Positions 1 through 49,639 of a DNA stretch of 49,639 nucleotides are shown here, in pieces. The notes beneath the pieces are model-generated. The model searched no databases. It was not told the origin of the DNA and saw only the letters and a list, made by a program, of their open reading frames with translations. The DNA comes from an uncultured Spirochaetaceae bacterium (lineage in GTDB: Bacteria; Spirochaetota; Spirochaetia; SZUA-6; DRHE01), in the NCBI GenBank assembly GCA_964495755.1, contig CAZBXU010000003.1:1-49639 (forward strand). Reading direction: 5' to 3'. The position numbers and the translations under genes were made by a program. Numbering within the stretch: position 1 is the stretch's first letter; the number at the start of each line of letters is the position of its first letter.

Positions 1-95
1 TACTTTGTATTATACTATACTCAAAGAGACGAAGACAAGCAAGACGGGGAATCTCTCTGTACTCCACCCCTGTTCAGTTCAAGGGACTCGCCCGG

Positions 96-683
96 TTAGA
101 GCAGTTGAAAGGTGGTGATACAGGTGTTGCTGTCGGGGAAGGTCCCGATCGTTTCTGCGGTTTTGCGGCCCAGCGCTTCCATCGTGATCGTGATTTCCTG
201 ATTCCGGGGGAGCCACAGCTCCAGGAAGCCGTTCTTCATCGTGGTGATCTCCTCGTCCAGGAGCACCGCGCCGTCGGTTGAAGTCGCTGAAACCTTCACG
301 GGCATCTCGATCAGCTCGCCCTGACAGCCGGACATGTAGTGGATTTCGCATGGGTGAGTCTTGCTGATATAGGGGGCGAAGGCTACAACTATTCGATCTG
401 CGGGAAGCGGGATTTCCACAGTTTTGCCGCTCTTCTTGAAGGTTACTTTGACCGCTTCGGTGTCCACGAAACTTTGAACCTCGGGAGTGGCGGTACCCCA
501 TTTGTTGGCCAGGGCTAAAGCTTCCCGGGCATTTAGAGCTTCGAGAAGCTCGGGGCCAATCCGGGGGGAGGCGCTGTGAACCGGGGTGGGTGCATCACCC
601 CCGGCGGGGCGCCTCGAGTCCGCACAGCTTGCCAACAGCAGGGGGAGCAGGATCAACAGGAGAATTGCAGCGCGGTGTATCAT
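96..683 (-). CDS. Secreted lipoprotein, possibly CueP-like metal-binding family
   Basis: 195-aa ORF. It has a signal peptide with lipobox LLLASC. The C-terminal half carries Cys/His motifs THPCEIHYMSGCQGEL, GFLELWLPR and TCITTFQL, which I recall from CueP-type periplasmic metal-binding proteins. The family name is tentative. Confidence 0.6.
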   Translation of the reverse strand: MIHRAAILLLILLPLLLASCADSRRPAGGDAPTPVHSASPRIGPELLEALNAREALALANKWGTATPEVQSFVDTEAVKVTFKKSGKTVEIPLPADRIVVAFAPYISKTHPCEIHYMSGCQGELIEMPVKVSATSTDGAVLLDEEITTMKNGFLELWLPRNQEITITMEALGRKTAETIGTFPDSNTCITTFQLL

Positions 684-714
684 GGTTCTGTCCTTTCTAT
701 GTGAATCTTCAGTG

Positions 715-748
715 ATTATACTTTATCAATTCTCTAATGTACTGTCAA
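715..748 (-). promoter_or_regulatory. Candidate sigma70 promoter for the 96-683 lipoprotein gene
   Basis: The minus strand reads TTGACA (748-743), a 17-nt spacer, then TAAAGT (725-720), with an overlapping TATAAT at 720-715. An AAAGGA ribosome-binding site precedes the ATG at 683. Confidence 0.4.
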
Positions 749-852
749 CGGCTGGGGAGATTCGGGGTGTGATTCAATAACCTAGAAGGTCGGCAAGGTC
801 AACGGGTCAAATTTCAAATAGTCTCTAGAGTCATTCTGACCCGTTTGCGATT

Positions 853-1445
853 TCAACGTACCATCTTCTCTCCCGCCGGGATCGGCACTTCCAGGAGGTT
901 TTCCTCTGGGGCGAGGGGGCAGCTGTAGGTATAGTTGAACACGCAGTAGGGGTTGTAGGCCAGGTTGAAGTCGATGGTGATATCTGCCTCCCGCTGCTGG
1001 AAGAGGTCGATATACCGCCCTCCGCCGTAGGTCTCCTTGCCGCTCGTTCGATCTCGGAAAGCCAGAAACAGCCTGTTGCTCACCCGGCTGTCACGGTCTT
1101 TGAGCAGCAGCAATCTCTGCCGATTTCCCTGAAGGTCAAACTCAGCCCAGGCGTAGCGCACATAGCGGCGCACCGTGCCGTCGCTGGTCGGGACCAGCAG
1201 TTCCTCCTGCCCTGCAATCAGGGCCAGCCGAGCCGTTACCCGGAAGGCCGGGTCGGGAGGGAAATAGCTCAGCCCTTGAAAGGCGAATCGGGAGATTGTT
1301 CCATAAAGAGATCGATCCGTTGCCGTTTTTCAAGGATCGAATTGATATATTCATTGGGACCCTCGATGCGCTTCACGACAAAGATAGTCAGAATGACGGC
1401 CACCGCGAGAAGCGGGAAGACAATAGTTTTCGCTTTCGGTTTCAT
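853..1445 (-). pseudogene. DUF1684 family protein with N-terminal TM anchor, interrupted by a 1-nt frameshift
   Basis: The ATG at 1445 opens a 58-codon frame (MKPKAKTIVFPLLAVAVILTIFVV...EKRQRIDLFMEQSPDSPFKG) that stops at TGA 1271-1269. The continuation GLSYFPPDPAFRV...RRYVRYAWAEFDL runs in another frame into ORF 853-1173. That ORF carries the DUF1684 hallmark GGGRYIDL...FNLAYNPYCVFN...CPLAP. Confidence 0.7.
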
Positions 1446-1618
1446 GGCTTTAGGTTTTGGCAGTCTTGAGTTTTCCCTCCTGCAGAAGCCTCAGGGTGCG
1501 GGATGCCCAGAGAACGCTTATAATGGCGGCCAGCAGCACCATCACCGCGGCGGTCAGAACCACCAGCCCCATCGCGGTGAGCAGGCTCTTCCGCCAGATC
1601 TCCCGAACCCGTTGTTTC

Positions 1619-1828
1619 ACCGATCCGTTGAATCGCTTTGGCCGGACAGGCTTGCACGCAGTCGCCGCATCTGTGCTCGAAGAATGCGATCTCTGGATCG
1701 CGGAGTTGGGTTTCCGGATTGCTGCACCAAGGACAGCGCAAGGGGCATCCTTTCATAAAAACCAGAGTTCTTATCCCTGGTCCGTCATGGATGCTGAAGC
1801 GCTGAATATCGGCAACTATACCCTGCAT
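1619..1828 (-). pseudogene. N-terminal remnant of a glycyl-radical-enzyme activating (radical SAM, PflA-like) protein
   Basis: The first ~70 codons of ORF 1442-1828 read FSIHDGPGIRTLVFMKGCPLRCPWCSNPE (radical SAM CX3CX2C), then CGDCVQACPAKAI. Past about 1619 the frame becomes G/A/R/D-rich filler, and the remaining ~230 residues of the family are absent. Confidence 0.55.
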
Positions 1829-1864
1829 TTTTTATTTAAATCTCTAGAGCGGCACCAGATACAC

Positions 1865-2950
1865 TCACCTTGAAACCGTAGAAAACGGATACTCGTTTAT
1901 TTCAGCGATCACATCTCTGACCTCGTATCGCGCCAGGCATTTCAATGAGCAGGATCCCCGTATCTTCAGTGAGGCTGGCAGATTGATGATGCCTGGAGTG
2001 TCTTTACCCTCGAGTTTCTCCAGCAGCACTTTCGCAGCGGTAAGGCCGATTTCTTTTACCGGCTGGCTCACCATTGTAAGCGGTGGAGCAAAGAATGGAG
2101 CCCAGGAGGTGTCGTCAAATCCAACAATCGCCAGTTCTTCGGGGCACATTATCTTCTCTTCTTTTATGGCCATGATAGCGCCTAGAGTCATGAGATTGTT
2201 AGATGTGAAAATGGCGCTTGGTCTTGGGTTTCTGCTCAGTAGTTGTTTAGTCCCATAGTATCCCCCCAATTGTTGGGACCCTCCGCTTACTATCAGATCC
2301 TTTTGCACAGGAATATCGTGTGCCCGCAGAGCATCCTCATACCCCAGGTATCTCTCTTCGGTCGTGGAGACCTTAACACCATAAACCATTCCAATCCTTC
2401 TATGGCCATCGTCTACCAGATGATTTATAAGCTCCTGACTGCTTTTCCTGTTGTCAACGATGATTGACGTGTAGGGGCAGTTCTGGGGAATCCTGTCGAT
2501 GAGCACAATTTTAGTGTCAAGGGACTCCATAACTTCAAGAAACGATTGATCGTCTCCGGCCGGAGTCAGGATAAGACCATCCACACCTTTTGAGAAAAAT
2601 ATTTTCAGTTTTGTGTTTTGCTTCAGCACATTCTCGTCGTTGCTCGCCAAAAGAATATTGTAACCAGCTTCTATAAGGACCTCCTCGACGCCGCGGATGA
2701 GCGGTCCGTAAAAGGGGTTCTGGATATCTGAAATTACCACGCCTACCGTCTTGGTTTTTTTTGTGGACAAGCTTCTGGCAACATCACTCGGATAATAATG
2801 TAGCTGCTTCACAGCCGACAGAACTTTGTGGCGTATCTCTTCACTCACGAACCTTGTGTTGTTGATTACGTGAGATACCGTAGCGGTGGAGACGCCGCAC
2901 ATCCTTGCTACATCAATGATTCGAGCTCTTTTACCGCCCATCGTTTGCAT
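1865..2950 (-). CDS. LacI family transcriptional regulator
   Basis: N-terminal helix-turn-helix ARIIDVARMCGVSTATVSHVINN, followed by a periplasmic-binding-protein-like sugar-binding core (VGVVISDIQNPFY, IVGFDD). The true start may be the second Met at 2941. Confidence 0.9.
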   Translation of the reverse strand: MQTMGGKRARIIDVARMCGVSTATVSHVINNTRFVSEEIRHKVLSAVKQLHYYPSDVARSLSTKKTKTVGVVISDIQNPFYGPLIRGVEEVLIEAGYNILLASNDENVLKQNTKLKIFFSKGVDGLILTPAGDDQSFLEVMESLDTKIVLIDRIPQNCPYTSIIVDNRKSSQELINHLVDDGHRRIGMVYGVKVSTTEERYLGYEDALRAHDIPVQKDLIVSGGSQQLGGYYGTKQLLSRNPRPSAIFTSNNLMTLGAIMAIKEEKIMCPEELAIVGFDDTSWAPFFAPPLTMVSQPVKEIGLTAAKVLLEKLEGKDTPGIINLPASLKIRGSCSLKCLARYEVRDVIAEINEYPFSTVSR

Positions 2951-3012
2951 TGTAACTTTGTATTAGTGCTAGTGTCATACGATCATCAGATAGAATGCGG
3001 GTTTCCCTTTTT

Positions 3013-4140
3013 TCATTGGAATAAATCCGAGGGTCCGGCTCCCTCGATAATATCTTTTAATCCCTGGATAAACTCCGCTCCTTCTACTCCATCGATCAGC
3101 CTGTGATCCAGTGCCAGCGCTATAGCCATGATATCCCTGGGGATGAATTCGCCACCGTTCCAGACGGCCTTCTTTTTTATCTGACCTATTCCCATCATGC
3201 CTGCTTCAGATGGATAGATAATCGGCACAAAACAGTCAACCGGATACATACCCAAATTACTGATGGACATGGTGCCGGCCTGCAGGGCCTCCGCCGGGAG
3301 TTTTAACTCCTTTGTCTTTTCGATGAGGGCACGCACGGCCTGTTCCAGCTTGGTCATACTCATCCTGTGGGCATTACATATGTGGGGAATCATAATCCCG
3401 GCGTCTGTTTTTACAACGAAACCAACATTTATATCAGAGCGATCCGTGATGGCACCTCTGTCCCATACCCTGTTCAACGCCGGGTGCTTTTCTATGAGTG
3501 CGGAGCAAGCCTTAATGAGTATTGTGATAATCGATGGTTTGAGCTCACTACCCTGTGCCTGCCTCTGCCGTTGCTCCAGCATATTAGTAACGTCGAAGGA
3601 CGAAAACAAATAATAGTGGGGTATCGTTGTTTTGCTTTTAGTGGTGGCTTCGGCCGTCCTCCTACGCATGCTGTCGGATAGAACTTTTCCGGAAGATCCC
3701 CCGCGGCCCTCTTCTTCAATAGAGACTTCATGTCGCAGCATTTGTTGCTTGATATATCTCTCAACATCAGACTTTTGTATACGACCGTTCGGGCCGCTTC
3801 CTTCGATCTCGGACAGTTGAACTTGATGCTCCGCAGCTATTTTTCTGGCGACAGGAGAGACAAAAAGCTCGTCCGTTTCAGGTTCGCCCAAGGATTCATT
3901 CATGGAGTCTGCAAGGTAGCCGACGACTTGAGAAACCGCGGCTGACTCACCAGCCTGAAAATTGATTTTTTTGAGAAAGCCGGAACGGGAAGAAGCGATA
4001 TCCAGAGTGGTCTTTTCTGTTTCAACCGTGACCAGCAGCTCCTCTTTATCGACGAACTCCCCTTCTTTCTTGTGCCACTTGACAATCTGCAGAGTTTCGG
4101 CGGTAAGCCCTGTTTTGGGAGCCCGAATCTCGGTGATCAT
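3013..4140 (-). CDS. Dihydrolipoamide acyltransferase (E2) of a 2-oxoacid/acetoin dehydrogenase complex
   Basis: It has a lipoyl domain with VETEKTT (the lipoyl-lysine), an E3/E1-binding domain VSPVARKIAAEH...GSGPNGRI, and the catalytic LDHRLIDG motif. Confidence 0.9.
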   Translation of the reverse strand: MITEIRAPKTGLTAETLQIVKWHKKEGEFVDKEELLVTVETEKTTLDIASSRSGFLKKINFQAGESAAVSQVVGYLADSMNESLGEPETDELFVSPVARKIAAEHQVQLSEIEGSGPNGRIQKSDVERYIKQQMLRHEVSIEEEGRGGSSGKVLSDSMRRRTAEATTKSKTTIPHYYLFSSFDVTNMLEQRQRQAQGSELKPSIITILIKACSALIEKHPALNRVWDRGAITDRSDINVGFVVKTDAGIMIPHICNAHRMSMTKLEQAVRALIEKTKELKLPAEALQAGTMSISNLGMYPVDCFVPIIYPSEAGMMGIGQIKKKAVWNGGEFIPRDIMAIALALDHRLIDGVEGAEFIQGLKDIIEGAGPSDLFQ

Positions 4141-5129
4141 GAAATCTTTTCTGTGGTACGGGTCAGCTTCCGGGCGGCGTTGACGATATCATCAACCTGA
4201 GGCAGTACAAAGCTCTCGAGGACCGGTGAAAAGGGAATCGGAGTGTCTTTCCCGCACACACGCAGCACCGGTGAATCCAGGTAGTCGAAGGCTTGCTCGA
4301 CGATCAGAGATACTATCTCCGCCCCCATACCACATGTTTTGGGGGCTTCATGAACAACAAGGGCTTTATTCGTCTTTCTTACCGACCCGATTATTGTCTC
4401 CATGTCCAGAGGGTTCAAGGTTCGTGGATCGATCAGCTCGATTGAAATTCCCTCTTCCTCGAGTTTTTGTGCTGCTTCCATAGCTTTGTGAACCATCATC
4501 CCTGTTGCAACAACGGTCAGATCTGTTCCCTGCCGCTTGACATCCGCCACACCAAGAGGTATTGCGTAGGTTTCTTCGGGCACTTCCCCTTTGATGTCAT
4601 AGAGAACACGGTGTTCGAGGAACAGCACAGGATTGGGGTCCTTGATCGCTGATATTAGAAGCCCCCGAGCATCCCCCGCTGTGGAAGGAAAGACAATTTT
4701 CAGACCAGCCACGTGGATGAACATCGCTTCGTTGCTTTGTGAGTGTTGGGCCGCCGCGGAAAGACCGCCTCCCACGGTTGTTCTGATCACGATCGGTAAA
4801 ACGGCCTTTCCACCGAACATATACTTCATCTTGGCCATCTGATTGACTATCTGGTCCATTCCGATATAGAGGAAATCGCAAAACATGATTTCCGCAATCG
4901 GTTTCAAGCCAACGCATGCTGTACCTATAGCGGTGCCGATTATAGCCGCCTCGGAAATCGGCGTATTTTTAACTCTTTCGGAGCCGTATTTTTGCCATAA
5001 GCCTTTGGTCACCTGGAAGGCACCTCCGAGCTGTCCGATATCCTCGCCAAACAGCAGCACTGCAGGATCACTGCTCAAGGCGTCGTCCAGAGTTCTGTTG
5101 ATCGCATCTCGAAACGTCATTTGCGCCAT
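4137..5129 (-). CDS. 2-oxoacid/acetoin dehydrogenase E1 component, beta subunit
   Basis: 330 aa with a transketolase-like pyrimidine-binding and C-terminal domain pattern (FGEDIG..GGAF, NTPISEAAIIG). Its stop overlaps the E2 start. Confidence 0.9.
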   Translation of the reverse strand: MAQMTFRDAINRTLDDALSSDPAVLLFGEDIGQLGGAFQVTKGLWQKYGSERVKNTPISEAAIIGTAIGTACVGLKPIAEIMFCDFLYIGMDQIVNQMAKMKYMFGGKAVLPIVIRTTVGGGLSAAAQHSQSNEAMFIHVAGLKIVFPSTAGDARGLLISAIKDPNPVLFLEHRVLYDIKGEVPEETYAIPLGVADVKRQGTDLTVVATGMMVHKAMEAAQKLEEEGISIELIDPRTLNPLDMETIIGSVRKTNKALVVHEAPKTCGMGAEIVSLIVEQAFDYLDSPVLRVCGKDTPIPFSPVLESFVLPQVDDIVNAARKLTRTTEKIS

Positions 5130-5143
5130 TTGCTACCTTCCTA

Positions 5144-6115
5144 TTACACGATCGTGAATACATCGGAGTAGGCTTCCTGAACATCGGGAAGGGGGCTTTT
5201 CCTGGCGAACTCGACTGCCTGTTCCAGTTCGCGAGCTACTTCCTTCTCGATTTTGTCCAATATCTGCTCGGTGCTGATCTTGTTGGTCACCAGATAGTCT
5301 TTGAAGCGATTAATGGGGCATTTTTCCTTCCAGCGCGCAACGTCTTCAGCTGTCCGGTAGGGTTGCGGGTCGCCTTCCCAGTGCCCCCGCCATCTGTAGG
5401 TTTTACATTCAATGAAAGTCGGCCCCTTCCCCTGGCGCGCATCCTCTGCGGCCTTGTCGGCGGCTTCATACACTTTTACTACGTCGTTTCCGTCGACCGT
5501 GACCGCGGGCATATCATAGGCCATTGCCCTTCTCGCTACGTCTTTTATCTTTTGATGCTCCGATTGGGGTGTGGTTTGGGCAAACTGATTGTTCTCGCAA
5601 ACAAAAATCACGGGCAATTCCCAGGTCGATGCCAGGTTGCAGGCCTCGTGAAAGGGTCCGATGTTGGTGGCACCGTCGCCAAAGAAGCAGACACAGACCT
5701 TCTTTTCACCTTTATATTTGATCCCTGCCCCGGTTCCGGCTGCGATTGGCAAACCGCCGCCCACAATGCCATTGGCTCCTAAAATGCCGATATCAAGGTC
5801 TGCAATGTGCATCGACCCGCCTTTCCCCTTGCAGTATCCTGTTTTACGCCCAAAGAGCTCGGCCATCATTAGATCTATACGCCCTCCCTTGGCGATGCAG
5901 TGTCCGTGGCCTCTGTGAGTGCTTGTTATATAGTCCTCTTTGTTTAGGGCAGCGCATATTCCGCCTGCCACCGCCTCTTCGCCGACGTATATGTGCATGA
6001 AGCCGGGGATTTCTCCGTCCGCATACAACCGTATTACCTTTTCTTCGAAGCGGCGTATCTTTACCATAGTTTTGTAAATTTGCTCTGCAGTGTGTTTGAC
6101 AAAGGTTATACTCAA
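5144..6115 (-). CDS. 2-oxoacid/acetoin dehydrogenase E1 component, alpha subunit (TPP-binding)
   Basis: 323 aa with the TPP motif GDGATNIG...NN and YRWRGH. It uses a TTG start at 6115, preceded by GAGAGGTGAT. Confidence 0.9.
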   Translation of the reverse strand: MSITFVKHTAEQIYKTMVKIRRFEEKVIRLYADGEIPGFMHIYVGEEAVAGGICAALNKEDYITSTHRGHGHCIAKGGRIDLMMAELFGRKTGYCKGKGGSMHIADLDIGILGANGIVGGGLPIAAGTGAGIKYKGEKKVCVCFFGDGATNIGPFHEACNLASTWELPVIFVCENNQFAQTTPQSEHQKIKDVARRAMAYDMPAVTVDGNDVVKVYEAADKAAEDARQGKGPTFIECKTYRWRGHWEGDPQPYRTAEDVARWKEKCPINRFKDYLVTNKISTEQILDKIEKEVARELEQAVEFARKSPLPDVQEAYSDVFTIV

Positions 6116-6139
6116 CGGATCACCTCTCTATTCGAGTGA

Positions 6140-6165
6140 GTTAACCGCTTACGTAAGCGGTTAAC
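6140..6165. promoter_or_regulatory. Perfect 26-bp palindrome, candidate repressor operator of the E1/E2 operon
   Basis: GTTAACCGCTTACGTAAGCGGTTAAC is its own reverse complement. It lies 25 nt upstream of the TTG start at 6115 and just downstream of the putative -10 box. Confidence 0.5.
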
Positions 6166-6168
6166 AAT

Positions 6169-6197
6169 ATGCTATTGCATAAACGAGATACCGTCAA
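6169..6197 (-). promoter_or_regulatory. Candidate sigma70 promoter of the E1alpha-E1beta-E2(-LacI) operon
   Basis: The minus strand reads TTGACG (6197-6192), a 17-nt spacer, then TAGCAT (6174-6169). Confidence 0.5.
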
Positions 6198-6294
6198 GAT
6201 GTCGCGCCGCAGCATTGGAAGCGGCCGGTCGCGCAACAGCAGAGATTGTGCAGCAGCGTCGCTAATGTGGTATAGTTGAGGCAGGAGGTATGGC

Positions 6295-6966
6295 ATGAAG
6301 CTGAACCGATCTACAATGATCACCATTCTTACGGTTGTGCTTGCTGTAATTACAGGAATTCTACTGAGCGGCTGTGTGACCGCTGGTGCCGCCGAATGTA
6401 CGGAAGACGGACAGATCCTCTGGGATAAAGACAGCGATCCGAAGCGGGACGCGCCGCGCTGGATCGATAATTGGAGGGCCGCCCTCAAAGAGGCGGGGGT
6501 GCGAGCTTCAGAAATACCGAAAAAGTACGTTGTCTACATGGGCGTTTCCGAGGAAAAACCCGATGAGCGGGCGGCTCGCTTCGACGCAGTCGAAGACATG
6601 CTCAAGCGCTACGCCGTGTATCTTCAAGCGGAGTTGGACCGCATCCTTCCCGAAGCGGCGGAGAAGGCCGGCGTTCGCCTGCCAGAGCTGAATACAGCCT
6701 TGGGGGCGGATATGGCGGTAAGCTACCTGCCCAGAGAACCGATAGAGGCCAACGTCATCCGGGCTTACTGGAGCGCAAGGGGCAAGCTCTGTCCCGACCT
6801 CACCCAGACCGTCTACCGAATCTACGTTCTCGGGGCTTTCGACAAAGACGCCCGCAGGGATCACGTGCGCGAGGCGGCGATCGAAACCTTCAAATATGCC
6901 ATCATCCGGGGTGAGGATAAGGATCGGGTGCTCGCGGAAGCGGAGCGGCTGATTCGAAGATTGTAA
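6295..6966 (+). CDS. Hypothetical lipoprotein
   Basis: 223 aa with a signal peptide and lipobox ILLSGC, and an AGGAGG ribosome-binding site. I recognise no family with confidence. Confidence 0.6.
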   Translation: MKLNRSTMITILTVVLAVITGILLSGCVTAGAAECTEDGQILWDKDSDPKRDAPRWIDNWRAALKEAGVRASEIPKKYVVYMGVSEEKPDERAARFDAVEDMLKRYAVYLQAELDRILPEAAEKAGVRLPELNTALGADMAVSYLPREPIEANVIRAYWSARGKLCPDLTQTVYRIYVLGAFDKDARRDHVREAAIETFKYAIIRGEDKDRVLAEAERLIRRL

Positions 6967-6967
6967 T

Positions 6968-8317
6968 TCAGACATTCCGCTGCTTCCACCGCTCTGACCG
7001 GAACCAGTAGACCATCGCCAAGCCTTGAACAACCGTGGCTGTAGTGATTGCCAACCAGACGCCAATGGGGTTCCCGCCGAAAAGACCGGGAAGAAAGTAG
7101 GCCAGGGGAAGCTGGATTCCCAGCAAGCTAACAGCCAGGATGATCATGGTGGCCACGGTATCTCCCGCACCATTCAAGGCACTGGCCATTACGAGCCCCA
7201 AGGCCAGGAAGAGATACCCGCCGATGCGGACACGAAGATATTCAGATCCGATTTCCAGGATTCCTGTAGTTTGGTTGAAAAGTCCTATGATCTGCCGGGA
7301 AAAAACAAAGAATACGGCGCCAATGACGAGAAGCAGCGCCGCGTACAGGCCGGCAGCGATCCAAGCGCTTCGCTGTGCTCGATCTGGCTGCCCGGCCCCC
7401 AGATTCTGCCCTACCAATGTGGCGGCGGCCGCTCCCAACGCCCAGCCCGGCATCATGACAATCAGGTCCAGCCGCAGTCCGATGCCGTAAGCCGCCGTTG
7501 TCAGCACGCCGAAGCTTGTCACTATTCTCATGAGCAGCAGATTGCCCAGGCTGCGTACCGCCCCTTGCATCGTACCGGGAACGGCCAGCTTGAGCATGCG
7601 CCAGATCAGATTGAAATCCAACCGATAGCGTCTCCAGTCTATGGTGAGGCGGGTGTGGCCCCGAGTGAGAATGTACAGCCCGGCGGCCATCCCCGTTCCC
7701 TGGGCGATCACCGTAGCCGCCGCCGCTCCTCGCACCCCCATTTCCGGAAAGATCCAGATGCCAAAAATGAGGAGAGGATCGAGTACGATATTAATTACCG
7801 TAGAGGCGGCTATGATCAGCATCGGCGAACGGGCATCCCCGATGCCACGCATGATGGCGCTGGTTAGAAAGAACAGGACAAGAGTAACAGATCCATCGAA
7901 CACGATGTTCAAATAACCTACAGCGAGATGCAGGAACTCGTCCCGAGCCCCTAGAGCGACAAGGGCTTTTCGCCCGAAGAAATTGACGAACAGAACCAGC
8001 AACAGAGATACAACGACACCTAAGGAAATCGACTGCATGGCGGTCAATCCGGCGGTTCGGCGATCGCCTGCACCGTAGAAGCGGGCCACCATGGCGGTCG
8101 TGCCTATGGTCACTCCGATCAGAAGAGTCCAGGAGATCTGCATCAGCAGACCGCAGAGAGCCACTGCGGCGATCGCTGATGGACCCAACCTGCCCACGAA
8201 GATCATGTCCACGACATTGAAGGCGTTCTGCAGAACATTGCCCGCGACCATGGGCCAGGCCAGATGGAGGACATTCTTGAAGACATTACCGCGAGTAAGA
8301 TCGGCTTTCTCAATCAT
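6968..8317 (-). CDS. MATE family efflux transporter
   Basis: 449 aa and about 12 TM helices. The N-terminus (LTRGNVFKNVLHLAWPMVAGNVLQ) and internal repeat are typical of NorM/DinF-type MATE proteins. Confidence 0.85.
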   Translation of the reverse strand: MIEKADLTRGNVFKNVLHLAWPMVAGNVLQNAFNVVDMIFVGRLGPSAIAAVALCGLLMQISWTLLIGVTIGTTAMVARFYGAGDRRTAGLTAMQSISLGVVVSLLLVLFVNFFGRKALVALGARDEFLHLAVGYLNIVFDGSVTLVLFFLTSAIMRGIGDARSPMLIIAASTVINIVLDPLLIFGIWIFPEMGVRGAAAATVIAQGTGMAAGLYILTRGHTRLTIDWRRYRLDFNLIWRMLKLAVPGTMQGAVRSLGNLLLMRIVTSFGVLTTAAYGIGLRLDLIVMMPGWALGAAAATLVGQNLGAGQPDRAQRSAWIAAGLYAALLLVIGAVFFVFSRQIIGLFNQTTGILEIGSEYLRVRIGGYLFLALGLVMASALNGAGDTVATMIILAVSLLGIQLPLAYFLPGLFGGNPIGVWLAITTATVVQGLAMVYWFRSERWKQRNV

Positions 8318-8429
8318 TACGATATTGCGACCATTGCGACAAATCCCGTTCCTAACGAAGTCCCAATAGTAGCACGGATTTCGCTTGACAGGATATCGAA
8401 GCCGAGACTACAGTGGTAAAACTCGCAAT

Positions 8430-9335
8430 ATGGGCAGCCTACGTTCTGCGTTACACTCACCTCTTCGGCGGGAAGATTTCTTTACAGGTATTATCTGCCT
8501 CGCTCCATCCCTGCTGGTGATCGCATTCTTCGTAGTTTTTCCAATTATCTTTTCCCTCTACCTCTCCTTTCATGAGTGGGCCATACTCACACCGGATAAA
8601 CCGTTTGTTGGGCTGAGCAACTTTGAAAGGATGTTCTCGACGCCTGAGTTCTGGCAAGCTCTGAAAAACACCTTTGTCTACACCGTGGGGGTGGTACCCT
8701 TTGGTGCCGCGGCGTCCCTCGCCCTCGCGCTGCTCTTGAACCGGACGATCCTGGGTTCAGGATTTTTCCGCACCGCCTTTTTTCTTCCGGTGATCACCTC
8801 CACGATTGCCATCGCGGTGGTTTGGTTATGGGTCTACGACGACAATATCGGGCTTCTGAATCTGATCCTGAGGGGCCTGGGTTTTCAGCCTGTGCGCTGG
8901 CTGACTTCATCGAAAACGGCTCTGCTTTCGATGATCATTATGAACGTGTGGAGAAACGCCGGCTACCACATGGTCATCTTTCTGGCAGGGCTGCAGTCGA
9001 TACCGGAGTCCCTCTATGAAGCGGCGACGATCGACGGAGTCAACACGTTTCAACGCTTTCGCTACATAACCTGGCCCCTCCTGGTGCCGACTACCGTGTT
9101 CGTGCTCATCACCAATACAATTTTTACTTTCCAGGTGTTCGGGCCTATCTATGTGATGACCGGGGGAGGGCCGGCCCGTTCGACCTCGGTAATCGTGTAC
9201 TACCTGTATCAGCGGGCCTTTGAGTTTCAGGAGATGGGATACGCCTCCGCGGTTGCCTGGATTATTTTCATCATCCTCATCGGATTGACATTGTTTCAGC
9301 TTTGGCTTTCGAGAAACAAGGAAAAGATATGGTGA
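8430..9335 (+). CDS. Carbohydrate ABC transporter permease (MalF/UgpA-like)
   Basis: Six-TM BPD_transp_1 pattern with the EAA loop SIPESLYEAATIDG. The start is uncertain: ATG 8430 has no clear Shine-Dalgarno sequence, and the tracked ORF opens at TTG 8385. Confidence 0.8.
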   Translation: MGSLRSALHSPLRREDFFTGIICLAPSLLVIAFFVVFPIIFSLYLSFHEWAILTPDKPFVGLSNFERMFSTPEFWQALKNTFVYTVGVVPFGAAASLALALLLNRTILGSGFFRTAFFLPVITSTIAIAVVWLWVYDDNIGLLNLILRGLGFQPVRWLTSSKTALLSMIIMNVWRNAGYHMVIFLAGLQSIPESLYEAATIDGVNTFQRFRYITWPLLVPTTVFVLITNTIFTFQVFGPIYVMTGGGPARSTSVIVYYLYQRAFEFQEMGYASAVAWIIFIILIGLTLFQLWLSRNKEKIW

Positions 9336-10156
9336 AAGTCCTGAAGACGGTGTTTCTCTACGCGGTTCTGGGACTGTGCGCGGCCATCTTCATTACGCCC
9401 TTCCTGTGGATGCTCCAGGCTTCTGTGAAGAACACGGCTCAGATCTTCGCTTTTCCCCCCAAGCTGCTGCCGAATCCGGTGGTCTGGAGGAACTACACCC
9501 GCGCCTGGACGGCCGTGCCGCTGGCCCGGTTTTATTTGAACAGCATCATCGTGGCCGGATCTGTTGCCTTTGCCCAGGTCGTCACCTCGGCCATGGCGGC
9601 CTACGTCTTCGCCCGGCTGAGCTTTCCCTTCAAGAATGTGATTTTCGTCTTTTTTCTTGCGATCATGATGATCCCCATCCAGGTCACCGTAATTCCCCTC
9701 TTCATAATCGTAAAAACCTTGGGTCTCATCGACAGCTACGGAGCCCTGATCTTGCCGTTCCTGGCCTATCCTTTCGGCACCTTTCTGCTTCGCCAGTTTT
9801 TTCTCACGATTCCCCGCGAGATAGAAGATGCGGCCCGGGCCGACGGCTGTCCCCGCCTGCGAATACTGGTGCAGATCATCGCTCCCCTCTCGAAGTCCGC
9901 CCTCTTTACGCTGGGAATGCTGGCATTCATGTTTATCTGGAACTCGTTTTTCTGGCCGCTGTTGGTGACCAACACCGAGAAGCATTTCACGATCCAGGTT
10001 GGTCTGGCCATGCTGCGAACTCAGCTGATCATGGAGGTGGATTGGGGGCTCCTGATGGCCGCCACGATGATTTCGATTCTCCCCGTGCTCATATTCTATA
10101 TGTTTACTCAAAAACAGATCATCAAGGGAATCACGCTGACCGGCTTGAAAATGTAA
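9329..10156 (+). CDS. Carbohydrate ABC transporter permease (MalG/UgpE-like)
   Basis: The EAA loop reads IPREIEDAARADG. The ATG at 9329 overlaps the upstream stop (ATGGTGA). Confidence 0.85.
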   Translation: MVKVLKTVFLYAVLGLCAAIFITPFLWMLQASVKNTAQIFAFPPKLLPNPVVWRNYTRAWTAVPLARFYLNSIIVAGSVAFAQVVTSAMAAYVFARLSFPFKNVIFVFFLAIMMIPIQVTVIPLFIIVKTLGLIDSYGALILPFLAYPFGTFLLRQFFLTIPREIEDAARADGCPRLRILVQIIAPLSKSALFTLGMLAFMFIWNSFFWPLLVTNTEKHFTIQVGLAMLRTQLIMEVDWGLLMAATMISILPVLIFYMFTQKQIIKGITLTGLKM

Positions 10157-10191
10157 TCCCGGAGGCCAGAGATTCCCGGAGGCAGCGAAAA

Positions 10192-10219
10192 TTGACATGC
10201 CGACGTTCATGGATATAAT
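10192..10219 (+). promoter_or_regulatory. Near-consensus sigma70 promoter in front of the binding-protein gene
   Basis: TTGACA (10192-10197), a 16-nt spacer, then TATAAT (10214-10219). An AAGGAGG follows, with the ATG at 10242. Confidence 0.6.
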
Positions 10220-10241
10220 AATGGTTTCAAGGAGGAAAAGG

Positions 10242-11555
10242 ATGAAGAAACTACTTGCATCGATACTGCTCTTTGTACTGCTGGCGGCAGGCCTGCTTAC
10301 AGCGACAGGGCAGCAGGAAGGAATCGCTCCGGGTACCGGAGCTGGACCCGTCTCAGCGTATCAGCCGGAGCAGAAGCTTACCCTGGTGTTCTGGCATTCC
10401 TACTCCGGATATCGGGGCAAGTTGTTCGACTCGATCGTAAAGGAATGGATACGCAGCAATCCAATGATCGACATCAAACTGGAGTACGGGGGCAGCCTCT
10501 GGACGATGAGGGACAAGCTGCTGACCGCCATTGCCGGCGGTTCCGCTCCGGACCTGGCGGAAATCGATTCCTACTGGACCCCCATATTTGCCGATCCGGG
10601 ATCCCTGGTCAAGCTGGAACCGTACATGGTTGCGGATGCCAAGTACAACAAGGCCGACCTGCAGAAGCCCTCACTCATGAGCACCCAGTATCTGGGGGAG
10701 AGCTACTCGATTCCGTTCAACCTGAGCACCATCGTACTGTACTACAACAAGAGCTATTACGAGGCGGCCGGGCTGGACAAAGAAACACCGCCCAAGGATT
10801 GGGACGACCTTCTGGCATTCGCGAAGAAGCTCACGGTGGACAAGAACGGTGACGGAAACCCCGACCAGCGCGGCGTGGTTTTTCCTCTCAAGGCCAATTA
10901 CGGCGCGATCTGGTACTGGCTTGCATTTTTCTGGCAGCAGGAGGGCAAGCTGTTCAACGACACTCTCAACTCAGGGGCTTTCAACAGCGATGCCGGAGTA
11001 GCGGCAACAGAGTTCTGGAAACGAATGGTGAAGGAGCAGGTCCTGTCCCTGTCCGCCGGATTCGCCGATTTCACAGCCGAATTGGCGGCAATGGAGCTGA
11101 GCTCCTCGTCCGTGCTGGGCAGTTACCGGGACAACATGGGGAACAAACGGGTGGGTCTATCCGCGCTTCCCAAGGGAAAGGTAAACGCCACGGTTACCGG
11201 CGGGGGCAATCTGGCCATGTTCTCCGACTGTCCGGATTACGAGGCGGGTTGGAGCTTCCTGAGCTGGCTCGGGAGCACCGATGTGAACAAACGCTGGGCC
11301 CTGGCGACCGGAGCCATCCCGGTACGGAAGTCGGTGCTCGAGGAATCGGAGTACAAGGACTACATGTTGATGGATCCGAAAGGAAACATCATGATCTCGA
11401 CCCTGCAGTATGCCCATATCCGGCCGAACATACCGGAGTACGGCGATGCCTCACGGATCATCGCCGTCGCGGTTGAAGACGCCCTGTTCAACGACAAGGA
11501 CCCGAAGCCTCTCCTGGACAAGGCCAAACAGGAAGTAGATCAGCTGTTCGAGTAG
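10242..11555 (+). CDS. ABC transporter extracellular sugar-binding protein (family 1)
   Basis: Signal peptide MKKLLASILLFVLLAAGLL. The length and composition are SBP_bac_1-like. It sits directly after the two permease genes. Confidence 0.8.
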   Translation: MKKLLASILLFVLLAAGLLTATGQQEGIAPGTGAGPVSAYQPEQKLTLVFWHSYSGYRGKLFDSIVKEWIRSNPMIDIKLEYGGSLWTMRDKLLTAIAGGSAPDLAEIDSYWTPIFADPGSLVKLEPYMVADAKYNKADLQKPSLMSTQYLGESYSIPFNLSTIVLYYNKSYYEAAGLDKETPPKDWDDLLAFAKKLTVDKNGDGNPDQRGVVFPLKANYGAIWYWLAFFWQQEGKLFNDTLNSGAFNSDAGVAATEFWKRMVKEQVLSLSAGFADFTAELAAMELSSSSVLGSYRDNMGNKRVGLSALPKGKVNATVTGGGNLAMFSDCPDYEAGWSFLSWLGSTDVNKRWALATGAIPVRKSVLEESEYKDYMLMDPKGNIMISTLQYAHIRPNIPEYGDASRIIAVAVEDALFNDKDPKPLLDKAKQEVDQLFE

Positions 11556-11582
11556 TAGTGGCTTAAAAGTTTGATCGAATGC

Positions 11583-11610
11583 GGGGCGGCTTATGCCGCC
11601 CCTTTGCTTG
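11583..11610 (+). terminator. Rho-independent terminator
   Basis: Stem GGGGCGGC, loop TTAT, stem GCCGCCCC, followed by TTTGCTTG. It lies 28 nt after the binding-protein stop. Confidence 0.75.
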
Positions 11611-11703
11611 TGTGTGCGCCGGGGACACCCGGTCCGGCCAAATGGCGTCTTCGCCAGGACTCCGCGTCCCCGGCGTACCCGCTTAGGCGGGAAGGTAGCA
11701 TCA

Positions 11704-12510
11704 ATGAATACAGATGCCACCCTTTTGGGGTGCACATCAATGGTGCTTTGGAAAAAGCGCATCAGCGAAGCGGTGCGGCTCGTTTCCCGCGCCGGTTTCG
11801 ACACTATCGAAATCTGGGCGGACCACCTGTTCAGAACCGAAGAAAATCCGGCGGAGATTCGGGCGATACTCGACAAAACCGGGATTCGCTGTACCGTGCA
11901 CTGTCCGATCATCGACGTGAATATCTGCTCGATGAATCGGGTGATGGCGGAGACCTCCCTTGAGCTCTACCTGCGCTCCCTTGAGCTGGCCAAGGAGTTG
12001 CACTCCCTGATCTTTGTTTTTCATGCGGGAAACTTGTTTTCCGCCTTTGATCCCCTGCCGGAATATTGGAAGAAACTGGAACGCGCTCTGCTGCGCGTGT
12101 TGGAGGCAACCAGTTCGGAGACACTCGTTGTGGTAGAGAACATGGAGGTCGACAAGCCCGAAGAAGTGGTCAAAACGGGGGAAGATCTTATCCGCCTACT
12201 GGAGCTGTGCGCTTCCTGGGAAACGGGAATTTGTTGGGATCTTACTCACCTTCTCAGCACAGAAAACAACATAGGGTTTCTTGAAACAATCCCCAGGGTT
12301 GATCACGTGCACCTGAGCGACTGTCTCTACCATGAAGGCAAGCCGGCACACAAACACCTGCGTATCGGCGAAGGAAACCTGGATCTATCCAGGCTGCTGC
12401 AACAGCCCGCCGGCAGAAAAGCCCGGATTTTATCCCTGGAAACGGTAATGATCGATCCCGGGCTCGATGATCTGATCTTGGAGCGAAAGAAGATGACAGA
12501 ACTGCTATGA
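11704..12510 (+). CDS. Sugar phosphate isomerase/epimerase (xylose-isomerase-like TIM barrel)
   Basis: AP_endonuc_2-like pattern (IEIWADHLF, VHCPI, FVFHAG, VVENM, HVHLSD). I chose the ATG at 11704 because the upstream part of the tracked ORF covers the terminator. Confidence 0.7.
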   Translation: MNTDATLLGCTSMVLWKKRISEAVRLVSRAGFDTIEIWADHLFRTEENPAEIRAILDKTGIRCTVHCPIIDVNICSMNRVMAETSLELYLRSLELAKELHSLIFVFHAGNLFSAFDPLPEYWKKLERALLRVLEATSSETLVVVENMEVDKPEEVVKTGEDLIRLLELCASWETGICWDLTHLLSTENNIGFLETIPRVDHVHLSDCLYHEGKPAHKHLRIGEGNLDLSRLLQQPAGRKARILSLETVMIDPGLDDLILERKKMTELL

Positions 12511-13406
12511 AGATTCGTTTACTCCTAGATTGGACCATGGATGCGAAACACGCGATCTTTGCCGAGGCGATTCGTAAGGGCTGCTACGCTGAAATAGGAC
12601 TGGAACTGTCGCTGGTTGAGCCGGCTTCGAAGTCCAGCGAAGCTATCGAGCTGGTTGCCTCGGGGGACGCAGAGATGGCCATCAATTATCCCCACAACAT
12701 CCTTCTCCTTCGGCCGCCGGGCTCAGATATCGTATCCGTCGGTGCCCTGGTGAAGAAAAATCCCGAGGGCCTGCTCTCGCTTTCAGCAACTGGAATCGAG
12801 AAACCGGCGGACTTGAAAGGAAAGCGGATCGGGATTGGCCCAAGCCCGGTAAGTCGGGCTCAATTTGCGGTGTTCCTTTCGGAAAACGGGTTGAACCCGG
12901 AAGATGTGGATATCGCGACGGTGGGATTCGAGGGAGAACGGCTTCTTATCGACGGAGATATCGAAGCGCTGGATGCTGTTGAATATGCAAACACTCGAAC
13001 CCGGAGGAAGGGGTATGAGGTGAACTTCATGGCTTACTCGTGTTTCGGTATCCCTGATTCGCCGTTTCTTGTTTTTGCCGCTCGCAGAGGCTGGGTCGAA
13101 AAGAACCGTGAATCAATACGGGGATTTTTAACCGCCTCGGCCGAAGGATTAGCCGGGGTCAAACGGTGGGGTCGGGATGACTGGGGCAGATACACAGCCG
13201 GAATCAAGCACAGAACGGTCGAGGAAGAGATGGAGGTGTGGGAAAGCATCCAACCGCTTATCGAAGGACAGGGACGGCTCTTCGCACACTCGATCGCTGC
13301 TTTAAACGGCTTGAAGGAAATTCTCCTGAAAAAAGGCGTGCTCCGGCAAGACATGGCCGTTGAGGATATTTTTCTGAACAGCTGTCTTCCCGACACCGCC
13401 TCGTAA
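12507..13406 (+). CDS. NMT1/THI5-like (SsuA/TauA fold) protein without signal peptide
   Basis: The N-terminus KIRLLLDWTMDAKHAIFAEAIRKGCYAEIGLELSLVEP aligns by eye with the yeast THI5 N-terminus. There is no signal peptide or lipobox. Confidence 0.65.
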   Translation: MKIRLLLDWTMDAKHAIFAEAIRKGCYAEIGLELSLVEPASKSSEAIELVASGDAEMAINYPHNILLLRPPGSDIVSVGALVKKNPEGLLSLSATGIEKPADLKGKRIGIGPSPVSRAQFAVFLSENGLNPEDVDIATVGFEGERLLIDGDIEALDAVEYANTRTRRKGYEVNFMAYSCFGIPDSPFLVFAARRGWVEKNRESIRGFLTASAEGLAGVKRWGRDDWGRYTAGIKHRTVEEEMEVWESIQPLIEGQGRLFAHSIAALNGLKEILLKKGVLRQDMAVEDIFLNSCLPDTAS

Positions 13407-13409
13407 ATT

Positions 13410-13958
13410 ATGATCGAACGCATAGAAATAGATCCTCAGGAACTGAACCTTTCTGTATACAACACGTGGAAAAAACGTTGGTTTTTGCTCACCGCGGGGG
13501 ACTACACTTCCCGGAAGTTCAACTCGATGACCGTGGCCTGGGGCGGCTTGGGTGCGATGTGGGACCGGCCTTTTGCAATGGTTGTGGTGCGTCCGAGCCG
13601 GTATACCTTCGAGTACATGGAACGTTACCCGACCTTTACACTGTGCCGGTTTCCGGAGGGGAATAAGAAGGCCCTGCTTTTTTGCGGCAGCAAATCCGGC
13701 CGGGAAGTCGACAAAATCAAAAAGTGCGGCCTCACACCGATAGCTTCCACAAAAATCGACGCTCCCGGATTTACTGAAGCTGAGCTCATCATTGAGTGTA
13801 AAAAGATCTATTCAGATGACTACAAACCGGATCGCTTTCTGGCCGAACATATTGAACGGAGCTACCGTTCCAAGAACTACCACCGGATCTATTTCGGAGA
13901 GATCGAGGCTATATGGGGTACAGCCGGCTTCAAGTCCAGCTCTCGACAGGCACTATGA
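13410..13958 (+). CDS. Flavin reductase-like (FMN-binding split barrel) family protein
   Basis: 182 aa with NSMTVAWGGLGAMWDRPFAMVVVRPSRYT, typical of the flavin_reduct domain. Confidence 0.7.
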   Translation: MIERIEIDPQELNLSVYNTWKKRWFLLTAGDYTSRKFNSMTVAWGGLGAMWDRPFAMVVVRPSRYTFEYMERYPTFTLCRFPEGNKKALLFCGSKSGREVDKIKKCGLTPIASTKIDAPGFTEAELIIECKKIYSDDYKPDRFLAEHIERSYRSKNYHRIYFGEIEAIWGTAGFKSSSRQAL

Positions 13959-14459
13959 AAGCATCATCTTCATCTTTAGGGCCGTGGTATAGGCGCTCAA
14001 ATAAATCACCACCAGCCCGATAAGAATATTCATCAGAAGAAAAACCAGCTTGGCCCGCTGCCGGCCGACCTGATCCTTTGAAGGTTTTGCCAACACCAGG
14101 CGCCGCCCCAGAGCCAGGACAATCATCAGCGCTACCAAAATATGCTTGATCATGAGCGCCAGGCTGTAGGAATTTACGGCTTGAAACAACCCTTGGAATT
14201 GGGGACTGCTCTTGGACAGCGGTATGCCGGTTACCACTAAGCCGGCGATGCTGATAAATGCCAGCGTACTCAACCTGGATTGAATGGTATCCAGCAGTTT
14301 CATCTTTTGCGGTCCCTCCAGCTGAGCACCCCGTCCCACGTTCTTCCTCACCGCCGGCAGAACAGCGGCAGCCAGCGTAATCATGCCGCCGATCCAGATG
14401 ACCGTAAAAAGATTGTGCAAAAAGCCGATCGTGACGAACACAAAAAATCTTGCCTCCAT
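13953..14459 (-). CDS. Four-helix integral membrane protein (CopD-like motif)
   Basis: 168 aa and 4 predicted TM helices. The first helix, FLHNLFTVIWIGGMI, resembles the H-x8-W-x-GG signature of CopD/HemJ-type proteins. The family call is weak. Confidence 0.55.
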   Translation of the reverse strand: MEARFFVFVTIGFLHNLFTVIWIGGMITLAAAVLPAVRKNVGRGAQLEGPQKMKLLDTIQSRLSTLAFISIAGLVVTGIPLSKSSPQFQGLFQAVNSYSLALMIKHILVALMIVLALGRRLVLAKPSKDQVGRQRAKLVFLLMNILIGLVVIYLSAYTTALKMKMMLS

Positions 14460-14552
14460 AATCTCTTCTCCTTTGCCTTTGTGAGATCATTGCCCGAATG
14501 TCTTCACTTTGATATTTTGTAACTAGAGTAACAAACTGAGCTTTCGGCGGCG

Positions 14553-14566
14553 GTAACATATGTTAC
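14553..14566. promoter_or_regulatory. GTAAC-N4-GTTAC palindrome, candidate Crp/Fnr-family operator
   Basis: GTAACATATGTTAC is perfect, and the flanks extend it to GCGGCgGTAACATATGTTACaGCCGC. It sits in the 141-bp divergent region, 35 nt upstream of the Crp/Fnr gene start. Confidence 0.45.
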
Positions 14567-14600
14567 AGCCGCTGAATGATTACTTGCGAGGTGCTCCGAG

Positions 14601-15296
14601 TTGGACCAAAAACTCATTATCAGCTTGTCAAGATGCAGACTTTTTTGCTCACTCCAAGAAACAACCTTGGCGAAGCTTCTGGATGAGCCCGGTATTCGAC
14701 GGAAGACCTATTCTCCCGGCGCTGTCATTCATCAGCAGGGAGACCCGTATAATGCTCTGGATGTGTTGATCTCGGGCAGGATCAATACCACCATGCACGA
14801 TGCCAACGGGAAAACCATGAAGTTGGAGCGGATCAGTGCCCCGGATGTTCTGGCACCGGGCTTCCTCTTTGCCGTTGACAACGCCCTCCCGGTCACAATT
14901 TCAGCGGAATCCGGGGTGATGATTCTGGAATTTCGGAAATCTGCGCTTAAAAAGATTGGAGAGCAGCATCCGGAGTTCCTTTTCGCCTATCTCGAGCAAA
15001 GCGGGAATAGAATTGTCGGCCTGGCCAAAAAGCTGCGTTTCTCACACTTCAACACGATTCGTCAGAAAGCGGCCCATTTTCTTCTGGAGGAGATGCATAC
15101 CCAACGATCAAGCGTGATCGTTCTGCTCAATACCAAGGAATTTATAGCGGAGTTCTTCGGTGTTAGCAGACCTGCTCTATCCCGGGTGCTGTCCGAGCTT
15201 TGCAGGGAAGGGATTATTCGACAACAGGGGAGAACCGTGACAATTTGTAACGAGCAGATACTTAGAGAGCTCGTCGATTCTTCAACGCTGAAATAA
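14601..15296 (+). CDS. Crp/Fnr family transcriptional regulator
   Basis: It has a cNMP-binding-like beta-roll and a C-terminal helix-turn-helix (FIAEFFGVSRPALSRVLSELCREGII). It uses a TTG start. Confidence 0.85.
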   Translation: MDQKLIISLSRCRLFCSLQETTLAKLLDEPGIRRKTYSPGAVIHQQGDPYNALDVLISGRINTTMHDANGKTMKLERISAPDVLAPGFLFAVDNALPVTISAESGVMILEFRKSALKKIGEQHPEFLFAYLEQSGNRIVGLAKKLRFSHFNTIRQKAAHFLLEEMHTQRSSVIVLLNTKEFIAEFFGVSRPALSRVLSELCREGIIRQQGRTVTICNEQILRELVDSSTLK

Positions 15297-15423
15297 GATA
15301 GTCCCCGCCGATGCTCACGGATCAGGGGCAAGAAGGTGAAGGGGATGTTTGGAGAATTGGAATAGAGGGACAGGGCGAACTTGAATGTCGCCCGCCCCTC
15401 CAGTTGTCGTGATTCTGCCCGGC

Positions 15424-15939
15424 TTATTTGCCTAGTTTCTTCGACACATAGTCGAAGAAGGCGGCGAAGTCTTTTCCGATAGTCTTCGTGGCATCGGTCA
15501 TCGGGTTGAAGGGTCCTCCCGCAACGTAGGAGGTGATCTGGCCGCCTCCGGTCCCGGTGCTCTGGGTTGTCGCCTCGGTTTCACGAGACTCCATCCTGGC
15601 GATTGCCAGTTGATCTACCTCCATGAGCTGGTCCGGGCTCAGCACCTCATCCTCGAGATAGACGAGCATTTCCTCAGCATCATCGGGCTCCACCCGCTGC
15701 ATAGCCTTCAGCTCGCCCATGGACTCGTACACCTCCTCGAGCTGATCCTGAGAGAGGGCCAGCTTGAGCGATTCCTTCTCGATGGTGAACAGGAAACCGA
15801 AGAAGCGGCCTAAATCGAAGACCACGACTGTTTCCTCCTTGGCCGCCAGCACGGCGGGATCATCTGGGGAAGTCTGCGCCGCCGCCAGAAAGGGCAGAAG
15901 CATCAGTGCCAGTAACGATATAACAACAATTTTTTTCAT
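15424..15939 (-). CDS. Secreted hypothetical protein
   Basis: 171 aa with Sec signal peptide MKKIVVISLLALMLLPFLAAAQ. The middle is acidic and a Gly/Thr-rich linker follows. An AGGAGAAACGAATC ribosome-binding site lies 25 nt after the permease stop. Confidence 0.65.
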   Translation of the reverse strand: MKKIVVISLLALMLLPFLAAAQTSPDDPAVLAAKEETVVVFDLGRFFGFLFTIEKESLKLALSQDQLEEVYESMGELKAMQRVEPDDAEEMLVYLEDEVLSPDQLMEVDQLAIARMESRETEATTQSTGTGGGQITSYVAGGPFNPMTDATKTIGKDFAAFFDYVSKKLGK

Positions 15940-15964
15940 GATTCGTTTCTCCTGATAATGAAAT

Positions 15965-17192
15965 TTACTCGTATCGCAAGGCCTCGATGGGGTCGAGTCG
16001 CGACGCCCTGAAGGCCGGATATCCTCCGAAAAACAGACCGGTGACCACGGCGAAGCCGAAAGCCAGAAATATGGAATCTATGGACACCACCGAAGCCATG
16101 CCGCCGAAACGGGACGCCCCCCAGGACACAAGTACGCCCAGGAGGATCCCGATCAGCCCGCCTCCCACCGAGAGGATGATCGCCTCCGTTAGGAACTGGC
16201 TCAGGATGTCCTTGGGCTTCGCCCCCAGGGCCATGCGCACACCGATCTCCCGGGTACGCTCGGTCACGGAAACCAACATGATGTTCATGATGCCGATTCC
16301 TCCCACGATCAGGCTGATGGCGGCGATGCTGCCTAAAAGAAGGGTGAAGGTTCCGGTAACCCCTTGAACCGTGCTGAGCAGATCGAGCTGGTTGGCTACG
16401 TAGAAATCGGCGGTATCCATATTGGGGAGCCGGTGCAGCTTGAGAAGCTCATCCTCGATGATGCGTTGCAGGTCCCGCATCAGGTCCAGGTCCGCGGCCT
16501 GGATGTTGACCATGGCGTAGTTGCTCGAGCCGGTGATGTAGCGCTGAAATGCACTGACGGGAATGAAGATCTGGGTGTCCTGGGTGGATGAGCCTTTTTC
16601 CTCCATCACCCCTAAAATCCGAAAACCGATGCCGTTGATGCGGATCTTCTGTCCCAGAGGATCGCTCCCCTCTTCGAACAGATCCTTGTAGACCTGGGCG
16701 CCGATAACGGCCATGGTCTTTCGGGTTTTCAGATCCAGATCGCTGAAAAAATCTCCGTAGATCGGGTAGAAGTTTCGTATGCTCGGATACTCTATCCCGG
16801 TACCTACGACCGTGGCCGGAGTGTTCCTGTTTTCGTACTTGATCTGACCGGTGGCTGAACTTTCAGGGGTGGCCAGCACCACCAGATTTTCAGGAAGACT
16901 TCGGATGAACTCGAGATCTTTCTCCGTCAAAGCGGGTACGATGCTGGTCGTGCTCCGCCGCACAAGGCTCGAACCGCGGGGCTGGCCCGAGTACACGATC
17001 AGCAGATTGGAGCCCAGGGACTGCAGGCTGGCTTCAACCGAAACCTGGGCCCCGTTTCCCAGGGCCACCAGAGCTATCACGGCGGCCACCCCTGATCATG
17101 ACACCCAGGGCGGTGAGAAAAGCCCGTGCCTTGTTGGAGGCGATGCTGCGCAGTGACATGGCCAGAGCCTCCCGGAACTTGAACAACTTCAT
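15965..17192 (-). pseudogene. MacB/FtsX-type ABC transporter permease with an apparent 1-nt frameshift in TM1
   Basis: The ATG at 17192 (an ATGA overlap with the ATPase stop) gives MKLFKFREALAMSLRSIASNKARAFLTALGVMI. The frame then slips at the run 17089-17092. The rest (VAAVIALVALGNGAQ... through the FtsX domain) is ORF 15965-17089. Confidence 0.75.
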
Positions 17193-17878
17193 GGTCTCCA
17201 CTCCTCCACGGGTACATCCATCAAGATCTTCCCGTCCAGGATCTGAACGATCCTTTTGCCCTGGCCGGCTACCTCCGGATCGTGGGTTACCATGATCAGG
17301 GTCACGCCTTCGGCCTGCAGCTCTCGAAACAGAGCCACGATCTCCGCTCCGGTCTTTGAGTCCAGGGCGCCGGTGGGCTCGTCGGCCAGCAGCACCTCCG
17401 GCCTCACGGCCAGGGCTCTGGCGATCGCCACCCGCTGCCTCTGCCCCCCGGAAAGCTCGTTGGGAACGTGGTGTTCCCTGCCGTCGAGCTTGACCCGTTT
17501 GAGGATCTCCATGGCCCGTTCCCGTCTTTCTCTGGGAGGGATGCCGGCGTAGATCAGGGGCAGCTCGACATTCTCCACCGCGCTGATTCGAGGAAGGAGA
17601 TTGAAGGTCTGGAACACAAAGCCGATGTGGCGGTTGCGGATCTCCGCCAGTTGATCCTTGCTCAAGTGAGCCACCGGCTCTCCGGACAGACGGTACTCAC
17701 CGGCTGTGGGTGAATCGAGGCAGCCGATGATGTTCATCAGAGTCGATTTCCCGGAACCGCTGGGCCCGATGATGGAGACAAACTCCCCCTTGTCGACAAA
17801 GAGGGACACCCCATCGATCGCCTTGACCGTGGTCGGTCCCATCTGGTAGTGCCGGCTCAAGCTCTCTATCTCGATCAT
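17189..17878 (-). CDS. ABC transporter ATP-binding protein (MacB/LolD-type)
   Basis: Walker A GPSGSGKST, signature LSGGQRQR, Walker B LLADEPTGALD. Confidence 0.9.
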   Translation of the reverse strand: MIEIESLSRHYQMGPTTVKAIDGVSLFVDKGEFVSIIGPSGSGKSTLMNIIGCLDSPTAGEYRLSGEPVAHLSKDQLAEIRNRHIGFVFQTFNLLPRISAVENVELPLIYAGIPPRERRERAMEILKRVKLDGREHHVPNELSGGQRQRVAIARALAVRPEVLLADEPTGALDSKTGAEIVALFRELQAEGVTLIMVTHDPEVAGQGKRIVQILDGKILMDVPVEEWRP

Positions 17879-19056
17879 TTGGTCGCTCCCGAACCCGGCA
17901 CCGAGATCGGAATCACGGAAGTTCCGGTGCTTGTCTGGGAAGAGGTCAGAGTAAATCCGGCGGTGGAGGGAACCACGACCAGCTCCCCTTCCTCCAAGCC
18001 TTCCAGAACGACCACGTTCACTCCATCATCAGCCCCGACTTCGACACGCCGCGTCTGTACCTCCTGATCTGTGAATACCTTGAGATAGCTCCTGCTGCGC
18101 ACCGTAGAGACCGCCTTGCTCGGGACCACCAGGCCTTTGTCGGCTCTGATCAGGATCGAGACATCGGCGCTCATTCCCGGCCGGAGCTTACCATCCTGGT
18201 TCGTCAGCACGGTGGACACCTTGAAAATGGAGATATTATTCACCACTTCGGCGGCCGGGCTGATACGCTCCACCTTGGATTTCAGCGCGCTTTCGCCCAC
18301 CGCGTCACTACTGATGCTCACCGACTGTCCCACCTCGACCTTGCCGATGTCGAACTCGTCAACCTCGGCTCGCAGGCGCACCCGGGACAGATCGGCGAAA
18401 GTGAGCAGCAGCGCTCCGCGGCTGACCAGGTCTCCGGGGTTCAGTTCCGTGCTCAGGACCACACCGTCGAAGGGCGCCCGCACCACCGTGGCTGCCAGTT
18501 CCTCCTGGGCCGTTTCCAGTGCCAGGGCGGCCTGGGATACCCCGAGCTCGGCCAGCTCCAGACTCCGCTGGGCCGAGGCCACGTTTTCCCTGGCCTCGCG
18601 AACCTGATCTTCGGGCACCGCTCCGGACTTGAGCAGCGTCTCTTTGTCGCTCAAATCCTTCCTGGATGTTTCCAGGGTGTCCACCGCCTTTTCCCTGTTG
18701 ACCCGTGCCTGGGCCAGGGTGATCTGAGCCTGCCGGAGCGCTTTCTGTTGGTCGGAGCTGTCGAATCGAACCAGAACGTCTCCGCTCGTAACCGCATCCC
18801 CTTCGACCGGAGACTCCAGAACGATCCCCTCGACCCGGGCCCGCACCGTTTGAACTCGGTAGGGTTCCACCACCGAAGGACCTTCCACCACCACGGATAC
18901 CGAACCGGGTGTTGCCTCTACGGCCAATAGCTGGTCCTCCGCCGGGGTGGTCGATTCGGCGGAATCGCCGCATCCCAGGACCAGCAGGAAGGCTACGGCA
19001 ATGGCCAGGGTCCCGGCCACCGACGCCGTCTTTATTTTTCGCAACTTTCGTTTCAT
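17875..19056 (-). CDS. Efflux transporter periplasmic adaptor (HlyD/MacA family membrane-fusion protein)
   Basis: 393 aa with an N-terminal anchor/lipobox-like LVLGC, a coiled-coil hairpin and beta-barrel segments. It has an ATGA overlap with the ATPase gene. Confidence 0.85.
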   Translation of the reverse strand: MKRKLRKIKTASVAGTLAIAVAFLLVLGCGDSAESTTPAEDQLLAVEATPGSVSVVVEGPSVVEPYRVQTVRARVEGIVLESPVEGDAVTSGDVLVRFDSSDQQKALRQAQITLAQARVNREKAVDTLETSRKDLSDKETLLKSGAVPEDQVREARENVASAQRSLELAELGVSQAALALETAQEELAATVVRAPFDGVVLSTELNPGDLVSRGALLLTFADLSRVRLRAEVDEFDIGKVEVGQSVSISSDAVGESALKSKVERISPAAEVVNNISIFKVSTVLTNQDGKLRPGMSADVSILIRADKGLVVPSKAVSTVRSRSYLKVFTDQEVQTRRVEVGADDGVNVVVLEGLEEGELVVVPSTAGFTLTSSQTSTGTSVIPISVPGSGATK

Positions 19057-19061
19057 GGTCT

Positions 19062-20447
19062 CTAATCTCCTCTATCCATTCCTTCAACAATTTCTGTTAG
19101 ATAGGCGGCGCTGTCGGCCGCACGCATCCGCTGTACCTTTTCTTCGATCTCGGCAGCCCGTACGGTCCAGTGTGCCCGAACGCCCAGAGCGGCCGCAGCC
19201 AGAATGTCATAATCATTCACCAGGCCCAGGCTTCGCTTGGAATCGAGGATCTTGCGGTTTTGTTCAACCCGTTCCAGATTTCTCCGGGCCTGCTCCAGGG
19301 ATTGCGTGGCTTTTAACCACTGCTGATACTGGCTGCGAATGCCCAGCTCCAGGCTCTGTTGCCGTGCCTCGATCTTGGCCATCTCCAGTTCCCGCGTAAG
19401 AGCCAAAGACTCACCCTCCAGTGAATCCGCCCGCCCGTTTGTGAAGGACAAGCCAACCGAGAGGCCGATGTTCCAGGTATCCTCGGAGGTTCCCGATCCG
19501 CTCGTTGGAACCTCCCCGATGGTATAGATCGGGAAGGAGTAGGATGCCGACAACTGGGGTTCCTGGAAGGTATAGGTAAGCGAAGCGCTGTGATCGGAGA
19601 TACCTCCGAAGCCCTTCAAGCTGACGGACAGATCTGCTTTGCCGAGCCGCGCGAGTGTGTCATCAATCTGAGCGATTCCGTTGTTCAAAACCTTGAGTTC
19701 CGGATCATGCTCGAACGCCCAGGCTGCCAGAACGGGAGGGTTTGGAAGCTCCGCAGTCTCGGGGGAACGGGTTTCCGGATTCAGTTCCGGGGTCTCCGGG
19801 GTGAGATCAAAGCCGAATGTGTAGGCCATCTCCAGCCAGCTCAGGCGCAGCTTCAAGCCACCCTCAAGAACCGCCTCCTCCCTGCGCTGCAGGTCTTCCT
19901 CCGCTTCGGAGAGATCCGTCAACGAAACATCTCCGATTTGAAAACGCTCGCGGAGGGCTTCGGTATAGGCCCGGGCCGCGTCGAGCTCAGCAGTCAGCAC
20001 TCCCTGTTCCTCCCGGGCGAGCCAGGCTGCCTGATAGAGCCCGTAGGCTTCCAGAAAAGCTTCTCCCCTGGCTTGGGCCAGCCGGTCCCGGGCTGCCGTC
20101 AACGCGTCAGCCGCCGCCCGCGCCCTCTCTTTCTCGATCTCCGACAGACCCAGGGGAAGCTTGGCCGATGCCGTCCCTGAAAGGGCTACCTCCTCGGCGA
20201 AAGATTCTCCTACCCGTGTTGTAGCTTTCACCTGTGGATCGAGGGACACCGTAGGGTCCCCTGAAAAGCGAAGCCTCTCGAACTCCTTTTCCGCTCTGTC
20301 GACGGATAACCGGGCAGATCGAACCGCGTAGGTTTCGTCCAGACGGGCCAGCACGTCGTTCAGGGAGAGTGAGGTCACCGCGGGTGCAATTATCAGTAGG
20401 AGTGCGGATCCAAAGATCAAACGCTGCATTGCCTTCTTCGTTCCCAT
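19062..20447 (-). CDS. tolC: TolC family outer-membrane efflux protein
   Basis: 461 aa with a signal peptide and a two-repeat OEP pattern rich in coiled-coil residues. It is the first gene of the efflux operon. Confidence 0.8.
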   Translation of the reverse strand: MGTKKAMQRLIFGSALLLIIAPAVTSLSLNDVLARLDETYAVRSARLSVDRAEKEFERLRFSGDPTVSLDPQVKATTRVGESFAEEVALSGTASAKLPLGLSEIEKERARAAADALTAARDRLAQARGEAFLEAYGLYQAAWLAREEQGVLTAELDAARAYTEALRERFQIGDVSLTDLSEAEEDLQRREEAVLEGGLKLRLSWLEMAYTFGFDLTPETPELNPETRSPETAELPNPPVLAAWAFEHDPELKVLNNGIAQIDDTLARLGKADLSVSLKGFGGISDHSASLTYTFQEPQLSASYSFPIYTIGEVPTSGSGTSEDTWNIGLSVGLSFTNGRADSLEGESLALTRELEMAKIEARQQSLELGIRSQYQQWLKATQSLEQARRNLERVEQNRKILDSKRSLGLVNDYDILAAAALGVRAHWTVRAAEIEEKVQRMRAADSAAYLTEIVEGMDRGD

Positions 20448-20654
20448 CCTATATCCTTTTTTCTATATAGTAATGTTAATATGAGTATTAAGATAATCGT
20501 TATTCATCCAATAGACAACTGTCCCGACATTCACATTTCCTAAGCGGGTAGTACGGCAATCGTGTTCCCTGAACGTCCGTAGCAGGAACCGCCGTCCTTT
20601 AAGTTGAAGCTCCAGTCCCTCAACCGTGTGTAAAATCAGACCAGTATACCGGGG

Positions 20655-20701
20655 TTGACAGAAAGGCTCTTTCGTGTTACGAATATCGAAAAGATAACAC
20701 G
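20655..20701 (+). promoter_or_regulatory. Candidate promoter with overlapping NikR-like inverted repeat
   Basis: TTGACA lies at 20655-20660. The inverted repeat is CGTGTTA (20673-20679), 15 nt, then TAACACG (20695-20701), which also reads GTGTTAC-N13-aTAACAC. It ends 33 nt before the cbiM ATG. Confidence 0.45.
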
Positions 20702-20733
20702 TTTGCAGTTCTAACTGGAAGAGGAGGAAGCTG

Positions 20734-21387
20734 ATGCATATCCCTGACGGTCTGGTAAGCGCACCGATCAACATCGCAACCGCGGTGGTCGCGATGGGGG
20801 TCGGGGCGGCCGCCGTGGTTCGCGCCCGGCGTACGTTGGGCGAAAAAAAGGTCCCGATCCTGGGCGTTTCGGCCGCCTTTGTCTTCGCCGCTCAAATGCT
20901 TAACTTTCCCGTAGCCGCCGGAACGAGCGGGCATTTTCTGGGGGCGCTGCTCGTAGCGCTCCTGCTCGGACCCCTGAACGGCTTTCTCGTGATGGCGGTG
21001 GTCCTGGTGATCCAGAGCCTGCTGTTCGCCGACGGCGGGCTCACCGCGCTGGGCACGAACATTTTCAACATGGGGATCGTCGGCGGCCTCGGGGGCTACG
21101 GCCTGTTCCGCCTGCTGACATTGACGCTGCCTCGGCGGCGGGGCGTCTTTGTGGCCGCTGCGGCCGTGTCGGCTTGGTTCTCGGTCGTGCTGGCCGCGTC
21201 GGTCTGCGCTGTGGAGCTGGCTCTGTCCGGGACTTCTCCCCTGGCGCTGGCACTGCCCGCCATGGCCGGCGTACATGTGCTGATCGGAATCGGAGAGGGG
21301 ATCATCTCCGCCGTGGTCGTATCCCTGATGCTCGGAGTACGCCCCGACCTGGTTTTGGCCTGGAAGCCCCAGGAGGTTAAGGCATGA
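20734..21387 (+). CDS. cbiM: ECF transporter substrate-capture component CbiM/NikM
   Basis: The N-terminus MHIPDG is the metal-binding Met1-His2 signature. The protein is 217 aa with multiple TM helices. Confidence 0.85.
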   Translation: MHIPDGLVSAPINIATAVVAMGVGAAAVVRARRTLGEKKVPILGVSAAFVFAAQMLNFPVAAGTSGHFLGALLVALLLGPLNGFLVMAVVLVIQSLLFADGGLTALGTNIFNMGIVGGLGGYGLFRLLTLTLPRRRGVFVAAAAVSAWFSVVLAASVCAVELALSGTSPLALALPAMAGVHVLIGIGEGIISAVVVSLMLGVRPDLVLAWKPQEVKA

Positions 21388-21719
21388 AGAATGTCCTTCC
21401 GTTTCTTCCAGCCGCTCTAGGTGTGTGCCTGCTGCTGGCTTCGTTTTTAGCCCCCCTCGCTTCCTCCTCCCCGGACGGGCTGGAACGGGTCGCCGAAGAC
21501 CAGGGGTTCCTGGAGCAGGTCGAGGGGAGCCAGGTGTGGAAGGCCGCGCCGGTCCCCGACTACGAGATGCCGGGGGTAGGCCGGAGCGGCATAGCCACCG
21601 CTCTAGCGGGTGTAGCCGGAACCTTGATCGTCTTCGGGCTCGCCCTTGGGCTCGGCAGGCTGCTGGTCCGCGGGCGTGGTGCCGGCCGGTCCCGGGCCGG
21701 AGGATCGATCTCCCGTTGA
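21384..21719 (+). CDS. PDGLE domain membrane protein (CbiN/NikN-like accessory component)
   Basis: It contains a literal SPDGLE motif after a signal/TM segment and has a C-terminal TM helix. Its start overlaps the cbiM stop. Confidence 0.75.
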   Translation: MKNVLPFLPAALGVCLLLASFLAPLASSSPDGLERVAEDQGFLEQVEGSQVWKAAPVPDYEMPGVGRSGIATALAGVAGTLIVFGLALGLGRLLVRGRGAGRSRAGGSISR

Positions 21720-22492
21720 ACCTGGATTTCCTGGACCGGTATGTCGGCCTGGACAGCCCGGTGCACCATCTGGACGCTCGGGTCAAGGTCCTGGTCGTCC
21801 TGATGTGCCTGTCTCTGTGGGTTACGACTCCTCCCGGCCGGTGGATTCCCCTTGGGTTCGCGCTTTTATTCCTTGCAGCGGCAGCGATGCTTTCGAGGGT
21901 ACCTCTGCGCTACCTGCTTGCCCGCAGTCTGCCGGTAGCCGGATTCGTAGCGCTCATGGCCGTGCTTGCGCCGTTCCGTCCGGGCGGTGAGGTTCTGGTT
22001 CGGCTCACACCCGCTGTGTCCGTCAGCAAGGAAGGTGCCAGGCTCTATGCCGCGGTCATCTCCAAAGCCTTTCTGTCGGTTGCCGCCGTGGTGCTGCTTT
22101 CTTCCACCACGTCCTTCGCGGGGATTCTCAAGGCGATGGAGCGGCTGCGGGTGCCCCGCACCCTGGTCCTGATCGTCAGTTTTGCCTATCGGTACCTGTT
22201 TGTCATCGTCGAGGAGGCCCTGCGCATGAAAAGGGCCCGGGACGCCCGCCTGTTCGGCGGCCGCTGGTTGTGGCACTCCACGGTGATCGGCCGGATGATC
22301 GGCACGCTGTTCCTGCACAGCTACGAACGGGCCGAACGGGTCTACCAGGCCATGATCGCAAGAGGATACGATCCGGGGATACGGCCTCGGCAGGCCCAGC
22401 CGCTGTCGGCCGGCGATCTGGCGGTGCTGGTCGGTGTGCCCGTCGTGGTGCTCGGTTCGCGCTTCCTCCCCTGGCTGGCGGGCTGCCGGTGA
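21716..22492 (+). CDS. cbiQ: ECF transporter transmembrane component CbiQ
   Basis: The CbiQ-like sequence begins LNLDFLDRYVGLDSPVHHLDARVK. The TTG at 21716 overlaps the upstream stop (TTGA). The longer tracked ORF from 21425 overlaps the PDGLE gene and looks like an artefact. Confidence 0.75.
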   Translation: MNLDFLDRYVGLDSPVHHLDARVKVLVVLMCLSLWVTTPPGRWIPLGFALLFLAAAAMLSRVPLRYLLARSLPVAGFVALMAVLAPFRPGGEVLVRLTPAVSVSKEGARLYAAVISKAFLSVAAVVLLSSTTSFAGILKAMERLRVPRTLVLIVSFAYRYLFVIVEEALRMKRARDARLFGGRWLWHSTVIGRMIGTLFLHSYERAERVYQAMIARGYDPGIRPRQAQPLSAGDLAVLVGVPVVVLGSRFLPWLAGCR

Positions 22493-23205
22493 GCACGGAT
22501 TCCCGGGTCGTGCTCTCCCTGCGCGGCTTGTCCTACCGCTACCCGGACGGCACCGCGGCCCTGAAGGAGGTTTCCCTTGACCTAAGGGAGGGGGAACGGC
22601 TGGCTTTGATGGGACCCAACGGCGCGGGCAAGTCCACCCTCCTCCTGCACCTGAACGCCCTGCTCGACGGGGACGGAAAGCTCGAGGTCGACGGGATCGC
22701 TCTGTCCAAAACCACCGTGCGGACCATTCGGCAGAAGGTAGGTCTGGTATTTCAGAATCCGGATGATCAGCTGTTCTGCCCGACGGTATTCGAGGACGTG
22801 GCCTTCGGACCTCGCAACATGGGCCTGCCCGATACCGAGGTGGAGAGTCGAGTACGTGGAAGCCTCCAGGCGGTGGGCTTGGGTGGTTTCGAAAGGCGCA
22901 ACCCCGCCCACCTGAGCATCGGTGAGAAGAAGAGGGCGGCGATTGCCACTGTGCATGCCATGCGCCCGCTGGTGTTTGTCCTGGATGAGCCCGCCGGTAG
23001 CCTCGACGCCCGGGGCAGGCGGGGCGTCCTGGAGCTGCTGCACCGCCTGGAGGGTGCGCAGATCATCGTGACCCACGATCTCGAACTGGTACGAGCCGTC
23101 TGTTCCCGAGTCCTGGTAATGGGAGCGGGACGGATCGTGACGGAAGGTCCGGTGCCGGACATCCTGGCGGACCCCGCGAAGCTGGAGGTCTGGGGCCTTG
23201 CCTGA
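22489..23205 (+). CDS. cbiO: ECF transporter ATPase CbiO
   Basis: Walker A GPNGAGKST, signature LSIGEKKR, Walker B FVLDEP. The GTG at 22489 overlaps the cbiQ stop (GTGA). Confidence 0.85.
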   Translation: MSTDSRVVLSLRGLSYRYPDGTAALKEVSLDLREGERLALMGPNGAGKSTLLLHLNALLDGDGKLEVDGIALSKTTVRTIRQKVGLVFQNPDDQLFCPTVFEDVAFGPRNMGLPDTEVESRVRGSLQAVGLGGFERRNPAHLSIGEKKRAAIATVHAMRPLVFVLDEPAGSLDARGRRGVLELLHRLEGAQIIVTHDLELVRAVCSRVLVMGAGRIVTEGPVPDILADPAKLEVWGLA

Positions 23206-23334
23206 CATCCGCCTCAGCCGACATGGGTGCTTCCGGCTTGCATCATGAACAGCGCACGGCCACCATTTCGGCGAGCTCATCCAAATAAAACCATTATTGG
23301 TATCCGGCGTGTAATAAAAAGAAATGTGACAAAA

Positions 23335-24837
23335 TTAAGAAAAGACAGGATTCGAAAAAAGGCGAACCGGTTTTCCACCTGTCTTTGAAGGGGCCAGGGT
23401 AAAGAATGTGCACTTATCGCTGGGAGGGACTTCTTCGGGGAAATGGGTCACAATAATAACAGGCCCATAGTGCATATCGAGCAGGGTCATGAACTTCCTC
23501 CAGAGGCATCTACGGCCCTCTGCATCGAGACCGGCAAAGGGTTCATCCAAGAGCATCACCTCGGGGAAGCGGGCAAAACAGCGGGCGAATCCCAACCGTT
23601 TTTTCATTCCCCCGGATAATTCGTCGGGCGTTCCGCTCTCCCAGCCGGAAAGGCCTGCCTCGCCGAGAAGGTAACGAGCGAATGCCAGGGAATCTGCTGA
23701 TGGAACCCTTGAGTAAATCAAAGGCAGGGCAACGTTCCAGGCGTTGGATCGCCAGGGTAGAAACCGGTCGTCCTGAAACACAAAGCCAAGTCTCTCAGGT
23801 CGCCTGATCGTTCCGGATATCGGTTTGAGCAGTCCTGCCGCTGTATACAGTAACGTGGTCTTTCCCAATCCGGAATCCCCTGAGATCACAACGATTTCAT
23901 CAGGCCTTACGGTCAGACTGATACGATCGAGAAGAAGCTCGGATTCCGGATAAGCGAAGCTTACATCCTGGAGAACGACCTCCTGTTTGCTAGATTCCTG
24001 TATAAACGCTCGTTTCAGCTGTTCAAGAGTCTCGGGACAAGGGATTATAGTACCCTTTCGTTCGACCCGTTTCCCGGGACGTGCTAGTGCCTGCTCTAAC
24101 CTTCCAAGAAGCCGGCTGGCAATTAAAATGAGAAAAATGAGAATCAAGCCCCAGGCAAAGACCTTCCGCATCTGCAAAGACTGGAAGGAAGCTTGAACCT
24201 GAAATCCAATTCCGTTGTTAGCGCCGAAGTACTCGGCGATGACCGATGCCTTGATTCCCAACACAATACCTAGTTTTACTGCGGCAGCAAGGAACGGTTT
24301 GAGATGGGGCAGAACGAGCTCCCGGAGTTTGGGGTATACCCCGGGAGCGAACACATCGAGCATCTGTTCAAGGTGATGGGGAACGGCTTTCACACCCTCG
24401 TTCACGTTCAACGCCACGATGGGAAAACAGATCAGGGCTATGACCAAAACAGGGGCAAGGTGCCCAATGCCCAGCACGAGGATCAATGGGATGATCCACA
24501 GCAGCGGAGGTATACCTTGCAGGATTAGAACCAAAGGGCGAAATAGAATCTCCACATTCTGATTGAGCCCGGACAGAATTCCCGCTGCTGAACCGCAGGC
24601 AAGGGCGAGGGAAAAACCCGCTGCAACCCTGAGGACCGTAATCAGGATCTGTTTCCAGACAAATCCTTGTGAAAGGAGCGACACCGTCTCTACGGCAGTA
24701 TGCCAAGGAGAAGGAATGATATATGATCCGGTTAGTAAACTCGCCGTGCTCCAGATTGTAAGTAGGAGTAAACTGCCAAGAACATAAAGGATAGTCCTTT
24801 TTCGCTTCTTCGAAACAACTTGATCCATCACGGGCAA
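23335..24837 (-). CDS. Fused ABC importer-type permease (TauC/SsuC-like) and ATPase
   Basis: The N-terminal ~260 aa is a BPD_transp_1-type membrane domain with an EAA-like loop (NVNEGVKAVPHHLEQMLDVFAPG). The C-terminal NBD has GDSGLGKTT, LSGGMKKR and MLLDEPFAGLD. Confidence 0.8.
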   Translation of the reverse strand: MPVMDQVVSKKRKRTILYVLGSLLLLTIWSTASLLTGSYIIPSPWHTAVETVSLLSQGFVWKQILITVLRVAAGFSLALACGSAAGILSGLNQNVEILFRPLVLILQGIPPLLWIIPLILVLGIGHLAPVLVIALICFPIVALNVNEGVKAVPHHLEQMLDVFAPGVYPKLRELVLPHLKPFLAAAVKLGIVLGIKASVIAEYFGANNGIGFQVQASFQSLQMRKVFAWGLILIFLILIASRLLGRLEQALARPGKRVERKGTIIPCPETLEQLKRAFIQESSKQEVVLQDVSFAYPESELLLDRISLTVRPDEIVVISGDSGLGKTTLLYTAAGLLKPISGTIRRPERLGFVFQDDRFLPWRSNAWNVALPLIYSRVPSADSLAFARYLLGEAGLSGWESGTPDELSGGMKKRLGFARCFARFPEVMLLDEPFAGLDAEGRRCLWRKFMTLLDMHYGPVIIVTHFPEEVPPSDKCTFFTLAPSKTGGKPVRLFSNPVFS

Positions 24838-25847
24838 AAGAAGAACTCCTCTTGAAGCTCACCCCGTTTCCCGGGCAGAAACCCTTTGACATCCTCATAG
24901 TAAGCCTTAACGCGGTGTCGATTTTCCTCCGGGGAAGGAACATGGAACAAGGTTTTGGCGATTGAATGGGCAATCACCTCTTCGCAAAAGCCCAGGGCCG
25001 TAGAAAATTTCTTGGCTGCTTTTTCAGGATCAGACACAACCTGCTGGGTAGCCGCACGCCACTGGACTATAAATTCCTTCAACATCTCGGCGTTCCTTTC
25101 TGCGTAGCTGCGGGTCGTGAACAGGCTTACCTGAGGAGACAGCGCTTCGCCTTGATTCGCGGCAGCCCAGGCCTGTTTGTAGTCGATGAAGCGTTGCAGA
25201 CCCCGATTGATGACCAGTTCCGAGGCCAGAGGCTCAGGAATCGGTGCGGCGTCGATCCGGCCTTTTAGAAGCAGCGCCACGGTTTGAGGTAAAGGAGAGT
25301 AGATAATAGTAAGGTCCCGATCCGGGTCGATATCCTGTTTATGCAGGAAAAAACGGGTCTGAAAATCCAGAGGGGAACCCGGGAACGGCAGAGCGATCCG
25401 CTTCCCCGCAAGATCAGCAATGCTTTCGATACGCGGACAGTCGATGGAGCCAATCAGATAGGAGATACCCCATACACCCGTGCTGATCATCAGGATGGGG
25501 CTGCCGGACAAGTAGTTCTCCCACCCCTGGCTGCTTCCGGTAAGAAGCAGATCTACCTCGCCGCGAAGCAACCGCGCCAAAGCCTGAGCATGGTTGAGGA
25601 AGATATCTGCCTGGATATCTACACCCGGAAGTGGATCCTCCTCGGCAAGGAGAAGTAGAGGCAGGCTCGAGTTGGAGGGAGGCACCAACAGGCGTACAAC
25701 AGGGGTAACCGGTTGCGCAGAGCAGGCTCCAATCCCGACAAGACCGAAGAATACAAGACCGAAGAATACAAGAGCAATAAGAAATCTCGCAGAACGGTAA
25801 TAGTGGTGATCTCTTTTGATCTGAAATAACGGGGTGACACAGATCAT
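24828..25847 (-). CDS. NMT1/TauA/SsuA-type ABC substrate-binding lipoprotein
   Basis: Signal peptide with lipobox GIGACS and an NMT1-like core (LAGKRIALPFPGSPLDF). It has an ATGA overlap with the upstream kinase gene. Confidence 0.75.
   Translation of the reverse strand: MICVTPLFQIKRDHHYYRSARFLIALVFFGLVFFGLVGIGACSAQPVTPVVRLLVPPSNSSLPLLLLAEEDPLPGVDIQADIFLNHAQALARLLRGEVDLLLTGSSQGWENYLSGSPILMISTGVWGISYLIGSIDCPRIESIADLAGKRIALPFPGSPLDFQTRFFLHKQDIDPDRDLTIIYSPLPQTVALLLKGRIDAAPIPEPLASELVINRGLQRFIDYKQAWAAANQGEALSPQVSLFTTRSYAERNAEMLKEFIVQWRAATQQVVSDPEKAAKKFSTALGFCEEVIAHSIAKTLFHVPSPEENRHRVKAYYEDVKGFLPGKRGELQEEFFFCP
25741..25770. repeat. Perfect 15-bp tandem duplication inside the binding-protein signal peptide
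   Basis: AGACCGAAGAATACA occurs twice back to back. On the minus strand it encodes the doubled LVFFG-LVFFG. Confidence 0.9.
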
Positions 25848-27319
25848 GACAGGGGGATTTCCACTTTAAAGATGCTGCCCTTGCCGGGAGCACTCTCCGC
25901 ATTTATTTGCCCCTGGTGCAGCTCGATCAGCCGCTTGACCAGACTCAGGCCCAGACCCGTCCCTGGTATATCAGCTGTGTGTTCGTTCTTGACACGGTAA
26001 AATTCGTCGAAGACTTTGTCCAACTCCGGCTGAGTCATTCCGATCCCCGTGTCCTGCACACTGACGGCAGCGTACAGGCCGTTTTGAGCCACCTGGACTG
26101 TCACCTTACCCTGCTCCGCGGTGTATTTGATCGCATTGTCGATTAAATTGGAGAAGACCAGGAGCAGGGCTTCCCTGTCAGCCAGGGCGGTTTTTTCTTT
26201 CTCGGGGAGAAGCTCATTCAGGGTAAGATCGATACCCTTGCCGGCGGCTCTCTCTCTCGCTGCTTCCACAGCCTCGCGAACGATTTCAACCATATCTACA
26301 CTGGTACGGTGCAGCTCAAAATTGCCGGTCTCAATGGCGGTGATGCTGAGAAGCTCCGATATGAGAATACGCAGCGTCCTCACCCGGAGGTGCGAACGTT
26401 CTATCATGTGTCTTTCCTCCTCCGGATCATGCCCTGCCAACCCGCTGAGCAGCAGGTTGAGCCACCCTTCAGTTGCCGCCAGCGGGCTTTTCAGCTCGTG
26501 GGCCACCATGGAGACGAACATCGATTTGGCGGTCTCCAACTTCTTCAGCTCGGTGATGTCCCGAAATACCGCCACCGCCCCTGAGGTCTCACCGCCCGGT
26601 TCAATCACCGGACTCACGTTTACCATATAGGTGTTTTTCCCGATTGCCAGCTCCCGGGAGACGATCCTGGGACCGGGGTCCCCCTCAAGGACTTCATCGA
26701 TCAGCTCATCTGTTTTCGGATACTCCAGCTCGGAGAGGGAGAAAGGCACGTTTTGCCTCGATGCCTTTGGGAAAATACGGGCGGCGGTGTTGTTACGCAG
26801 CACGACCAGCTTCTCCAGGTTGATGACCAGCAGACCATCGGTGATACATTTGAGGATCGTACTGCACTTCGATCGCTCCGAGGCGACTTCAAGCAGGCGC
26901 TTCTCCCTTTCCTCCCGCAGACGTTTGGCCTCGAGAGCCAGAGCCTGACGCTCCAGGCCGTTGCGGATGGCAAGCAGGAGCTCCTCCGGGGTGAAGGGCT
27001 TGGGGATATAGCTGTAGGCGCCCTGCTTGGTGCCCTCCACCGCCGTATCGATGGTGGCGTAGGCGGTGATGACGATCAGGAGAAGATCAGGATCCAGCGC
27101 CCTGAGCCTCTTGATCAACTCCAGGCCCCCGAGACGGGGCATCAGCAGGTCGACGAGGGCGAATGAATAGTGGGGGTCATTTTCGAAGATCTCGAGAGCC
27201 TCGATCCCATCACAGGCAGTGGTTACCTCGAATCCTTCTTCCGTAAGGATTTTACGGCAGCCTTCACGGATGCCGAACTCGTCATCCACAATCAGGGCAC
27301 GAATCCCATGGTCGTTCAT
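25844..27319 (-). CDS. Soluble hybrid sensor: receiver - PAS - HisKA - HATPase_c
   Basis: The REC domain has ALVDLLMP. A PAS-like segment follows, then the H-box MVAHELKSPLAATEG and the G-boxes DTGIGM and GTGLGLSLV. There are no TM helices. Confidence 0.85.
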   Translation of the reverse strand: MNDHGIRALIVDDEFGIREGCRKILTEEGFEVTTACDGIEALEIFENDPHYSFALVDLLMPRLGGLELIKRLRALDPDLLLIVITAYATIDTAVEGTKQGAYSYIPKPFTPEELLLAIRNGLERQALALEAKRLREEREKRLLEVASERSKCSTILKCITDGLLVINLEKLVVLRNNTAARIFPKASRQNVPFSLSELEYPKTDELIDEVLEGDPGPRIVSRELAIGKNTYMVNVSPVIEPGGETSGAVAVFRDITELKKLETAKSMFVSMVAHELKSPLAATEGWLNLLLSGLAGHDPEEERHMIERSHLRVRTLRILISELLSITAIETGNFELHRTSVDMVEIVREAVEAARERAAGKGIDLTLNELLPEKEKTALADREALLLVFSNLIDNAIKYTAEQGKVTVQVAQNGLYAAVSVQDTGIGMTQPELDKVFDEFYRVKNEHTADIPGTGLGLSLVKRLIELHQGQINAESAPGKGSIFKVEIPLS

Positions 27320-27714
27320 GCGAGGAGCTCCTCCACTTTGCTAATAAGCACCTCGGGGGAGACGGGCTTGTCGAAGAAGGCGTCGGCCCGCATCGCTTCC
27401 AGCTCCTCTTGGCTTCGCGGGTTGAAGTCGAATCCCCGCCTACTGGCCGCCGCTGTCACTATGATTACCGGTATGTCTGTGAACCTGGGGTCGGATTTGA
27501 TTTTTTTGGCCAGAGAGAACCCGGAGTCGAGACTCTTCATCATCAGATCCGTCACCACCAGCTTCGGCGCCTCGGCCTCCATGCTCTGCCAGGCTTGATC
27601 GGCGTCGCTGAAGCAGCTGACCCGGTACCCTTTCGCTTTCAATATGCCGCTGTTCATCTCCAGGAAATCAATGTCGTCGTCAACCAGCACGATCGATGGT
27701 TTTGTTCCTGTCAT
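27316..27714 (-). CDS. Stand-alone response-regulator receiver protein
   Basis: 132 aa, REC domain only (IVLVDDD..., phospho-Asp context LVVTDLMM, IPVIIVTA). Confidence 0.85.
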   Translation of the reverse strand: MTGTKPSIVLVDDDIDFLEMNSGILKAKGYRVSCFSDADQAWQSMEAEAPKLVVTDLMMKSLDSGFSLAKKIKSDPRFTDIPVIIVTAAASRRGFDFNPRSQEELEAMRADAFFDKPVSPEVLISKVEELLA

Positions 27715-27718
27715 GCCT

Positions 27719-28114
27719 CTACCCTCGCAAGATCTTGTTGATCACATCGAGCAACAGCAGCGGCTCTACCGGTTTCTCGATCAGGGCATCAACGGGTAAC
27801 CAGGTCTCGTCAGGCTCGATATGGAAAGGAATTGTGTCGCTTACCGATGTGATCATGACCAGAGGAATGGTTTTTGTGTGCTCGCAATTTCGCAGTTCCC
27901 GGGAAAGATTGAATCCGATAACCTCACTTTCCATCATCATGTCCAGGATGATCAGGTCCGGTTTCCTGCTGTTGACCTGCTCCAGACATTCCCTGCCGCT
28001 GTAGGCAGTAAGTACCCTGTAGCCGTGATCGGCGAGCAGCTTGCGGTGCATCTCCATGAAATCCGCATCGTCGTCCACCAACAGCACTGTTTTTCTTACT
28101 CTTCGCGTGCTCAT
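27719..28114 (-). CDS. Stand-alone response-regulator receiver protein
   Basis: 131 aa, REC domain only (VLLVDDD..., LIILDMMM, IPLVMITS). It is a paralogue of the next gene and has an ATGA overlap with the upstream kinase. Confidence 0.85.
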   Translation of the reverse strand: MSTRRVRKTVLLVDDDADFMEMHRKLLADHGYRVLTAYSGRECLEQVNSRKPDLIILDMMMESEVIGFNLSRELRNCEHTKTIPLVMITSVSDTIPFHIEPDETWLPVDALIEKPVEPLLLLDVINKILRG

Positions 28115-30135
28115 GGCGGCTCTCCTATTCCAACCATCTGTTTTGTCTTGGCGTCATTCAGCGGCAGCCGGATGGTGAAGGCAGTCCCTTTTCCGACGTC
28201 GCTGTCAACCGAGATCTCTCCTGAGTGCATTTTTACCACCCCATACACGATGGACAGCCCCATTCCCGTTCCCTTGCCGAGCTGCTTGGTGGTGAAGAAG
28301 GGAGTGAAGATCTCAGAAAGGACCTCCTTCGGAATCCCTTGGCCCGTGTCACGGACCAGGATTTCTAAACAGTCATCATCTTCGGGTTTGCGAACCGAGA
28401 TCACGACCTTCCCTGCTTTTTCGATGGCGTCGATCCCGTTTTGGATCAGGTTTACCAGCATCTGCCGGATCTGGTCAGCGTCGATTTTTACCTCGGGAAG
28501 GTCAGGCTGGATTTCGCTTTCTATAGTAACTTGCGAATCCTGGGCCTTCAGCCGCGTATTGGCGATGACCTCTCCTATCAGCGCAGCCAGGTTCGTTTGT
28601 TCCCTTGCCACGCGGGACTGGCGGGCAAAGTCCAGAAGGCCCCGCATGATGTTGCGGCAGCGCGTCGCCTCGCTCAGGATCATCTGCACGTCCTCCGACC
28701 CGGCATCCTCTTTCTTGCGGTGTTTCAGGAGCATGTGGGAGTACAGAAGGATCGTGCTCAGCGGATTGTTGATTTCATGGGCCACTCCGGCGGAGATCTG
28801 GCCCATGGAGGCCAGACGCTCGGTCTGAATCAGACGGCTCTGCGCCGAAGCCAGCTCCCGGTGGGACTCCTGCAGCTCCTTCAGAGTCGTTTCCAGCTCC
28901 TCCACCAGGTAGGGCAGGCACATCTCGATCTCAGCCAGGCCCTGGCACACGGCGATGGCCTTCTCGCGACAGGTGGGATATCCGCAGGAGCCGCAGTTCA
29001 GCTGATCCTCCGGCCCGAACTTGCGCATGGCCTTGAGGGCCTCGGCGATTTCCTCTTCGGAAGGCTGCGGCAGCAGCACGGTCTGGCGGGTAAACTGTCG
29101 GGAAAGGTCCAGATCGTCGAACTCCGCCAGAGCTTCTGTCAGCTCCCGCCGGACGGTGAAACGATTCTGCTCGATGATGTAATCTGTAAGCAGTTCTTTA
29201 CGGGTAAAGACACTCATTTCCACGGGTATCTTCGGCCCGTTGATGCAGCCCTCGCAGAACAGCAGGTCGAACAGCTTGGCCTTGCTCTTGCCCGCCTCCA
29301 GCTCTTTGAGCACCTCCAGCACCCTGTCCTTGCCTTCGGTGATCAGAACGTCGTTTTCCAGAATATCCGCCTGCAGCCCTGTGGTGCGCAGCAGTCCTCC
29401 GGAGATGGGGAAGGTCCTGCCCAGGTAGCAGGGAGGCCCGTCGAAGTCGCTGATCTTTTCCTGTTCCGGATCGATCCCGGCCTCAGAAACCATGGCGAGC
29501 ATTTCCTCGAAGGTGAGAACCGCATCGACGGTTCCCTGCACGAAGGGGTCCTTGATCTCGTTCTTCTTGGCGATGCAGGGTCCGATGAAGACGATCCGAA
29601 CCCCGGAGCCGTAGCGTTGGCGGATGGCTCTGCCCACGGCAATCATGGGACTGACGATGGGAGCCAGGGCATCGTGAAGGGACGGCATGTATTTCTCTAT
29701 GTAGGACACGATGGCCGGACAGGGTGTGGAGATCACGTATTTACCATTCTGGAGTGCGTCTTTGAATACTTTGGAGTATTCCCGGCTGATCAACTCGGCT
29801 CCGAAGGAGACTTCCCAGATATCCCCGAATCCCAGCTTGCGCAAGCTGGCGACGATCCGTCCGGGATGGGTGGGGTGGAAGGCAACGGGAAAGGAAGGGG
29901 CCAAACAGGCAAAGGTCCTCTCCTTGCCCTCCAGGAGGTTCCGAACCAGCATGGTGCTGTCCTCGATCCGTTTGGCCTTCTGGGCGCAGACCTTCACGCA
30001 GTTTCCGCAGCAGATGCACTGCTCCTCGATGACGGTGGCCTGTCCTCCGATGACCTTGATCGCCTTGGCCGGGCATTCCCGAACGCAGGAGTAGCAGCGT
30101 TTGCACTTCTCCGGAATCGTCTCAACGATGCCCAT
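28111..30135 (-). CDS. Sensory [FeFe]-hydrogenase-like protein fused to a histidine kinase (HydS-HK, group C-like)
   Basis: It has two 4Fe-4S motifs (CKRCYSCVRECP, CICCGNCVKVCA). The H-cluster-like motifs are degenerate: ISTPCPAIV, IGPCIAKKNE and LFCEGCINGP. CGSCGYPTC-x16-C follows, then the H-box GVAHEINNPL and HATPase_c (DTGQGIP, GTGMGLSIV). Confidence 0.8.
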   Translation of the reverse strand: MGIVETIPEKCKRCYSCVRECPAKAIKVIGGQATVIEEQCICCGNCVKVCAQKAKRIEDSTMLVRNLLEGKERTFACLAPSFPVAFHPTHPGRIVASLRKLGFGDIWEVSFGAELISREYSKVFKDALQNGKYVISTPCPAIVSYIEKYMPSLHDALAPIVSPMIAVGRAIRQRYGSGVRIVFIGPCIAKKNEIKDPFVQGTVDAVLTFEEMLAMVSEAGIDPEQEKISDFDGPPCYLGRTFPISGGLLRTTGLQADILENDVLITEGKDRVLEVLKELEAGKSKAKLFDLLFCEGCINGPKIPVEMSVFTRKELLTDYIIEQNRFTVRRELTEALAEFDDLDLSRQFTRQTVLLPQPSEEEIAEALKAMRKFGPEDQLNCGSCGYPTCREKAIAVCQGLAEIEMCLPYLVEELETTLKELQESHRELASAQSRLIQTERLASMGQISAGVAHEINNPLSTILLYSHMLLKHRKKEDAGSEDVQMILSEATRCRNIMRGLLDFARQSRVAREQTNLAALIGEVIANTRLKAQDSQVTIESEIQPDLPEVKIDADQIRQMLVNLIQNGIDAIEKAGKVVISVRKPEDDDCLEILVRDTGQGIPKEVLSEIFTPFFTTKQLGKGTGMGLSIVYGVVKMHSGEISVDSDVGKGTAFTIRLPLNDAKTKQMVGIGEPP

Positions 30136-30149
30136 CGTTATCCCCTATC

Positions 30150-31928
30150 TCACACTCGCGCTCTCGGGGTGTAGGAGGTGTGCAGCAGGTGGTGGGACTT
30201 CTCCCCGAGGGGTTTCTTCAAGTACTGCTCGTAGATCAACTTGATCTCCGGGTTGTGGTGGGAGGCACGCACCTCTTTGCCCTCATCCTCCTTGTAGATG
30301 GCGGCGATACGGGCCTTGCGTACCTCGTCGCTGGTCAGCCGGGGTTGGCCGCCGCCGCCGATACACCCGCCGGGACAGGTCATGATCTCCACGAAGTGAT
30401 ACTGAGCTTCCGGAGAACCGCTCTTGATGTGCTCGATCACCTTCCGGGCGTTGCCCAGCCCGTGGGCCACGGCCACTTTCAGGGTCACACCTTCGAGGAA
30501 AGACCACTCCGGCAATGTGTCAGTGATTGTGAGGGCTGCTTCCTTTACTCCCTCCAGTCCCATGATCGGTGTGACGTGCAGATTGGGGAAGGGCAGTGGT
30601 CGCCCGGTCACCAGCTCGTAAGCTGTGCGCAGGGCTGCCTCCATGACGCCACCCGTGTTGGCAAAGATATCCGCAGCTCCCGAGGACATGCCCAGGAGTC
30701 TATCCATCTTTTCATCGGGAAGGCCGGCAAAATCGATCCCCGCCTGTTTGATCATTCGCCCCAGCTCTCGGGTGGTGAGCACGATGTCGACGTCTCTCAC
30801 CCCGCTGCCGTTCATCTCCGGCCGCCCGGCCTCGTACTTCTTGGCCGTGCAGGGCATCACCGATACGACCACGATCTCCTCGGGACGCTTGCCTAAGCTT
30901 TCAGCGTAGTAGGTCTTGGCCACCGCGCCGAACATCTGTTGAGGGCTCTTACAGGTGGAGATGTTCGGTAGAAACTCGGGGTAGAAGTGCTCGGCATATT
31001 TGATCCAGCCCGGCGAGCAGCTGGTGAACTGGGGCAGGGCTACAGATTTTCCCTCCACCAGGGCCTGCTTCAATCGGCTGAGCAGCTCGTTGCCCTCCTC
31101 CATGATGGTCAGATCGGCGGCGAAGTTGGTGTCGAATACGCCGTCGAAGCCGAGGCGCCGGAGTGCGCTGACCATTTTTCCTGTCACCAGGGTTCCGGGG
31201 GGATAATCGAAGCACTCCCCCAGGGCGGCCCGGATGGCCGGAGCGGTCTGCACCACAACGTGTTTTGCAGGGTCGTCCAGGGCGGCCCAGACCTCATCGA
31301 TCTGGTCCCGCTCGATGATCGCTCCTACGGGGCAGACGGCGGCACACTGGCCGCACTGCACACAGACCACGTCCTCCAGGTTGCTGCAGAAGGCCGGTCC
31401 GATCACCGAGGCGAATCCCCGATTCTGGGGAAAGATTGCCGCCACGCCCTGGACCTGCCCGCAGACGGTTACGCAGCGGCGGCAGAGGATGCACTTGGCC
31501 GAATCCCTCACCAGCGCCGCAGTGCTGACATCGGTGAGCCGGACACTTTTTTCCCCGGAAAACTCGATCTCCCGAATCCCCAGTTCCTTGGCCAGGGACT
31601 GAAGCTCGCAGTCTCCGTTCCGGTCGCAGATCTGACAGTCTCCCTCGTGGTCTGAGAGGATCAACTCTACCACCGTTCGGCGGGCTTCCCGAACCCGTCG
31701 GGTGTTGGTATGGACTGCCATCCCCTCTGCTGCGGGAGTGACGCAGGAGGGGACCAGTGTCTTTGCTCCCTCCACTTCCACCAGGCAGACCCGGCAGGCG
31801 CCGATGGCCTGGACATTTTCCAGATAGCACAAGGTGGGAATGTGGATCCCGGCCTGGCGGGCCGCTTCAAGCAGGGTGGTCCCTTCGGGAACCTCGATCT
31901 TCCTATTGTCTATACTTAGTGTTGGCAT
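30150..31928 (-). CDS. hydA: [FeFe] hydrogenase catalytic subunit, M3 architecture, non-canonical L1 motif
   Basis: The N-terminus has a 2Fe-2S domain, the His-ligated cluster HEGDCQICDRNGDC and two 4Fe-4S motifs. L1 reads FTSCSPGW, L2 VMPCTAKKYE and L3 EIMTCPGGCIGGGGQP. Confidence 0.85.
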   Translation of the reverse strand: MPTLSIDNRKIEVPEGTTLLEAARQAGIHIPTLCYLENVQAIGACRVCLVEVEGAKTLVPSCVTPAAEGMAVHTNTRRVREARRTVVELILSDHEGDCQICDRNGDCELQSLAKELGIREIEFSGEKSVRLTDVSTAALVRDSAKCILCRRCVTVCGQVQGVAAIFPQNRGFASVIGPAFCSNLEDVVCVQCGQCAAVCPVGAIIERDQIDEVWAALDDPAKHVVVQTAPAIRAALGECFDYPPGTLVTGKMVSALRRLGFDGVFDTNFAADLTIMEEGNELLSRLKQALVEGKSVALPQFTSCSPGWIKYAEHFYPEFLPNISTCKSPQQMFGAVAKTYYAESLGKRPEEIVVVSVMPCTAKKYEAGRPEMNGSGVRDVDIVLTTRELGRMIKQAGIDFAGLPDEKMDRLLGMSSGAADIFANTGGVMEAALRTAYELVTGRPLPFPNLHVTPIMGLEGVKEAALTITDTLPEWSFLEGVTLKVAVAHGLGNARKVIEHIKSGSPEAQYHFVEIMTCPGGCIGGGGQPRLTSDEVRKARIAAIYKEDEGKEVRASHHNPEIKLIYEQYLKKPLGEKSHHLLHTSYTPRARV

Positions 31929-31932
31929 ACCG

Positions 31933-34900
31933 TTACTCTCCTGATTCTGGTTCTCTATAGTCGCAGCGCAAACAGCGCTTTGCTTCCGCTAAAGCCACGT
32001 TTCGGGTCCAGGTGGCCTCTACCTCGGTGAAGCTCCCCTTGCGTTTGCTAACGGGTATGAGCTTCGGGGCCGCCCGAGGTGTCTCGACGGGATCCGCCTC
32101 GGGATCGAAGAAGGTGTCTACCTCGTGGTCCTTCCGCCAGAAGGCCCGATTTTTGCCGCCGAGGAACAGATCGATGCCTACGGCTGCCTTCTCACCGGCT
32201 GCCACCGCCTCGATCACCGAGGAGGGACCGCTGACGGCATCCCCACCGGCAAAGATCCAGGATTCCGAGGTTTGTCCATTGTTCGAGTCCACTGCGATGT
32301 AGCCCATCTCGTTGAGCTTCAAGCGTACCCCGTCGAAGATTTTCGCCGGGTCGAGGGTCTGACCGATTGCCGGGATCAGCAGGTCCGCAGGCAGCGTGTA
32401 CTCGGAGTCCTTCTTAGCCACCGGCCGGCGCCTTCCGCTCCTGTCGAACTCACCGAGCTCCATGCTCTGCAGACGCACCTGCTCAAGCTTACCTCTGTTG
32501 GCGGTCAGCTCGACAGGGGCAGCGAGGAACTCGAAGCGAACTCCCTCTTTCTCAGCCTCCTCGACCTCTTCTTCATAGGCGGGCATCTCGGCCCGGGTGC
32601 GGCGGTAGACCACGGTCACAGTCTCGGCGCCGAGGCGCAGGGCGGTGCGGGCGGCGTCCACCGCGGCGTTTCCGCCTCCCACCACTACCACGTTGCCGCC
32701 GACCTTCTGCTTGCCGTTGAGGTTGTACGCCCTTAAGAATTCGATGGCTTCGGTGCATCCCGGCATGGTTTCTCCCTCCAGGCGCAGGCCCATGCCGTCG
32801 GGGGCGCCTACGGCGAGGAACAGCGCATCATATCCCTGATCCTTAAGCTTCTCGATAGTGAAGTCCCTGCCCAGACGTTTTCCGGTTTTGATCTTCACCC
32901 CGAGCTTACGAATCATGTCGACGTCCTTACCGAGAAGCTCCCGGGGCAGCCTGTAGGCGGGAATGGCTTGAGCCAGCATCCCCCCCGGCATATCTTGAGC
33001 CTCGAAGACTTCGGGCCGGTAACCCAGTCGGGCCAGGAAATAGGCGCAGGCCAGACCCGCCGGTCCCGCTCCAACAATAGCTATCTTGCGCCCGGCTGCC
33101 TGCTCGTCGCTAAGAAAATCGGGCAGCTGAAGCTCCTTCTCCTGGTCGGAGAGGAAGCGCTTCAGAGCTCGGATAGACAGAGCCTCGTCCAGCGTGGAGC
33201 GGCGACACTTGCTTTCACAGGGGTGAAAGCAGACCCTGGAGCACACAGATACGAAGGGGTTGCGCTCCCGATGCAGCTTCAGCGCCTCTTCGTAGCGCTT
33301 CTCGGCGATCAGGCTGACGTACCCGGGTACATCGACCCCGGCGGGGCAGGCGTTCTGACATGGCGCCCGGACCAGCTCCGAACAGATCCCGGCCACGCAT
33401 TTCTTGTCCCGGATATGGGCCTCGAACTCCCCGCGGAAGTGCCGGATAGCCGAGAGCACAGGATTAGGAGCGGTCTGGCCCAGTCCACAGAGCGCCGTAT
33501 CCTTGATCACCTTACCCAGGCGAATCAGCCGTTCTATATCTCCCTCCTCGCCTTTACCGGCGCAGATGCGCTCGAGGATCTCCAGCATCCGCTTGGTGCC
33601 GATCCGGCAGGGGGCGCACTTGCCGCAGGACTCGTCCTGAACGAACTCGAGGAAGAAGCGGGCCATGTCCACCATGCAGGAGTCGTCGTCCATGATGATC
33701 AACCCGCCGGAGCCCATGATGGCTCCAAGCTCGGTCACACTCTCATAGTCCACGGGCACGTTCAGATGCTCCTTGGGGATGCAGCCGCCGGAGGGCCCGC
33801 CGATCTGGGCGGCTTTGAACTTCTTGCCGTCGGGGATCCCGCCGCCGATGTCGTAAACGATCTCCCCCAGGGGTATGCCAATGGGGACCTCCACCAGGCC
33901 GGTGTTCTTCACCGCCCCGGCTAGGGCAAACACCTTGGTGCCCTTGCTCATCTCGGTTCCGAAAGAGGCGTACCAGTCCGCTCCCTTCAAAAGAATGACC
34001 GGGATGTTGGCATAGGTCTCCACATTGTTGAGCAGGCTTGGCATGTCCCAAAGCCCCTTCTGGGCGGGGAAGGGAGGCCGGGGCCGCGGCTCTCCACGGT
34101 TGCCCTCGATGGAGGTCATCAGGGCCGTTTCTTCCCCGCATACGAAGGCACCGCTTCCCATGCGGATTTCCAGGTCGAAATCGAAGCCGGTGCCCATGAT
34201 GTTCTGGCCCAAGAGCCCGTATTCCCTTGCCTGTTGGATCGCCTTTCCCAGACGGTCGACCGCCAGGGGGTACTCGGCCCGGACGTACACGTAGCCTTGG
34301 GAGGCACCGATGGCGTAACCGGCGATGGCCATGGCCTCGATCACGCCGTGCGGGTCTCCCTCCAGCACGCTGCGGTCCATGAACGCTCCCGGGTCACCCT
34401 CATCGGCGTTGCAGAGCACGTACTTCACTTCTCCGGGAGATCTGCGGCAGAATTCCCACTTCAGGCCAGTGGGAAAGCCTGCACCGCCGCGGCCGCGCAG
34501 GCCCGAACGCTTGATCTCGTCGATCACCGCTTCCGGCTTCATCTCGGTAAGAGCCTTGGCCAGGGCCCGGTATCCGTCCCGGGCGATATACTCCTCGATG
34601 CGCAGGGGGTCGATCAGGCCGCAGTTGCGCAGCACGATCTTCACCTGTTTGCGGAAGAAGGACAACTCCTGCAGCGGCGGGGTCACCTGTCCAGCGACTC
34701 CCGCTTCGGCGGCCAGCTTGGAAACCACCCTGCCTTTGAGAAGGTGCTCCTCCACGATTTCCTCGGCATTTTCAGGCTTGAGGTTCTGGTAGAGGACGCC
34801 GTCCGGGTAGATTACAGCCACCGGGCCGGCAGCGCAGGGGCCTAGACAGCCTGTCTCGATAACCCGGATCTCTCCGTCCAGGCCGAAACGGTCTATCGCC

Positions 34901-34989
34901 TCCTTGAAGGCGGCGGACAGCTCAAGGGCTCCCGAGGCCACACAGCTGGCACCGGTACATATCAAAACGTTGCTTCGTGAACGATTCAT
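31933..34989 (-). CDS. hydB: HydB (NuoF-like, FMN/NADH) fused to a GltD/NfnB-like FAD/NAD(P)H oxidoreductase module
   Basis: 1018 aa. It opens with a thioredoxin-like 2Fe-2S domain (CTGASC...GCLGPC), then the NuoF core (GGAGFPTGLKW, ESCGKCAPCR). GltD-type Fe-S (CQNACPAGVDVPGY...CSRVCFHPCESKC) and two Rossmann motifs (IAIVGAGPAGLACAY, VVVVGGGNAAVDAART) follow. Confidence 0.8.
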   Translation of the reverse strand: MNRSRSNVLICTGASCVASGALELSAAFKEAIDRFGLDGEIRVIETGCLGPCAAGPVAVIYPDGVLYQNLKPENAEEIVEEHLLKGRVVSKLAAEAGVAGQVTPPLQELSFFRKQVKIVLRNCGLIDPLRIEEYIARDGYRALAKALTEMKPEAVIDEIKRSGLRGRGGAGFPTGLKWEFCRRSPGEVKYVLCNADEGDPGAFMDRSVLEGDPHGVIEAMAIAGYAIGASQGYVYVRAEYPLAVDRLGKAIQQAREYGLLGQNIMGTGFDFDLEIRMGSGAFVCGEETALMTSIEGNRGEPRPRPPFPAQKGLWDMPSLLNNVETYANIPVILLKGADWYASFGTEMSKGTKVFALAGAVKNTGLVEVPIGIPLGEIVYDIGGGIPDGKKFKAAQIGGPSGGCIPKEHLNVPVDYESVTELGAIMGSGGLIIMDDDSCMVDMARFFLEFVQDESCGKCAPCRIGTKRMLEILERICAGKGEEGDIERLIRLGKVIKDTALCGLGQTAPNPVLSAIRHFRGEFEAHIRDKKCVAGICSELVRAPCQNACPAGVDVPGYVSLIAEKRYEEALKLHRERNPFVSVCSRVCFHPCESKCRRSTLDEALSIRALKRFLSDQEKELQLPDFLSDEQAAGRKIAIVGAGPAGLACAYFLARLGYRPEVFEAQDMPGGMLAQAIPAYRLPRELLGKDVDMIRKLGVKIKTGKRLGRDFTIEKLKDQGYDALFLAVGAPDGMGLRLEGETMPGCTEAIEFLRAYNLNGKQKVGGNVVVVGGGNAAVDAARTALRLGAETVTVVYRRTRAEMPAYEEEVEEAEKEGVRFEFLAAPVELTANRGKLEQVRLQSMELGEFDRSGRRRPVAKKDSEYTLPADLLIPAIGQTLDPAKIFDGVRLKLNEMGYIAVDSNNGQTSESWIFAGGDAVSGPSSVIEAVAAGEKAAVGIDLFLGGKNRAFWRKDHEVDTFFDPEADPVETPRAAPKLIPVSKRKGSFTEVEATWTRNVALAEAKRCLRCDYREPESGE

Positions 34990-34993
34990 TGTC

Positions 34994-35365
34994 TTATTCC
35001 TCCAAGATGTATTCCTGAACAGGCTTGCCCTTCAGGACGTGGCTGGCGACGATCTCCCGTGCCTTTTCCCGGTTCAGGCGGACGTACAGGTAGTCCAATC
35101 CGCTCTTGTCGCTGAAAGTGAGCATGGGCTCCTGGTCGCACAGCCCTAAGCAGCCGGACTGGTGCAGGGTGACGTTCTCTACTCCCGCACCGGCCAGCTG
35201 CTCGCTGAGCTCGGCCATGATGTCCCGGGCCCCCGCTGCGATACCGCAGGTGCCCATGTGTACGGTGATGCGGATCTCCTTGGGACCGCTGCGCACATCC
35301 ACCTCGCCCCGGGCTTGGTCCCGGAGTTTTTTCAGGTCCTCCGGATTCTTGATCTTGACGCTCAT
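34994..35365 (-). CDS. Thioredoxin-like [2Fe-2S] ferredoxin
   Basis: 123 aa with HMGTCGIAAG...SGCLGLCDQEP, typical of the small ferredoxin found in HydABC clusters. It has an ATGA overlap with hydC. Confidence 0.8.
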   Translation of the reverse strand: MSVKIKNPEDLKKLRDQARGEVDVRSGPKEIRITVHMGTCGIAAGARDIMAELSEQLAGAGVENVTLHQSGCLGLCDQEPMLTFSDKSGLDYLYVRLNREKAREIVASHVLKGKPVQEYILEE

Positions 35366-35922
35366 ACTGTAGCCTCCTTGACAACGCTTTCACGGTTACG
35401 ATACTCGTCGAGGATGGCGCGGATTCGTTGAGGTTTGACCCGCTGGTGTACCTCCTCGTCGATCATGATCGTGGGGGCAAGGCCGCAAGCCCCGAAGCAG
35501 CGGGCCACCTCGAGGCTGAATTGCCGGTCCTCTGTGGTACTTCCCACGTCGATCTTCAGCTCCTGCTTGAGGTTGTCCAGTACCCGCTTGCCCCCGCGGA
35601 CGTAGCAGGCGGTGCCCAGGCAGACTCGGATCAAGTGCTTGCCCCGAGGAACGGTGGAGAAGAAGGAATAGAAACCTACCACTCCGGCCACCTCGCTGTA
35701 CGATTTGCCCAAGCGCAGGGCTATACGCTTTAGAGCTCCTTCGGGTAGATAGCCGAAGATCCCCTGAGCGATCTGCAGCACGGGAATCAGTGCCCCGGGC
35801 TTTCCCTGATACTCCTCCAGGACTTCGTCCAGCCTGGAGAATAGCTCCTCATCGGAGACGGTCTCCCCGCAGCAGGTATCTATCTTTGCGGGATTAGCTG
35901 AAATTTCAGCTTGGTTATTCAT
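35362..35922 (-). CDS. hydC: HydC (NuoE-like [2Fe-2S] subunit)
   Basis: 186 aa with IRVCLGTACYVRG...VARCFGACGLAP, the NuoE/HoxE Cys pattern. Confidence 0.85.
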   Translation of the reverse strand: MNNQAEISANPAKIDTCCGETVSDEELFSRLDEVLEEYQGKPGALIPVLQIAQGIFGYLPEGALKRIALRLGKSYSEVAGVVGFYSFFSTVPRGKHLIRVCLGTACYVRGGKRVLDNLKQELKIDVGSTTEDRQFSLEVARCFGACGLAPTIMIDEEVHQRVKPQRIRAILDEYRNRESVVKEATV

Positions 35923-35925
35923 GCC

Positions 35926-36495
35926 TCACTCCTTAATCTCAAGGGCTTCAAGACCCTCTTTTATTTGCTGATTAACTTTTCTGGCCACGGCGAGCCGATT
36001 GATCGCGGTCGGAGTGGATCCTCTCTTTCCCTGGAGAACCAGCTCCCGTGAGACCTCTTTGCTCAGAATCATTTGTTCCCGCTCTCCTACCTTCAGGCGG
36101 CAGCGCAGCTCGATGTCCGGATTGGAGGCCACCACCGAAGAGAGGGTGGAAGCCAAATTGCCGAGGGGATTGCGATCCACGTGGGCCAGGCGAAGCGTTG
36201 CCCGCACGGCCAGTCCACCGAGAGGTGAGCGCTCGAGGGCGAGCTCGCCCCCGGCCTGCTCGATCCGGAAACGAAACAAGCTCAAACCCAGGCCTGTCTT
36301 CTTCCCTTTCTTGGTCGTGTAGAAGGGATCCATGGCCCGCGCCACAGGCACGCTCAAACCCGGACCATTGTCCTCCACGGCAATGCGCATCAGATCCCAT
36401 GCGGGTTCCACGGCGATCTCCACAGCCACCACTGTGGCTCCGGCGGCGATTGCGTTTTCGATTAGATCGAGGATGTGCAGGGAAAGCTCACGCAA
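35926..36495 (-). CDS. Stand-alone GHKL (histidine-kinase-like) ATPase domain protein
   Basis: The motifs are LHILDLIENAIAAGA (N-box-like), VEDNGPGL and KKTGLGLSL. I chose the TTG at 36495, with AGGAGG 7 nt upstream, over the tracked ATG at 36561, which overlaps the PHP gene. Confidence 0.7.
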   Translation of the reverse strand: MRELSLHILDLIENAIAAGATVVAVEIAVEPAWDLMRIAVEDNGPGLSVPVARAMDPFYTTKKGKKTGLGLSLFRFRIEQAGGELALERSPLGGLAVRATLRLAHVDRNPLGNLASTLSSVVASNPDIELRCRLKVGEREQMILSKEVSRELVLQGKRGSTPTAINRLAVARKVNQQIKEGLEALEIKE

Positions 36496-37258
36496 TCTGA
36501 CACCTCCTTGAGTCGATTCCCTGAATGGCCAGGACCAGCTCGTCAAAAGATGGCTCGGCAACCACGAAGACCGTACAGGAGGAGGCGATGTCCTCCAAGA
36601 AGTGACTGTCCGAGGAGCTGATCAGGGGAAGACCGTGCTGCCGGAACTCCTCCATCCGATTCCGGGCTACTCCGGCCGAAGAGATCTCCGCGGCGGAGAA
36701 CCGGGGCGTTTCAGGGAAGAACCCTAGCTGTCCCAGCACGCTGAAGGCCTGGCGGTCCACATGAGCAGCCACGGCAATTCCACCGTGCTCCCGGATTAAG
36801 CCCACCGCTTCGCTGAGGGAGTACCCGCTTGCCGCAGTGAGAAGCCGGTGCTCCGTACCGGTTTGCCTGTCCTCAGCGTCAAGGATCCACTGCCGGTAGC
36901 CGGGATCCTTCCCGACCGGACTCAAGCGCTGCTCTGCCGATTTTCGCTGCGGCAGACTATCCAGTACGCAATCACTGACAGCGAGAGCATTATTAAGTGC
37001 CGGGAACAGACCCAGGACGTGGACCTCTTCCCGGGTTGTCATTTCGATCCCCGGAATAACCTTAAGACCGCTGCCGGTTTCTCTCTCCGCCGCTTCAGCC
37101 ACGGCAGATACATTGGCCGCACTGTTGTGGTCACAGATGGCGATCATTTTCAAATCTCTTTCCCAGGCGGTGCTCACGATTTTTCGTGGCAGCATCTGCC
37201 TCGAGGCACAGGGAGACAACGCCGTATGGATATGAAGGTCCGCCAGGAGTGCAGTCAT
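36488..37258 (-). CDS. PHP (polymerase/histidinol phosphatase) domain phosphoesterase
   Basis: The N-terminus is ADLHIHTALSPCA, followed by AICDHNS and AAHVDR metal-ligand motifs. It has an ATGA overlap with the upstream gene. Confidence 0.8.
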   Translation of the reverse strand: MTALLADLHIHTALSPCASRQMLPRKIVSTAWERDLKMIAICDHNSAANVSAVAEAAERETGSGLKVIPGIEMTTREEVHVLGLFPALNNALAVSDCVLDSLPQRKSAEQRLSPVGKDPGYRQWILDAEDRQTGTEHRLLTAASGYSLSEAVGLIREHGGIAVAAHVDRQAFSVLGQLGFFPETPRFSAAEISSAGVARNRMEEFRQHGLPLISSSDSHFLEDIASSCTVFVVAEPSFDELVLAIQGIDSRRCQIA

Positions 37259-37608
37259 TCATACCGCCCCCTGATCCCCAAGGCGTAAAGCTTGCCCGCC
37301 GTGTCGAAGGTGCTCTCTTTTGTGGTGAAGAGAGGTATTTTTTCCTCAACCGCTTTGTCTCGTACAGCCTCTTCGGGAACCATACCGGAGGTAAAAATCA
37401 CCGCCGCCTGCATGGCATGCACGGCCACGGCGATAACGTTGAGGTGAACCTGGATCGTCAGCAGCACCCCCCCAGCCGGGGCGTTGGCCAGAACATCGCT
37501 TAGAAGATCCGAGGCGTGAGCCCGGGTAATCTCGGCATGTCCCTGTTCTGCCAGATCAGCGGTAGTAGTTTGCAAACCGAGCCTGGCGGCGACTTGTTCT
37601 AAATTCAT
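37255..37608 (-). CDS. DRTGG domain protein
   Basis: 117 aa from the ATG at 37608 (an ATGA overlap). The pattern (ASDLLSDVL...LLTIQVHLNVIAVA...AVIFTSG) matches small DRTGG proteins. Confidence 0.65.
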   Translation of the reverse strand: MNLEQVAARLGLQTTTADLAEQGHAEITRAHASDLLSDVLANAPAGGVLLTIQVHLNVIAVAVHAMQAAVIFTSGMVPEEAVRDKAVEEKIPLFTTKESTFDTAGKLYALGIRGRYE

Positions 37609-39194
37609 GATTCTCCTCTCCCTCGTAAGATGACGCATTCCAAACCGGGATTGCGGTCCATCACGATATCCTCAGCCAGGGACGAGCAGGTCGGGGCTCC
37701 GCAGGCACCGCAGTCCCGCCCTGGCAGGCCGGCGGTCAGTTCGTCTATGCGTGCCAGCTTTTCGATCGCTTTGCCCATGTCCTGGTCAAGTCGCATCCCC
37801 GTGCGGGCTAGATAGGGGCTTTTTGTCGGCGCGGCGCTCACCTGCCTCCGACGCCCAAGGAGTGATGCTGCCCAGCGGTTCTTGGCCATGAAGGGATTCT
37901 CCTTGAACAGAGGTGTGCCGTAGCAGCCGTATACGCAGCAGCTGAGCTCGAGAATCCGGAAATCCCCCGAGAGTCCTTTCTCCGTTTTCTCCAGGATGTC
38001 TATTACGTTTTCCATCCCCCACGCCTCGAGGACAGACGGGTCGTGATTGCCGGTTCGAGGTGGACGGGGAATCGGTTTCTGCTCACTCCTGTCGGTTTCG
38101 GTCTGAGCAGTTATGAGGGGCAGAATCTGAGCTGAGAGCCCTGCAGGGCTGGTGATCTGCAGGCGACCGGACAGGTCGGCCCGAGTGAGAAGGGCGTACT
38201 GACTGGGGCAGGCGGCGACAAAGGTCACCGGCTGCAGGCCGTAGGCTTCGACAGCCGATTCGATCGGCGTCATGAAGGGGGCGATCTGTCCGATCAGGGA
38301 GGGAAACTGACTCTCGATAAGGTTTATGACGGCTGGGCAGATGGGAGAGATTACCGGGTAGCTATCCTGCTCGGCGGCGTACCGTCGTACCGTCCGGCGC
38401 AGCTCTTCTTCCCACTCTTCGCTGAAACGGATGTCTTTGAACCCCAGGCTTCGCAGTACCGCCATTACCAGTCGGGGCGGTATCTTCAATCCAAATTGGG
38501 TGAGAAAAGCCCGGGGGATGACGAGGGTGTCTTGGCCCGCTTCAGCGACTGATTGCTGCGGCATTTTTTTTTGGTCCGGTTCCCGAATCCCGAAAACCCC
38601 CCGCCTGCAGGCTGCAATACAGGTGGTGCATCCTATACACAGGGCAGCCAAGATGCGCGGTTTCTGATTCCACACCCTGACAGCTCGAGTCGGGCAGGCT
38701 TTCAGGCAGTCGAAACAGCCGTTGCAGAGTTCCGAGCTAATGGACAGACAGTGATCGGTGGGCTCTCCCACCGTCTGCGTTTTGAGATAGATCGTCGAGC
38801 GCACCCGGGTTCCCTTCTCTGCCCGGGAGTCGACCTCGAACACGTCACTTGCTTTCTTGATGTTGGGAAGGCCCATACCCGCGCCGAAACCGAGCTGTCT
38901 CGCCTCCGCGGAGGCCGTGGAGTATCCTGGTTTCAAGGCCAGTGCGAGATCCGCAATGCCCGGACCTTCGTCGATCACTTCCATGTTGAACCGCTTGTTG
39001 TCAAACCTGACCCAGAGATTTCCTTTACAGGCGTGGATGACCACGTTCATCTCCGCTTCATAGGCGGCAATCATGATCCGCCGCATGATCTGCCCCTCGA
39101 CTCCTATACGCTTCAGTTGTTCCTTCAGCATACGGGAGGCGGAGCCGGCGGCTGTGAAATTGCCACCCGCGATCGGGAAGGAGCTGGTGATCAT
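37605..39194 (-). CDS. Anti-sigma-type kinase (GHKL) domain + 2x[4Fe-4S] + H-cluster-like domain + Cx2Cx4Cx16C Fe-S domain protein
   Basis: From the ATG at 39194 (an ATGA overlap). The N-terminus is SpoIIAB/RsbW-like (IAAYEAEMNVVIH, VIDEGPGI, GFGAGMGLPN). Two 4Fe-4S motifs follow (CNGCFDCLKACP, CIGCTTCIAAC). The hydrogenase-like motifs are ISPICPAVIN, VAACPSQ and LSCCVYGCYG. The C-terminus has CGACGAPTC-x16-C. Confidence 0.75.
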   Translation of the reverse strand: MITSSFPIAGGNFTAAGSASRMLKEQLKRIGVEGQIMRRIMIAAYEAEMNVVIHACKGNLWVRFDNKRFNMEVIDEGPGIADLALALKPGYSTASAEARQLGFGAGMGLPNIKKASDVFEVDSRAEKGTRVRSTIYLKTQTVGEPTDHCLSISSELCNGCFDCLKACPTRAVRVWNQKPRILAALCIGCTTCIAACRRGVFGIREPDQKKMPQQSVAEAGQDTLVIPRAFLTQFGLKIPPRLVMAVLRSLGFKDIRFSEEWEEELRRTVRRYAAEQDSYPVISPICPAVINLIESQFPSLIGQIAPFMTPIESAVEAYGLQPVTFVAACPSQYALLTRADLSGRLQITSPAGLSAQILPLITAQTETDRSEQKPIPRPPRTGNHDPSVLEAWGMENVIDILEKTEKGLSGDFRILELSCCVYGCYGTPLFKENPFMAKNRWAASLLGRRRQVSAAPTKSPYLARTGMRLDQDMGKAIEKLARIDELTAGLPGRDCGACGAPTCSSLAEDIVMDRNPGLECVILRGRGES

Positions 39195-39544
39195 GGCCGG
39201 TGGGGGCCTTCTCCGTAGAGCCGTCGGTGCAGGCGGCCGCAGGTCTCGAACATATCGAACGGGCAGACCAGCACTGCGGTTGAACCCCTGGCCGCCGCCT
39301 CCAGCAGGCTCGGATCGGGATCGACACCGTCCACCAGGCAGAGGGCCGGGCAATCCATCAGCTCAGCTACGCAGGCGAGCTGGGTGTTGGCCAGGCTGGT
39401 CACGAGCAGTGTTTCAGGGCCTGCCTTTTCCAGCAGTGTGCTCATCTTGTCGCCGGCAAACACGTGAGCGATCTCGCCCATCTCCTTCCTGCCCGGCTGC
39501 AGCATTCGGGCATCGATTACCTTGACCAGTTCCTCGAGTTTCAT
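39191..39544 (-). CDS. DRTGG domain protein
   Basis: 117 aa from the ATG at 39544 (MKLEELVKVID...), preceded by GAAGGGAG. The tracked 20-codon N-terminal extension would cover the sigma54 promoter. Confidence 0.65.
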   Translation of the reverse strand: MKLEELVKVIDARMLQPGRKEMGEIAHVFAGDKMSTLLEKAGPETLLVTSLANTQLACVAELMDCPALCLVDGVDPDPSLLEAAARGSTAVLVCPFDMFETCGRLHRRLYGEGPHRP

Positions 39545-39571
39545 CGGATCAGCGCTCCCTTCTATCCGGAT

Positions 39572-39587
39572 AGCAAGTATTGTGCCA
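39572..39587 (-). promoter_or_regulatory. Sigma54 (-24/-12) promoter
   Basis: The minus strand reads TGGCAC (39587-39582), AATAC, TTGC (39576-39573), then T. In context this is TTGGCACAATACTTGCT, against the consensus YTGGCACGRNNNTTGCW. It lies 28 nt upstream of the ATG at 39544, directly downstream of an NtrC-type activator gene. Confidence 0.75.
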
Positions 39588-39859
39588 AAAGCAGGCGAGG
39601 TCATGGCCCTGGCTTGGAAAGACTCAAGTGAGCTGAAAGTACAACCAGGGTTTTCCTGCAGCGAAGGAGTTGATCGTTAGTTCTTCATGAATAAATAAGA
39701 TACGAGCCGCTGTTTCCTTGAGGCGGCGGAGGAAAGCCGGAGTTAAGCGATTAGCAGGCTGGGGAGGCACGGCTCCGCTATCTGTGGTCTATCGGTGAAC
39801 CGATTTTGTATGGGTACGGGCCTCCCATGGGAGATCTGTGCACAGAGCCGGCGGCCGGT

Positions 39860-41260
39860 CTAGCGGTACTCCTGCCGCTTCAACCCGTATTTTTTGATAC
39901 GCTCGTATAGGGCTCGACGGGAGATGCCCAAAGCCAGGTAGGTGGAATTGATCTCCCCTTTGTGCTCTCTCAGGGCAGCCTCAATCACGGCCTTTTCTGT
40001 TTGCTCCATTTCTTCCCGTAGTCGTCCGGAGGCGGCGGGCAGGGAGAGCAGGTGGCCCGCGTCAAAATTGAGATCCGGGACAAATTCACCGGCCACGCCC
40101 TGATGCGATGTTATCAGCATACGCTCTACTGCGTTTTTCAGCTCCCGAACGTTGCCGGGCCAGGGATGGTGCAACAGGTTCCCCAGAGTTTTCTCCGGTA
40201 TTTGCTGAGTCGGGATGCCGATTTTGTTTGCTCCCAACCGGATGAAGTGAGAAATGAGCAACGGTATGTCCTCTTGGCGATCCCGCAAGGGGGGCACCAC
40301 GATGGAAAGCACCATAATACGGTGAAAGAAATCCTCCCGAATGGTGCCCCGCTGCACCTCTTCCTGGAGATTCACATTGGAAGCGGAGATGAGCCGGATG
40401 TCCACTTTTCTTGGTTTATCGCTTCCCAGGGGCTCTACGATCCCATCGTCCAGAACACGGAGCAGCTGTACCTGGGCGCGTTCCGAGATCGTTTCGATTT
40501 CGTCGAGCAGCAGGGTTCCTCCCGAAGCAGTGACCAGCTTTCCCGCCCTCTCGGCCATGGCCCCTGTGAAGGAACCCCGGGCATGACCAAACAGCTCGCT
40601 TTCCAGCATGCTCTCCGGCAGAGCTCCGGCGTTTACAGGGATGATGGGACCTTGGCAGCGGGCGCTCTGGGCATGAATCGCCCGGGCAACCAATTCTTTA
40701 CCAACCCCGGTTTCCCCCATGATCAGAACCGGGGCGTCGCTCCTGGCGGCCACTTCGATGAGCTCGTACACATCCTGCATCTCCCGGCTGCGACCCACCA
40801 TGCCGAAACGGCCATCCTCCTCTGGGGTAAGAAGGTTGAGCCGCCGCCGCAGCTCCCGGCTCTCCAGGCGAAGCTCCATCTGTTCGACGGCTTTACCTAC
40901 GTAGGCCAGAAGCACATCATCGTCGAAAGGTTTTTCCAGAAAGTCGAATGCCCCCGCTTTCAGACAGCGCACCGCCATGGGAATGTCACCGTGACCGGTG
41001 ATCATCAGAACCGGTGTCGGGAGCCGACGACGGGTCACTTCAGCCAGGAACTGCTCTCCATCCATTCCGGGCATCTTTATGTCGGTGATGATGCACCTCG
41101 CGCCCTCCAGGCCTGGCCAGCTCAGGGCTGTTTCGGCTGAGCTGAACAGCTCTACCTTGAATCTGCGCAGCCGCAGCATCTGGGCGATGGAAAGCCGGGC
41201 AGCTTCGTCATCATCGATCACAACAATACCGGCAGCCTCTCGCGGGTTCCCATCAGACAT
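39860..41260 (-). CDS. Sigma54-dependent response regulator (NtrC family)
   Basis: The REC domain has IITDIKMPGMDG. The AAA+ domain has GETGVGKE and the GAFTGA-type loop GSFTGA. The C-terminus is a Fis-type helix-turn-helix (LALGISRRALYERIKKYGL). I chose the start at Met27 (41260). Confidence 0.9.
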   Translation of the reverse strand: MSDGNPREAAGIVVIDDDEAARLSIAQMLRLRRFKVELFSSAETALSWPGLEGARCIITDIKMPGMDGEQFLAEVTRRRLPTPVLMITGHGDIPMAVRCLKAGAFDFLEKPFDDDVLLAYVGKAVEQMELRLESRELRRRLNLLTPEEDGRFGMVGRSREMQDVYELIEVAARSDAPVLIMGETGVGKELVARAIHAQSARCQGPIIPVNAGALPESMLESELFGHARGSFTGAMAERAGKLVTASGGTLLLDEIETISERAQVQLLRVLDDGIVEPLGSDKPRKVDIRLISASNVNLQEEVQRGTIREDFFHRIMVLSIVVPPLRDRQEDIPLLISHFIRLGANKIGIPTQQIPEKTLGNLLHHPWPGNVRELKNAVERMLITSHQGVAGEFVPDLNFDAGHLLSLPAASGRLREEMEQTEKAVIEAALREHKGEINSTYLALGISRRALYERIKKYGLKRQEYR

Positions 41261-41264
41261 GGTT

Positions 41265-42368
41265 TTATTGATCTTCCTCCTCTTCCTGTTCCGACTCGAT
41301 AACCGGCAGGGCAATGGTGAAGGTGGCTCCTTTTTCAATCTCTCCTCGAGCCTCGATGCTTCCCCCGTGATCTTTTATAATCGCGTTGGAAATGGAAAGA
41401 CCCAAACCCGTGCCGTGACCGCTCTTCTTCGTGGTGAAGAACGGCACGAACAGCTTTCGGGCTTCCTCCTCAGAGAAGCCCTTGCCCGTGTCGCTGAACT
41501 CCACCGCCACGAACCGTTCATCTCCGGGCTCTCTGAAGGAATGAATGCTGAGCCGCCGAATCGGCGACTCCTCCATGGCCTGGCGGGCGTTGGCGAGCAC
41601 ATTGAGAAAGACTTGGGCCAGCCGCCTACGGTCCCCCCGTACATCGGGAAGATTCTCCACCAATTGGAGCTTAACATCCACGCCGGAAAGCTTCATCTGA
41701 GGTGTAAGGAACTCTACGGTTTCTCGAATCACGCTGTTGATGTTCAGGCTGGCGAAGTGGCGCTCTTCCTTTCGAGTCAGCTCACGCATCTCATTGATGA
41801 TCTTGGCGGCTCTGTCCACCTGCTCGGAGATCAGTCGCAGATTTCCCTTCACCTCCTCCTCGCTGCCCACCGCCTTTTCGAGCATGTAGAAGGCGTTGCG
41901 AGCGTAGTTGCGTATCCCGGTGAGGGGCTGGTTCAGCTCATGGGAGATTGCTGCCGCCATCTCCCCGAGCTCCGCCAAGCGGGTGGAATGCTCCAGCTGC
42001 TCTTCCTGCTTCTTTGTGAGCTCGGCGAGCTCCTTGCGCCGGGCTTCCGCCTCCCCCTGGGCCTTCCTGCCGGCCTGCTCTCGGTCTTTGAGAGAGCCGA
42101 TGAAAAAGGATACCAGGCCGAAGAAAGCGATTCTAGCCACGTCGTTCCAGATGCCACCCACGCTGATACCGAGAAGGTGGAAGGAAAAAACCAGGATCGC
42201 CAGTAATAGGGTGACCAGCATTCCACGGCGCCCCCACCACATGCAGGCCAGGGCGATGGGTATATACATGAAGTGGGTGTAGATGATGTCTGTATGCAGC
42301 AGCAGACGGAAATACAGAGCCGCCCCGACAGAGGTTAAGATGAGGAGAGCCAGGATTGTTACCTTCAA
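41265..42368 (-). CDS. Membrane sensor histidine kinase
   Basis: The N-terminus is about 4 TM helices with no sizeable periplasmic loop. A coiled coil follows, then the H-box AAISHELNQPLTG and HATPase_c (SDTGKGF, GTGLGLSIS). It uses a TTG start at 42368. Confidence 0.85.
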   Translation of the reverse strand: MKVTILALLILTSVGAALYFRLLLHTDIIYTHFMYIPIALACMWWGRRGMLVTLLLAILVFSFHLLGISVGGIWNDVARIAFFGLVSFFIGSLKDREQAGRKAQGEAEARRKELAELTKKQEEQLEHSTRLAELGEMAAAISHELNQPLTGIRNYARNAFYMLEKAVGSEEEVKGNLRLISEQVDRAAKIINEMRELTRKEERHFASLNINSVIRETVEFLTPQMKLSGVDVKLQLVENLPDVRGDRRRLAQVFLNVLANARQAMEESPIRRLSIHSFREPGDERFVAVEFSDTGKGFSEEEARKLFVPFFTTKKSGHGTGLGLSISNAIIKDHGGSIEARGEIEKGATFTIALPVIESEQEEEEDQ

Positions 42369-42516
42369 TGTCCTGTTTATGATTCAATTATAGACTGAAC
42401 TGAACCACGGTCAATCGTCGGTAGAGGAGTTTTTGCCAAATAGCGGTCGCAATACGGTATCTTCCTTCGCGATTGCTTCTACATCAGAGGTTTGCTAAAA
42501 AAAGTCCGGAAACGCC

Positions 42517-42545
42517 TTGACATAATGTCACTCATCATGTAGTAT
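42517..42545 (+). promoter_or_regulatory. Candidate sigma70 promoter of the sugar ABC / GntR cluster
   Basis: TTGACA (42517-42522), a 17-nt spacer, then TAGTAT (42540-42545). Confidence 0.6.
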
Positions 42546-42609
42546 GTCCAACAAATGACATACAACATAATTGATTTCGGTTGTATGTCAATCGTATGCA
42601 GTAGTTTGA

Positions 42610-44100
42610 ATGAACAGAACGGACACAGTGCTTTTGCGGATGGAAAAGATCACGAAACGGTTTCCGGGAGTGTTAGCTCTGGATGGCGTTTCGTTTTCTC
42701 TGAGAAAAGAAACAATTCACGCAGTGGTAGGACAGAACGGAGCGGGGAAATCGACACTTATTAATGTACTCAATGGTTCCATTAAGAAGGATGAGGGCAG
42801 AATCTATCTTGCAGATAAGGAGGTTGAGATCGGTTCAACCGCCGATGCCCTTGATCTGGGTTTGGCCTGCATCCACCAGGAAATGTTTGTTGTTCCCGAC
42901 GTCAGCGTGGCTGAAAATGTTTTTCTCGGTGACATCCCGGTTAAAGGTGTTTTTCAAAAAGTTGATTTCAGCCTGATGTATCGAAAATCAAGAGAAATTT
43001 TCGAGGAAATGGGCGTTGAGCTGGATGTGCGAAGAAACGTTAGAGGATTGGGCGTTGCAGAACAGCAGCTTATCATGATTGCCAGGGTTCTGCACAGGAA
43101 GTCCAGAATCCTTATCATGGACGAACCTACCGCATCTCTGGACACCCATGAAATCGAGAATCTTTTTCGTATCATTCGGAATCTAATTGCCTCCGGCCAG
43201 TCGGTTATCTACATATCCCACTATCTGAACGAGGTTTTTAGGATCGCCGACGAAGTCACGGTGCTACGAAACGGAAAGAAAATAATTACTAGTGACGTAA
43301 GCGATCTGAATGAGAAGGTTATCATCGAGCACATGCTAGGATTCAAGGAAGAGAGTAAGGAGTTCATCCGGAACGATAACCTGGGGCTAGTTGTCCTGGA
43401 GGTCGATCGTCTTTCCAGCGGTATATTGCTTCAGGAGGCCAGCTTTGCCATTCGGGAGGGTGAAGTTATCGGCTTGGCTGGGCTTTTAGGCTCCGGAAGG
43501 ACCGAGCTCGTGCGGGCGATCTTTGGTGCCGACAAGAAGAGCTCTGGCGAGGTTAAAGTAAACGGTGTACCTGTTTCGATTAATTCGCCCACCGATGCGG
43601 TAAGACTGGGTTTGGGATTGCTGACAGAAGAACGATTGCAAGGGATCATCCCTCAGTTCTCAGTGAAGCAAAATATCACATTGACAAATCTAAAAAAGAT
43701 TTCGAAGCTGTTTCGGTTAAACGGAAAGGAAGAGCAGAGGATCGCCGAGCTTTACGTTAAGCTGCTCAACATAAAGGTACTCTCCGTACTGCAAAAAATT
43801 AATAGCCTGAGCGGCGGGAACCAGCAGAAAGTCATCTTCGCTAAGTGGTTGCACAGCGACACCAAAATACTTTTTCTTGACGAGGCGACCAGGGGGATCG
43901 ATGTAGGAGCAAAGGTGGAAATTCTGGAAATGATCCTCGATCTGGCCAGGAAAGGTATATCCGTGGTCCTAATTTCTTCCGAATTCACCGACCTCGTTCG
44001 CGTCTGCAATAGAGTCTTGATCATGAAAAAAGGGAGAATCGTTCGAGAGTTGGAAAAGTTTCCTTCGGATTCATTCTTACAGTCCGAAGTGAATGCTTAA
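42610..44100 (+). CDS. Sugar ABC transporter ATP-binding protein (RbsA/MglA-type, duplicated NBD)
   Basis: 496 aa. NBD1 has GQNGAGKST, and the degenerate NBD2 has GLLGSGRTE and LSGGNQQK. Confidence 0.9.
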   Translation: MNRTDTVLLRMEKITKRFPGVLALDGVSFSLRKETIHAVVGQNGAGKSTLINVLNGSIKKDEGRIYLADKEVEIGSTADALDLGLACIHQEMFVVPDVSVAENVFLGDIPVKGVFQKVDFSLMYRKSREIFEEMGVELDVRRNVRGLGVAEQQLIMIARVLHRKSRILIMDEPTASLDTHEIENLFRIIRNLIASGQSVIYISHYLNEVFRIADEVTVLRNGKKIITSDVSDLNEKVIIEHMLGFKEESKEFIRNDNLGLVVLEVDRLSSGILLQEASFAIREGEVIGLAGLLGSGRTELVRAIFGADKKSSGEVKVNGVPVSINSPTDAVRLGLGLLTEERLQGIIPQFSVKQNITLTNLKKISKLFRLNGKEEQRIAELYVKLLNIKVLSVLQKINSLSGGNQQKVIFAKWLHSDTKILFLDEATRGIDVGAKVEILEMILDLARKGISVVLISSEFTDLVRVCNRVLIMKKGRIVRELEKFPSDSFLQSEVNA

Positions 44101-44131
44101 GCTTTCAAGAACGCAGAAATGGGAGTAGCAA

Positions 44132-45124
44132 GTGGAAGACACGATTCATGAAACGAAAAAACCTATAATCAGGTTCTTCAAACAGTTTACGTATCATAAA
44201 TACTTCCATGAGATCACCCTTCTCATGGTGCTCATTATTGTCTCTTTTATCCTTTCCCTGTTGACGCCATACTTTTTGACCACGAGGAATCTGCTGATCG
44301 TTCTGCAGCAGGTCTCAATTACTACGATAATCGCTTTCGGTATGGCTTTTGTGATTATTTCCCAGGGTATCGATCTGTCGGTAGGTGCAGCCATTGCTTT
44401 GATTGGACTTCCAGTGGCTAAAATCATCATCGCCGGAGGAGGGGACCCTCTGTTTTTCGCGATAGGCATACTCAGTGGAATCCTCTTGGGGGCTTTGATC
44501 GGCTTTGTAAACGGTCTTAACATCGTTTACTTAAAAATGGCCCCCTTCATCGCCACACTTGCCATGATGTCGATCTGCAGGGGTACGGTTCTGTCCCTGA
44601 CCAAGGGGCAACCGGTGTTTGGATTGCCAAACAGCTTCATCTTTATCGGAAATGGATTCATCGGGCCGATTCCCTTCTCGGTCATCATTATGCTGGTAAT
44701 CTTTGTTTCTGTTGTTTGGATTACCGAGTTTACATCCTTTGGTAGAACCGTCTATGCCCTGGGCGGGAACGAGGAAGCCGCCAGGTTGGCCGGCATCAAT
44801 GTCAAGAAGTATAGAATCGTGATCTATATGATTTCGGGCATCTGTGTCGGGATTGCTGGAGTTATCTTTTCTGCCCGCCTGGCTTCGGCTCAACCCTCGG
44901 CAGGGGATCCGTTTCTCTTCAATTCGATCACAGCTGCGATTCTTGGTGGAGTGGCGCTGTTTGGAGGGAGCGGAACAATGATTGGGGTTCTGATCGGGGC
45001 GGTTCTGATCGGCGTAATCAACAACGGGCAGGCTTTGCTGAACGTCGATCCGTATCTGCAGCACGTGGTGAGAGGGATAATCGTCCTTATAGCGGTTACC
45101 ACAGGTTCGCTCCGTAAGGGATGA
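44132..45124 (+). CDS. Sugar ABC transporter permease (RbsC-type)
   Basis: 330 aa with a BPD_transp_2-like multi-TM pattern (GIDLSVGA, TLAMMSICRG, GGNEEAARLAGINV). It uses a GTG start. Confidence 0.85.
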   Translation: MEDTIHETKKPIIRFFKQFTYHKYFHEITLLMVLIIVSFILSLLTPYFLTTRNLLIVLQQVSITTIIAFGMAFVIISQGIDLSVGAAIALIGLPVAKIIIAGGGDPLFFAIGILSGILLGALIGFVNGLNIVYLKMAPFIATLAMMSICRGTVLSLTKGQPVFGLPNSFIFIGNGFIGPIPFSVIIMLVIFVSVVWITEFTSFGRTVYALGGNEEAARLAGINVKKYRIVIYMISGICVGIAGVIFSARLASAQPSAGDPFLFNSITAAILGGVALFGGSGTMIGVLIGAVLIGVINNGQALLNVDPYLQHVVRGIIVLIAVTTGSLRKG

Positions 45125-45255
45125 TTAGGAAATCTTGCCCAGCATGCCCCACAAGCCCTGCTTGAGCGGAAGGAGGTGATGTAAAAGAAAGCATATATGC
45201 ATGTTTGTTTTTCTGAAACGAATCAATTCAAAAAAAATGAAGAAAGGGGAAAGAA

Positions 45256-46383
45256 ATGAAGAAAATCGCCACTGTAAATTTGATCCTTCTGTTCGTCCTG
45301 TTAATCTCTGTCGGTGTATTCGCCGGCGGGCAGCAGGAAGCCGAGGAAGGACCCGTTGAGTTCGGAGAGTACGAGCTGGAGGCAGATGCCCAAGAGCAGC
45401 TCGAAACGGCGAAGGAGGCTGGCTACAAGGGAGTCATCGCTCTATCCTACGACACCACGGAGATTCCTGTTGTCGTGGCCCAGCAAAAGGCGAATAAGGA
45501 AACTGCTGAAAAGTACGGTTACAAGGCCGTGCTGTTCGATGCCCACTTCGATGCTGCCGAACAGCTGAACTCTTTTCAGACCATGATCCAACTGGGGGTC
45601 AAGGGTATCGTCTGCTCGGCAATAGACGACAAGGGAATCATTCCCGCCCTGAAATTAGCCGAGAAAGCCGGCATTCCGGTGGTCATGGAGGATGGTGGTG
45701 TAGCCAATGTGCCGGAAGCCAAGGGTTTGACTGTCGGTTACGTGGGTGCCGACAACTTCCGTGCCGGCGAGCTTGCCGGAGAGTATATCGCCTGGAGATT
45801 GAAGGGCAAAGGCAAAGTCGCTGTTATGGGATATCGCACCATTACGGCTGCCTATGACCGTGAAAACGGTGTCATAAACGTATTGAAGCACTATCCGGGG
45901 ATCGAGATTGTGGCTTACGGTGAAGCCGTGGGTGTACCGGCAGGACTACAAAACATGCAGGATTTTATACAGAGGGTCCCCGACCTGGCTGCTGTATATT
46001 GCTGCAATGATCCCGGCGGTGAAGGCGCCTACCAGGCCATTCTTGCAGCTGGAAAGCAGGACCAGATCTTCATCTGTGCAAACGATGGGGACCCTCTGGC
46101 CCTACAGTATATCAGGGAATCCAAGGGAAAGACATACGCCTACTCCAGCGCTCAGTGGCCTCAGGTGATGGGTAAAGTAGCGGTGGAAAATCTAGTAGCA
46201 GCGATCGAGGGAAGAAAAAAGGACATTGTTTCCAACGTTGAGATCATCGGAACAGAGCTCTACTTCCCGCTGTTCTACGTGGCTCCATTTCCTATTACGA
46301 TCGACACCCTTGACGATTATCCCGAGTGGACAGTCCCTATGGATTACCGGGATATCGACTCAACGCCCCCATGGTGGAAATAG
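45256..46383 (+). CDS. Sugar ABC transporter periplasmic binding protein (RbsB/LacI-fold)
   Basis: It has a signal peptide and a Peripla_BP_4-like core. An AAAGGGGAAAG ribosome-binding site precedes the ATG. Confidence 0.8.
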   Translation: MKKIATVNLILLFVLLISVGVFAGGQQEAEEGPVEFGEYELEADAQEQLETAKEAGYKGVIALSYDTTEIPVVVAQQKANKETAEKYGYKAVLFDAHFDAAEQLNSFQTMIQLGVKGIVCSAIDDKGIIPALKLAEKAGIPVVMEDGGVANVPEAKGLTVGYVGADNFRAGELAGEYIAWRLKGKGKVAVMGYRTITAAYDRENGVINVLKHYPGIEIVAYGEAVGVPAGLQNMQDFIQRVPDLAAVYCCNDPGGEGAYQAILAAGKQDQIFICANDGDPLALQYIRESKGKTYAYSSAQWPQVMGKVAVENLVAAIEGRKKDIVSNVEIIGTELYFPLFYVAPFPITIDTLDDYPEWTVPMDYRDIDSTPPWWK

Positions 46384-46407
46384 CTATTCACTCAGGGGAA
46401 TAACGTG

Positions 46408-46440
46408 TACGGGTGGGGGATTCCCCCTGCCCGTATTTCT
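46408..46440 (+). terminator. Probable rho-independent terminator
   Basis: An imperfect hairpin, TACGGGTGGGG / CCCCTGCCCGTA, is followed by TTTCT. It lies 25 nt after the binding-protein stop. Confidence 0.5.
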
Positions 46441-46467
46441 AAAAGAGCAAAGGGGATAGGTAGGTCT

Positions 46468-47727
46468 ATGGACCTGGATGAGAAGATAGTTGCTCAAACG
46501 CCGGCGATATCGGAAAACCGCCTCTACCAGAATCTCGTGGAACTGTGTTCGATCGGAAACCGCTGGCCGGGCACGACCGGGGAAGCCAAAGCATGCGAAT
46601 ACATGCAGAGTGCAATGGAATCATGGGCCGACTCCGTCACGGTTGAAGAGTTCGATTATCCGCACTACACACCGATCTCATCCAGTGTTTCCATCACCGA
46701 TCCTGCAAATCAACTGATTCCTTCTGTCGGTTTGGAATACTCCGGTACCGGAAACGTCCACGGACGCTTGGTTTATGTCGGAGAGGGAAGGGAGGAGGAC
46801 TTTCAGTACCTGACTGACGTGGGATGCGGATTTGAAGGTGCGATTCTCCTCGCGAAGACCAACCGTCCGTACATAGTTGCCGAGCATGCTGAGAGAAACA
46901 CGTCCGAAGGATTGATCATCATCTCCGACTCGCCTTTCGGAACGTTTCGGCAAATCACCTCTCGAATGGGTTTCGAGGAGGGAGAAGATTTACTGGGTTT
47001 CGGGATTTCGATACCGGGGGCGATCATAGATAGAAGCTGCGGTGATCGCCTGTTGAGCCTCCTTTCTTCAGGAAGTGTAGAGGTATCCGTGGAGCACAGG
47101 AGCAATGTGGAGCTGAGGAAGAGTTGGAATATAATTGGAAGTCTTCAGGGAACCGAAAAAAGCGAAGTGATCATCGGTGCTCATTACGATACCCAGATAG
47201 GTATACAAGGAGCCTGGGATAACGCTTCAGGATGTTCCGCCCTACTTGAAATTCTTAGAGTCTGCAGCAGAGCCAAATCGAAACGAACGATGAGATTCTG
47301 CGCTTTCGGATGTGAGGAAATCGGTCTCTTTGGTTCTACGAACTATGTTCGGCGCAGGGCTGAAGAGCTTGACAACCTGCTCTGCTATATTAACTTAGAC
47401 TCGACAAGCGCAGATGTCTGTACTACCCATGAGCTTCTGGCCTCAACAAAAATGCTGGATTTCGCACTGGAAATCATAGAGGGGAATACGAGTTGGAAAA
47501 TCACTCAATTCAGAGAGTTTGGTCCCCTGGACCACGAGCAGGACTCGGCCGAGTTTGTTAGACAGGGTGTTAATGCCATCTGGGCACACGAAGAGGGTAA
47601 TCCCTTCTTCCACACATGCTACGATACCCTGGAGACAATCGACAGGGCTAAACTTGCCCGAGCAGTTCGGGTCGACCTGCTGCTATTCTACTATCTGTCG
47701 AAGTGCAGCGAAGAAGGATTTTTCTAA
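46468..47727 (+). CDS. M28 family metallopeptidase (no signal peptide)
   Basis: The co-catalytic zinc-ligand pattern is GAHYDT, WDNASGCS, GCEEIGLFGS, INLDS and FHTCYD. I chose the start at ATG 46468. Confidence 0.8.
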   Translation: MDLDEKIVAQTPAISENRLYQNLVELCSIGNRWPGTTGEAKACEYMQSAMESWADSVTVEEFDYPHYTPISSSVSITDPANQLIPSVGLEYSGTGNVHGRLVYVGEGREEDFQYLTDVGCGFEGAILLAKTNRPYIVAEHAERNTSEGLIIISDSPFGTFRQITSRMGFEEGEDLLGFGISIPGAIIDRSCGDRLLSLLSSGSVEVSVEHRSNVELRKSWNIIGSLQGTEKSEVIIGAHYDTQIGIQGAWDNASGCSALLEILRVCSRAKSKRTMRFCAFGCEEIGLFGSTNYVRRRAEELDNLLCYINLDSTSADVCTTHELLASTKMLDFALEIIEGNTSWKITQFREFGPLDHEQDSAEFVRQGVNAIWAHEEGNPFFHTCYDTLETIDRAKLARAVRVDLLLFYYLSKCSEEGFF

Positions 47728-47789
47728 TGATCTCAACACGTTCGGGATGCAAGGTCCAAATTAGACTTTAGATGGGAGTGAAAATTAAT

Positions 47790-48521
47790 ATGGCGGATCA
47801 GGATTTCGCCGATATATTGAAGCCTTTGAAGAGGGAATCTATCTCGGTATCGATTCTAAATATGGTCACTGAGAGTATCCTCGCTGGCAGACTCAAGCCG
47901 GGAGACAAATTGCCGACAGAGTTGGAACTTACCGAGAAGTTAGGTGTCAGTAGAAACTCGGTGAGAGAAGCTATCAGGATGCTTGCTTCGCTGGGCGTGA
48001 TAGAGGTGAAAAGAGGTGCGGGAACCTTTATTAGCAGATCTGTGTCGAGCTCTGTACTGGATCAGCTGATGCTCAGCATGGCCTTTCACCAAGGAACCTC
48101 CAAAGAGTTGATTGAGATTAGGATGATGATCGAGATCGGAGCCGCGGAATTAGTAATCGACAACGCTTCCGACGAGCAGATCGATCAGCTGGAAAAAGCG
48201 AACCTTGGGTTAAAAGAGGCAACAGAAAAGCATGCTGATGATCCTCACTATCTGCGGGATCTTGATCTCAAGATTCATTTTACCCTGTTGGAGATAACCA
48301 ATAACTCATTTGCGACGAAGATCGGTAAGACCATTTACCGGCTGTTTTTTGCCTCTATTGAGGATACCGTAAAAAGAAACAGTATAAATGCATACAAGAA
48401 CCATCAACTGTACATCGAGGCGATTAAGAAGAGAGATAAAGATTTGGTGAGAAAGAGAATCAGAGAAGCTCTATCCTACTGGATGGAGTACGTCAAGCAT
48501 CCGCCGAAAAACTCTAATTGA
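47790..48521 (+). CDS. GntR family regulator, FadR/FCD subfamily
   Basis: Winged helix-turn-helix LPTELELTEKLGVSRNSVREAIRMLASLGVIEVKRGAGTFI, plus an all-helical FCD-like C-terminal domain. The GGGAGTG ribosome-binding site favours ATG 47790 over 47772. Confidence 0.85.
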   Translation: MADQDFADILKPLKRESISVSILNMVTESILAGRLKPGDKLPTELELTEKLGVSRNSVREAIRMLASLGVIEVKRGAGTFISRSVSSSVLDQLMLSMAFHQGTSKELIEIRMMIEIGAAELVIDNASDEQIDQLEKANLGLKEATEKHADDPHYLRDLDLKIHFTLLEITNNSFATKIGKTIYRLFFASIEDTVKRNSINAYKNHQLYIEAIKKRDKDLVRKRIREALSYWMEYVKHPPKNSN

Positions 48522-48552
48522 AGGCAGAGCATCACGTTGAGGAGGACATCTA

Positions 48553-48951
48553 ATGGAAATCATTAAAAGCTGGCAGGAAGAAGGGGTTGACGTTCCTGAA
48601 CCGTATAGAAGGCATCTCAAGATCGTTCTTGCCGCGGACAAAAGGAATGTTCCAGAGATCACTTTTACCTTCGTTTACCTATATCCGCATAGCAAAACAG
48701 ACTACCATAAACACGATCGCCCTGAGCTGATCATCGTACTGTCGGGTAGGGGGAAATCGATCTGCGATGGATCAGAAGCAGATCTTCAACCGGATATGGC
48801 TCTCTGGATTCAGAAAGATGAGATCCATCAACTTGTCAACACCGGTGACGAGATGATGAAACTGGCCACCGTCTTCGTACCGGCCTATACGGCCAAAAAC
48901 TTGCTGGACGGTATTCTTGCCAGCGCGGAAAAAGACGGTCGGAATGGATGA
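48553..48951 (+). CDS. Cupin domain protein
   Basis: 132 aa with the cupin motif YHKHDRPELIIVLSGRG and a second motif DEIHQLVNTG. Confidence 0.75.
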   Translation: MEIIKSWQEEGVDVPEPYRRHLKIVLAADKRNVPEITFTFVYLYPHSKTDYHKHDRPELIIVLSGRGKSICDGSEADLQPDMALWIQKDEIHQLVNTGDEMMKLATVFVPAYTAKNLLDGILASAEKDGRNG

Positions 48952-49639
48952 ACGTATAAAAAAACTGACTGAGATGGCGCGTGTTCTGCGTATGGACGTA
49001 GTGCGGATGATCCATCTGGCAGGAGACGGGCATCCTGGTCCGTCTCTGTCCGTGGCTGACATCATTGCAGCTCTGTACTTCGAGGTAATGCATATCGACC
49101 CCGAAAACCCCGATTGGAAGGACAGAGATCGACTCGTGCTTTCTAAAGGACACGCCTGCCCCGTTCTCTATGCCGCCCTGGCTCGCCGGGGGTATTTCGC
49201 GATTGAGGAACTACCCGGGCTGCGCTCATTGGAGTCCATGCTCCAGGGCCACCCCGATATGAACAAAACACCGGGGATTGACACCACATCCGGTTCTTTG
49301 GGAAACGGAATTTCGATAGGCCTGGGTATGGCTCTGGCCGCTCGTCTCAGGAGACAGGACTACTACGTCTATGTGATCACCGGGGATGGCGAGCTGGAGG
49401 AGGGTGTCGCCTGGGAGGCCATGATGGCGGCAAAACATTATCGCGTAGGGCGTTTGATTACCATCATCGACAACAACGAGATGCAGAGCGGCGGTCCTGT
49501 TGAAAAAATCAGCGGGCTATACCCCATACTGCCCAAGCTGAAGGCTTTCGGCTGGCATTGTCAGGAAATCGATGGGCATAACTTCATCGAGATACTCAGA
49601 TCCATTCAGCTGGCTCAGGTAGAGGAGTCCAAGCCTTCG
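48944..49639 (+). CDS. Transketolase, N-terminal (TPP-binding) subunit, 3' end outside window
   Basis: This ORF is not in the ORF track because it has no stop. The ATG at 48944 overlaps the cupin stop. The translation reads MDERIKKLTEMARVLRMDVVRMIHLAGDGHPGPSLSVADIIAALYF...SKGHACPVLYAAL...GSLGNGISIG...ITGDGELEEG...IIDNN and stays in frame to the window end (232 codons). Confidence 0.85.
   Translation, partial: MDERIKKLTEMARVLRMDVVRMIHLAGDGHPGPSLSVADIIAALYFEVMHIDPENPDWKDRDRLVLSKGHACPVLYAALARRGYFAIEELPGLRSLESMLQGHPDMNKTPGIDTTSGSLGNGISIGLGMALAARLRRQDYYVYVITGDGELEEGVAWEAMMAAKHYRVGRLITIIDNNEMQSGGPVEKISGLYPILPKLKAFGWHCQEIDGHNFIEILRSIQLAQVEESKPS

Follow-up and report, generated by a model that had tools for sequence, protein, structure and literature searches.

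The 49,639 nt stretch of DNA analysed here (the window) carries a HydABC-type [FeFe] hydrogenase embedded among genes for sensors, receiver domains and a transporter. This raises the question whether these genes form one regulated unit and, if so, what this unit does. The genes in question are arranged as follows.

39544 to 23335, minus strand: probable operon of 15 genes in an uncultured Spirochaetaceae MAG

The 15 minus-strand ORFs proposed by a previous, sequence-only reading all exist. Thirteen of the 14 junctions measure 4 nt or less, all seven ATGA overlaps listed by that reading were found at their positions, and the widest gap is indeed the 14 nt between HydA and the hydrogenase-kinase fusion HydS-HK. 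Pfam searches agreed with every gene assignment. Of the proposed gene starts, that of gene 1 needs correction: the ATG at 39544 (RBS AGGGAG) is a more likely start than 39604. The cluster contains no excess of internal sigma70-like promoters (6 versus 4.8 expected) or terminators (19 versus 16.8 expected). We infer that the 15 genes are transcribed as a single mRNA. The region from which this transcript would start contains the following features.

39572..39587, minus strand: sigma54 -24/-12 promoter TGGCACAATACTTGCT, exact consensus, its final base 27 nt 5′ of the gene 1 ATG
39811..39844, no strand assigned: imperfect palindrome of ~34 bp, a conserved inverted repeat with core GATCTCCCATGGGAG at 39822-39836
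39860..41260, minus strand: NtrC-type sigma54 enhancer-binding protein (Pfam REC, Sigma54_activat and HTH_8)
41265..42368, minus strand: HK0, a membrane-anchored histidine kinase (Pfam HisKA and HATPase_c)

Both the sigma54 promoter and a dedicated kinase/NtrC pair had been predicted. TGGCACN5TTGCW is matched exactly at only two places in the window, this promoter being one of them, where 0.04 are expected; the pair lies directly upstream on the same strand. According to a hydrophobicity scan and inspection of its sequence, HK0 contains about three transmembrane helices within its first 95 residues and no periplasmic domain; its kinase core is most like AtoS/ZraS, and its DHp helices differ from those of HydS-HK. 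The activator, which most likely starts at ATG 41260, 4 nt past the HK0 stop codon, contains a GSFTGA loop in its AAA+ domain and a Fis-type HTH, and its best NCBIfam matches are AtoC/NtrC. The palindrome is located just past the activator stop codon, ~235 nt upstream of the sigma54 promoter, and constitutes a conserved island in an intergenic alignment that is otherwise 59% identical. Among 84 loci, the 12-mer CTCNCATGGGAG occurs solely at the position of the palindrome (L004/L081, L006, L007, L083 and L084), and extended palindromes are present at L087-L090 and L095. Judged by this conservation, the palindrome is a candidate binding site (UAS) for the activator; alternatively, it could form a hairpin terminating transcription of the activator gene, though no T-run follows it.

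In the Spirochaetaceae relatives L004, L006 and L007, the sigma54 element and its spacing to gene 1 are preserved while the flanks diverge. The element occurs with this spacing in the distant contigs L083, L084, L087-L090 and L095 too, and persists in contigs whose gene 2 is just 41-49% identical. It was not detectable in L082 and L019 despite the presence of the same genes, and sigma54 control would therefore be clade-specific. Orthologues of HK0 and the activator, always adjacent to each other, are found in L081 (83 and 85% identity, respectively), L084 (62 and 71%, compared with only ~46% for gene 2), L087-L090 and L095; the two genes are thus co-inherited. Conservation of gene order, another point raised by the sequence-only reading, was found for genes 1-13, in Spirochaetaceae relatives as well as on metagenomic contigs of distant origin (the Actinomycetes-labelled MAG L019, L082, L083/L085, L084/L086 and L088-L090). 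Moreover, the 13-gene order is conserved together with the kinase/activator pair, the palindrome and the sigma54 promoter in lineages with protein identities as low as 41-63%. These comparative data strengthen the interpretation as one unit. Together, the results show that 15 translationally coupled genes sit behind a conserved sigma54 promoter.

The enzyme itself is encoded by genes 6 to 9.

35362..35922, minus strand: gene 6, HydC, NuoE-like [2Fe-2S] subunit (Pfam 2Fe-2S_thioredx, 164.7 bits; NCBIfam HoxE/NuoE-like)
34994..35365, minus strand: gene 7, small [2Fe-2S] ferredoxin, HydD/BfuD-like (Pfam)
31933..34989, minus strand: gene 8, HydB, NuoF-like FMN/NADH module plus GltD/NfnB-like module (Pfam, NCBIfam)
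30150..31928, minus strand: gene 9, HydA, catalytic [FeFe] hydrogenase subunit, M3-type (Pfam Fe_hyd_lg_C, 322 bits)

HydA scored 890.7 bits against NCBIfam NF040763 (NADH-dependent [FeFe] hydrogenase, group A6; cut-off 765), and its closest PDB entry is the bifurcating A. woodii HydA1 (7q4v, E 4e-190). The GltD/NfnB-like module of the 1018-residue HydB (Pfam Fer4_20/Pyr_redox_2) comprises a DPD_II 2x[4Fe-4S] part, FAD and an NAD(P)H site. The protein fits "sub-type I BfuB", the HydB fused to a GltD-like domain that was described, as was the BfuD concept behind our label for gene 7, in a 2024 survey of Hydrogenedentota (PMC11406978). The fusion is shared by L004, L006, L007, L019, L082, L084 and L087-L100; a characterised enzyme with this fusion was not found in the literature. 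The products of genes 6 to 9 would form a hydrogenase of the HydABC(D) type. In it, HydB combines the FMN/NADH site with a second, Nfn-like site for FAD and NAD(P)H that replaces the usual ferredoxin-side clusters, so that the enzyme would link H2 to the pyridine-nucleotide pools. No hydE/F/G-like radical-SAM or GTPase gene, as had been stated for the window, was found among the 24 flanking ORFs scanned with Pfam (0/24; drawn from 36 of at least 150 residues outside 23335-42368, the others being only partly checked for overlap with scanned genes). For this reason, it is an assumption that HydA and HydS-HK receive mature H-clusters.

Five genes precede those for the enzyme.

39191..39544, minus strand: gene 1, small DRTGG-domain protein (Pfam DRTGG, 27.7 bits)
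37605..39194, minus strand: gene 2, RsbW/SpoIIAB-like Ser-kinase ATPase with 2x[4Fe-4S], a degenerate H-domain and a C-terminal Cx2Cx4Cx16C motif (Pfam)
37255..37608, minus strand: gene 3, second small DRTGG-domain protein (Pfam, alignment)
36488..37258, minus strand: gene 4, PHP-family metal-dependent phosphoesterase (Pfam PHP and PHP_C)
35926..36495, minus strand: gene 5, stand-alone GHKL ATPase (Pfam HATPase_c, no DHp domain)

Genes 1 and 3 are paralogous and share an invariant D-x-x-S motif, gene 4 displays HxH and DxH motifs, and for gene 5 the TTG at 36495 (RBS AGGAGG) is the most likely start, which results in an 8-nt overlap. Pfam detected HATPase_c_2, 2x4Fe4S, a partial Fe_hyd_lg_C and FeS (PF04060) in gene 2. 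Motif alignment revealed that its H-domain retains the four cysteines and has lost the lysine that holds the 2Fe subcluster; the same holds across 120 homologues, in which the ATP-binding boxes are also conserved. An AF2 model (pLDDT 85, pTM 0.82) supports a hydrogenase fold for this protein: its top Foldseek matches in the PDB were all [FeFe] hydrogenases (E down to 7e-12). A STAS or PP2C partner was not found alongside the RsbW-like kinase, and the roles of the DRTGG proteins as kinase substrates and of the PHP protein as a protein phosphatase are guesses. The D1-G2-D3-PHP(-GHKL) module adjoins hydABC in many metagenomic loci, and in one clade gene 2 is split into two genes.

Such recurring modules suggest another explanation, namely that genes 1-5, hydCDBA, the HydS-HK relay and the ABC importer make up a mosaic of neighbours, each transcribed on its own and with only a loose functional relationship. 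The ≤4-nt junctions with their ATGA overlaps, the lack of enrichment of internal promoter- and terminator-like sites, and the co-conservation of gene order, kinase/activator pair, palindrome and promoter in diverged relatives make us consider this unlikely, even though the D1-G2-D3-PHP set is divergent from hydCBA in many distant loci, HydS-HK with REC and REC-HK is present 3′ of hydCBA in ~60 loci of other phyla (in Bacteroidota, among others, following a different, GltD-less HydABC), three loci lack the importer, and clusters of this kind are often horizontally transferred (PMC11406978).

Signalling of H2 would involve genes 10 to 13.

28111..30135, minus strand: gene 10, HydS-HK (Pfam Fer4, full-length Fe_hyd_lg_C, FeS, HisKA and HATPase_c)
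27719..28114, minus strand: gene 11, single-domain response regulator, REC (Pfam)
27316..27714, minus strand: gene 12, single-domain response regulator, REC (Pfam, alignment)
25844..27319, minus strand: gene 13, soluble hybrid kinase, N-terminal REC, PAS-like, HisKA and HATPase (Pfam)

HydS-HK consists of a sensory-type [FeFe] hydrogenase domain, a C-terminal [4Fe-4S] domain, a short helical linker and a HisKA/HATPase kinase. The prediction that genes 2 and 10 encode hydrogenase-like sensors was borne out at the level of the fold, and all ligands are kept in gene 10: none of 76 homologues deviates at the four cluster cysteines, and 72 of them have the lysine. The equivalents of C299, M353 and M497 are P, G and L, which agrees with the signature of sensory enzymes (PMC10055695). 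We infer that HydS-HK senses H2. It might instead be an Fe-S redox sensor of the ferredoxin/NAD(P)H state or of O2 that retained the hydrogenase fold and does not sense H2. The absence of maturase genes from the window, the proline that this clade has at the proton-relay position and the sensory role of group C enzymes, still termed putative, are in line with this, as is the observation that H2 does not reduce the C-terminal [4Fe-4S] cluster of TamHydS (PMC13104023), which argues against a simple redox relay from H-cluster to kinase. This alternative is nevertheless improbable in our view, given that the cysteines and lysine are retained here while the lysine is lost in the paralogous gene 2, presumed to lack H2 chemistry, and that TmHydS accommodates a functional H-cluster despite comparable substitutions.

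Gene 11 has the acceptor Asp and Lys. The REC-PAS-HK architecture assigned to gene 13 held for REC and the kinase, whose core is PnpS/PhoR/WalK-like, but PAS fell below the Pfam cut-off (21.4 versus 22.6 bits); the gene is conserved 3′ of HydS-HK in nearly all loci examined. A further alternative is that HydS-HK acts as a T subunit, structural or catalytic, of the hydrogenase complex and that its kinase domain modulates the enzyme directly, without a phosphorelay to gene expression. This would fit its position, always directly 3′ of hydA, its treatment in PMC11406978 as BfuT, a subunit in BfuABC sub-types IV and V, and the lack of a DNA-binding response regulator in the operon (Pfam). We regard it as very unlikely, since neither the phosphorylated His nor the ATP-binding boxes vary, the gene is always followed by two to three receiver domains whose acceptor Asp is intact, and DNA-binding regulators lie nearby elsewhere (NtrC-type in L008, NarL-type in L024 and L075).

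The operon is most likely a transcriptionally and post-translationally regulated H2 homeostat. HK0 would phosphorylate the activator, which would bind the palindrome and open the sigma54 promoter, turning on the whole operon. HydS-HK would bind a true H-cluster in a slow, sensor-type pocket and report H2 through its kinase to the receivers encoded by genes 11 and 12 and to the hybrid kinase of gene 13, a portable relay also found with other HydABC types. Genes 1-5 may be an ancient companion module of HydABC, in which the gene 2 kinase would read the redox state, not H2, of its [4Fe-4S]-only pseudo-hydrogenase domain and, together with the products of genes 1, 3 and 4, tune the enzyme post-translationally. 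The importer would be a later, lineage-specific gain. We consider this explanation as a whole, from sigma54 switch and H2 relay to post-translational tuning and late importer, reasonably probable.

The whole arrangement, as one sigma54 unit, had been presented as one of which no description was known to the reader. The HydB-GltD fusion, a histidine-kinase-fused sensory hydrogenase adjoining hydA ("bfuT") and HATPase-bearing group C1 proteins without H-cluster motifs were all described in the 2024 survey (PMC11406978), and the arrangement is therefore less new than claimed. Literature descriptions were not found of the DRTGG/PHP/GHKL genes, the REC-REC-REC/HK relay, the sigma54/activator/palindrome control, or the combination of these parts with a sub-type I enzyme. 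Being made of catalogued parts in a real and widely conserved layout, the operon does not represent a novel type of system but should serve well as a test-bed. The coherent unit with its own kinase and activator stands; its novelty was overstated, and the importer does not belong to the conserved unit.

The importer genes and the end of the unit are the following.

24828..25847, minus strand: gene 14, lipoprotein substrate-binding protein, NMT1/SsuA (NitT/TauT) type (Pfam)
23335..24828, minus strand: gene 15, fused ABC permease-ATPase (Pfam BPD_transp_1 and ABC_tran)
23206..23334, no strand assigned: T-rich convergent intergenic region of 129 nt closing the unit (sequence)

Gene 14 has a visible signal peptide/lipobox and scored 74 bits against NCBIfam SsuA_fam, under the cut-off of 163.5; no informative relatives were found in the PDB. 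Gene 15 is present in L001, L002, L004 and L007 and the importer is missing from L006, L085 and L086; by this distribution it is a lineage-specific add-on. A minus-strand ORF at 22582-23280 was rejected as spurious. Past the intergenic region, Pfam identified cbiM-PDGLE-cbiQ-cbiO on the plus strand.

The minus-strand genes from about 39600 to 23335 form an unbroken series in the ORF list. The sequence-only reading had assigned domains to each of the 15 genes in this series, and a Pfam search gave the same assignments throughout.

Genes of the cluster and their immediate neighbours (minus-strand entries from Pfam)
HK0, 41265-42368, minus strand: histidine kinase, upstream of gene 1
Genes 1 and 3, minus strand: DRTGG proteins
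Gene 2, minus strand: HATPase_c_2, two 4Fe-4S motifs, partial Fe_hyd_lg_C and PF04060
Gene 4, minus strand: PHP phosphoesterase
Gene 5, minus strand: lone HATPase_c
Gene 6, minus strand: HydC, NuoE-like, with 2Fe-2S_thioredx
Gene 7, minus strand: small 2Fe-2S ferredoxin
Gene 8, minus strand: HydB, NuoF-like, fused to Fer4_20/Pyr_redox_2 (GltD-like), 1018 aa
Gene 9, minus strand: HydA
Gene 10, minus strand: HydS-HK, with Fer4, full-length Fe_hyd_lg_C, PF04060, HisKA and HATPase_c
Genes 11 and 12, minus strand: single receivers
Gene 13, minus strand: REC-(weak PAS)-HisKA-HATPase
Gene 14, minus strand: NMT1-type binding protein
Gene 15, ending at 23335, minus strand: fused permease-ATPase
20734-23205, plus strand: cbiM-PDGLE-cbiQ-ABC ATPase (Ni/Co ECF-type transporter operon), convergent on gene 15

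Seven ATGA overlaps and a largest intergenic gap of 14 nt had been claimed for the cluster, and a script verified the gap and all seven overlaps. The likely start codons are ATG 39544 for gene 1, preceded by the RBS AGGGAG, TTG 36495 for gene 5, and ATG 41260 for the NtrC-type activator that is encoded with the kinase HK0 directly upstream of gene 1. Neither sigma70-like promoters (6 versus 4.8 expected) nor terminator-like hairpins (19 versus 16.8 expected) were enriched in the cluster region, and an Rfam scan of the whole window detected no RNA family.

On the upstream side, a divergent sugar ABC system lies beyond HK0 and the activator. On the other side the true neighbours are the plus-strand transporter genes; these converge on gene 15, and the unit therefore ends at 23335, past which lies a T-rich spacer of 129 nt. 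A minus-strand ORF at 22582-23280 (232 aa) was considered as a sixteenth gene and rejected, as its composition is nonsense-like and it shows neither family hits nor conservation. The minus-strand ORF at 20677-21786 is likewise spurious, the plus-strand transporter genes being the real ones there; both ORFs are Arg/Pro/His-rich artefacts of high G+C. The absence of hydE, hydF and hydG held for the 24 flanking ORFs scanned with Pfam (36 ORFs of at least 150 aa lie outside the cluster).

To assess conservation, the neighbourhoods of the comparison loci (relatives' genomes, ENA contigs and metagenomes) were annotated by phmmer with the window's proteins. The genome loci closest to HydS-HK come from uncultured Spirochaetaceae MAGs (75-94% identity). 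The complete order of genes 1-15 is present in L004 and L007, and L006 has genes 1-13 with the importer missing. The same order of genes 1-13 is found in L019 (an Actinomycetes-labelled MAG), in L082, and on two long ENA contigs (L083/L085 and L084/L086), on which the cluster stops after gene 13 and no importer follows. A check of gene order proposed with the sequence-only reading came out positive, genes 1-13 keeping their order in Spirochaetaceae relatives and in other lineages. When JGI metagenomes were scanned with aligned homologues of gene 2, more than 600 stretches were hit. In a close clade (L087-L100) these contain HK0, the activator, genes 1-5, HydC, ferredoxin, a HydB of ~1020 aa, HydA, HydS-HK and receivers. 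Members of a distant clade, from gut, bioreactor and fermentation samples, have a HydB of ~597 aa and lack HydS-HK; their gene 1-gene 2-gene 3-PHP set lies beside hydCBA or divergent from it. These distant-clade loci support the earlier statement that DRTGG, PHP and HATPase genes accompany hydABC elsewhere. Finally, about 60 loci from Bacteroidota and other phyla have the order HydC-HydB-HydA-HydS-HK-REC-REC/HK, with a HydB that lacks GltD.

The -24/-12 element TGGCACAATACTTGCT at 39572-39587 matches TGGCACN5TTGCW exactly, a pattern that occurs twice in the window versus 0.04 times expected. Its -24 GG/-12 GC spacing upstream of gene 1 is correct, and the element is conserved in relatives. The other exact match, TGGCACCTTCCTTGCT (22025-22040, minus strand), was considered as a promoter of the downstream efflux genes and rejected; because it is antisense within the plus-strand cbiQ gene, and the next minus-strand gene is ~1.5 kb away, this match is probably due to chance. 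The activator contains PF00158 (206 bits) and HTH_8 according to Pfam, and its sequence includes a GSFTGA loop of the GAFTGA type. HK0 lacks a periplasmic domain and has about three transmembrane helices in residues 1-95. Its membrane domain (42080-42368; motif YTHFMYIPIALACMWWGRRG) is matched by no Pfam or NCBIfam model but shows conservation in L081 and L084.

Alignment of the activator-to-gene-1 spacers of the window, L081, L006 and L007 (59% identical overall) revealed two conserved islands. One is the sigma54 -24/-12 element; the other, GATCTCCCATGGGAG, is located directly past the activator stop codon and in the window lies in the middle of an imperfect inverted repeat of 34 nt (39811-39844). 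The palindrome is also present ~200 nt upstream of the promoter in L083 and L084, the promoter being exact in L084 (TGGCACGCCGATTGCT) and having one mismatch in L083. Among 84 loci, the 12-mer CTCNCATGGGAG occurs only at these palindrome sites. The same design was found in L087-L090 and L095, with -24/-12 elements in all five and extended palindromes such as those of L089 (TGTGCATAAATCTCCCATGGGCGATTTGTGCAC) and L095 (TGGGCAGATCTCCCGCGGGGGATCTGTGCCCA). The activator and kinase of L084 are 71% and 62% identical, respectively, to those of the window, versus only ~46% for gene 2, and in the complete chromosome of a relative (CP070696.1) a kinase (366 aa) and an activator (464 aa) directly precede gene 1. 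We read the regulator, the palindrome as a candidate operator, and the promoter as co-inherited. The palindrome could instead act as a hairpin, but it is not followed by a T-run. No convincing sigma54 promoter was found when the region upstream of gene 1 was searched in L082 and L019, which indicates that sigma54 control is clade-specific.

Regarding the enzyme itself, the H-cluster motifs of HydA (P1 FTSCSPGW, P2 VMPCTAKK and P3 EIMTCPGGCIGGGGQP) conform to TSCxPxW, MPCxxKK and ExMxCxxGCxxG, respectively. HydA scored 890.7 bits against NF040763 ('NADH-dependent [FeFe] hydrogenase, group A6'; cut-off 765), and its best PDB match is A. woodii HydA1 (7q4v, E 4e-190). At P1 (31000-31030) it has Ser where CpI TSCCP has the second Cys. 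The TSCSPGW sequence was rejected as a novel motif, since A. woodii HydA1 has the same variant and Ser is common at this position according to the survey PMC11406978. Gene 8 contains Complex1_51K, NADH_4Fe-4S and SLBB domains (Pfam), so that a NuoF-like HydB is encoded together with a NuoE-like HydC and HydA. The C-terminal ferredoxin-type [4Fe-4S] pair (B3/B4), which is considered necessary for bifurcation to ferredoxin, is missing from HydB and is replaced by Fer4_20 (DPD_II) and Pyr_redox_2.

By its predicted domains, HydB-GltD is the 'sub-type I' variant of PMC11406978 (mSystems 2024). In the Hydrogenedentota BfuABC/HydABC described there, sub-type I BfuB likewise has DPD_II and FAD/NAD(P) domains in place of B3/B4, with an optional BfuD ferredoxin as in the window, and relatives of this BfuB were noted in Spirochaetota. 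The window shares HydC and a small ferredoxin subunit with the electron-bifurcating HydABCD of Acetobacterium woodii and HydABC of Thermotoga/Thermoanaerobacter (structures 7q4v, 8a6t and 7p5h). However, HydB of the window carries a GltD/NfnB-like FAD/NAD(P)H module at its C-terminal end, whereas the bifurcating enzymes have two ferredoxin-type clusters; ferredoxin coupling and bifurcation are therefore not to be assumed. NuoE/NuoF-like subunits combined with a GltD/NfnB-like NADPH/FAD module are also known from Sporomusa-type Nfn (StnABC) and NfnAB. In Stn, however, the GltD module is fused to a NuoG/HydA-like subunit that has no H-cluster, whereas in the window it is located on HydB and an intact HydA is present. 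A literature search yielded no characterised enzyme with a HydB-GltD fusion. Judged from its domains, an enzyme of this kind could connect H2 with the two pools of pyridine nucleotides.

HydS-HK, the product of gene 10, aligns with Fe_hyd_lg_C over positions 3-245 of 245 (E 5.7e-49; Pfam) and contains the motifs STPCPAI, GPCIAKK and LLFCEGC. The four H-cluster Cys and the phospho-His are invariant in all 76 homologues, and the Lys is retained in 72 of them. Its C-terminal Cx2Cx4Cx16C [4Fe-4S] domain (PF04060, 38.7 bits) has invariant Cys residues; about 45 residues separate the last of these from the H-box, where HisKA and HATPase_c are located. Alignment with HydA placed Pro, Gly and Leu at the equivalents of C299, M353 and M497. 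These predicted pocket residues fit the sensory signature described for TmHydS (PMC10055695). At the C299 position (29716-29724), 59 of the 76 homologues have Asp, and Pro is found in the Spirochaetaceae clade; Asp is the only substitution there that has been reported to retain CpI activity. HydS-HK resembles TmHydS and TamHydS in its N-terminal 2x[4Fe-4S] region, in an H-domain with all ligands, in the C-terminal Cx2Cx4Cx16C cluster and in having non-canonical residues at C299, M353 and M497. It differs from TmHydS at C299 (Pro versus Ala), and from both proteins in output: HydS-HK is fused to a HisKA/HATPase kinase, whereas TmHydS has a PAS domain and TamHydS has no output domain. The PAS output domain of TmHydS (M2f architecture) was not detected in HydS-HK by Pfam.

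HydS-HK has thousands of relatives with the same architecture. Our literature search found no characterised HK-fused member. HydDB lists A2, A3 and C1-C3 as putative classes, and the sensory role of group C is still called putative in reviews and in a 2026 study. HK-fused forms have been suggested in C3 and HATPase-type forms in C1 (PMC11406978). According to the same survey, bfuT sensors with PAS or histidine-kinase domains adjoin bfuA, Bacteroidota having two bfuT genes. In Hydrogenedentota a 'bfuT' with a histidine-kinase domain directly follows bfuA, as HydS-HK follows HydA, but these bfuT genes accompany sub-types IV and V and not I, whereas the window combines a sub-type I enzyme with an HK-fused sensor and a C1-like kinase.

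The kinase cores of HydS-HK and HK0 resemble AtoS/ZraS, the activator resembles AtoC/NtrC, and gene 13 resembles PnpS/PhoR/WalK, all with scores below the NCBIfam family cut-offs. The acceptor Asp and the conserved Lys are present in all three receivers. A receiver shared by HK0 and HydS-HK was considered and is not proposed here, because their DHp helices differ. In L008, a Clostridia MAG, an NtrC-type activator and hydCBA are encoded two genes away from HydS-HK, and a near-consensus sigma54 site is placed between them; some Bacteroidota have a NarL-type regulator nearby. Since the output regulators vary by lineage, the trio of HydS-HK, REC and REC-HK looks like a portable sensor relay with a lineage-specific output. 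The gene order in L008 (10001-18160), a compact variant, is HydS-HK, a metzincin-like 175-aa protein, the NtrC-type activator, the sigma54 site TGGCACGCATCTTGAT, HydC, HydB and a short HydA-like protein of 427 aa. Bacteroidota clusters contain additional genes, as in the Bacteroidales MAG L047 (60-13100): upstream lie a divergent second HydS (620 aa), a PP2C/SpoIIE phosphatase and a small 2Fe-2S protein, so that phosphatase-linked and kinase-fused sensors flank one hydCBA. A Rex redox repressor and FAD synthetase follow REC-HK in this locus.

The [NiFe] regulatory hydrogenase system of Cupriavidus/Ralstonia (group 2b, 'histidine kinase-linked') consists of the sensor HoxBC, the kinase HoxJ and the activator HoxA. 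HoxA is an NtrC-type activator that acts with sigma54. The logic is shared with the window, in that a slow hydrogenase serves as H2 sensor and signals through a histidine kinase to hydrogenase genes (HydDB table; PMC5665086). The metal sites are unrelated, however ([NiFe] versus [FeFe]), and HoxBC and HoxJ are separate proteins, whereas HydS-HK is one polypeptide. In addition, the window places further receivers and another kinase in the path, and HydS-HK is only putatively linked to the activator.

Gene 2 encodes the second hydrogenase-like protein. Its motifs (ISPICPAV, AACPSQY and SCCVYGC) retain the four Cys but not the P2 Lys, and the canonical P1-P3 motifs for the 2Fe subcluster are missing. 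Conservation is high in the N, G1 and G2 boxes of its HATPase_c_2 domain (PF13581, 40.4 bits). The top matches of its AlphaFold model (pLDDT 85.2, pTM 0.82) in a PDB fold search were [FeFe] hydrogenases only, with E-values down to 7e-12. These data suggest that gene 2 is best seen as a predicted [4Fe-4S]-only pseudo-hydrogenase. Genes 2 and 10 had both been proposed to encode H-cluster-like sensors, and neither lacks the H-cluster fold, gene 10 having a full-length Fe_hyd_lg_C domain and the gene 2 model adopting the fold. Group C1 proteins of Hydrogenedentota are comparable to gene 2, as they contain HATPase_C, lack P1-P3 motifs and adjoin group A3 genes (PMC11406978). In the distant clade L101-L166 two separate genes, one for an RsbW-like ATPase of ~140 aa and one for an Fe-S/H-domain protein of ~450 aa, take the place of gene 2; either gene 2 of the window is a gene fusion or the split genes result from fission.

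The paralogous genes 1 and 3 share a D-x-x-S motif that is invariant, the PHP protein of gene 4 retains its metal-binding motifs, and gene 5 encodes an ATP-binding GHKL domain without DHp. As in RsbW/SpoIIAB partner-switching, the N-terminal domain of gene 2 is a HATPase_c_2 with N, G1 and G2 boxes, and it is flanked by two small paralogous proteins followed by a phosphoesterase. Genes 1-5 might thus by analogy act as a phospho-switch, whose members would be the two DRTGG proteins, the fusion of an RsbW-like kinase to a [4Fe-4S]-only pseudo-hydrogenase, the PHP phosphoesterase and the lone GHKL ATPase. Unlike RsbW/SpoIIAB, the gene 2 kinase is fused to Fe-S and hydrogenase-like domains, and DRTGG proteins and a PHP enzyme occupy the places of STAS substrates and PP2C phosphatases. 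Pfam detected neither a STAS substrate nor a PP2C phosphatase among genes 1-4, and hence we only infer a phospho-switch. Literature searches on DRTGG or PHP genes with hydrogenases, including TM1420-TM1423, gave nothing useful, and no functional work on DRTGG/HATPase-FeS/PHP/GHKL companion genes of HydABC was found. We put forward tentatively, as a scheme that is rather unlikely to be correct, that genes 1-5 would be an ancient phospho-switch controlling HydABC-type hydrogenases post-translationally, stacked in this clade with the H2-sensing HydS-HK phosphorelay and the sigma54 activator into a three-tier H2 homeostat around an Nfn-like, ferredoxin-independent, NADH/NADPH-coupled hydrogenase.

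The cluster had been read as one unit for both H2 sensing and H2 metabolism. The reading as a unit stands, as do sigma54 control and the two sensors with a hydrogenase fold, and all are conserved, but the importer proved to be an add-on and much of the architecture has already been catalogued. What is new here, judged by the literature searched, is that a sub-type I HydABCD occurs together with sensors of both types, a relay of three receivers and a defined sigma54 circuit. None of the following is described in PMC11406978: the DRTGG, PHP and GHKL genes, the REC-REC-REC/HK relay, the sigma54 promoter, the kinase/activator pair and the palindrome. H2 sensing by group C [FeFe] hydrogenases, and the way in which they would pass the signal on, were still in question in 2026. 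Within the limits of an uncultured organism and of components catalogued before, the circuit provides a fully specified test system, with a kinase-fused sensor, three candidate receivers, a candidate operator, a defined sigma54 promoter and a co-inherited activator, so that H2-dependent autophosphorylation and phosphotransfer are directly assayable.

The importer of genes 14 and 15, which had been counted as part of the module, is a lineage-specific addition that is absent in L006, L083/L085 and L084/L086. It contains NMT1, BPD_transp_1 and ABC ATPase domains (Pfam); gene 14 scored 74 bits against NCBIfam SsuA_fam (cut-off 163.5), and a PDB search for its ligand gave weak NrtA-like matches and no close solved structure. 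Three arrangements place NitT/TauT-type ABC systems (binding protein, permease and ATPase) beside related hydrogenase clusters. In Spirochaetaceae the system follows gene 13 in the same direction (window 23335-25847); in Bacteroidales it is convergent and its operon includes a REC gene (L047, 13360-16574); in L097/L098 it is divergent and upstream of gene 1 (L097, 3093-5504). As binding-protein identity is only 24-26%, orthology of these systems to genes 14-15 and a functional link to the hydrogenase clusters are no more than possible. A TauE/SafE-type sulfite-exporter gene, which recalls the SsuA/TauA-like binding protein of the window, is located on the opposite strand just past the 13-gene cluster in L086 (14844-15593); this may be a coincidence.

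Follow-up and report, generated by a model that had tools for sequence, protein, structure and literature searches.

A sensory-type [FeFe]-hydrogenase fused to a histidine kinase in a Spirochaetaceae hydrogenase operon: a probable H2 sensor feeding a two-kinase relay

Introduction

The sensory [FeFe]-hydrogenases TmHydS of Thermotoga maritima (group C, M2f, biochemically characterised) and TamHydS of Thermoanaerobacter mathranii (group D, M2e) both bind a functional H-cluster (PMC8163306, PMC10055695). A C-terminal accessory motif, Cx2Cx4Cx16C, has been defined (PMC8163306), and in TamHydS under 1 atm H2 the C-terminal cluster stays unreduced and its loss barely changes activity (PMC13104023). 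Among the sensory sequences in HydDB, the position of the proton-relay residue Cys299 is occupied by Ala in about 43%, Pro in about 10% and Ser in about 10%, and that of Met353 by Gly in about 51% (PMC10055695). Sigma54 activators with a hydrogenase-like sensor input have been listed for Clostridiales (PMC6615313). The [NiFe] system HoxBC-HoxJ-HoxA passes a signal from an H2 sensor to a histidine kinase and on to an NtrC-type activator of sigma54 hydrogenase promoters (PMC10073562).

HydDB-based surveys have noted group C hydrogenases fused to a kinase in Elusimicrobia and in Hydrogenedentota ('BfuT' in the latter), and such homologues were classed as HydDB group C3, with WP_006928132.1 as best match (PMC11406978). 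No biochemical study of any sensory hydrogenase-kinase fusion was found in the searchable literature. Here we describe such a fusion, designated hereafter as HydS-HK, together with the operon in which its gene lies.

Results

The window analysed is the whole stretch of 49,639 nucleotides from an uncultured Spirochaetaceae bacterium (GCA_964495755.1 CAZBXU010000003.1:1-49639), and its features are collected in Table 1. A sequence-only reading had described a 674-aa protein with two 4Fe-4S motifs, an H-domain, an accessory cluster and a kinase, which was confirmed by the open reading frame, by Pfam and by the presence of every motif quoted: ISTPCPAIV (residues 135-143), IGPCIAKKNE (184-193), LFCEGCINGP (292-301), CGSCGYPTC (381-389) followed after 16 residues by Cys406, and GVAHEINNPL (450-459), which includes His453. 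Residues 4-54 form a Fer4 dicluster according to Pfam, with cluster cysteines 11/14/17/21 and 40/43/46/50, and the kinase boxes HEINNPL, NLIQNGIDA, DTGQGI, FTPFFTTK and GTGMGLS are present. Pfam matched no PAS domain in HydS-HK, in which the gap between PF04060 and HisKA is only 35 residues and predicted to be helical, indicating a kinase-fused variant and not the M2f/TmHydS subtype.

Table 1. Features of the HydS-HK locus, in window coordinates.
Feature	Position	Strand	Evidence
REC-PAS-HisKA-HATPase_c hybrid kinase, 491 aa, Asp57, H-box VAHELKSPL	25844-27319	minus	Pfam
REC2, single-domain receiver, 132 aa, Asp12/13, Asp56 (VTDLMM), Thr87, Lys116	27316-27714	minus	PF00072, E 1e-16
REC1, single-domain receiver, 131 aa, Asp14/15, Asp58 (ILDMMM), Thr89, Lys114	27719-28114	minus	PF00072, E 1e-17
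HydS-HK fusion gene, 674 aa ('BfuT' with His-kinase domain)	28111-30135	minus	ORF + Pfam
HATPase_c domain, residues 552-660, N/G1/F/G2 boxes	28156-28482	minus	PF02518, E 2.9e-28
HisKA/DHp domain, residues 444-506, phospho-acceptor His453 (HEINNPL)	28618-28806	minus	PF00512, E 1.3e-12
Helical signalling linker, residues 407-443	28807-28917	minus	predicted helices
C-terminal accessory [4Fe-4S] motif Cx2Cx4Cx16C	28912-29004	minus	FeS PF04060, residues 378-408, E 8e-10
H-cluster domain, residues 74-301	29233-29916	minus	Fe_hyd_lg_C PF02906, E 5.7e-49
N-terminal ferredoxin-like domain, two CxxCxxCxxxC motifs, residues 4-54	29974-30126	minus	Fer4 family matches
Structural genes, NADH/ferredoxin-type [FeFe]-hydrogenase	30150-35922	minus	Pfam
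HydA	30150-31928	minus	Pfam; NCBIfam NF040763, 891 > 765 bits
HydB (NuoF + GltD-like)	31933-34989	minus	Pfam
Small 2Fe-2S protein	34994-35365	minus	Pfam
HydC/NuoE-like	35362-35922	minus	Pfam
Accessory regulatory genes heading the operon	35926-39544	minus	Pfam
HATPase	35926-36561	minus	Pfam
PHP	36488-37258	minus	Pfam
DRTGG	37255-37638	minus	Pfam
HATPase_c_2 + 2xFer4 + truncated H-domain + FeS protein	37605-39353	minus	Pfam
DRTGG	39191-39544	minus	Pfam
Sigma54 -24/-12 promoter TGGCACAATACTTGCT	39572-39587	minus	exact match
NtrC/AtoC-type sigma54 enhancer-binding response regulator, REC-AAA+-HTH_8	39860-41260 (alternative 41338)	minus	Pfam
Membrane histidine kinase, AtoS-like transmitter	41265-42368	minus	Pfam, NCBIfam

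HydS-HK residues were matched to CpI numbering by alignment, with the canonical HydA encoded in the window as the bridge. The H-cluster ligands Cys139/187/294/297 correspond to CpI Cys300/355/499/503 and Lys190 to Lys358. The proton relay is gone, with Pro138 at Cys299, Ile116 at Glu279 and Val123 at Arg286; Gly185 takes the place of Met353, and Leu292 that of Met497. The alignment thus upheld the earlier description of retained cluster ligands, Pro at the relay Cys and sensor-like motifs. The H-domain was modelled confidently by AF2 and matched CpI, DdH and TkHydA in Foldseek. Conservation was tabulated across 70 genomes at 42–94% identity. All 16 cluster cysteines were kept in 70 of 70, comprising the eight of the N-terminal domain, the four H-cluster ligands and Cys381, 384, 389 and 406 of the C-terminal cluster; the Lys358 equivalent, Gly at Met353 and Leu at Met497 were likewise invariant. 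Strict conservation extended to the set holding the [2Fe] subcluster, which comprises the Lys358 equivalent, the APS, SP and GG motifs and all four Cys. The position of Cys299 was Pro, Ser, Thr or Ala in 68 of the 70 genomes, and Cys397, within the C-terminal motif, was non-conserved (47 of 70).

TmHydS shares with HydS-HK the two N-terminal [4Fe-4S] clusters, the H-domain Cys ligands, the replacement of Cys299 and Met353/Met497 and the C-terminal Cx2Cx4Cx16C cluster. The two differ at Cys299 (Ala in TmHydS, Pro in HydS-HK) and Met497 (Ser and Leu, respectively), and TmHydS ends in a PAS domain and has no kinase, whereas in HydS-HK the cluster domain is joined to DHp through a 46-residue helix. 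TamHydS, with three clusters and the H-cluster, has the layout of HydS-HK and the same Met497 to Leu replacement; its gene adjoins a bifurcating hydrogenase and a kinase-like ATPase, a likeness of neighbourhood. Unlike HydS-HK it has no fused output domain, and it carries Ser and not Gly at Met353. The substitutions in HydS-HK agree with those of the characterised sensory hydrogenases and with the HydDB sensory frequencies. Judged by sequence, HydS-HK is probably a group C (HydS-type) protein, as it has the ligands and cluster motifs, lacks the relay and Met353/Met497, and neighbours an A3-type hydA.

The linker begins directly after Cys406, the last cluster ligand, and continues as an unbroken helix into the DHp helix that carries His453. 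The spacing from Cys406 to His453 is 46, 43 or 39 residues across the 70 genomes (46 in HydS-HK), lengths compatible with a heptad register. AF2 placed helices at 407-436, 440-476 and 481-505, with low confidence for linker and DHp because a monomer was modelled; HATPase_c was modelled at pLDDT 82-89. Pfam, AF2 and the spacing together bear out the proposal that the Fe-S module is joined to DHp by a short helical linker without PAS. The phospho-acceptor His453 was kept in 69 of 70 genomes and the HATPase_c box residues in all 70. The DHp-CA core is most like that of the NtrB-class kinases ZraS (9jfj, E 6e-38; Foldseek TMt 0.79) and AtoS, which, unlike HydS-HK, sit in the membrane and take their input from periplasmic or PAS domains. 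The NCBIfam scores lie far below the equivalog cut-offs (AtoS 225 vs 646 bits; ZraS 189 vs 479 bits), so HydS-HK is no orthologue of either; by sequence its transmitter is complete and of AtoS/ZraS type. Kinases of this type normally pair with NtrC-type regulators. Taken together, the data support a sensor-type, non-catalytic-looking [FeFe]-hydrogenase module joined directly to a histidine kinase via a helical linker.

The start of REC1 overlaps the stop of HydS-HK by 4 nt. As had been read from the sequence, REC1 and REC2 are paralogues (28% identity, E 4e-23) followed by a REC-PAS-HisKA-HATPase protein, the transmitter of which is PnpS/PhoR/WalK-like (NCBIfam). REC1 lies directly 3' of the sensor-kinase gene in many related loci, and one or two single-domain receivers occupy this place in nearly all; the Asp/Asp/Asp/Thr/Lys receiver set was carried by all REC genes tested. 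The REC-HK hybrid is kept in all clades, without PAS in the clade of 43–45% identity. Pfam agreed with the earlier view that this sensor module has no DNA-binding output of its own, and the module is conserved across phyla.

The hydrogenase operon consists of 17 genes downstream of a sigma54 promoter, separated by 4-nt overlaps or gaps of 4-14 nt; hydA ends 14 nt upstream of HydS-HK, and a scan found no terminator signals above chance within the operon. HydS-HK adjoins the hydrogenase that it probably regulates. The best PDB matches of the structural proteins were 7q4v and 8a6t, and the order of the accessory genes is the same in Spirochaetaceae and Planctomycetota loci. The accessory genes include a second hydrogenase-like regulator of the same operon (37605-39353), which the sequence-only reading had overlooked. 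No HydEFG maturase genes were found in the window; a Planctomycetota relative has HydE, HydG and HydF directly after the locus.

The ATG of the first operon gene (39544) follows the promoter at a distance of about 28 nt. Exact sigma54 -24/-12 elements occur twice in the window vs 0.04 expected; promoter and flanks are kept in locus L001, and the element also stands at the start of the hydrogenase operon in nine related loci from at least five phyla. The NtrC-type regulator (AtoC 366 bits, NtrC 364 bits; NCBIfam) is also adjacent in loci L001, L039 and L043, and is absent beside the Planctomycetota cluster (L002); loci L036, L037 and L031 lack it in the 2 kb upstream. Promoter and regulator, both named earlier, are therefore real, as judged by exact match, Pfam and conservation. 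Beside the regulator lies a membrane kinase that the earlier reading left unmentioned, with a sigma70-like promoter of its own at 42414-42387 (promoter scan 11/12); it accompanies the regulator in the Myxococcota loci L039 and L043, and by sequence its DHp helix differs from that of HydS-HK at several positions after the His.

Full-length relatives of HydS-HK occur in at least 453 species genomes of more than 15 phyla, and its architecture is common to more than 120 clusters at 63–99% identity. Nearly all of 80 loci, drawn from more than 15 phyla, share the gene order HydA, sensor-HK, small REC(s), REC-HK, including that of a Calditrichaeota MAG whose protein is 43% identical; Hydrogenedentota MAG proteins show 56–58% identity along their full length. 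With hundreds of genomes carrying the complete arrangement, its occurrence is far beyond chance. The survey proteins from Elusimicrobia and Hydrogenedentota resemble HydS-HK in architecture and in their place directly beside a group A3 hydA, and only the fusion was mentioned in those surveys; the small receiver(s), REC-kinase and sigma54 promoter were not described there. As the fusion is widespread and present in the literature, the novelty implied by the sequence-only reading was overstated: the type is known from genome surveys, and HydS-HK is a further member with a predicted function. A direct fusion of the sensor module to a sigma54 activator was seen in 16 of the 150 nearest sensor-module clusters. 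Such one-component activators (P0145 and similar; Fer4, Fe_hyd_lg_C and FeS input) are 36–48% identical to HydS-HK residues 1-416; in them an AAA+ sigma54 activator, attached either directly or via PAS, takes the place of the histidine kinase output of HydS-HK.

Discussion

On this evidence we consider it probable that HydS-HK is a group C [FeFe] H2-sensing histidine kinase that feeds a two-kinase relay, with feedback on the hydrogenase as its probable role. It would be a soluble sensor kinase, the input of which comprises two relay [4Fe-4S] clusters, the H-cluster domain and the C-terminal [4Fe-4S] cluster. H2 would react slowly and reversibly at the H-cluster, or the reduction state of the module would change, causing a conformational change in the C-terminal cluster domain. 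By relaying this change, the helical linker would tip the dimeric transmitter between kinase and phosphatase activity. The sequence-only reading implied that H2 or redox state passes straight into the kinase, which may be so; since the corresponding cluster of TamHydS is not reduced by H2, the C-terminal cluster could signal without changing its redox state. Phosphate would most likely pass to the small receiver(s) and to the receiver domain of the REC-(PAS)-kinase encoded downstream, because these partners are conserved with the sensor-kinase across lineages. In the Spirochaetaceae lineage, the sensor set would be transcribed with the NADH/ferredoxin-linked hydrogenase genes from the sigma54 promoter; given this shared operon beside an NtrC-type activator, the probable output is H2-dependent feedback on hydrogenase expression, with the signal going to the activator either straight from HydS-HK or by way of the relay. 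The small receivers, once phosphorylated, may also exert post-translational control.

Such a system would be a functional [FeFe] counterpart of HoxBC-HoxJ-HoxA of Cupriavidus necator (HupUV-HupT-HupR in Rhodobacter), where a low-activity hydrogenase senses H2 with the logic proposed here. The likeness is functional only, as HoxBC is a [NiFe] protein with a fold unrelated to the [FeFe] H-domain; its sensor and kinase are separate proteins joined via PAS, whereas HydS-HK is one polypeptide, and it lacks the extra single receivers and second kinase of the HydS-HK locus. More tentatively, it is possible that the four-gene set works as a two-kinase phosphorelay responding to H2, conserved in more than 15 phyla, and that it controls bifurcating hydrogenases both transcriptionally, by sigma54 activators, and post-translationally, by phosphorylated single-domain receivers that target the hydrogenase or the accessory PHP/DRTGG/HATPase proteins.

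Feedback through the sigma54 promoter and NtrC-type regulator had been proposed from the sequence alone. The conserved promoter and the module-activator fusions found elsewhere agree with this; the step to this particular regulator is weakened by its own membrane kinase and its absence in the Planctomycetota relative, so that a direct link with HydS-HK is one we infer. In its strictest form, in which HydS-HK phosphorylates the activator while the small receivers and REC-kinase only draw off phosphate or form side branches that tune the loop at the promoter, the proposal appears somewhat unlikely. The AtoS/ZraS-like transmitter, of a class that pairs with NtrC-family regulators, the exact, conserved promoter before the operon encoding the sensor, the one-polypeptide fusions and the HoxJ-HoxA precedent all speak for it; but the activator is genetically coupled to another kinase of the same class, membrane-bound, and is not universally adjacent, unlike the small REC and REC-kinase, which adjoin the sensor in nearly all loci.

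It is less likely still that the [4Fe-4S] clusters report the ferredoxin/NADH pool, with or without a [2Fe] subcluster, the H-domain being a cluster scaffold. Strict conservation of the [2Fe]-holding residues argues against this, as do the HydE, HydG and HydF genes adjoining the locus in a relative and the functional H-clusters bound by TmHydS and TamHydS, which carry the same substitutions; it would nevertheless accord with the lack of maturase genes in the window, the missing proton relay, the unresponsiveness to H2 of the TamHydS C-terminal cluster and the truncated H-domain of the neighbouring regulator, which shows that such scaffolds can degenerate. That HydS-HK is a catalytic or structural extra subunit ('T') of the bifurcating hydrogenase with a minor or vestigial kinase, as the survey name BfuT (a Bfu subunit) and the position beside hydA in nearly all loci could suggest, is highly improbable in view of the lost proton pathway, the kinase boxes and phospho-acceptor His kept in 69-70 of 70 genomes, the co-conserved dedicated receivers and the solved HydABC complexes, which have no such subunit.

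If HydS-HK is indeed an H2-sensing kinase, its kinase output would be the first direct biochemical read-out of an [FeFe] sensory hydrogenase turning H2 binding into a signal, and the route of the signal would be the C-terminal cluster domain followed by a helix sensitive to register, with no PAS domain involved. HydS-HK may serve as an assayable model, of moderate interest, for [FeFe] H2 sensing.

Sensor-kinase and receiver genes

The finding comprises four ORFs on the minus strand, which carries every gene of the region. They encode a HydS-type [FeFe]-hydrogenase/histidine kinase fusion (the sensor-kinase), two single-domain receivers (REC1 and REC2) and a receiver-kinase hybrid (REC-PAS-kinase). 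The motifs quoted in the sequence-only reading, which was correct in its description and interpretation, were all found at the expected residues of the proteins. Pfam analysis confirmed the 491-aa protein as REC-PAS-HisKA-HATPase_c, and the single receivers are paralogues, as proposed, with 28% identity (E 4e-23), each having the complete Asp/Asp/Asp/Thr/Lys receiver set. No family-level name was obtained for the sensor-kinase from NCBIfam.

Features of the hydrogenase region, with domains and residues of the sensor-kinase
Feature	Position	Strand	Basis or remark
Membrane histidine kinase coupled to NtrC-type activator	41265-42368	-	Own sigma70-like promoter
NtrC/AtoC-type activator	39860-41260	-	Upstream of sigma54 element
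Sigma54 -24/-12 element TGGCACAATACTTGCT	39572-39587	-	Exact match, ~28 nt upstream of ATG 39544
Operon 1, DRTGG protein	39191-39544	-	Pfam
Operon 2, second hydrogenase-like regulator	37605-39353	-	HATPase_c_2, 2xFer4, truncated H-domain, FeS
Operon 3, DRTGG protein	37255-37638	-	Pfam
Operon 4, PHP protein (phosphoesterase)	36488-37258	-	Pfam
Operon 5, lone HATPase protein	35926-36561	-	Pfam
Operon 6, NuoE-like HydC		-	Pfam
Operon 7, small 2Fe-2S protein		-	Pfam
Operon 8, HydB	31933-34989	-	Pfam; 1018 aa, NuoF-like flavoprotein and GltD-like domain
Operon 9, HydA	30150-31928	-	
Operon 10, sensor-kinase	28111-30135	-	ORF, 674 aa
Operon 10, REC1	27719-28114	-	ORF, 131 aa
Operon 10, REC2	27316-27714	-	ORF, 132 aa
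Operon 10, REC-PAS-kinase	25844-27319	-	ORF, 491 aa
Operon 11, NMT1/THI5-type solute-binding protein and fused permease/ATPase ABC component	23335-25847	-	
Fer4 dicluster region	residues 4-54		Pfam
Fe_hyd_lg_C	residues 74-301		Pfam, E 5.7e-49
'FeS' domain PF04060	residues 378-408		Pfam
HisKA	residues 444-506		Pfam
HATPase_c	residues 552-660		Pfam
CpI Glu279 equivalent	Ile116		Proton relay in CpI
CpI Arg286 equivalent	Val123		Proton relay in CpI
CpI Cys299 equivalent	Pro138		Proton relay in CpI
CpI Cys300 equivalent	Cys139		Cluster ligand
CpI Met353 equivalent	Gly185		Second sphere in CpI
CpI Cys355 equivalent	Cys187		Cluster ligand
CpI Lys358 equivalent	Lys190		[2Fe] pocket in CpI
CpI Met497 equivalent	Leu292		Second sphere in CpI
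CpI Cys499, Cys503 equivalents	Cys294, Cys297		Cluster ligands

Residue equivalences rest on two alignments, one of the sensor-kinase with the canonical HydA, whose gene lies 14 nt upstream, and one of this HydA with the [FeFe]-hydrogenase CpI (PDB). The claim that the cluster ligands are kept and that Pro replaces the proton-relay Cys was borne out, and the last two H-cluster ligands show CX2C spacing as opposed to CX3C in the alignment to CpI. Judged by alignment, the H-domain has retained the [2Fe] pocket and lost the proton relay; the substitutions seen are typical of sensory enzymes (PMC10055695). An alignment-based conservation table of 70 distinct genomes showed the 16 cluster cysteines, the Lys358 equivalent, Gly at Met353 and Leu at Met497 to be invariant (70/70), with His453 present in 69/70; the Cys299 position was occupied by Pro (47), Ser (8), Thr (8), Ala (5) or Cys (2). 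A C-terminal cluster with the Cx2Cx4Cx16C motif is already known from groups C and D (PMC8163306). Cys397 was ruled out as a cluster ligand, being kept in only 47 of the 70 genomes.

The kinase had been described as joined to the Fe-S module without a PAS domain, and this held; a PAS domain hidden in the linker was ruled out, as merely 46 residues, predicted to be helical, separate Cys406 from His453. Across the 70 genomes this spacing was 46 residues in 56, 43 in 11 and 39 in 3, with no other values. These spacings differ by 3, 4 and 7 residues, steps that a coiled-coil linker sensitive to register would tolerate. An AlphaFold2 model of the monomer, built with 68 homologues (mean pLDDT 72), was confident in the H-domain (about 85–96) and the HATPase domain (82–89). 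Confidence was low for the linker/DHp region and for the ferredoxin domain at the N-terminus, as is to be expected when a monomer is modelled with no cofactors. Helices were predicted at 407–436, 440–476 and 481–505; with helix predicted from 407, it would therefore begin directly after the last cluster ligand. Foldseek gave separate matches for the two halves of the protein: ZraS (9jfj, TMt 0.79) for one, and CpI, DdH, TkHydA1 and TmHydA for the other. None of the structural matches was a solved sensory hydrogenase. By its sequence, the sensor-kinase has a direct helical connection from the cluster domain to a complete AtoS/ZraS-like transmitter.

Distribution of the module and of its sensor domains

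The 120 best protein clusters (63–99% identity, full length) all contained Fe_hyd_lg_C, FeS, HisKA and HATPase_c, and when GTDB was scanned with a single genome for each species, at least 453 genomes encoded a relative. Nearly all of the best 80 of these loci matched the full length of the sensor-kinase; they included Spirochaetota, Planctomycetota, Myxococcota, Hydrogenedentota, Omnitrophota, Verrucomicrobiota, Poribacteria, Nitrospiraceae, Ignavibacteriales, Latescibacterota, Gemmatimonadota, Armatimonadota, Calditrichota, Rifleibacteriota, Bacteroidota and others. The architecture shared among these 120 clusters and 80 loci rules out a fusion unique to this genome, as well as an artefact of assembly or gene calling. 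The closest relative was encoded by an uncultured Spirochaetaceae MAG (94% identity). The gene order HydA, sensor-kinase, one or two small receivers and receiver-kinase hybrid was found in nearly all loci with sufficient flanking DNA; in the most distant clade (43–45% identity) the hybrid lacked PAS and retained the N-terminal receiver. The locus in the window is an ordinary member of the kinase-fused sensory hydrogenase family. One full-length homologue (59% identity) in a rearranged hydrogenase cluster, DATKVG010000115.1 (L029), was binned as 'Candidatus Bathyarchaeia archaeon'; either mis-binning or gene transfer to an archaeon could explain this.

A search with the sensor module (residues 1–420) of 50% identity cluster representatives from 1.84 billion proteins returned 1008 representatives at E <= 1e-30. 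The outputs of the best 150 of these were sorted by local phmmer classification, with Pfam on 10 samples. A tail of ~160 aa, the length class of HydS from Thermotoga maritima (TmHydS), was found in 58 (the sampled member P0168 had no Pfam hit), and a histidine kinase in about 44, of which 34 were direct and the rest followed PAS or GAF, or had REC following. Sigma54 AAA+ activators accounted for 16 (12 direct, 4 via PAS), GGDEF (diguanylate cyclase) for three and a HisKA_3 kinase for one; the other 28 were PAS only, unassigned tails or short/truncated sequences. The 2xFer4, H-domain and FeS module is a general-purpose input domain, and Clostridiales sigma54 activators with Fer4/Fe_hyd_lg_C/FeS input have already been listed (PMC6615313). 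In other organisms, the outputs of P0124, P0145, P0149, P0136, P0169 and P0185 included sigma54 activator, GGDEF, HisKA_3, GAF-GAF-kinase and PAS-kinase-REC-REC.

Hydrogenase operon and sigma54 promoter

The four genes are located near the tail of a long operon in which genes overlap by 4 nt or are separated by 4–14 nt, and no terminator signal above chance was found in it. HydA passed the NCBIfam model 'NADH-dependent [FeFe] hydrogenase, group A6' and was closest to the HydA1 subunits of solved bifurcating HydABC complexes. Its L1 motif TSCSPGW (residues ~301–308) aligns Ser with the CpI cluster ligand Cys300; the motif is also present in the solved A. woodii HydA1 (7q4v) and in 56 of 60 HydA genes adjoining a sensor-kinase. 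The GltD-like part of HydB resembles the NAD(P)/FAD domain of the glutamate synthase small subunit, and its fusion to the NuoF-like part is kept in most related loci.

In the second hydrogenase-like regulator, HATPase_c_2 is RsbW/SpoIIAB-like and the H-domain covers profile positions 24–103 only; its surroundings (two DRTGG, PHP and lone HATPase genes) have the same order in Spirochaetaceae and Planctomycetota loci. The NMT1/THI5-type and permease/ATPase genes are translationally coupled to REC-PAS-kinase by a 4-nt overlap, a coupling seen only in Spirochaetaceae loci (L001, L003, L004, L008, L055). No HydEFG maturase genes were found in the window, the remainder of which encodes transporters. 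In a Planctomycetota MAG (L002, 14375–19783) the order sensor-kinase, REC, REC, REC-kinase is directly followed by two radical-SAM genes (HydE/HydG-like), an aspartase-like Lyase_1 gene and HydF, placing the signalling module between structural and maturation genes.

The sigma54 promoter attributed to the cluster was recovered as an exact -24/-12 element upstream of the ATG at 39544, where, as homologues show, the first operon gene actually starts. The element and its flanks are conserved in the closest complete Spirochaetaceae genome (L001). In 1.13 Mb of related loci, nine of ten sense-strand matches to TGGCA[CT]-N5-TTGC head the hydrogenase operon, in Spirochaetota, Myxococcota, 'Deltaproteobacteria', Phycisphaerae and Latescibacterota. 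Hydrogenase and module are predicted from these sequence data to be co-transcribed from the sigma54 promoter. A perfect 12-bp palindrome, CTCCCATGGGAG (~39822–39833, minus strand), lies ~235 nt upstream of the -24/-12 element and is conserved in L001 (~60–75); it may be bound by the NtrC-type activator, or may be what is left of a terminator of the activator gene. A second exact sigma54 consensus, TGGCACCTTCCTTGCT (22025–22040, minus strand), is inside an opposite-strand CbiQ (ECF transporter) ORF and precedes an unannotated ORF of 369 aa (20677–21786) by ~240 nt; it was set aside as probably due to chance.

Discussion

We propose that the C-terminal cluster domain would change conformation when the H-cluster binds H2 or slowly turns over, and that the coiled coil would pass this change to the DHp helices, setting the kinase/phosphatase balance. 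Phosphoryl groups would then be transferred to the co-conserved receivers in a two-kinase relay. Three points speak against a simple direct link from the sensor-kinase to the NtrC-type activator: the activator possesses its own kinase; in our reading of the sequences, several residues that follow the phospho-acceptor His are not the same in that kinase as in the sensor-kinase; and in the Planctomycetota relative the activator does not adjoin the module, which is followed there by HydE, HydG and HydF instead. In this Spirochaetaceae lineage the output is probably feedback on the sigma54 promoter, as supported by four observations: the element with its flanks is conserved in L001, sigma54-like matches in related loci head the hydrogenase operon in nine of ten cases, the AtoS/ZraS-like transmitter class normally pairs with NtrC-type regulators, and the sensor module also occurs fused to sigma54 activators. 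Among working systems, the nearest analogue is [NiFe] HoxBC-HoxJ-HoxA, which acts on sigma54 promoters of hydrogenase genes.

To our knowledge, the only putative sensory [FeFe]-hydrogenases studied are TmHydS and that of Thermoanaerobacter mathranii (TamHydS), neither with a known partner or measurable output. The kinase-fused class is widespread and already recognised bioinformatically; no report of kinase activity, partners or physiology of a kinase-fused member was found in the literature searched. HydDB distinguishes the putative [FeFe] groups C1 'histidine kinase-linked', C2 'chemotactic' and C3 'phosphatase-linked' (PMC5037454). 'BfuT' of Hydrogenedentota is a group C3 hydrogenase with a PAS or His-kinase domain, encoded beside bfuA as in Caldithrix abyssi, and group C1 proteins in which HATPase_C is N-terminal and the H-cluster motifs (P1–P3) are degenerate have been described (PMC11406978); the second hydrogenase-like regulator matches the latter. 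In a 2026 study the C-terminal cluster of TamHydS was not reduced by H2, and identifying interaction partners of sensory hydrogenases was deemed critical (PMC13104023).

New relative to the literature are the finding that a small receiver and a receiver-kinase are strictly conserved alongside the sensor-kinase in nearly all loci, the linker lengths compatible with a heptad register, the recurrence of the sigma54 promoter and the catalogue of outputs (kinase, sigma54 activator, GGDEF) on the same sensor module. The kinase fusion offers a built-in assayable output, autophosphorylation and phosphotransfer, and brings an obvious set of candidate partners. The sensor-kinase is a good handle on how sensory [FeFe]-hydrogenases signal. 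This variant is widespread in fermenting and syntrophic bacteria of sediments, peat and digesters, habitats in which the partial pressure of H2 controls metabolism.

Follow-up and report, generated by a model that had tools for sequence, protein, structure and literature searches.

ORF 30150-31928 on the minus strand of the window (the whole stretch of 49,639 nt from an uncultured Spirochaetaceae bacterium that was analysed) very likely encodes the functional group-A HydA/BfuA of a BfuABC/HydABC hydrogenase, with a cubane ligated by Ser305 and with Cys304 as proton relay. The sequence itself, the correspondence of its residues to those of CpI, T. kivui and A. woodii, the lack of any other conserved Cys, the wide distribution of Ser at this position through both of its codon families, and the operon context were directly observed. 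From homology to the HydABC of A. woodii, with its cryo-EM structure and spectroscopy, we infer that Ser305 coordinates iron and that H2 turnover is much like that of Cys-ligated relatives. The Ser variant is real, and it is neither rare nor new but already known.

Genes of the hydrogenase locus

The genes in the window are arranged in the order hydC, a small 2Fe-2S gene, hydB::gltD, hydA and hydS-HK:

35362-35922, minus strand: hydC (bfuC), NuoE-type [2Fe-2S] subunit, 186 aa (PF01257, E 2e-48)
34994-35365, minus strand: small thioredoxin-like [2Fe-2S] protein, 123 aa (PF01257, E 1e-06), between hydC and hydB
31933-34989, minus strand: hydB (bfuB), 1018 aa, NuoF-type FMN/NAD(H) subunit with N-terminal [2Fe-2S] domain
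30150-31928, minus strand: hydA (bfuA), 592 aa, ATG at 31928, M3-type group-A [FeFe]-hydrogenase catalytic subunit
28111-30135, minus strand: H-domain protein of sensory type (group C-like) with fused HisKA and HATPase_c domains, directly downstream of hydA

HydA is composed of a [2Fe-2S] Fer2_4 domain, a NuoG-type [4Fe-4S] domain, a 2x[4Fe-4S] ferredoxin domain, the H-domain and a small-subunit-like C-terminus (Pfam matches PF13510, PF10588, PF12838, PF02906 and PF02256). The H-cluster domain was recognised by PF02906 (E 3e-96, residues 222-526) together with PF02256 (E 2e-23). TIGR02512 scored 518 bits (cut-off 406). The NCBIfam model for NADH-dependent [FeFe] hydrogenase group A6, NF040763, scored 890.7 bits (cut-off 765), and the match extends over positions 2-571 of the 571 in the profile. 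The top PDB match was 7q4v_A (Acetobacterium woodii HydA1; E 4e-190, 52.6% identity), and proteins in public databases reach 96% identity to the window HydA. The AF2 model, which contains no cofactors, had a pLDDT of 91.7 and TM values of 0.92-0.96 versus 8a6t_A and 7q4w_A. As is typical for BfuABC/HydABC (group A3), a NuoF-like hydB and a NuoE-like hydC adjoin hydA; HydC also matches NuoE/HoxE NCBIfam models. Among the ORFs scanned within the window we found no hydE/F/G maturase genes.

Two further ORFs of the window contain H-domains. ORF 28111-30135 has the L1 motif STPCPAI, with no relay Cys, together with L2 GPCIAKKNE and L3 FCEGCINGP. ORF 37605-39353, identified by Pfam, has a degenerate H-domain with L1 SPICPAV, again with no relay Cys, and the L2 Lys is absent. 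The initial annotation had described HydA as the only catalytic-looking enzyme of its kind in this DNA, and this holds, since both other ORFs are devoid of the relay Cys.

Ser305 occupies the position of a cubane ligand

The motifs surrounding the H-cluster are located as follows:

31005-31025, minus strand: L1/P1 motif T302-S-C304-S305-P-G-W308, from sequence and alignment
31016-31014, minus strand: Ser305 codon TCG, from reverse-complement reading
30831-30860, minus strand: L2/P2 motif VMPCTAKKYE (357-366) with M358, cubane ligand C360 and K363
30342-30389, minus strand: L3/P3 motif EIMTCPGGCIGGGGQP (514-529) with M516, cubane ligand C518 and bridging C522

The reverse complement of 30950-31090 contains CAG TTC ACC AGC TGC TCG CCG GGC TGG (QFTSCSPGW), with the Cys304 codon TGC at 31019-31017. 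This re-reading agreed exactly with the codons for F-T-S-C-S-P-G noted before, including TCG for Ser305 in frame with the ATG at 31928; the range of 31008-31028 given earlier corresponds to F301-G307. L2 and L3 had been called canonical, and VMPCTAKKYE and EIMTCPGGCIGGGGQP indeed fit the general patterns MPCxxKxxE and ExMxCxxGCxxGGGQP. L1 deviates from the canonical TSCCPxW, as TSCSPGW keeps the relay Cys304 and has Ser305 instead of the ligand Cys, and it conforms to the relaxed P1 pattern xTSCxPxWx defined by Zheng and Huang (2024, PMC11406978).

A gapless alignment with CpI set Cys304 on C299 and Ser305 on C300, and in the column of Ser305 A. woodii HydA1 has its Ser301 and T. kivui HydA its Cys299. 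The view that Ser sits at the cubane-ligand position is thus borne out. All other CpI residues of the H-cluster and the proton pathway are kept (E279, E282, R286, C299, S319, M353, C355, K358, M497, C499, C503), and the proton-pathway counterparts in the window HydA are E278, E281, R285, S324 and C304. CpI (Clostridium pasteurianum; 4XDC, 3C8Y) and T. kivui HydA (8A6T) have the same fold as the window HydA (TM 0.90-0.94 and 0.93-0.96, respectively) and share its H-cluster environment and proton pathway, but both carry the canonical TSCCP with Cys as fourth ligand (CpI C300, T. kivui C299) where the window HydA has Ser305. Closer is A. woodii HydA1 (7Q4V, 7Q4W, 8A5E; TM 0.92-0.94 to the window HydA model), which shares the M3-type domain order, TSCSPGW, the relay Cys, canonical L2 and L3 motifs and partners of NuoF and NuoE type. 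The hosts differ, being Spirochaetaceae-like for the window and an acetogenic Firmicute for A. woodii.

Probable coordination of the cubane by Ser305

We propose that the H-cluster cubane would be held by Cys360, Cys518, the bridging Cys522 and the side-chain oxygen of Ser305, which would replace the usual fourth cysteine, while Cys304 would keep its role as the final proton relay before the bridgehead amine. The initial annotation had considered that a different Cys might provide the fourth ligand, and the check for such a residue was negative: the only invariant Cys among 201 Ser-variant H-domains are 304, 360, 518 and 522. Since no other Cys is invariant, there is no spare ligand. Cys326 (CpI A321 column) had looked like a compensating ligand, since this column is Cys in the window HydA and A. 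woodii and Ala in CpI and T. kivui. It was rejected as a substitute because only 90% of these 201 domains have Cys there and because, among close homologues, the column is Ala in 13 TSCSP proteins and Cys in 12 TSCCP proteins.

For A. woodii, Ser301 was described as a ligand of the cubane (A1-cluster) in a bifurcating enzyme that is active and whose H-cluster IR signature is apparently unaffected, and Cys299 was named as the A1-cluster ligand of T. kivui HydA (Katsyv et al. 2023, PMC10021017). The map of reduced A. woodii HydABC has a resolution of 3.4 Å, and the metal-ligand bond was modelled rather than resolved. In the same study A. woodii HydABC bifurcated at 4.1 U/mg, about 5-fold below the T. 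kivui enzyme, a difference that could stem from organism and temperature or could be a real effect of Ser. Altered catalysis or bias had been predicted for the window HydA whichever residue ligates. This prediction is so far unsupported: the one characterised Ser enzyme, that of A. woodii, resembles the Cys enzyme in IR signatures and activities.

We consider it improbable that Ser305 only lines the pocket and that three Cys hold the cubane, whose fourth iron would bind water, hydroxide or no ligand at all. Radical-SAM enzymes are known to have clusters in which three irons are ligated by Cys and one iron site is free, and a map at 3.4 Å cannot separate a Ser-O-Fe bond from a nearby non-bonded Ser. 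However, a position that merely lines the pocket would be expected to tolerate Ala, Gly or Thr too, and only Ser or Cys was found in the ligand column of the proteins sampled, with Ser specified by both codon families (71 TCN and 13 AGY codons in 84 Ser-type HydA ORFs). Katsyv et al. also modelled Ser301 as a ligand, and the IR signature of that H-cluster is normal.

The chances are smaller still that Cys304 has moved to the cubane and the proton-relay Cys is absent, which would make the enzyme slow, biased or sensory. On sequence alone such a shift is formally possible, and the sensory-type paralogues in the window show that a relay Cys can be missing while the ligand Cys is kept. It is at odds with the gapless alignment of Cys304 and Ser305 to C299 and C300 of CpI, and with the conservation of E278, E281, R285 and S324, which would be pointless in a protein lacking the relay Cys. 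In the AF2 model the loop is not displaced with respect to Cys enzymes (TM 0.91-0.96). The enzyme of A. woodii, which has the identical motif, shows catalytic activity and enters the HoxH and Hhyd states. Between the two alternatives offered by the initial annotation, ligation of the cubane by Ser is favoured by a solved homologue. Loss of the relay is unlikely, given a proton pathway that is otherwise intact and an A. woodii enzyme that has a typical H-cluster and is active.

Distribution of Ser at the ligand position

Ser was present at the ligand position in 106 of the 120 closest database homologues, in 84 of 86 HydA ORFs (80 genomes from more than 10 phyla) and in 25 of 118 diverse group-A representatives (50% identity level). 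Across the related loci it is encoded by TCG, TCA, TCT, TCC, AGC and AGT. TSCSPGW had been presented as if it were a rarity; the first two of these counts show that Ser is the majority state in the family. This is in agreement with Zheng and Huang (2024, PMC11406978), who describe Ser as common at this position of P1 for four of the five BfuA sub-types. In the literature searched, the motif 'TSCSP' or 'SCSPGW' appeared only in a 2013 Melainabacteria paper, and a serine ligand of the H-cluster only in the work of Katsyv et al.

That the Ser codon is an error of sequencing or assembly, or an inactivating mutation that arose recently in this one genome, is refuted by the first two of these counts, by the intact ORF with its NCBIfam score above the cut-off, and by ten MAG assemblies of Spirochaetaceae/Spirochaetales, independent of one another and with proteins 80-95% identical. 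All ten have Ser, as TCG or TCT, and their neighbouring codons differ synonymously. The earlier argument against an error, that TGC to TCG requires two base changes, is correct as a count but weak, since TGC to TCC or AGC takes one step; it is the conservation of Ser across independent assemblies that excludes an error.

Ser being the usual state in the family, and being seen in a solved and active enzyme, the finding is an ordinary one. As a discovery, a Ser-ligated cubane in the window HydA would matter little and would add one more ordinary member, because A. woodii HydABC documents the Ser ligand structurally and spectroscopically and because Ser is common in most BfuA sub-types. The lesson concerns annotation: TSCSPGW should be regarded as neither defective nor odd when [FeFe]-hydrogenases are scored for catalytic competence, and a strict TSCCPxW pattern is too narrow for such scoring.

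Recurrent switching between Ser and Cys

Switches between Ser and Cys were counted on NJ distance trees with Fitch and no bootstrap, and the numbers are approximate: about 14 switches among 117 diverse H-domains, and about 7 S-to-C reversions in one clade whose members share at least 77% identity. Tips with Ser and tips with Cys are intermingled on these rough trees, and Ser was rejected as the signature of a single clade. The ligand residue is coupled to the one at position +2 (S-P-G versus C-P-A/G/S), and for S-P-G this coupling is tight (130 of 133). In these sequence comparisons the ligand site behaves as a natural polymorphism whose two states, Ser and Cys, are interchangeable and switch recurrently.

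It is conceivable, if rather doubtful, that the alternation of Ser and Cys together with the coupled Gly/Ala switch represents an adaptive tuning knob and not a neutral polymorphism. [FeFe]-hydrogenase lineages linked to NuoEF would then flip between Ser and Cys repeatedly and thereby adjust the potential of [4Fe-4S]H, which may alter the catalytic bias, the coupling to the bifurcating chain, or loop flexibility and the behaviour towards O2. The Ser state in the operon type of the window might be matched to its unusual dual-flavin (FMN and NADP(H)-FAD) HydB. The recurrence and the S-P-G coupling fit selection for tuning and near-neutral exchange alike. Recurrent switching and the coupled Gly/Ala change do define a pair of mutations that may bear on cubane potential and catalytic bias; in the literature searched, we found no published Ser/Cys swap within one scaffold.

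A GltD-like module fused to HydB

The B3/B4 [4Fe-4S] domain of HydB is regarded as needed for ferredoxin coupling. In the window HydB (Pfam matches PF01257, PF01512, PF10531, PF10589, PF14691 and PF07992), the match to A. woodii HydB (7q4v_B, E 3e-238) spans residues 4-541 and ends at about 541; the B3/B4 ferredoxin-type domain is lacking, and Fer4_20 (DPD_II) and Pyr_redox_2 follow instead. A GltD/NfnB-like module consisting of DPD_II (2x[4Fe-4S]) and an FAD/NADP(H) part stands in the place of the usual C-terminal 2x[4Fe-4S] ferredoxin domain. Residues 541-1013 align with the GltD-like portion of 8oh5_C, 9bov_A and 9n5u_A (E 1e-109 to 1e-120), and a GxGxxG motif lies at residue 640 and a GxGxxA motif at residue 771. 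A. woodii HydB, in contrast, has the standard length of about 600 aa and the C-terminal 2x[4Fe-4S] ferredoxin domain.

The fusion has already been described. Sub-type I BfuB, in which DPD_II and a C-terminal FAD/NAD(P) domain take the place of the B3/B4 domain (Zheng and Huang 2024, PMC11406978), is in its domain arrangement the equivalent of the window HydB. The BfuABC sub-type I of Hydrogenedentota resembles the window in its BfuA, which is of group A3 and has Ser as residue 5 of P1, in the DPD_II and FAD/NAD(P) domains of BfuB, and in the group C sensory hydrogenase genes alongside; that work is purely genomic and covers one phylum. Two of our related loci (L016 and L019; 76-78% identity) belong to Hydrogenedentota. 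A homologous GltD/NfnB-like module is found in the Stn/NfnABC (Nfn-Bfu) transhydrogenases (8OH5, 9BOV, 9N5U; PMC7483475, PMC10482914, PMC9304861), where, as in the window, a module with FAD, NADP(H) and 2x[4Fe-4S] is joined to a bifurcating-type core of NuoE/NuoF. In Stn/NfnABC it stands in the A subunit in place of the H-domain, whereas the module of the window forms part of the B subunit and is accompanied by a complete HydA.

The fused NuoF::GltD subunit is widespread, less ordinary than Ser305 and the more promising experimental target of the locus. A link between Ser and the GltD-fused HydB was considered and rejected, as Ser also occurs beside plain HydB (loci L071, L075, L079 and L080, and A. 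woodii) and Cys beside GltD-fused HydB (loci L015 and L035). The gene for the small thioredoxin-like [2Fe-2S] protein between hydC and hydB recurs in many related loci.

Ser305 Occupies the Cubane-Ligand Position of HydA

The reverse complement around 31008-31028 reads CAG TTC ACC AGC TGC TCG CCG GGC TGG, which translates into Q-F-T-S-C-S-P-G-W. On re-reading the window, the L1 codons, the TCG codon of Ser305, the ATG at 31928 and the canonical L2 and L3 motifs of the initial annotation were all found to be correct.

30150-31928, minus strand: hydA ORF, 592 aa, ATG start at 31928
31019-31017, minus strand: Cys304 codon TGC
31016-31014, minus strand: Ser305 codon TCG
31008-31010, minus strand: residue 307, the Gly after the L1 Pro
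30951-30953, minus strand: residue 326 (Cys)
30831-30860, minus strand: L2, VMPCTAKKYE, canonical
30342-30389, minus strand: L3, EIMTCPGGCIGGGGQP, canonical

The Pfam domain order of HydA ([2Fe-2S] Fer2_4, NuoG-type [4Fe-4S], two-cluster ferredoxin domain, H-cluster domain with E 3e-96, small-subunit-like tail) is the M3 architecture, as in the Clostridium pasteurianum hydrogenase CpI and in HydA of HydABC complexes. Against NCBIfam NF040763 ('NADH-dependent [FeFe] hydrogenase, group A6') the protein scored 890.7 bits (cut-off 765). An alignment to CpI, which recovered the known CpI numbering at every marker residue, paired C300 with Ser305 and so placed the serine in the cubane-ligand column, as had been proposed initially. 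The only other marker residue that differs is S232 (Ala231), and this column is likewise Ala in Acetobacterium woodii and T. kivui HydA; A230, P231, E279, E282, R286, C299, S319, S323, P324, Q325, M353, C355, K358, F417, M497, C499 and C503 are all kept. Judged from this alignment, the proton-relay Cys and the remaining proton pathway are intact. The AlphaFold2 model of HydA (mean pLDDT 91.7; 96 over residues 301-310) was superposed on T. kivui HydA (TM 0.93/0.96, rmsd 1.8 Å), A. woodii HydA1 (TM 0.92/0.94) and CpI (TM about 0.91/0.93).

The top PDB sequence match of HydA was 7q4v_A, HydA1 of the electron-bifurcating HydABC complex of A. woodii (E 4e-190). At the position aligned with L1 this protein reads ...LPMITSCSPGWIKF..., and Ser301 (counted along the 7q4v_A chain) aligns with Ser305, whereas T. 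kivui HydA has the second Cys of L1 (Cys299). For A. woodii HydABC, Ser301 was reported as ligand of the cubane, apparently without effect on the IR signature of the H-cluster; A. woodii HydABC bifurcated at 4.1 U/mg and its counterpart from the thermophile T. kivui at 20.5 U/mg, and the reduced-state map of the A. woodii complex has a resolution of 3.4 Å (Katsyv et al., PMC10021017). TSCSPGW versus TSCCPAW was recorded in Melainabacteria hydrogenases (Di Rienzi et al. 2013, PMC3787301), and a second genomic study described Ser as common in four of five BfuA sub-types and stated its functional effect as unvalidated (Zheng and Huang 2024, PMC11406978). Structural, spectroscopic and comparative genomic studies have already described serine at the ligand position.

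It is very probable that HydA is a working enzyme, in which three Cys and Ser305 would bind the cubane and Cys304 would serve as proton relay. By analogy to A. woodii, Ser305 would bond to iron through oxygen and HydA would show normal activity, with catalysis broadly like that of its Cys-ligated relatives. The altered catalysis or bias that had been predicted is not supported by this one characterised case, but the literature searched yielded no Ser/Cys exchange within one and the same scaffold, so Ser may still have a quantitative effect on catalysis.

Other Cysteines as Putative Fourth Ligand

The initial annotation had allowed for another Cys as fourth ligand. A spare conserved Cys was sought in 201 Ser-variant H-domains and none was found, the only invariant Cys columns being 304, 360, 518 and 522. 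This leaves Ser305 as the fourth ligand, with Cys304 as a much less plausible alternative. Ligation by Cys304 is difficult to reconcile with the conserved proton pathway, with an A. woodii enzyme that is active and forms normal HoxH/Hhyd states, and with the L1 loop, which is unshifted in the AlphaFold2 model; of the two options considered initially, these data favour ligation by serine.

Residue 326 aligns with CpI Ala321 and lies two residues past the proton-pathway Ser. Cys326 was a candidate by its pattern (Cys in the window HydA and A. woodii, Ala in CpI and T. kivui), and was rejected as substitute ligand, as Ala is found there in 13 close TSCSP proteins and Cys in 12 TSCCP proteins. About 90% of the Ser-variant HydAs have Cys at 326, and so do close TSCCP relatives. 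Because the column is not invariant, Cys326 is not an obligatory ligand.

The Serine Is Widespread and Maintained

L1 is TSCSPGW in 106 of the 120 database homologues closest to HydA (77-96% identity), TSCCPAW in 11 and TSCCPGW in one. A survey scanning one genome per species yielded 80 related loci, with Ser in 84 and Cys in two of their 86 HydA ORFs. The closest loci are from Spirochaetaceae MAGs (91-95% identity). The search for natural TSCSP variants suggested initially thus found Ser across many phyla, the other loci including Planctomycetota, Hydrogenedentota, Myxococcales, Actinomycetota, Lentisphaerota/Victivallales, Verrucomicrobiota, Omnitrophota, Atribacterota, Clostridia and Bacteroidales. 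For the best 150 representatives of 50%-identity clusters, 118 had a recognisable L1, with [T/S]SCSP in 25 and the CCP form in 93; within the nearest group-A diversity, roughly one in five therefore carries Ser. The window hydA belongs to a very large family and is unremarkable within it. Of the initial reading, the place of the serine in the ligand column is confirmed and its ligation of the cubane is the supported option; the implied rarity and the predicted functional defect are not supported. The top match in the representative library, P0121 (outside the window), is a protein of 4122 aa in which seven stretches resemble HydA; it may be a giant protein with multiple H-domains, or else a product of faulty assembly or gene calling.

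In 10 independent assemblies of related spirochaetes the Ser codon is TCG or TCT, and the adjacent codons differ synonymously. Over the 80 loci we counted TCG (51), TCA (10), TCT (7), TCC (3), AGC (7) and AGT (6); the AGY codons sit in more distant loci (54-61% identity), of which the labelled ones are Clostridia/Bacillota. Interchange of TCN and AGY needs two changes via a non-Ser intermediate, while a single change leads from either family to Cys TGY. The use of both codon families hence means that Ser was retained for a long time or that Cys changed to Ser independently. Both are incompatible with a sequencing or assembly artefact, which is ruled out. The earlier argument that TGC to TCG needs two base changes is true as a count but weak, since one change is enough to turn TGC into TCC.

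By Fitch parsimony, a rough NJ tree built from 117 diverse H-domains required about 14 Cys/Ser switches, a number that is only indicative because the tree has no support values. In the close clade (distance tree with L1 masked and more distant proteins carrying Ser as outgroup) Ser was reconstructed as ancestral and the 12 Cys tips fell into about seven separate groups nested among Ser sequences, again indicative values from a tree without support values. Pro-Gly follows Ser in 130 of 133 proteins; after Cys the same position is Ala (62), Gly (36) or Ser (7), and the association of ligand and +2 residue gave a Fisher p = 8e-6 (diverse set, not phylogenetically corrected). Gly is also replaced by Ala in 11 of the 12 Ser-to-Cys reversions of the close clade (counts not phylogenetically corrected). 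A crystal structure of CpI G302S exists (7qhf), so the +2 position has drawn attention. The shorter Fe-O bond may need the backbone freedom of Gly at this position. What HydA continues to offer is a well-defined Ser/Cys (plus Gly/Ala) swap, together with an uncharacterised NuoF::GltD partner subunit.

HydB Is a NuoF::GltD Fusion

The gene hydA is the last structural gene of a series:

35362-35922, minus strand: hydC, NuoE-type
34994-35365, minus strand: small [2Fe-2S] gene
31933-34989, minus strand: hydB, 1018 aa, fusion of NuoF-type FMN/NAD(H), GltD/NfnB-like DPD_II (2x[4Fe-4S]) and FAD/NADP(H) parts

The window HydB matches A. woodii HydB over residues 4-541 (E 3e-238) and, over residues 541-1013, the GltD/NfnB-like module found in the A subunits of the Stn and NfnABC transhydrogenases (8oh5_C, 9bov_A, 9n5u_A). 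By motif reading this module has GxGxxG (FAD), GxGxxA (NADP(H)-type) and eight Cys for two [4Fe-4S] clusters; it stands in place of the usual C-terminal ferredoxin-type B3/B4 domain. HydB corresponds to the 'sub-type I BfuB', for which a second possible bifurcation centre was proposed from genomes (Zheng and Huang, PMC11406978); we found no biochemical characterisation of such a fusion in the literature. The fusion is conserved beside hydA in the majority of the 80 loci, which span many phyla. HydDB assigns hydrogenases with a GltD partner lacking NuoF to A2 and those with a NuoF partner to A3, and the architecture of HydB straddles both. Three loci from Spirochaetia MAGs (L041, L049, L054) carry two complete hydC-hydB::gltD-hydA clusters, tail to tail on opposite strands, and therefore indicate whole-operon duplication in some spirochaetes.

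Neighbouring Genes

28111-30135, minus strand: sensory-type (group C-like) H-domain with C-terminal HisKA/HATPase histidine kinase, directly downstream of hydA
27719-28114 and 27316-27714, minus strand: single-domain response regulators
25844-27319, minus strand: hybrid response-regulator/histidine kinase
35926-36561, minus strand: 211-aa HATPase_c protein, upstream of hydC
36488-37258, minus strand: PHP-domain protein, upstream of hydC
37605-39353, minus strand: second, more degenerate H-domain protein, upstream of hydC
39860-41338, minus strand: sigma-54-dependent response regulator, upstream of hydC

No hydE, hydF or hydG was seen among the window ORFs scanned; the remainder of the window encodes transporters, regulators and a cluster for a 2-oxoacid dehydrogenase. 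The L1 of the sensory protein is STPCPAI, with Pro in place of the relay Cys, and the L2 and L3 Cys are retained. Together with the two response regulators and the hybrid response-regulator/histidine kinase it likely forms an H2-responsive signalling cascade, and a sensory H-domain/histidine kinase gene also follows hydA in many related loci. The protein at 37605-39353 combines HATPase_c_2 (serine-kinase-like), 2x[4Fe-4S], partial Fe_hyd_lg_C and PF04060 FeS domains; its L1 is SPICPAV, its L2 has no Lys, and the TTG start listed for it is probably too far upstream.
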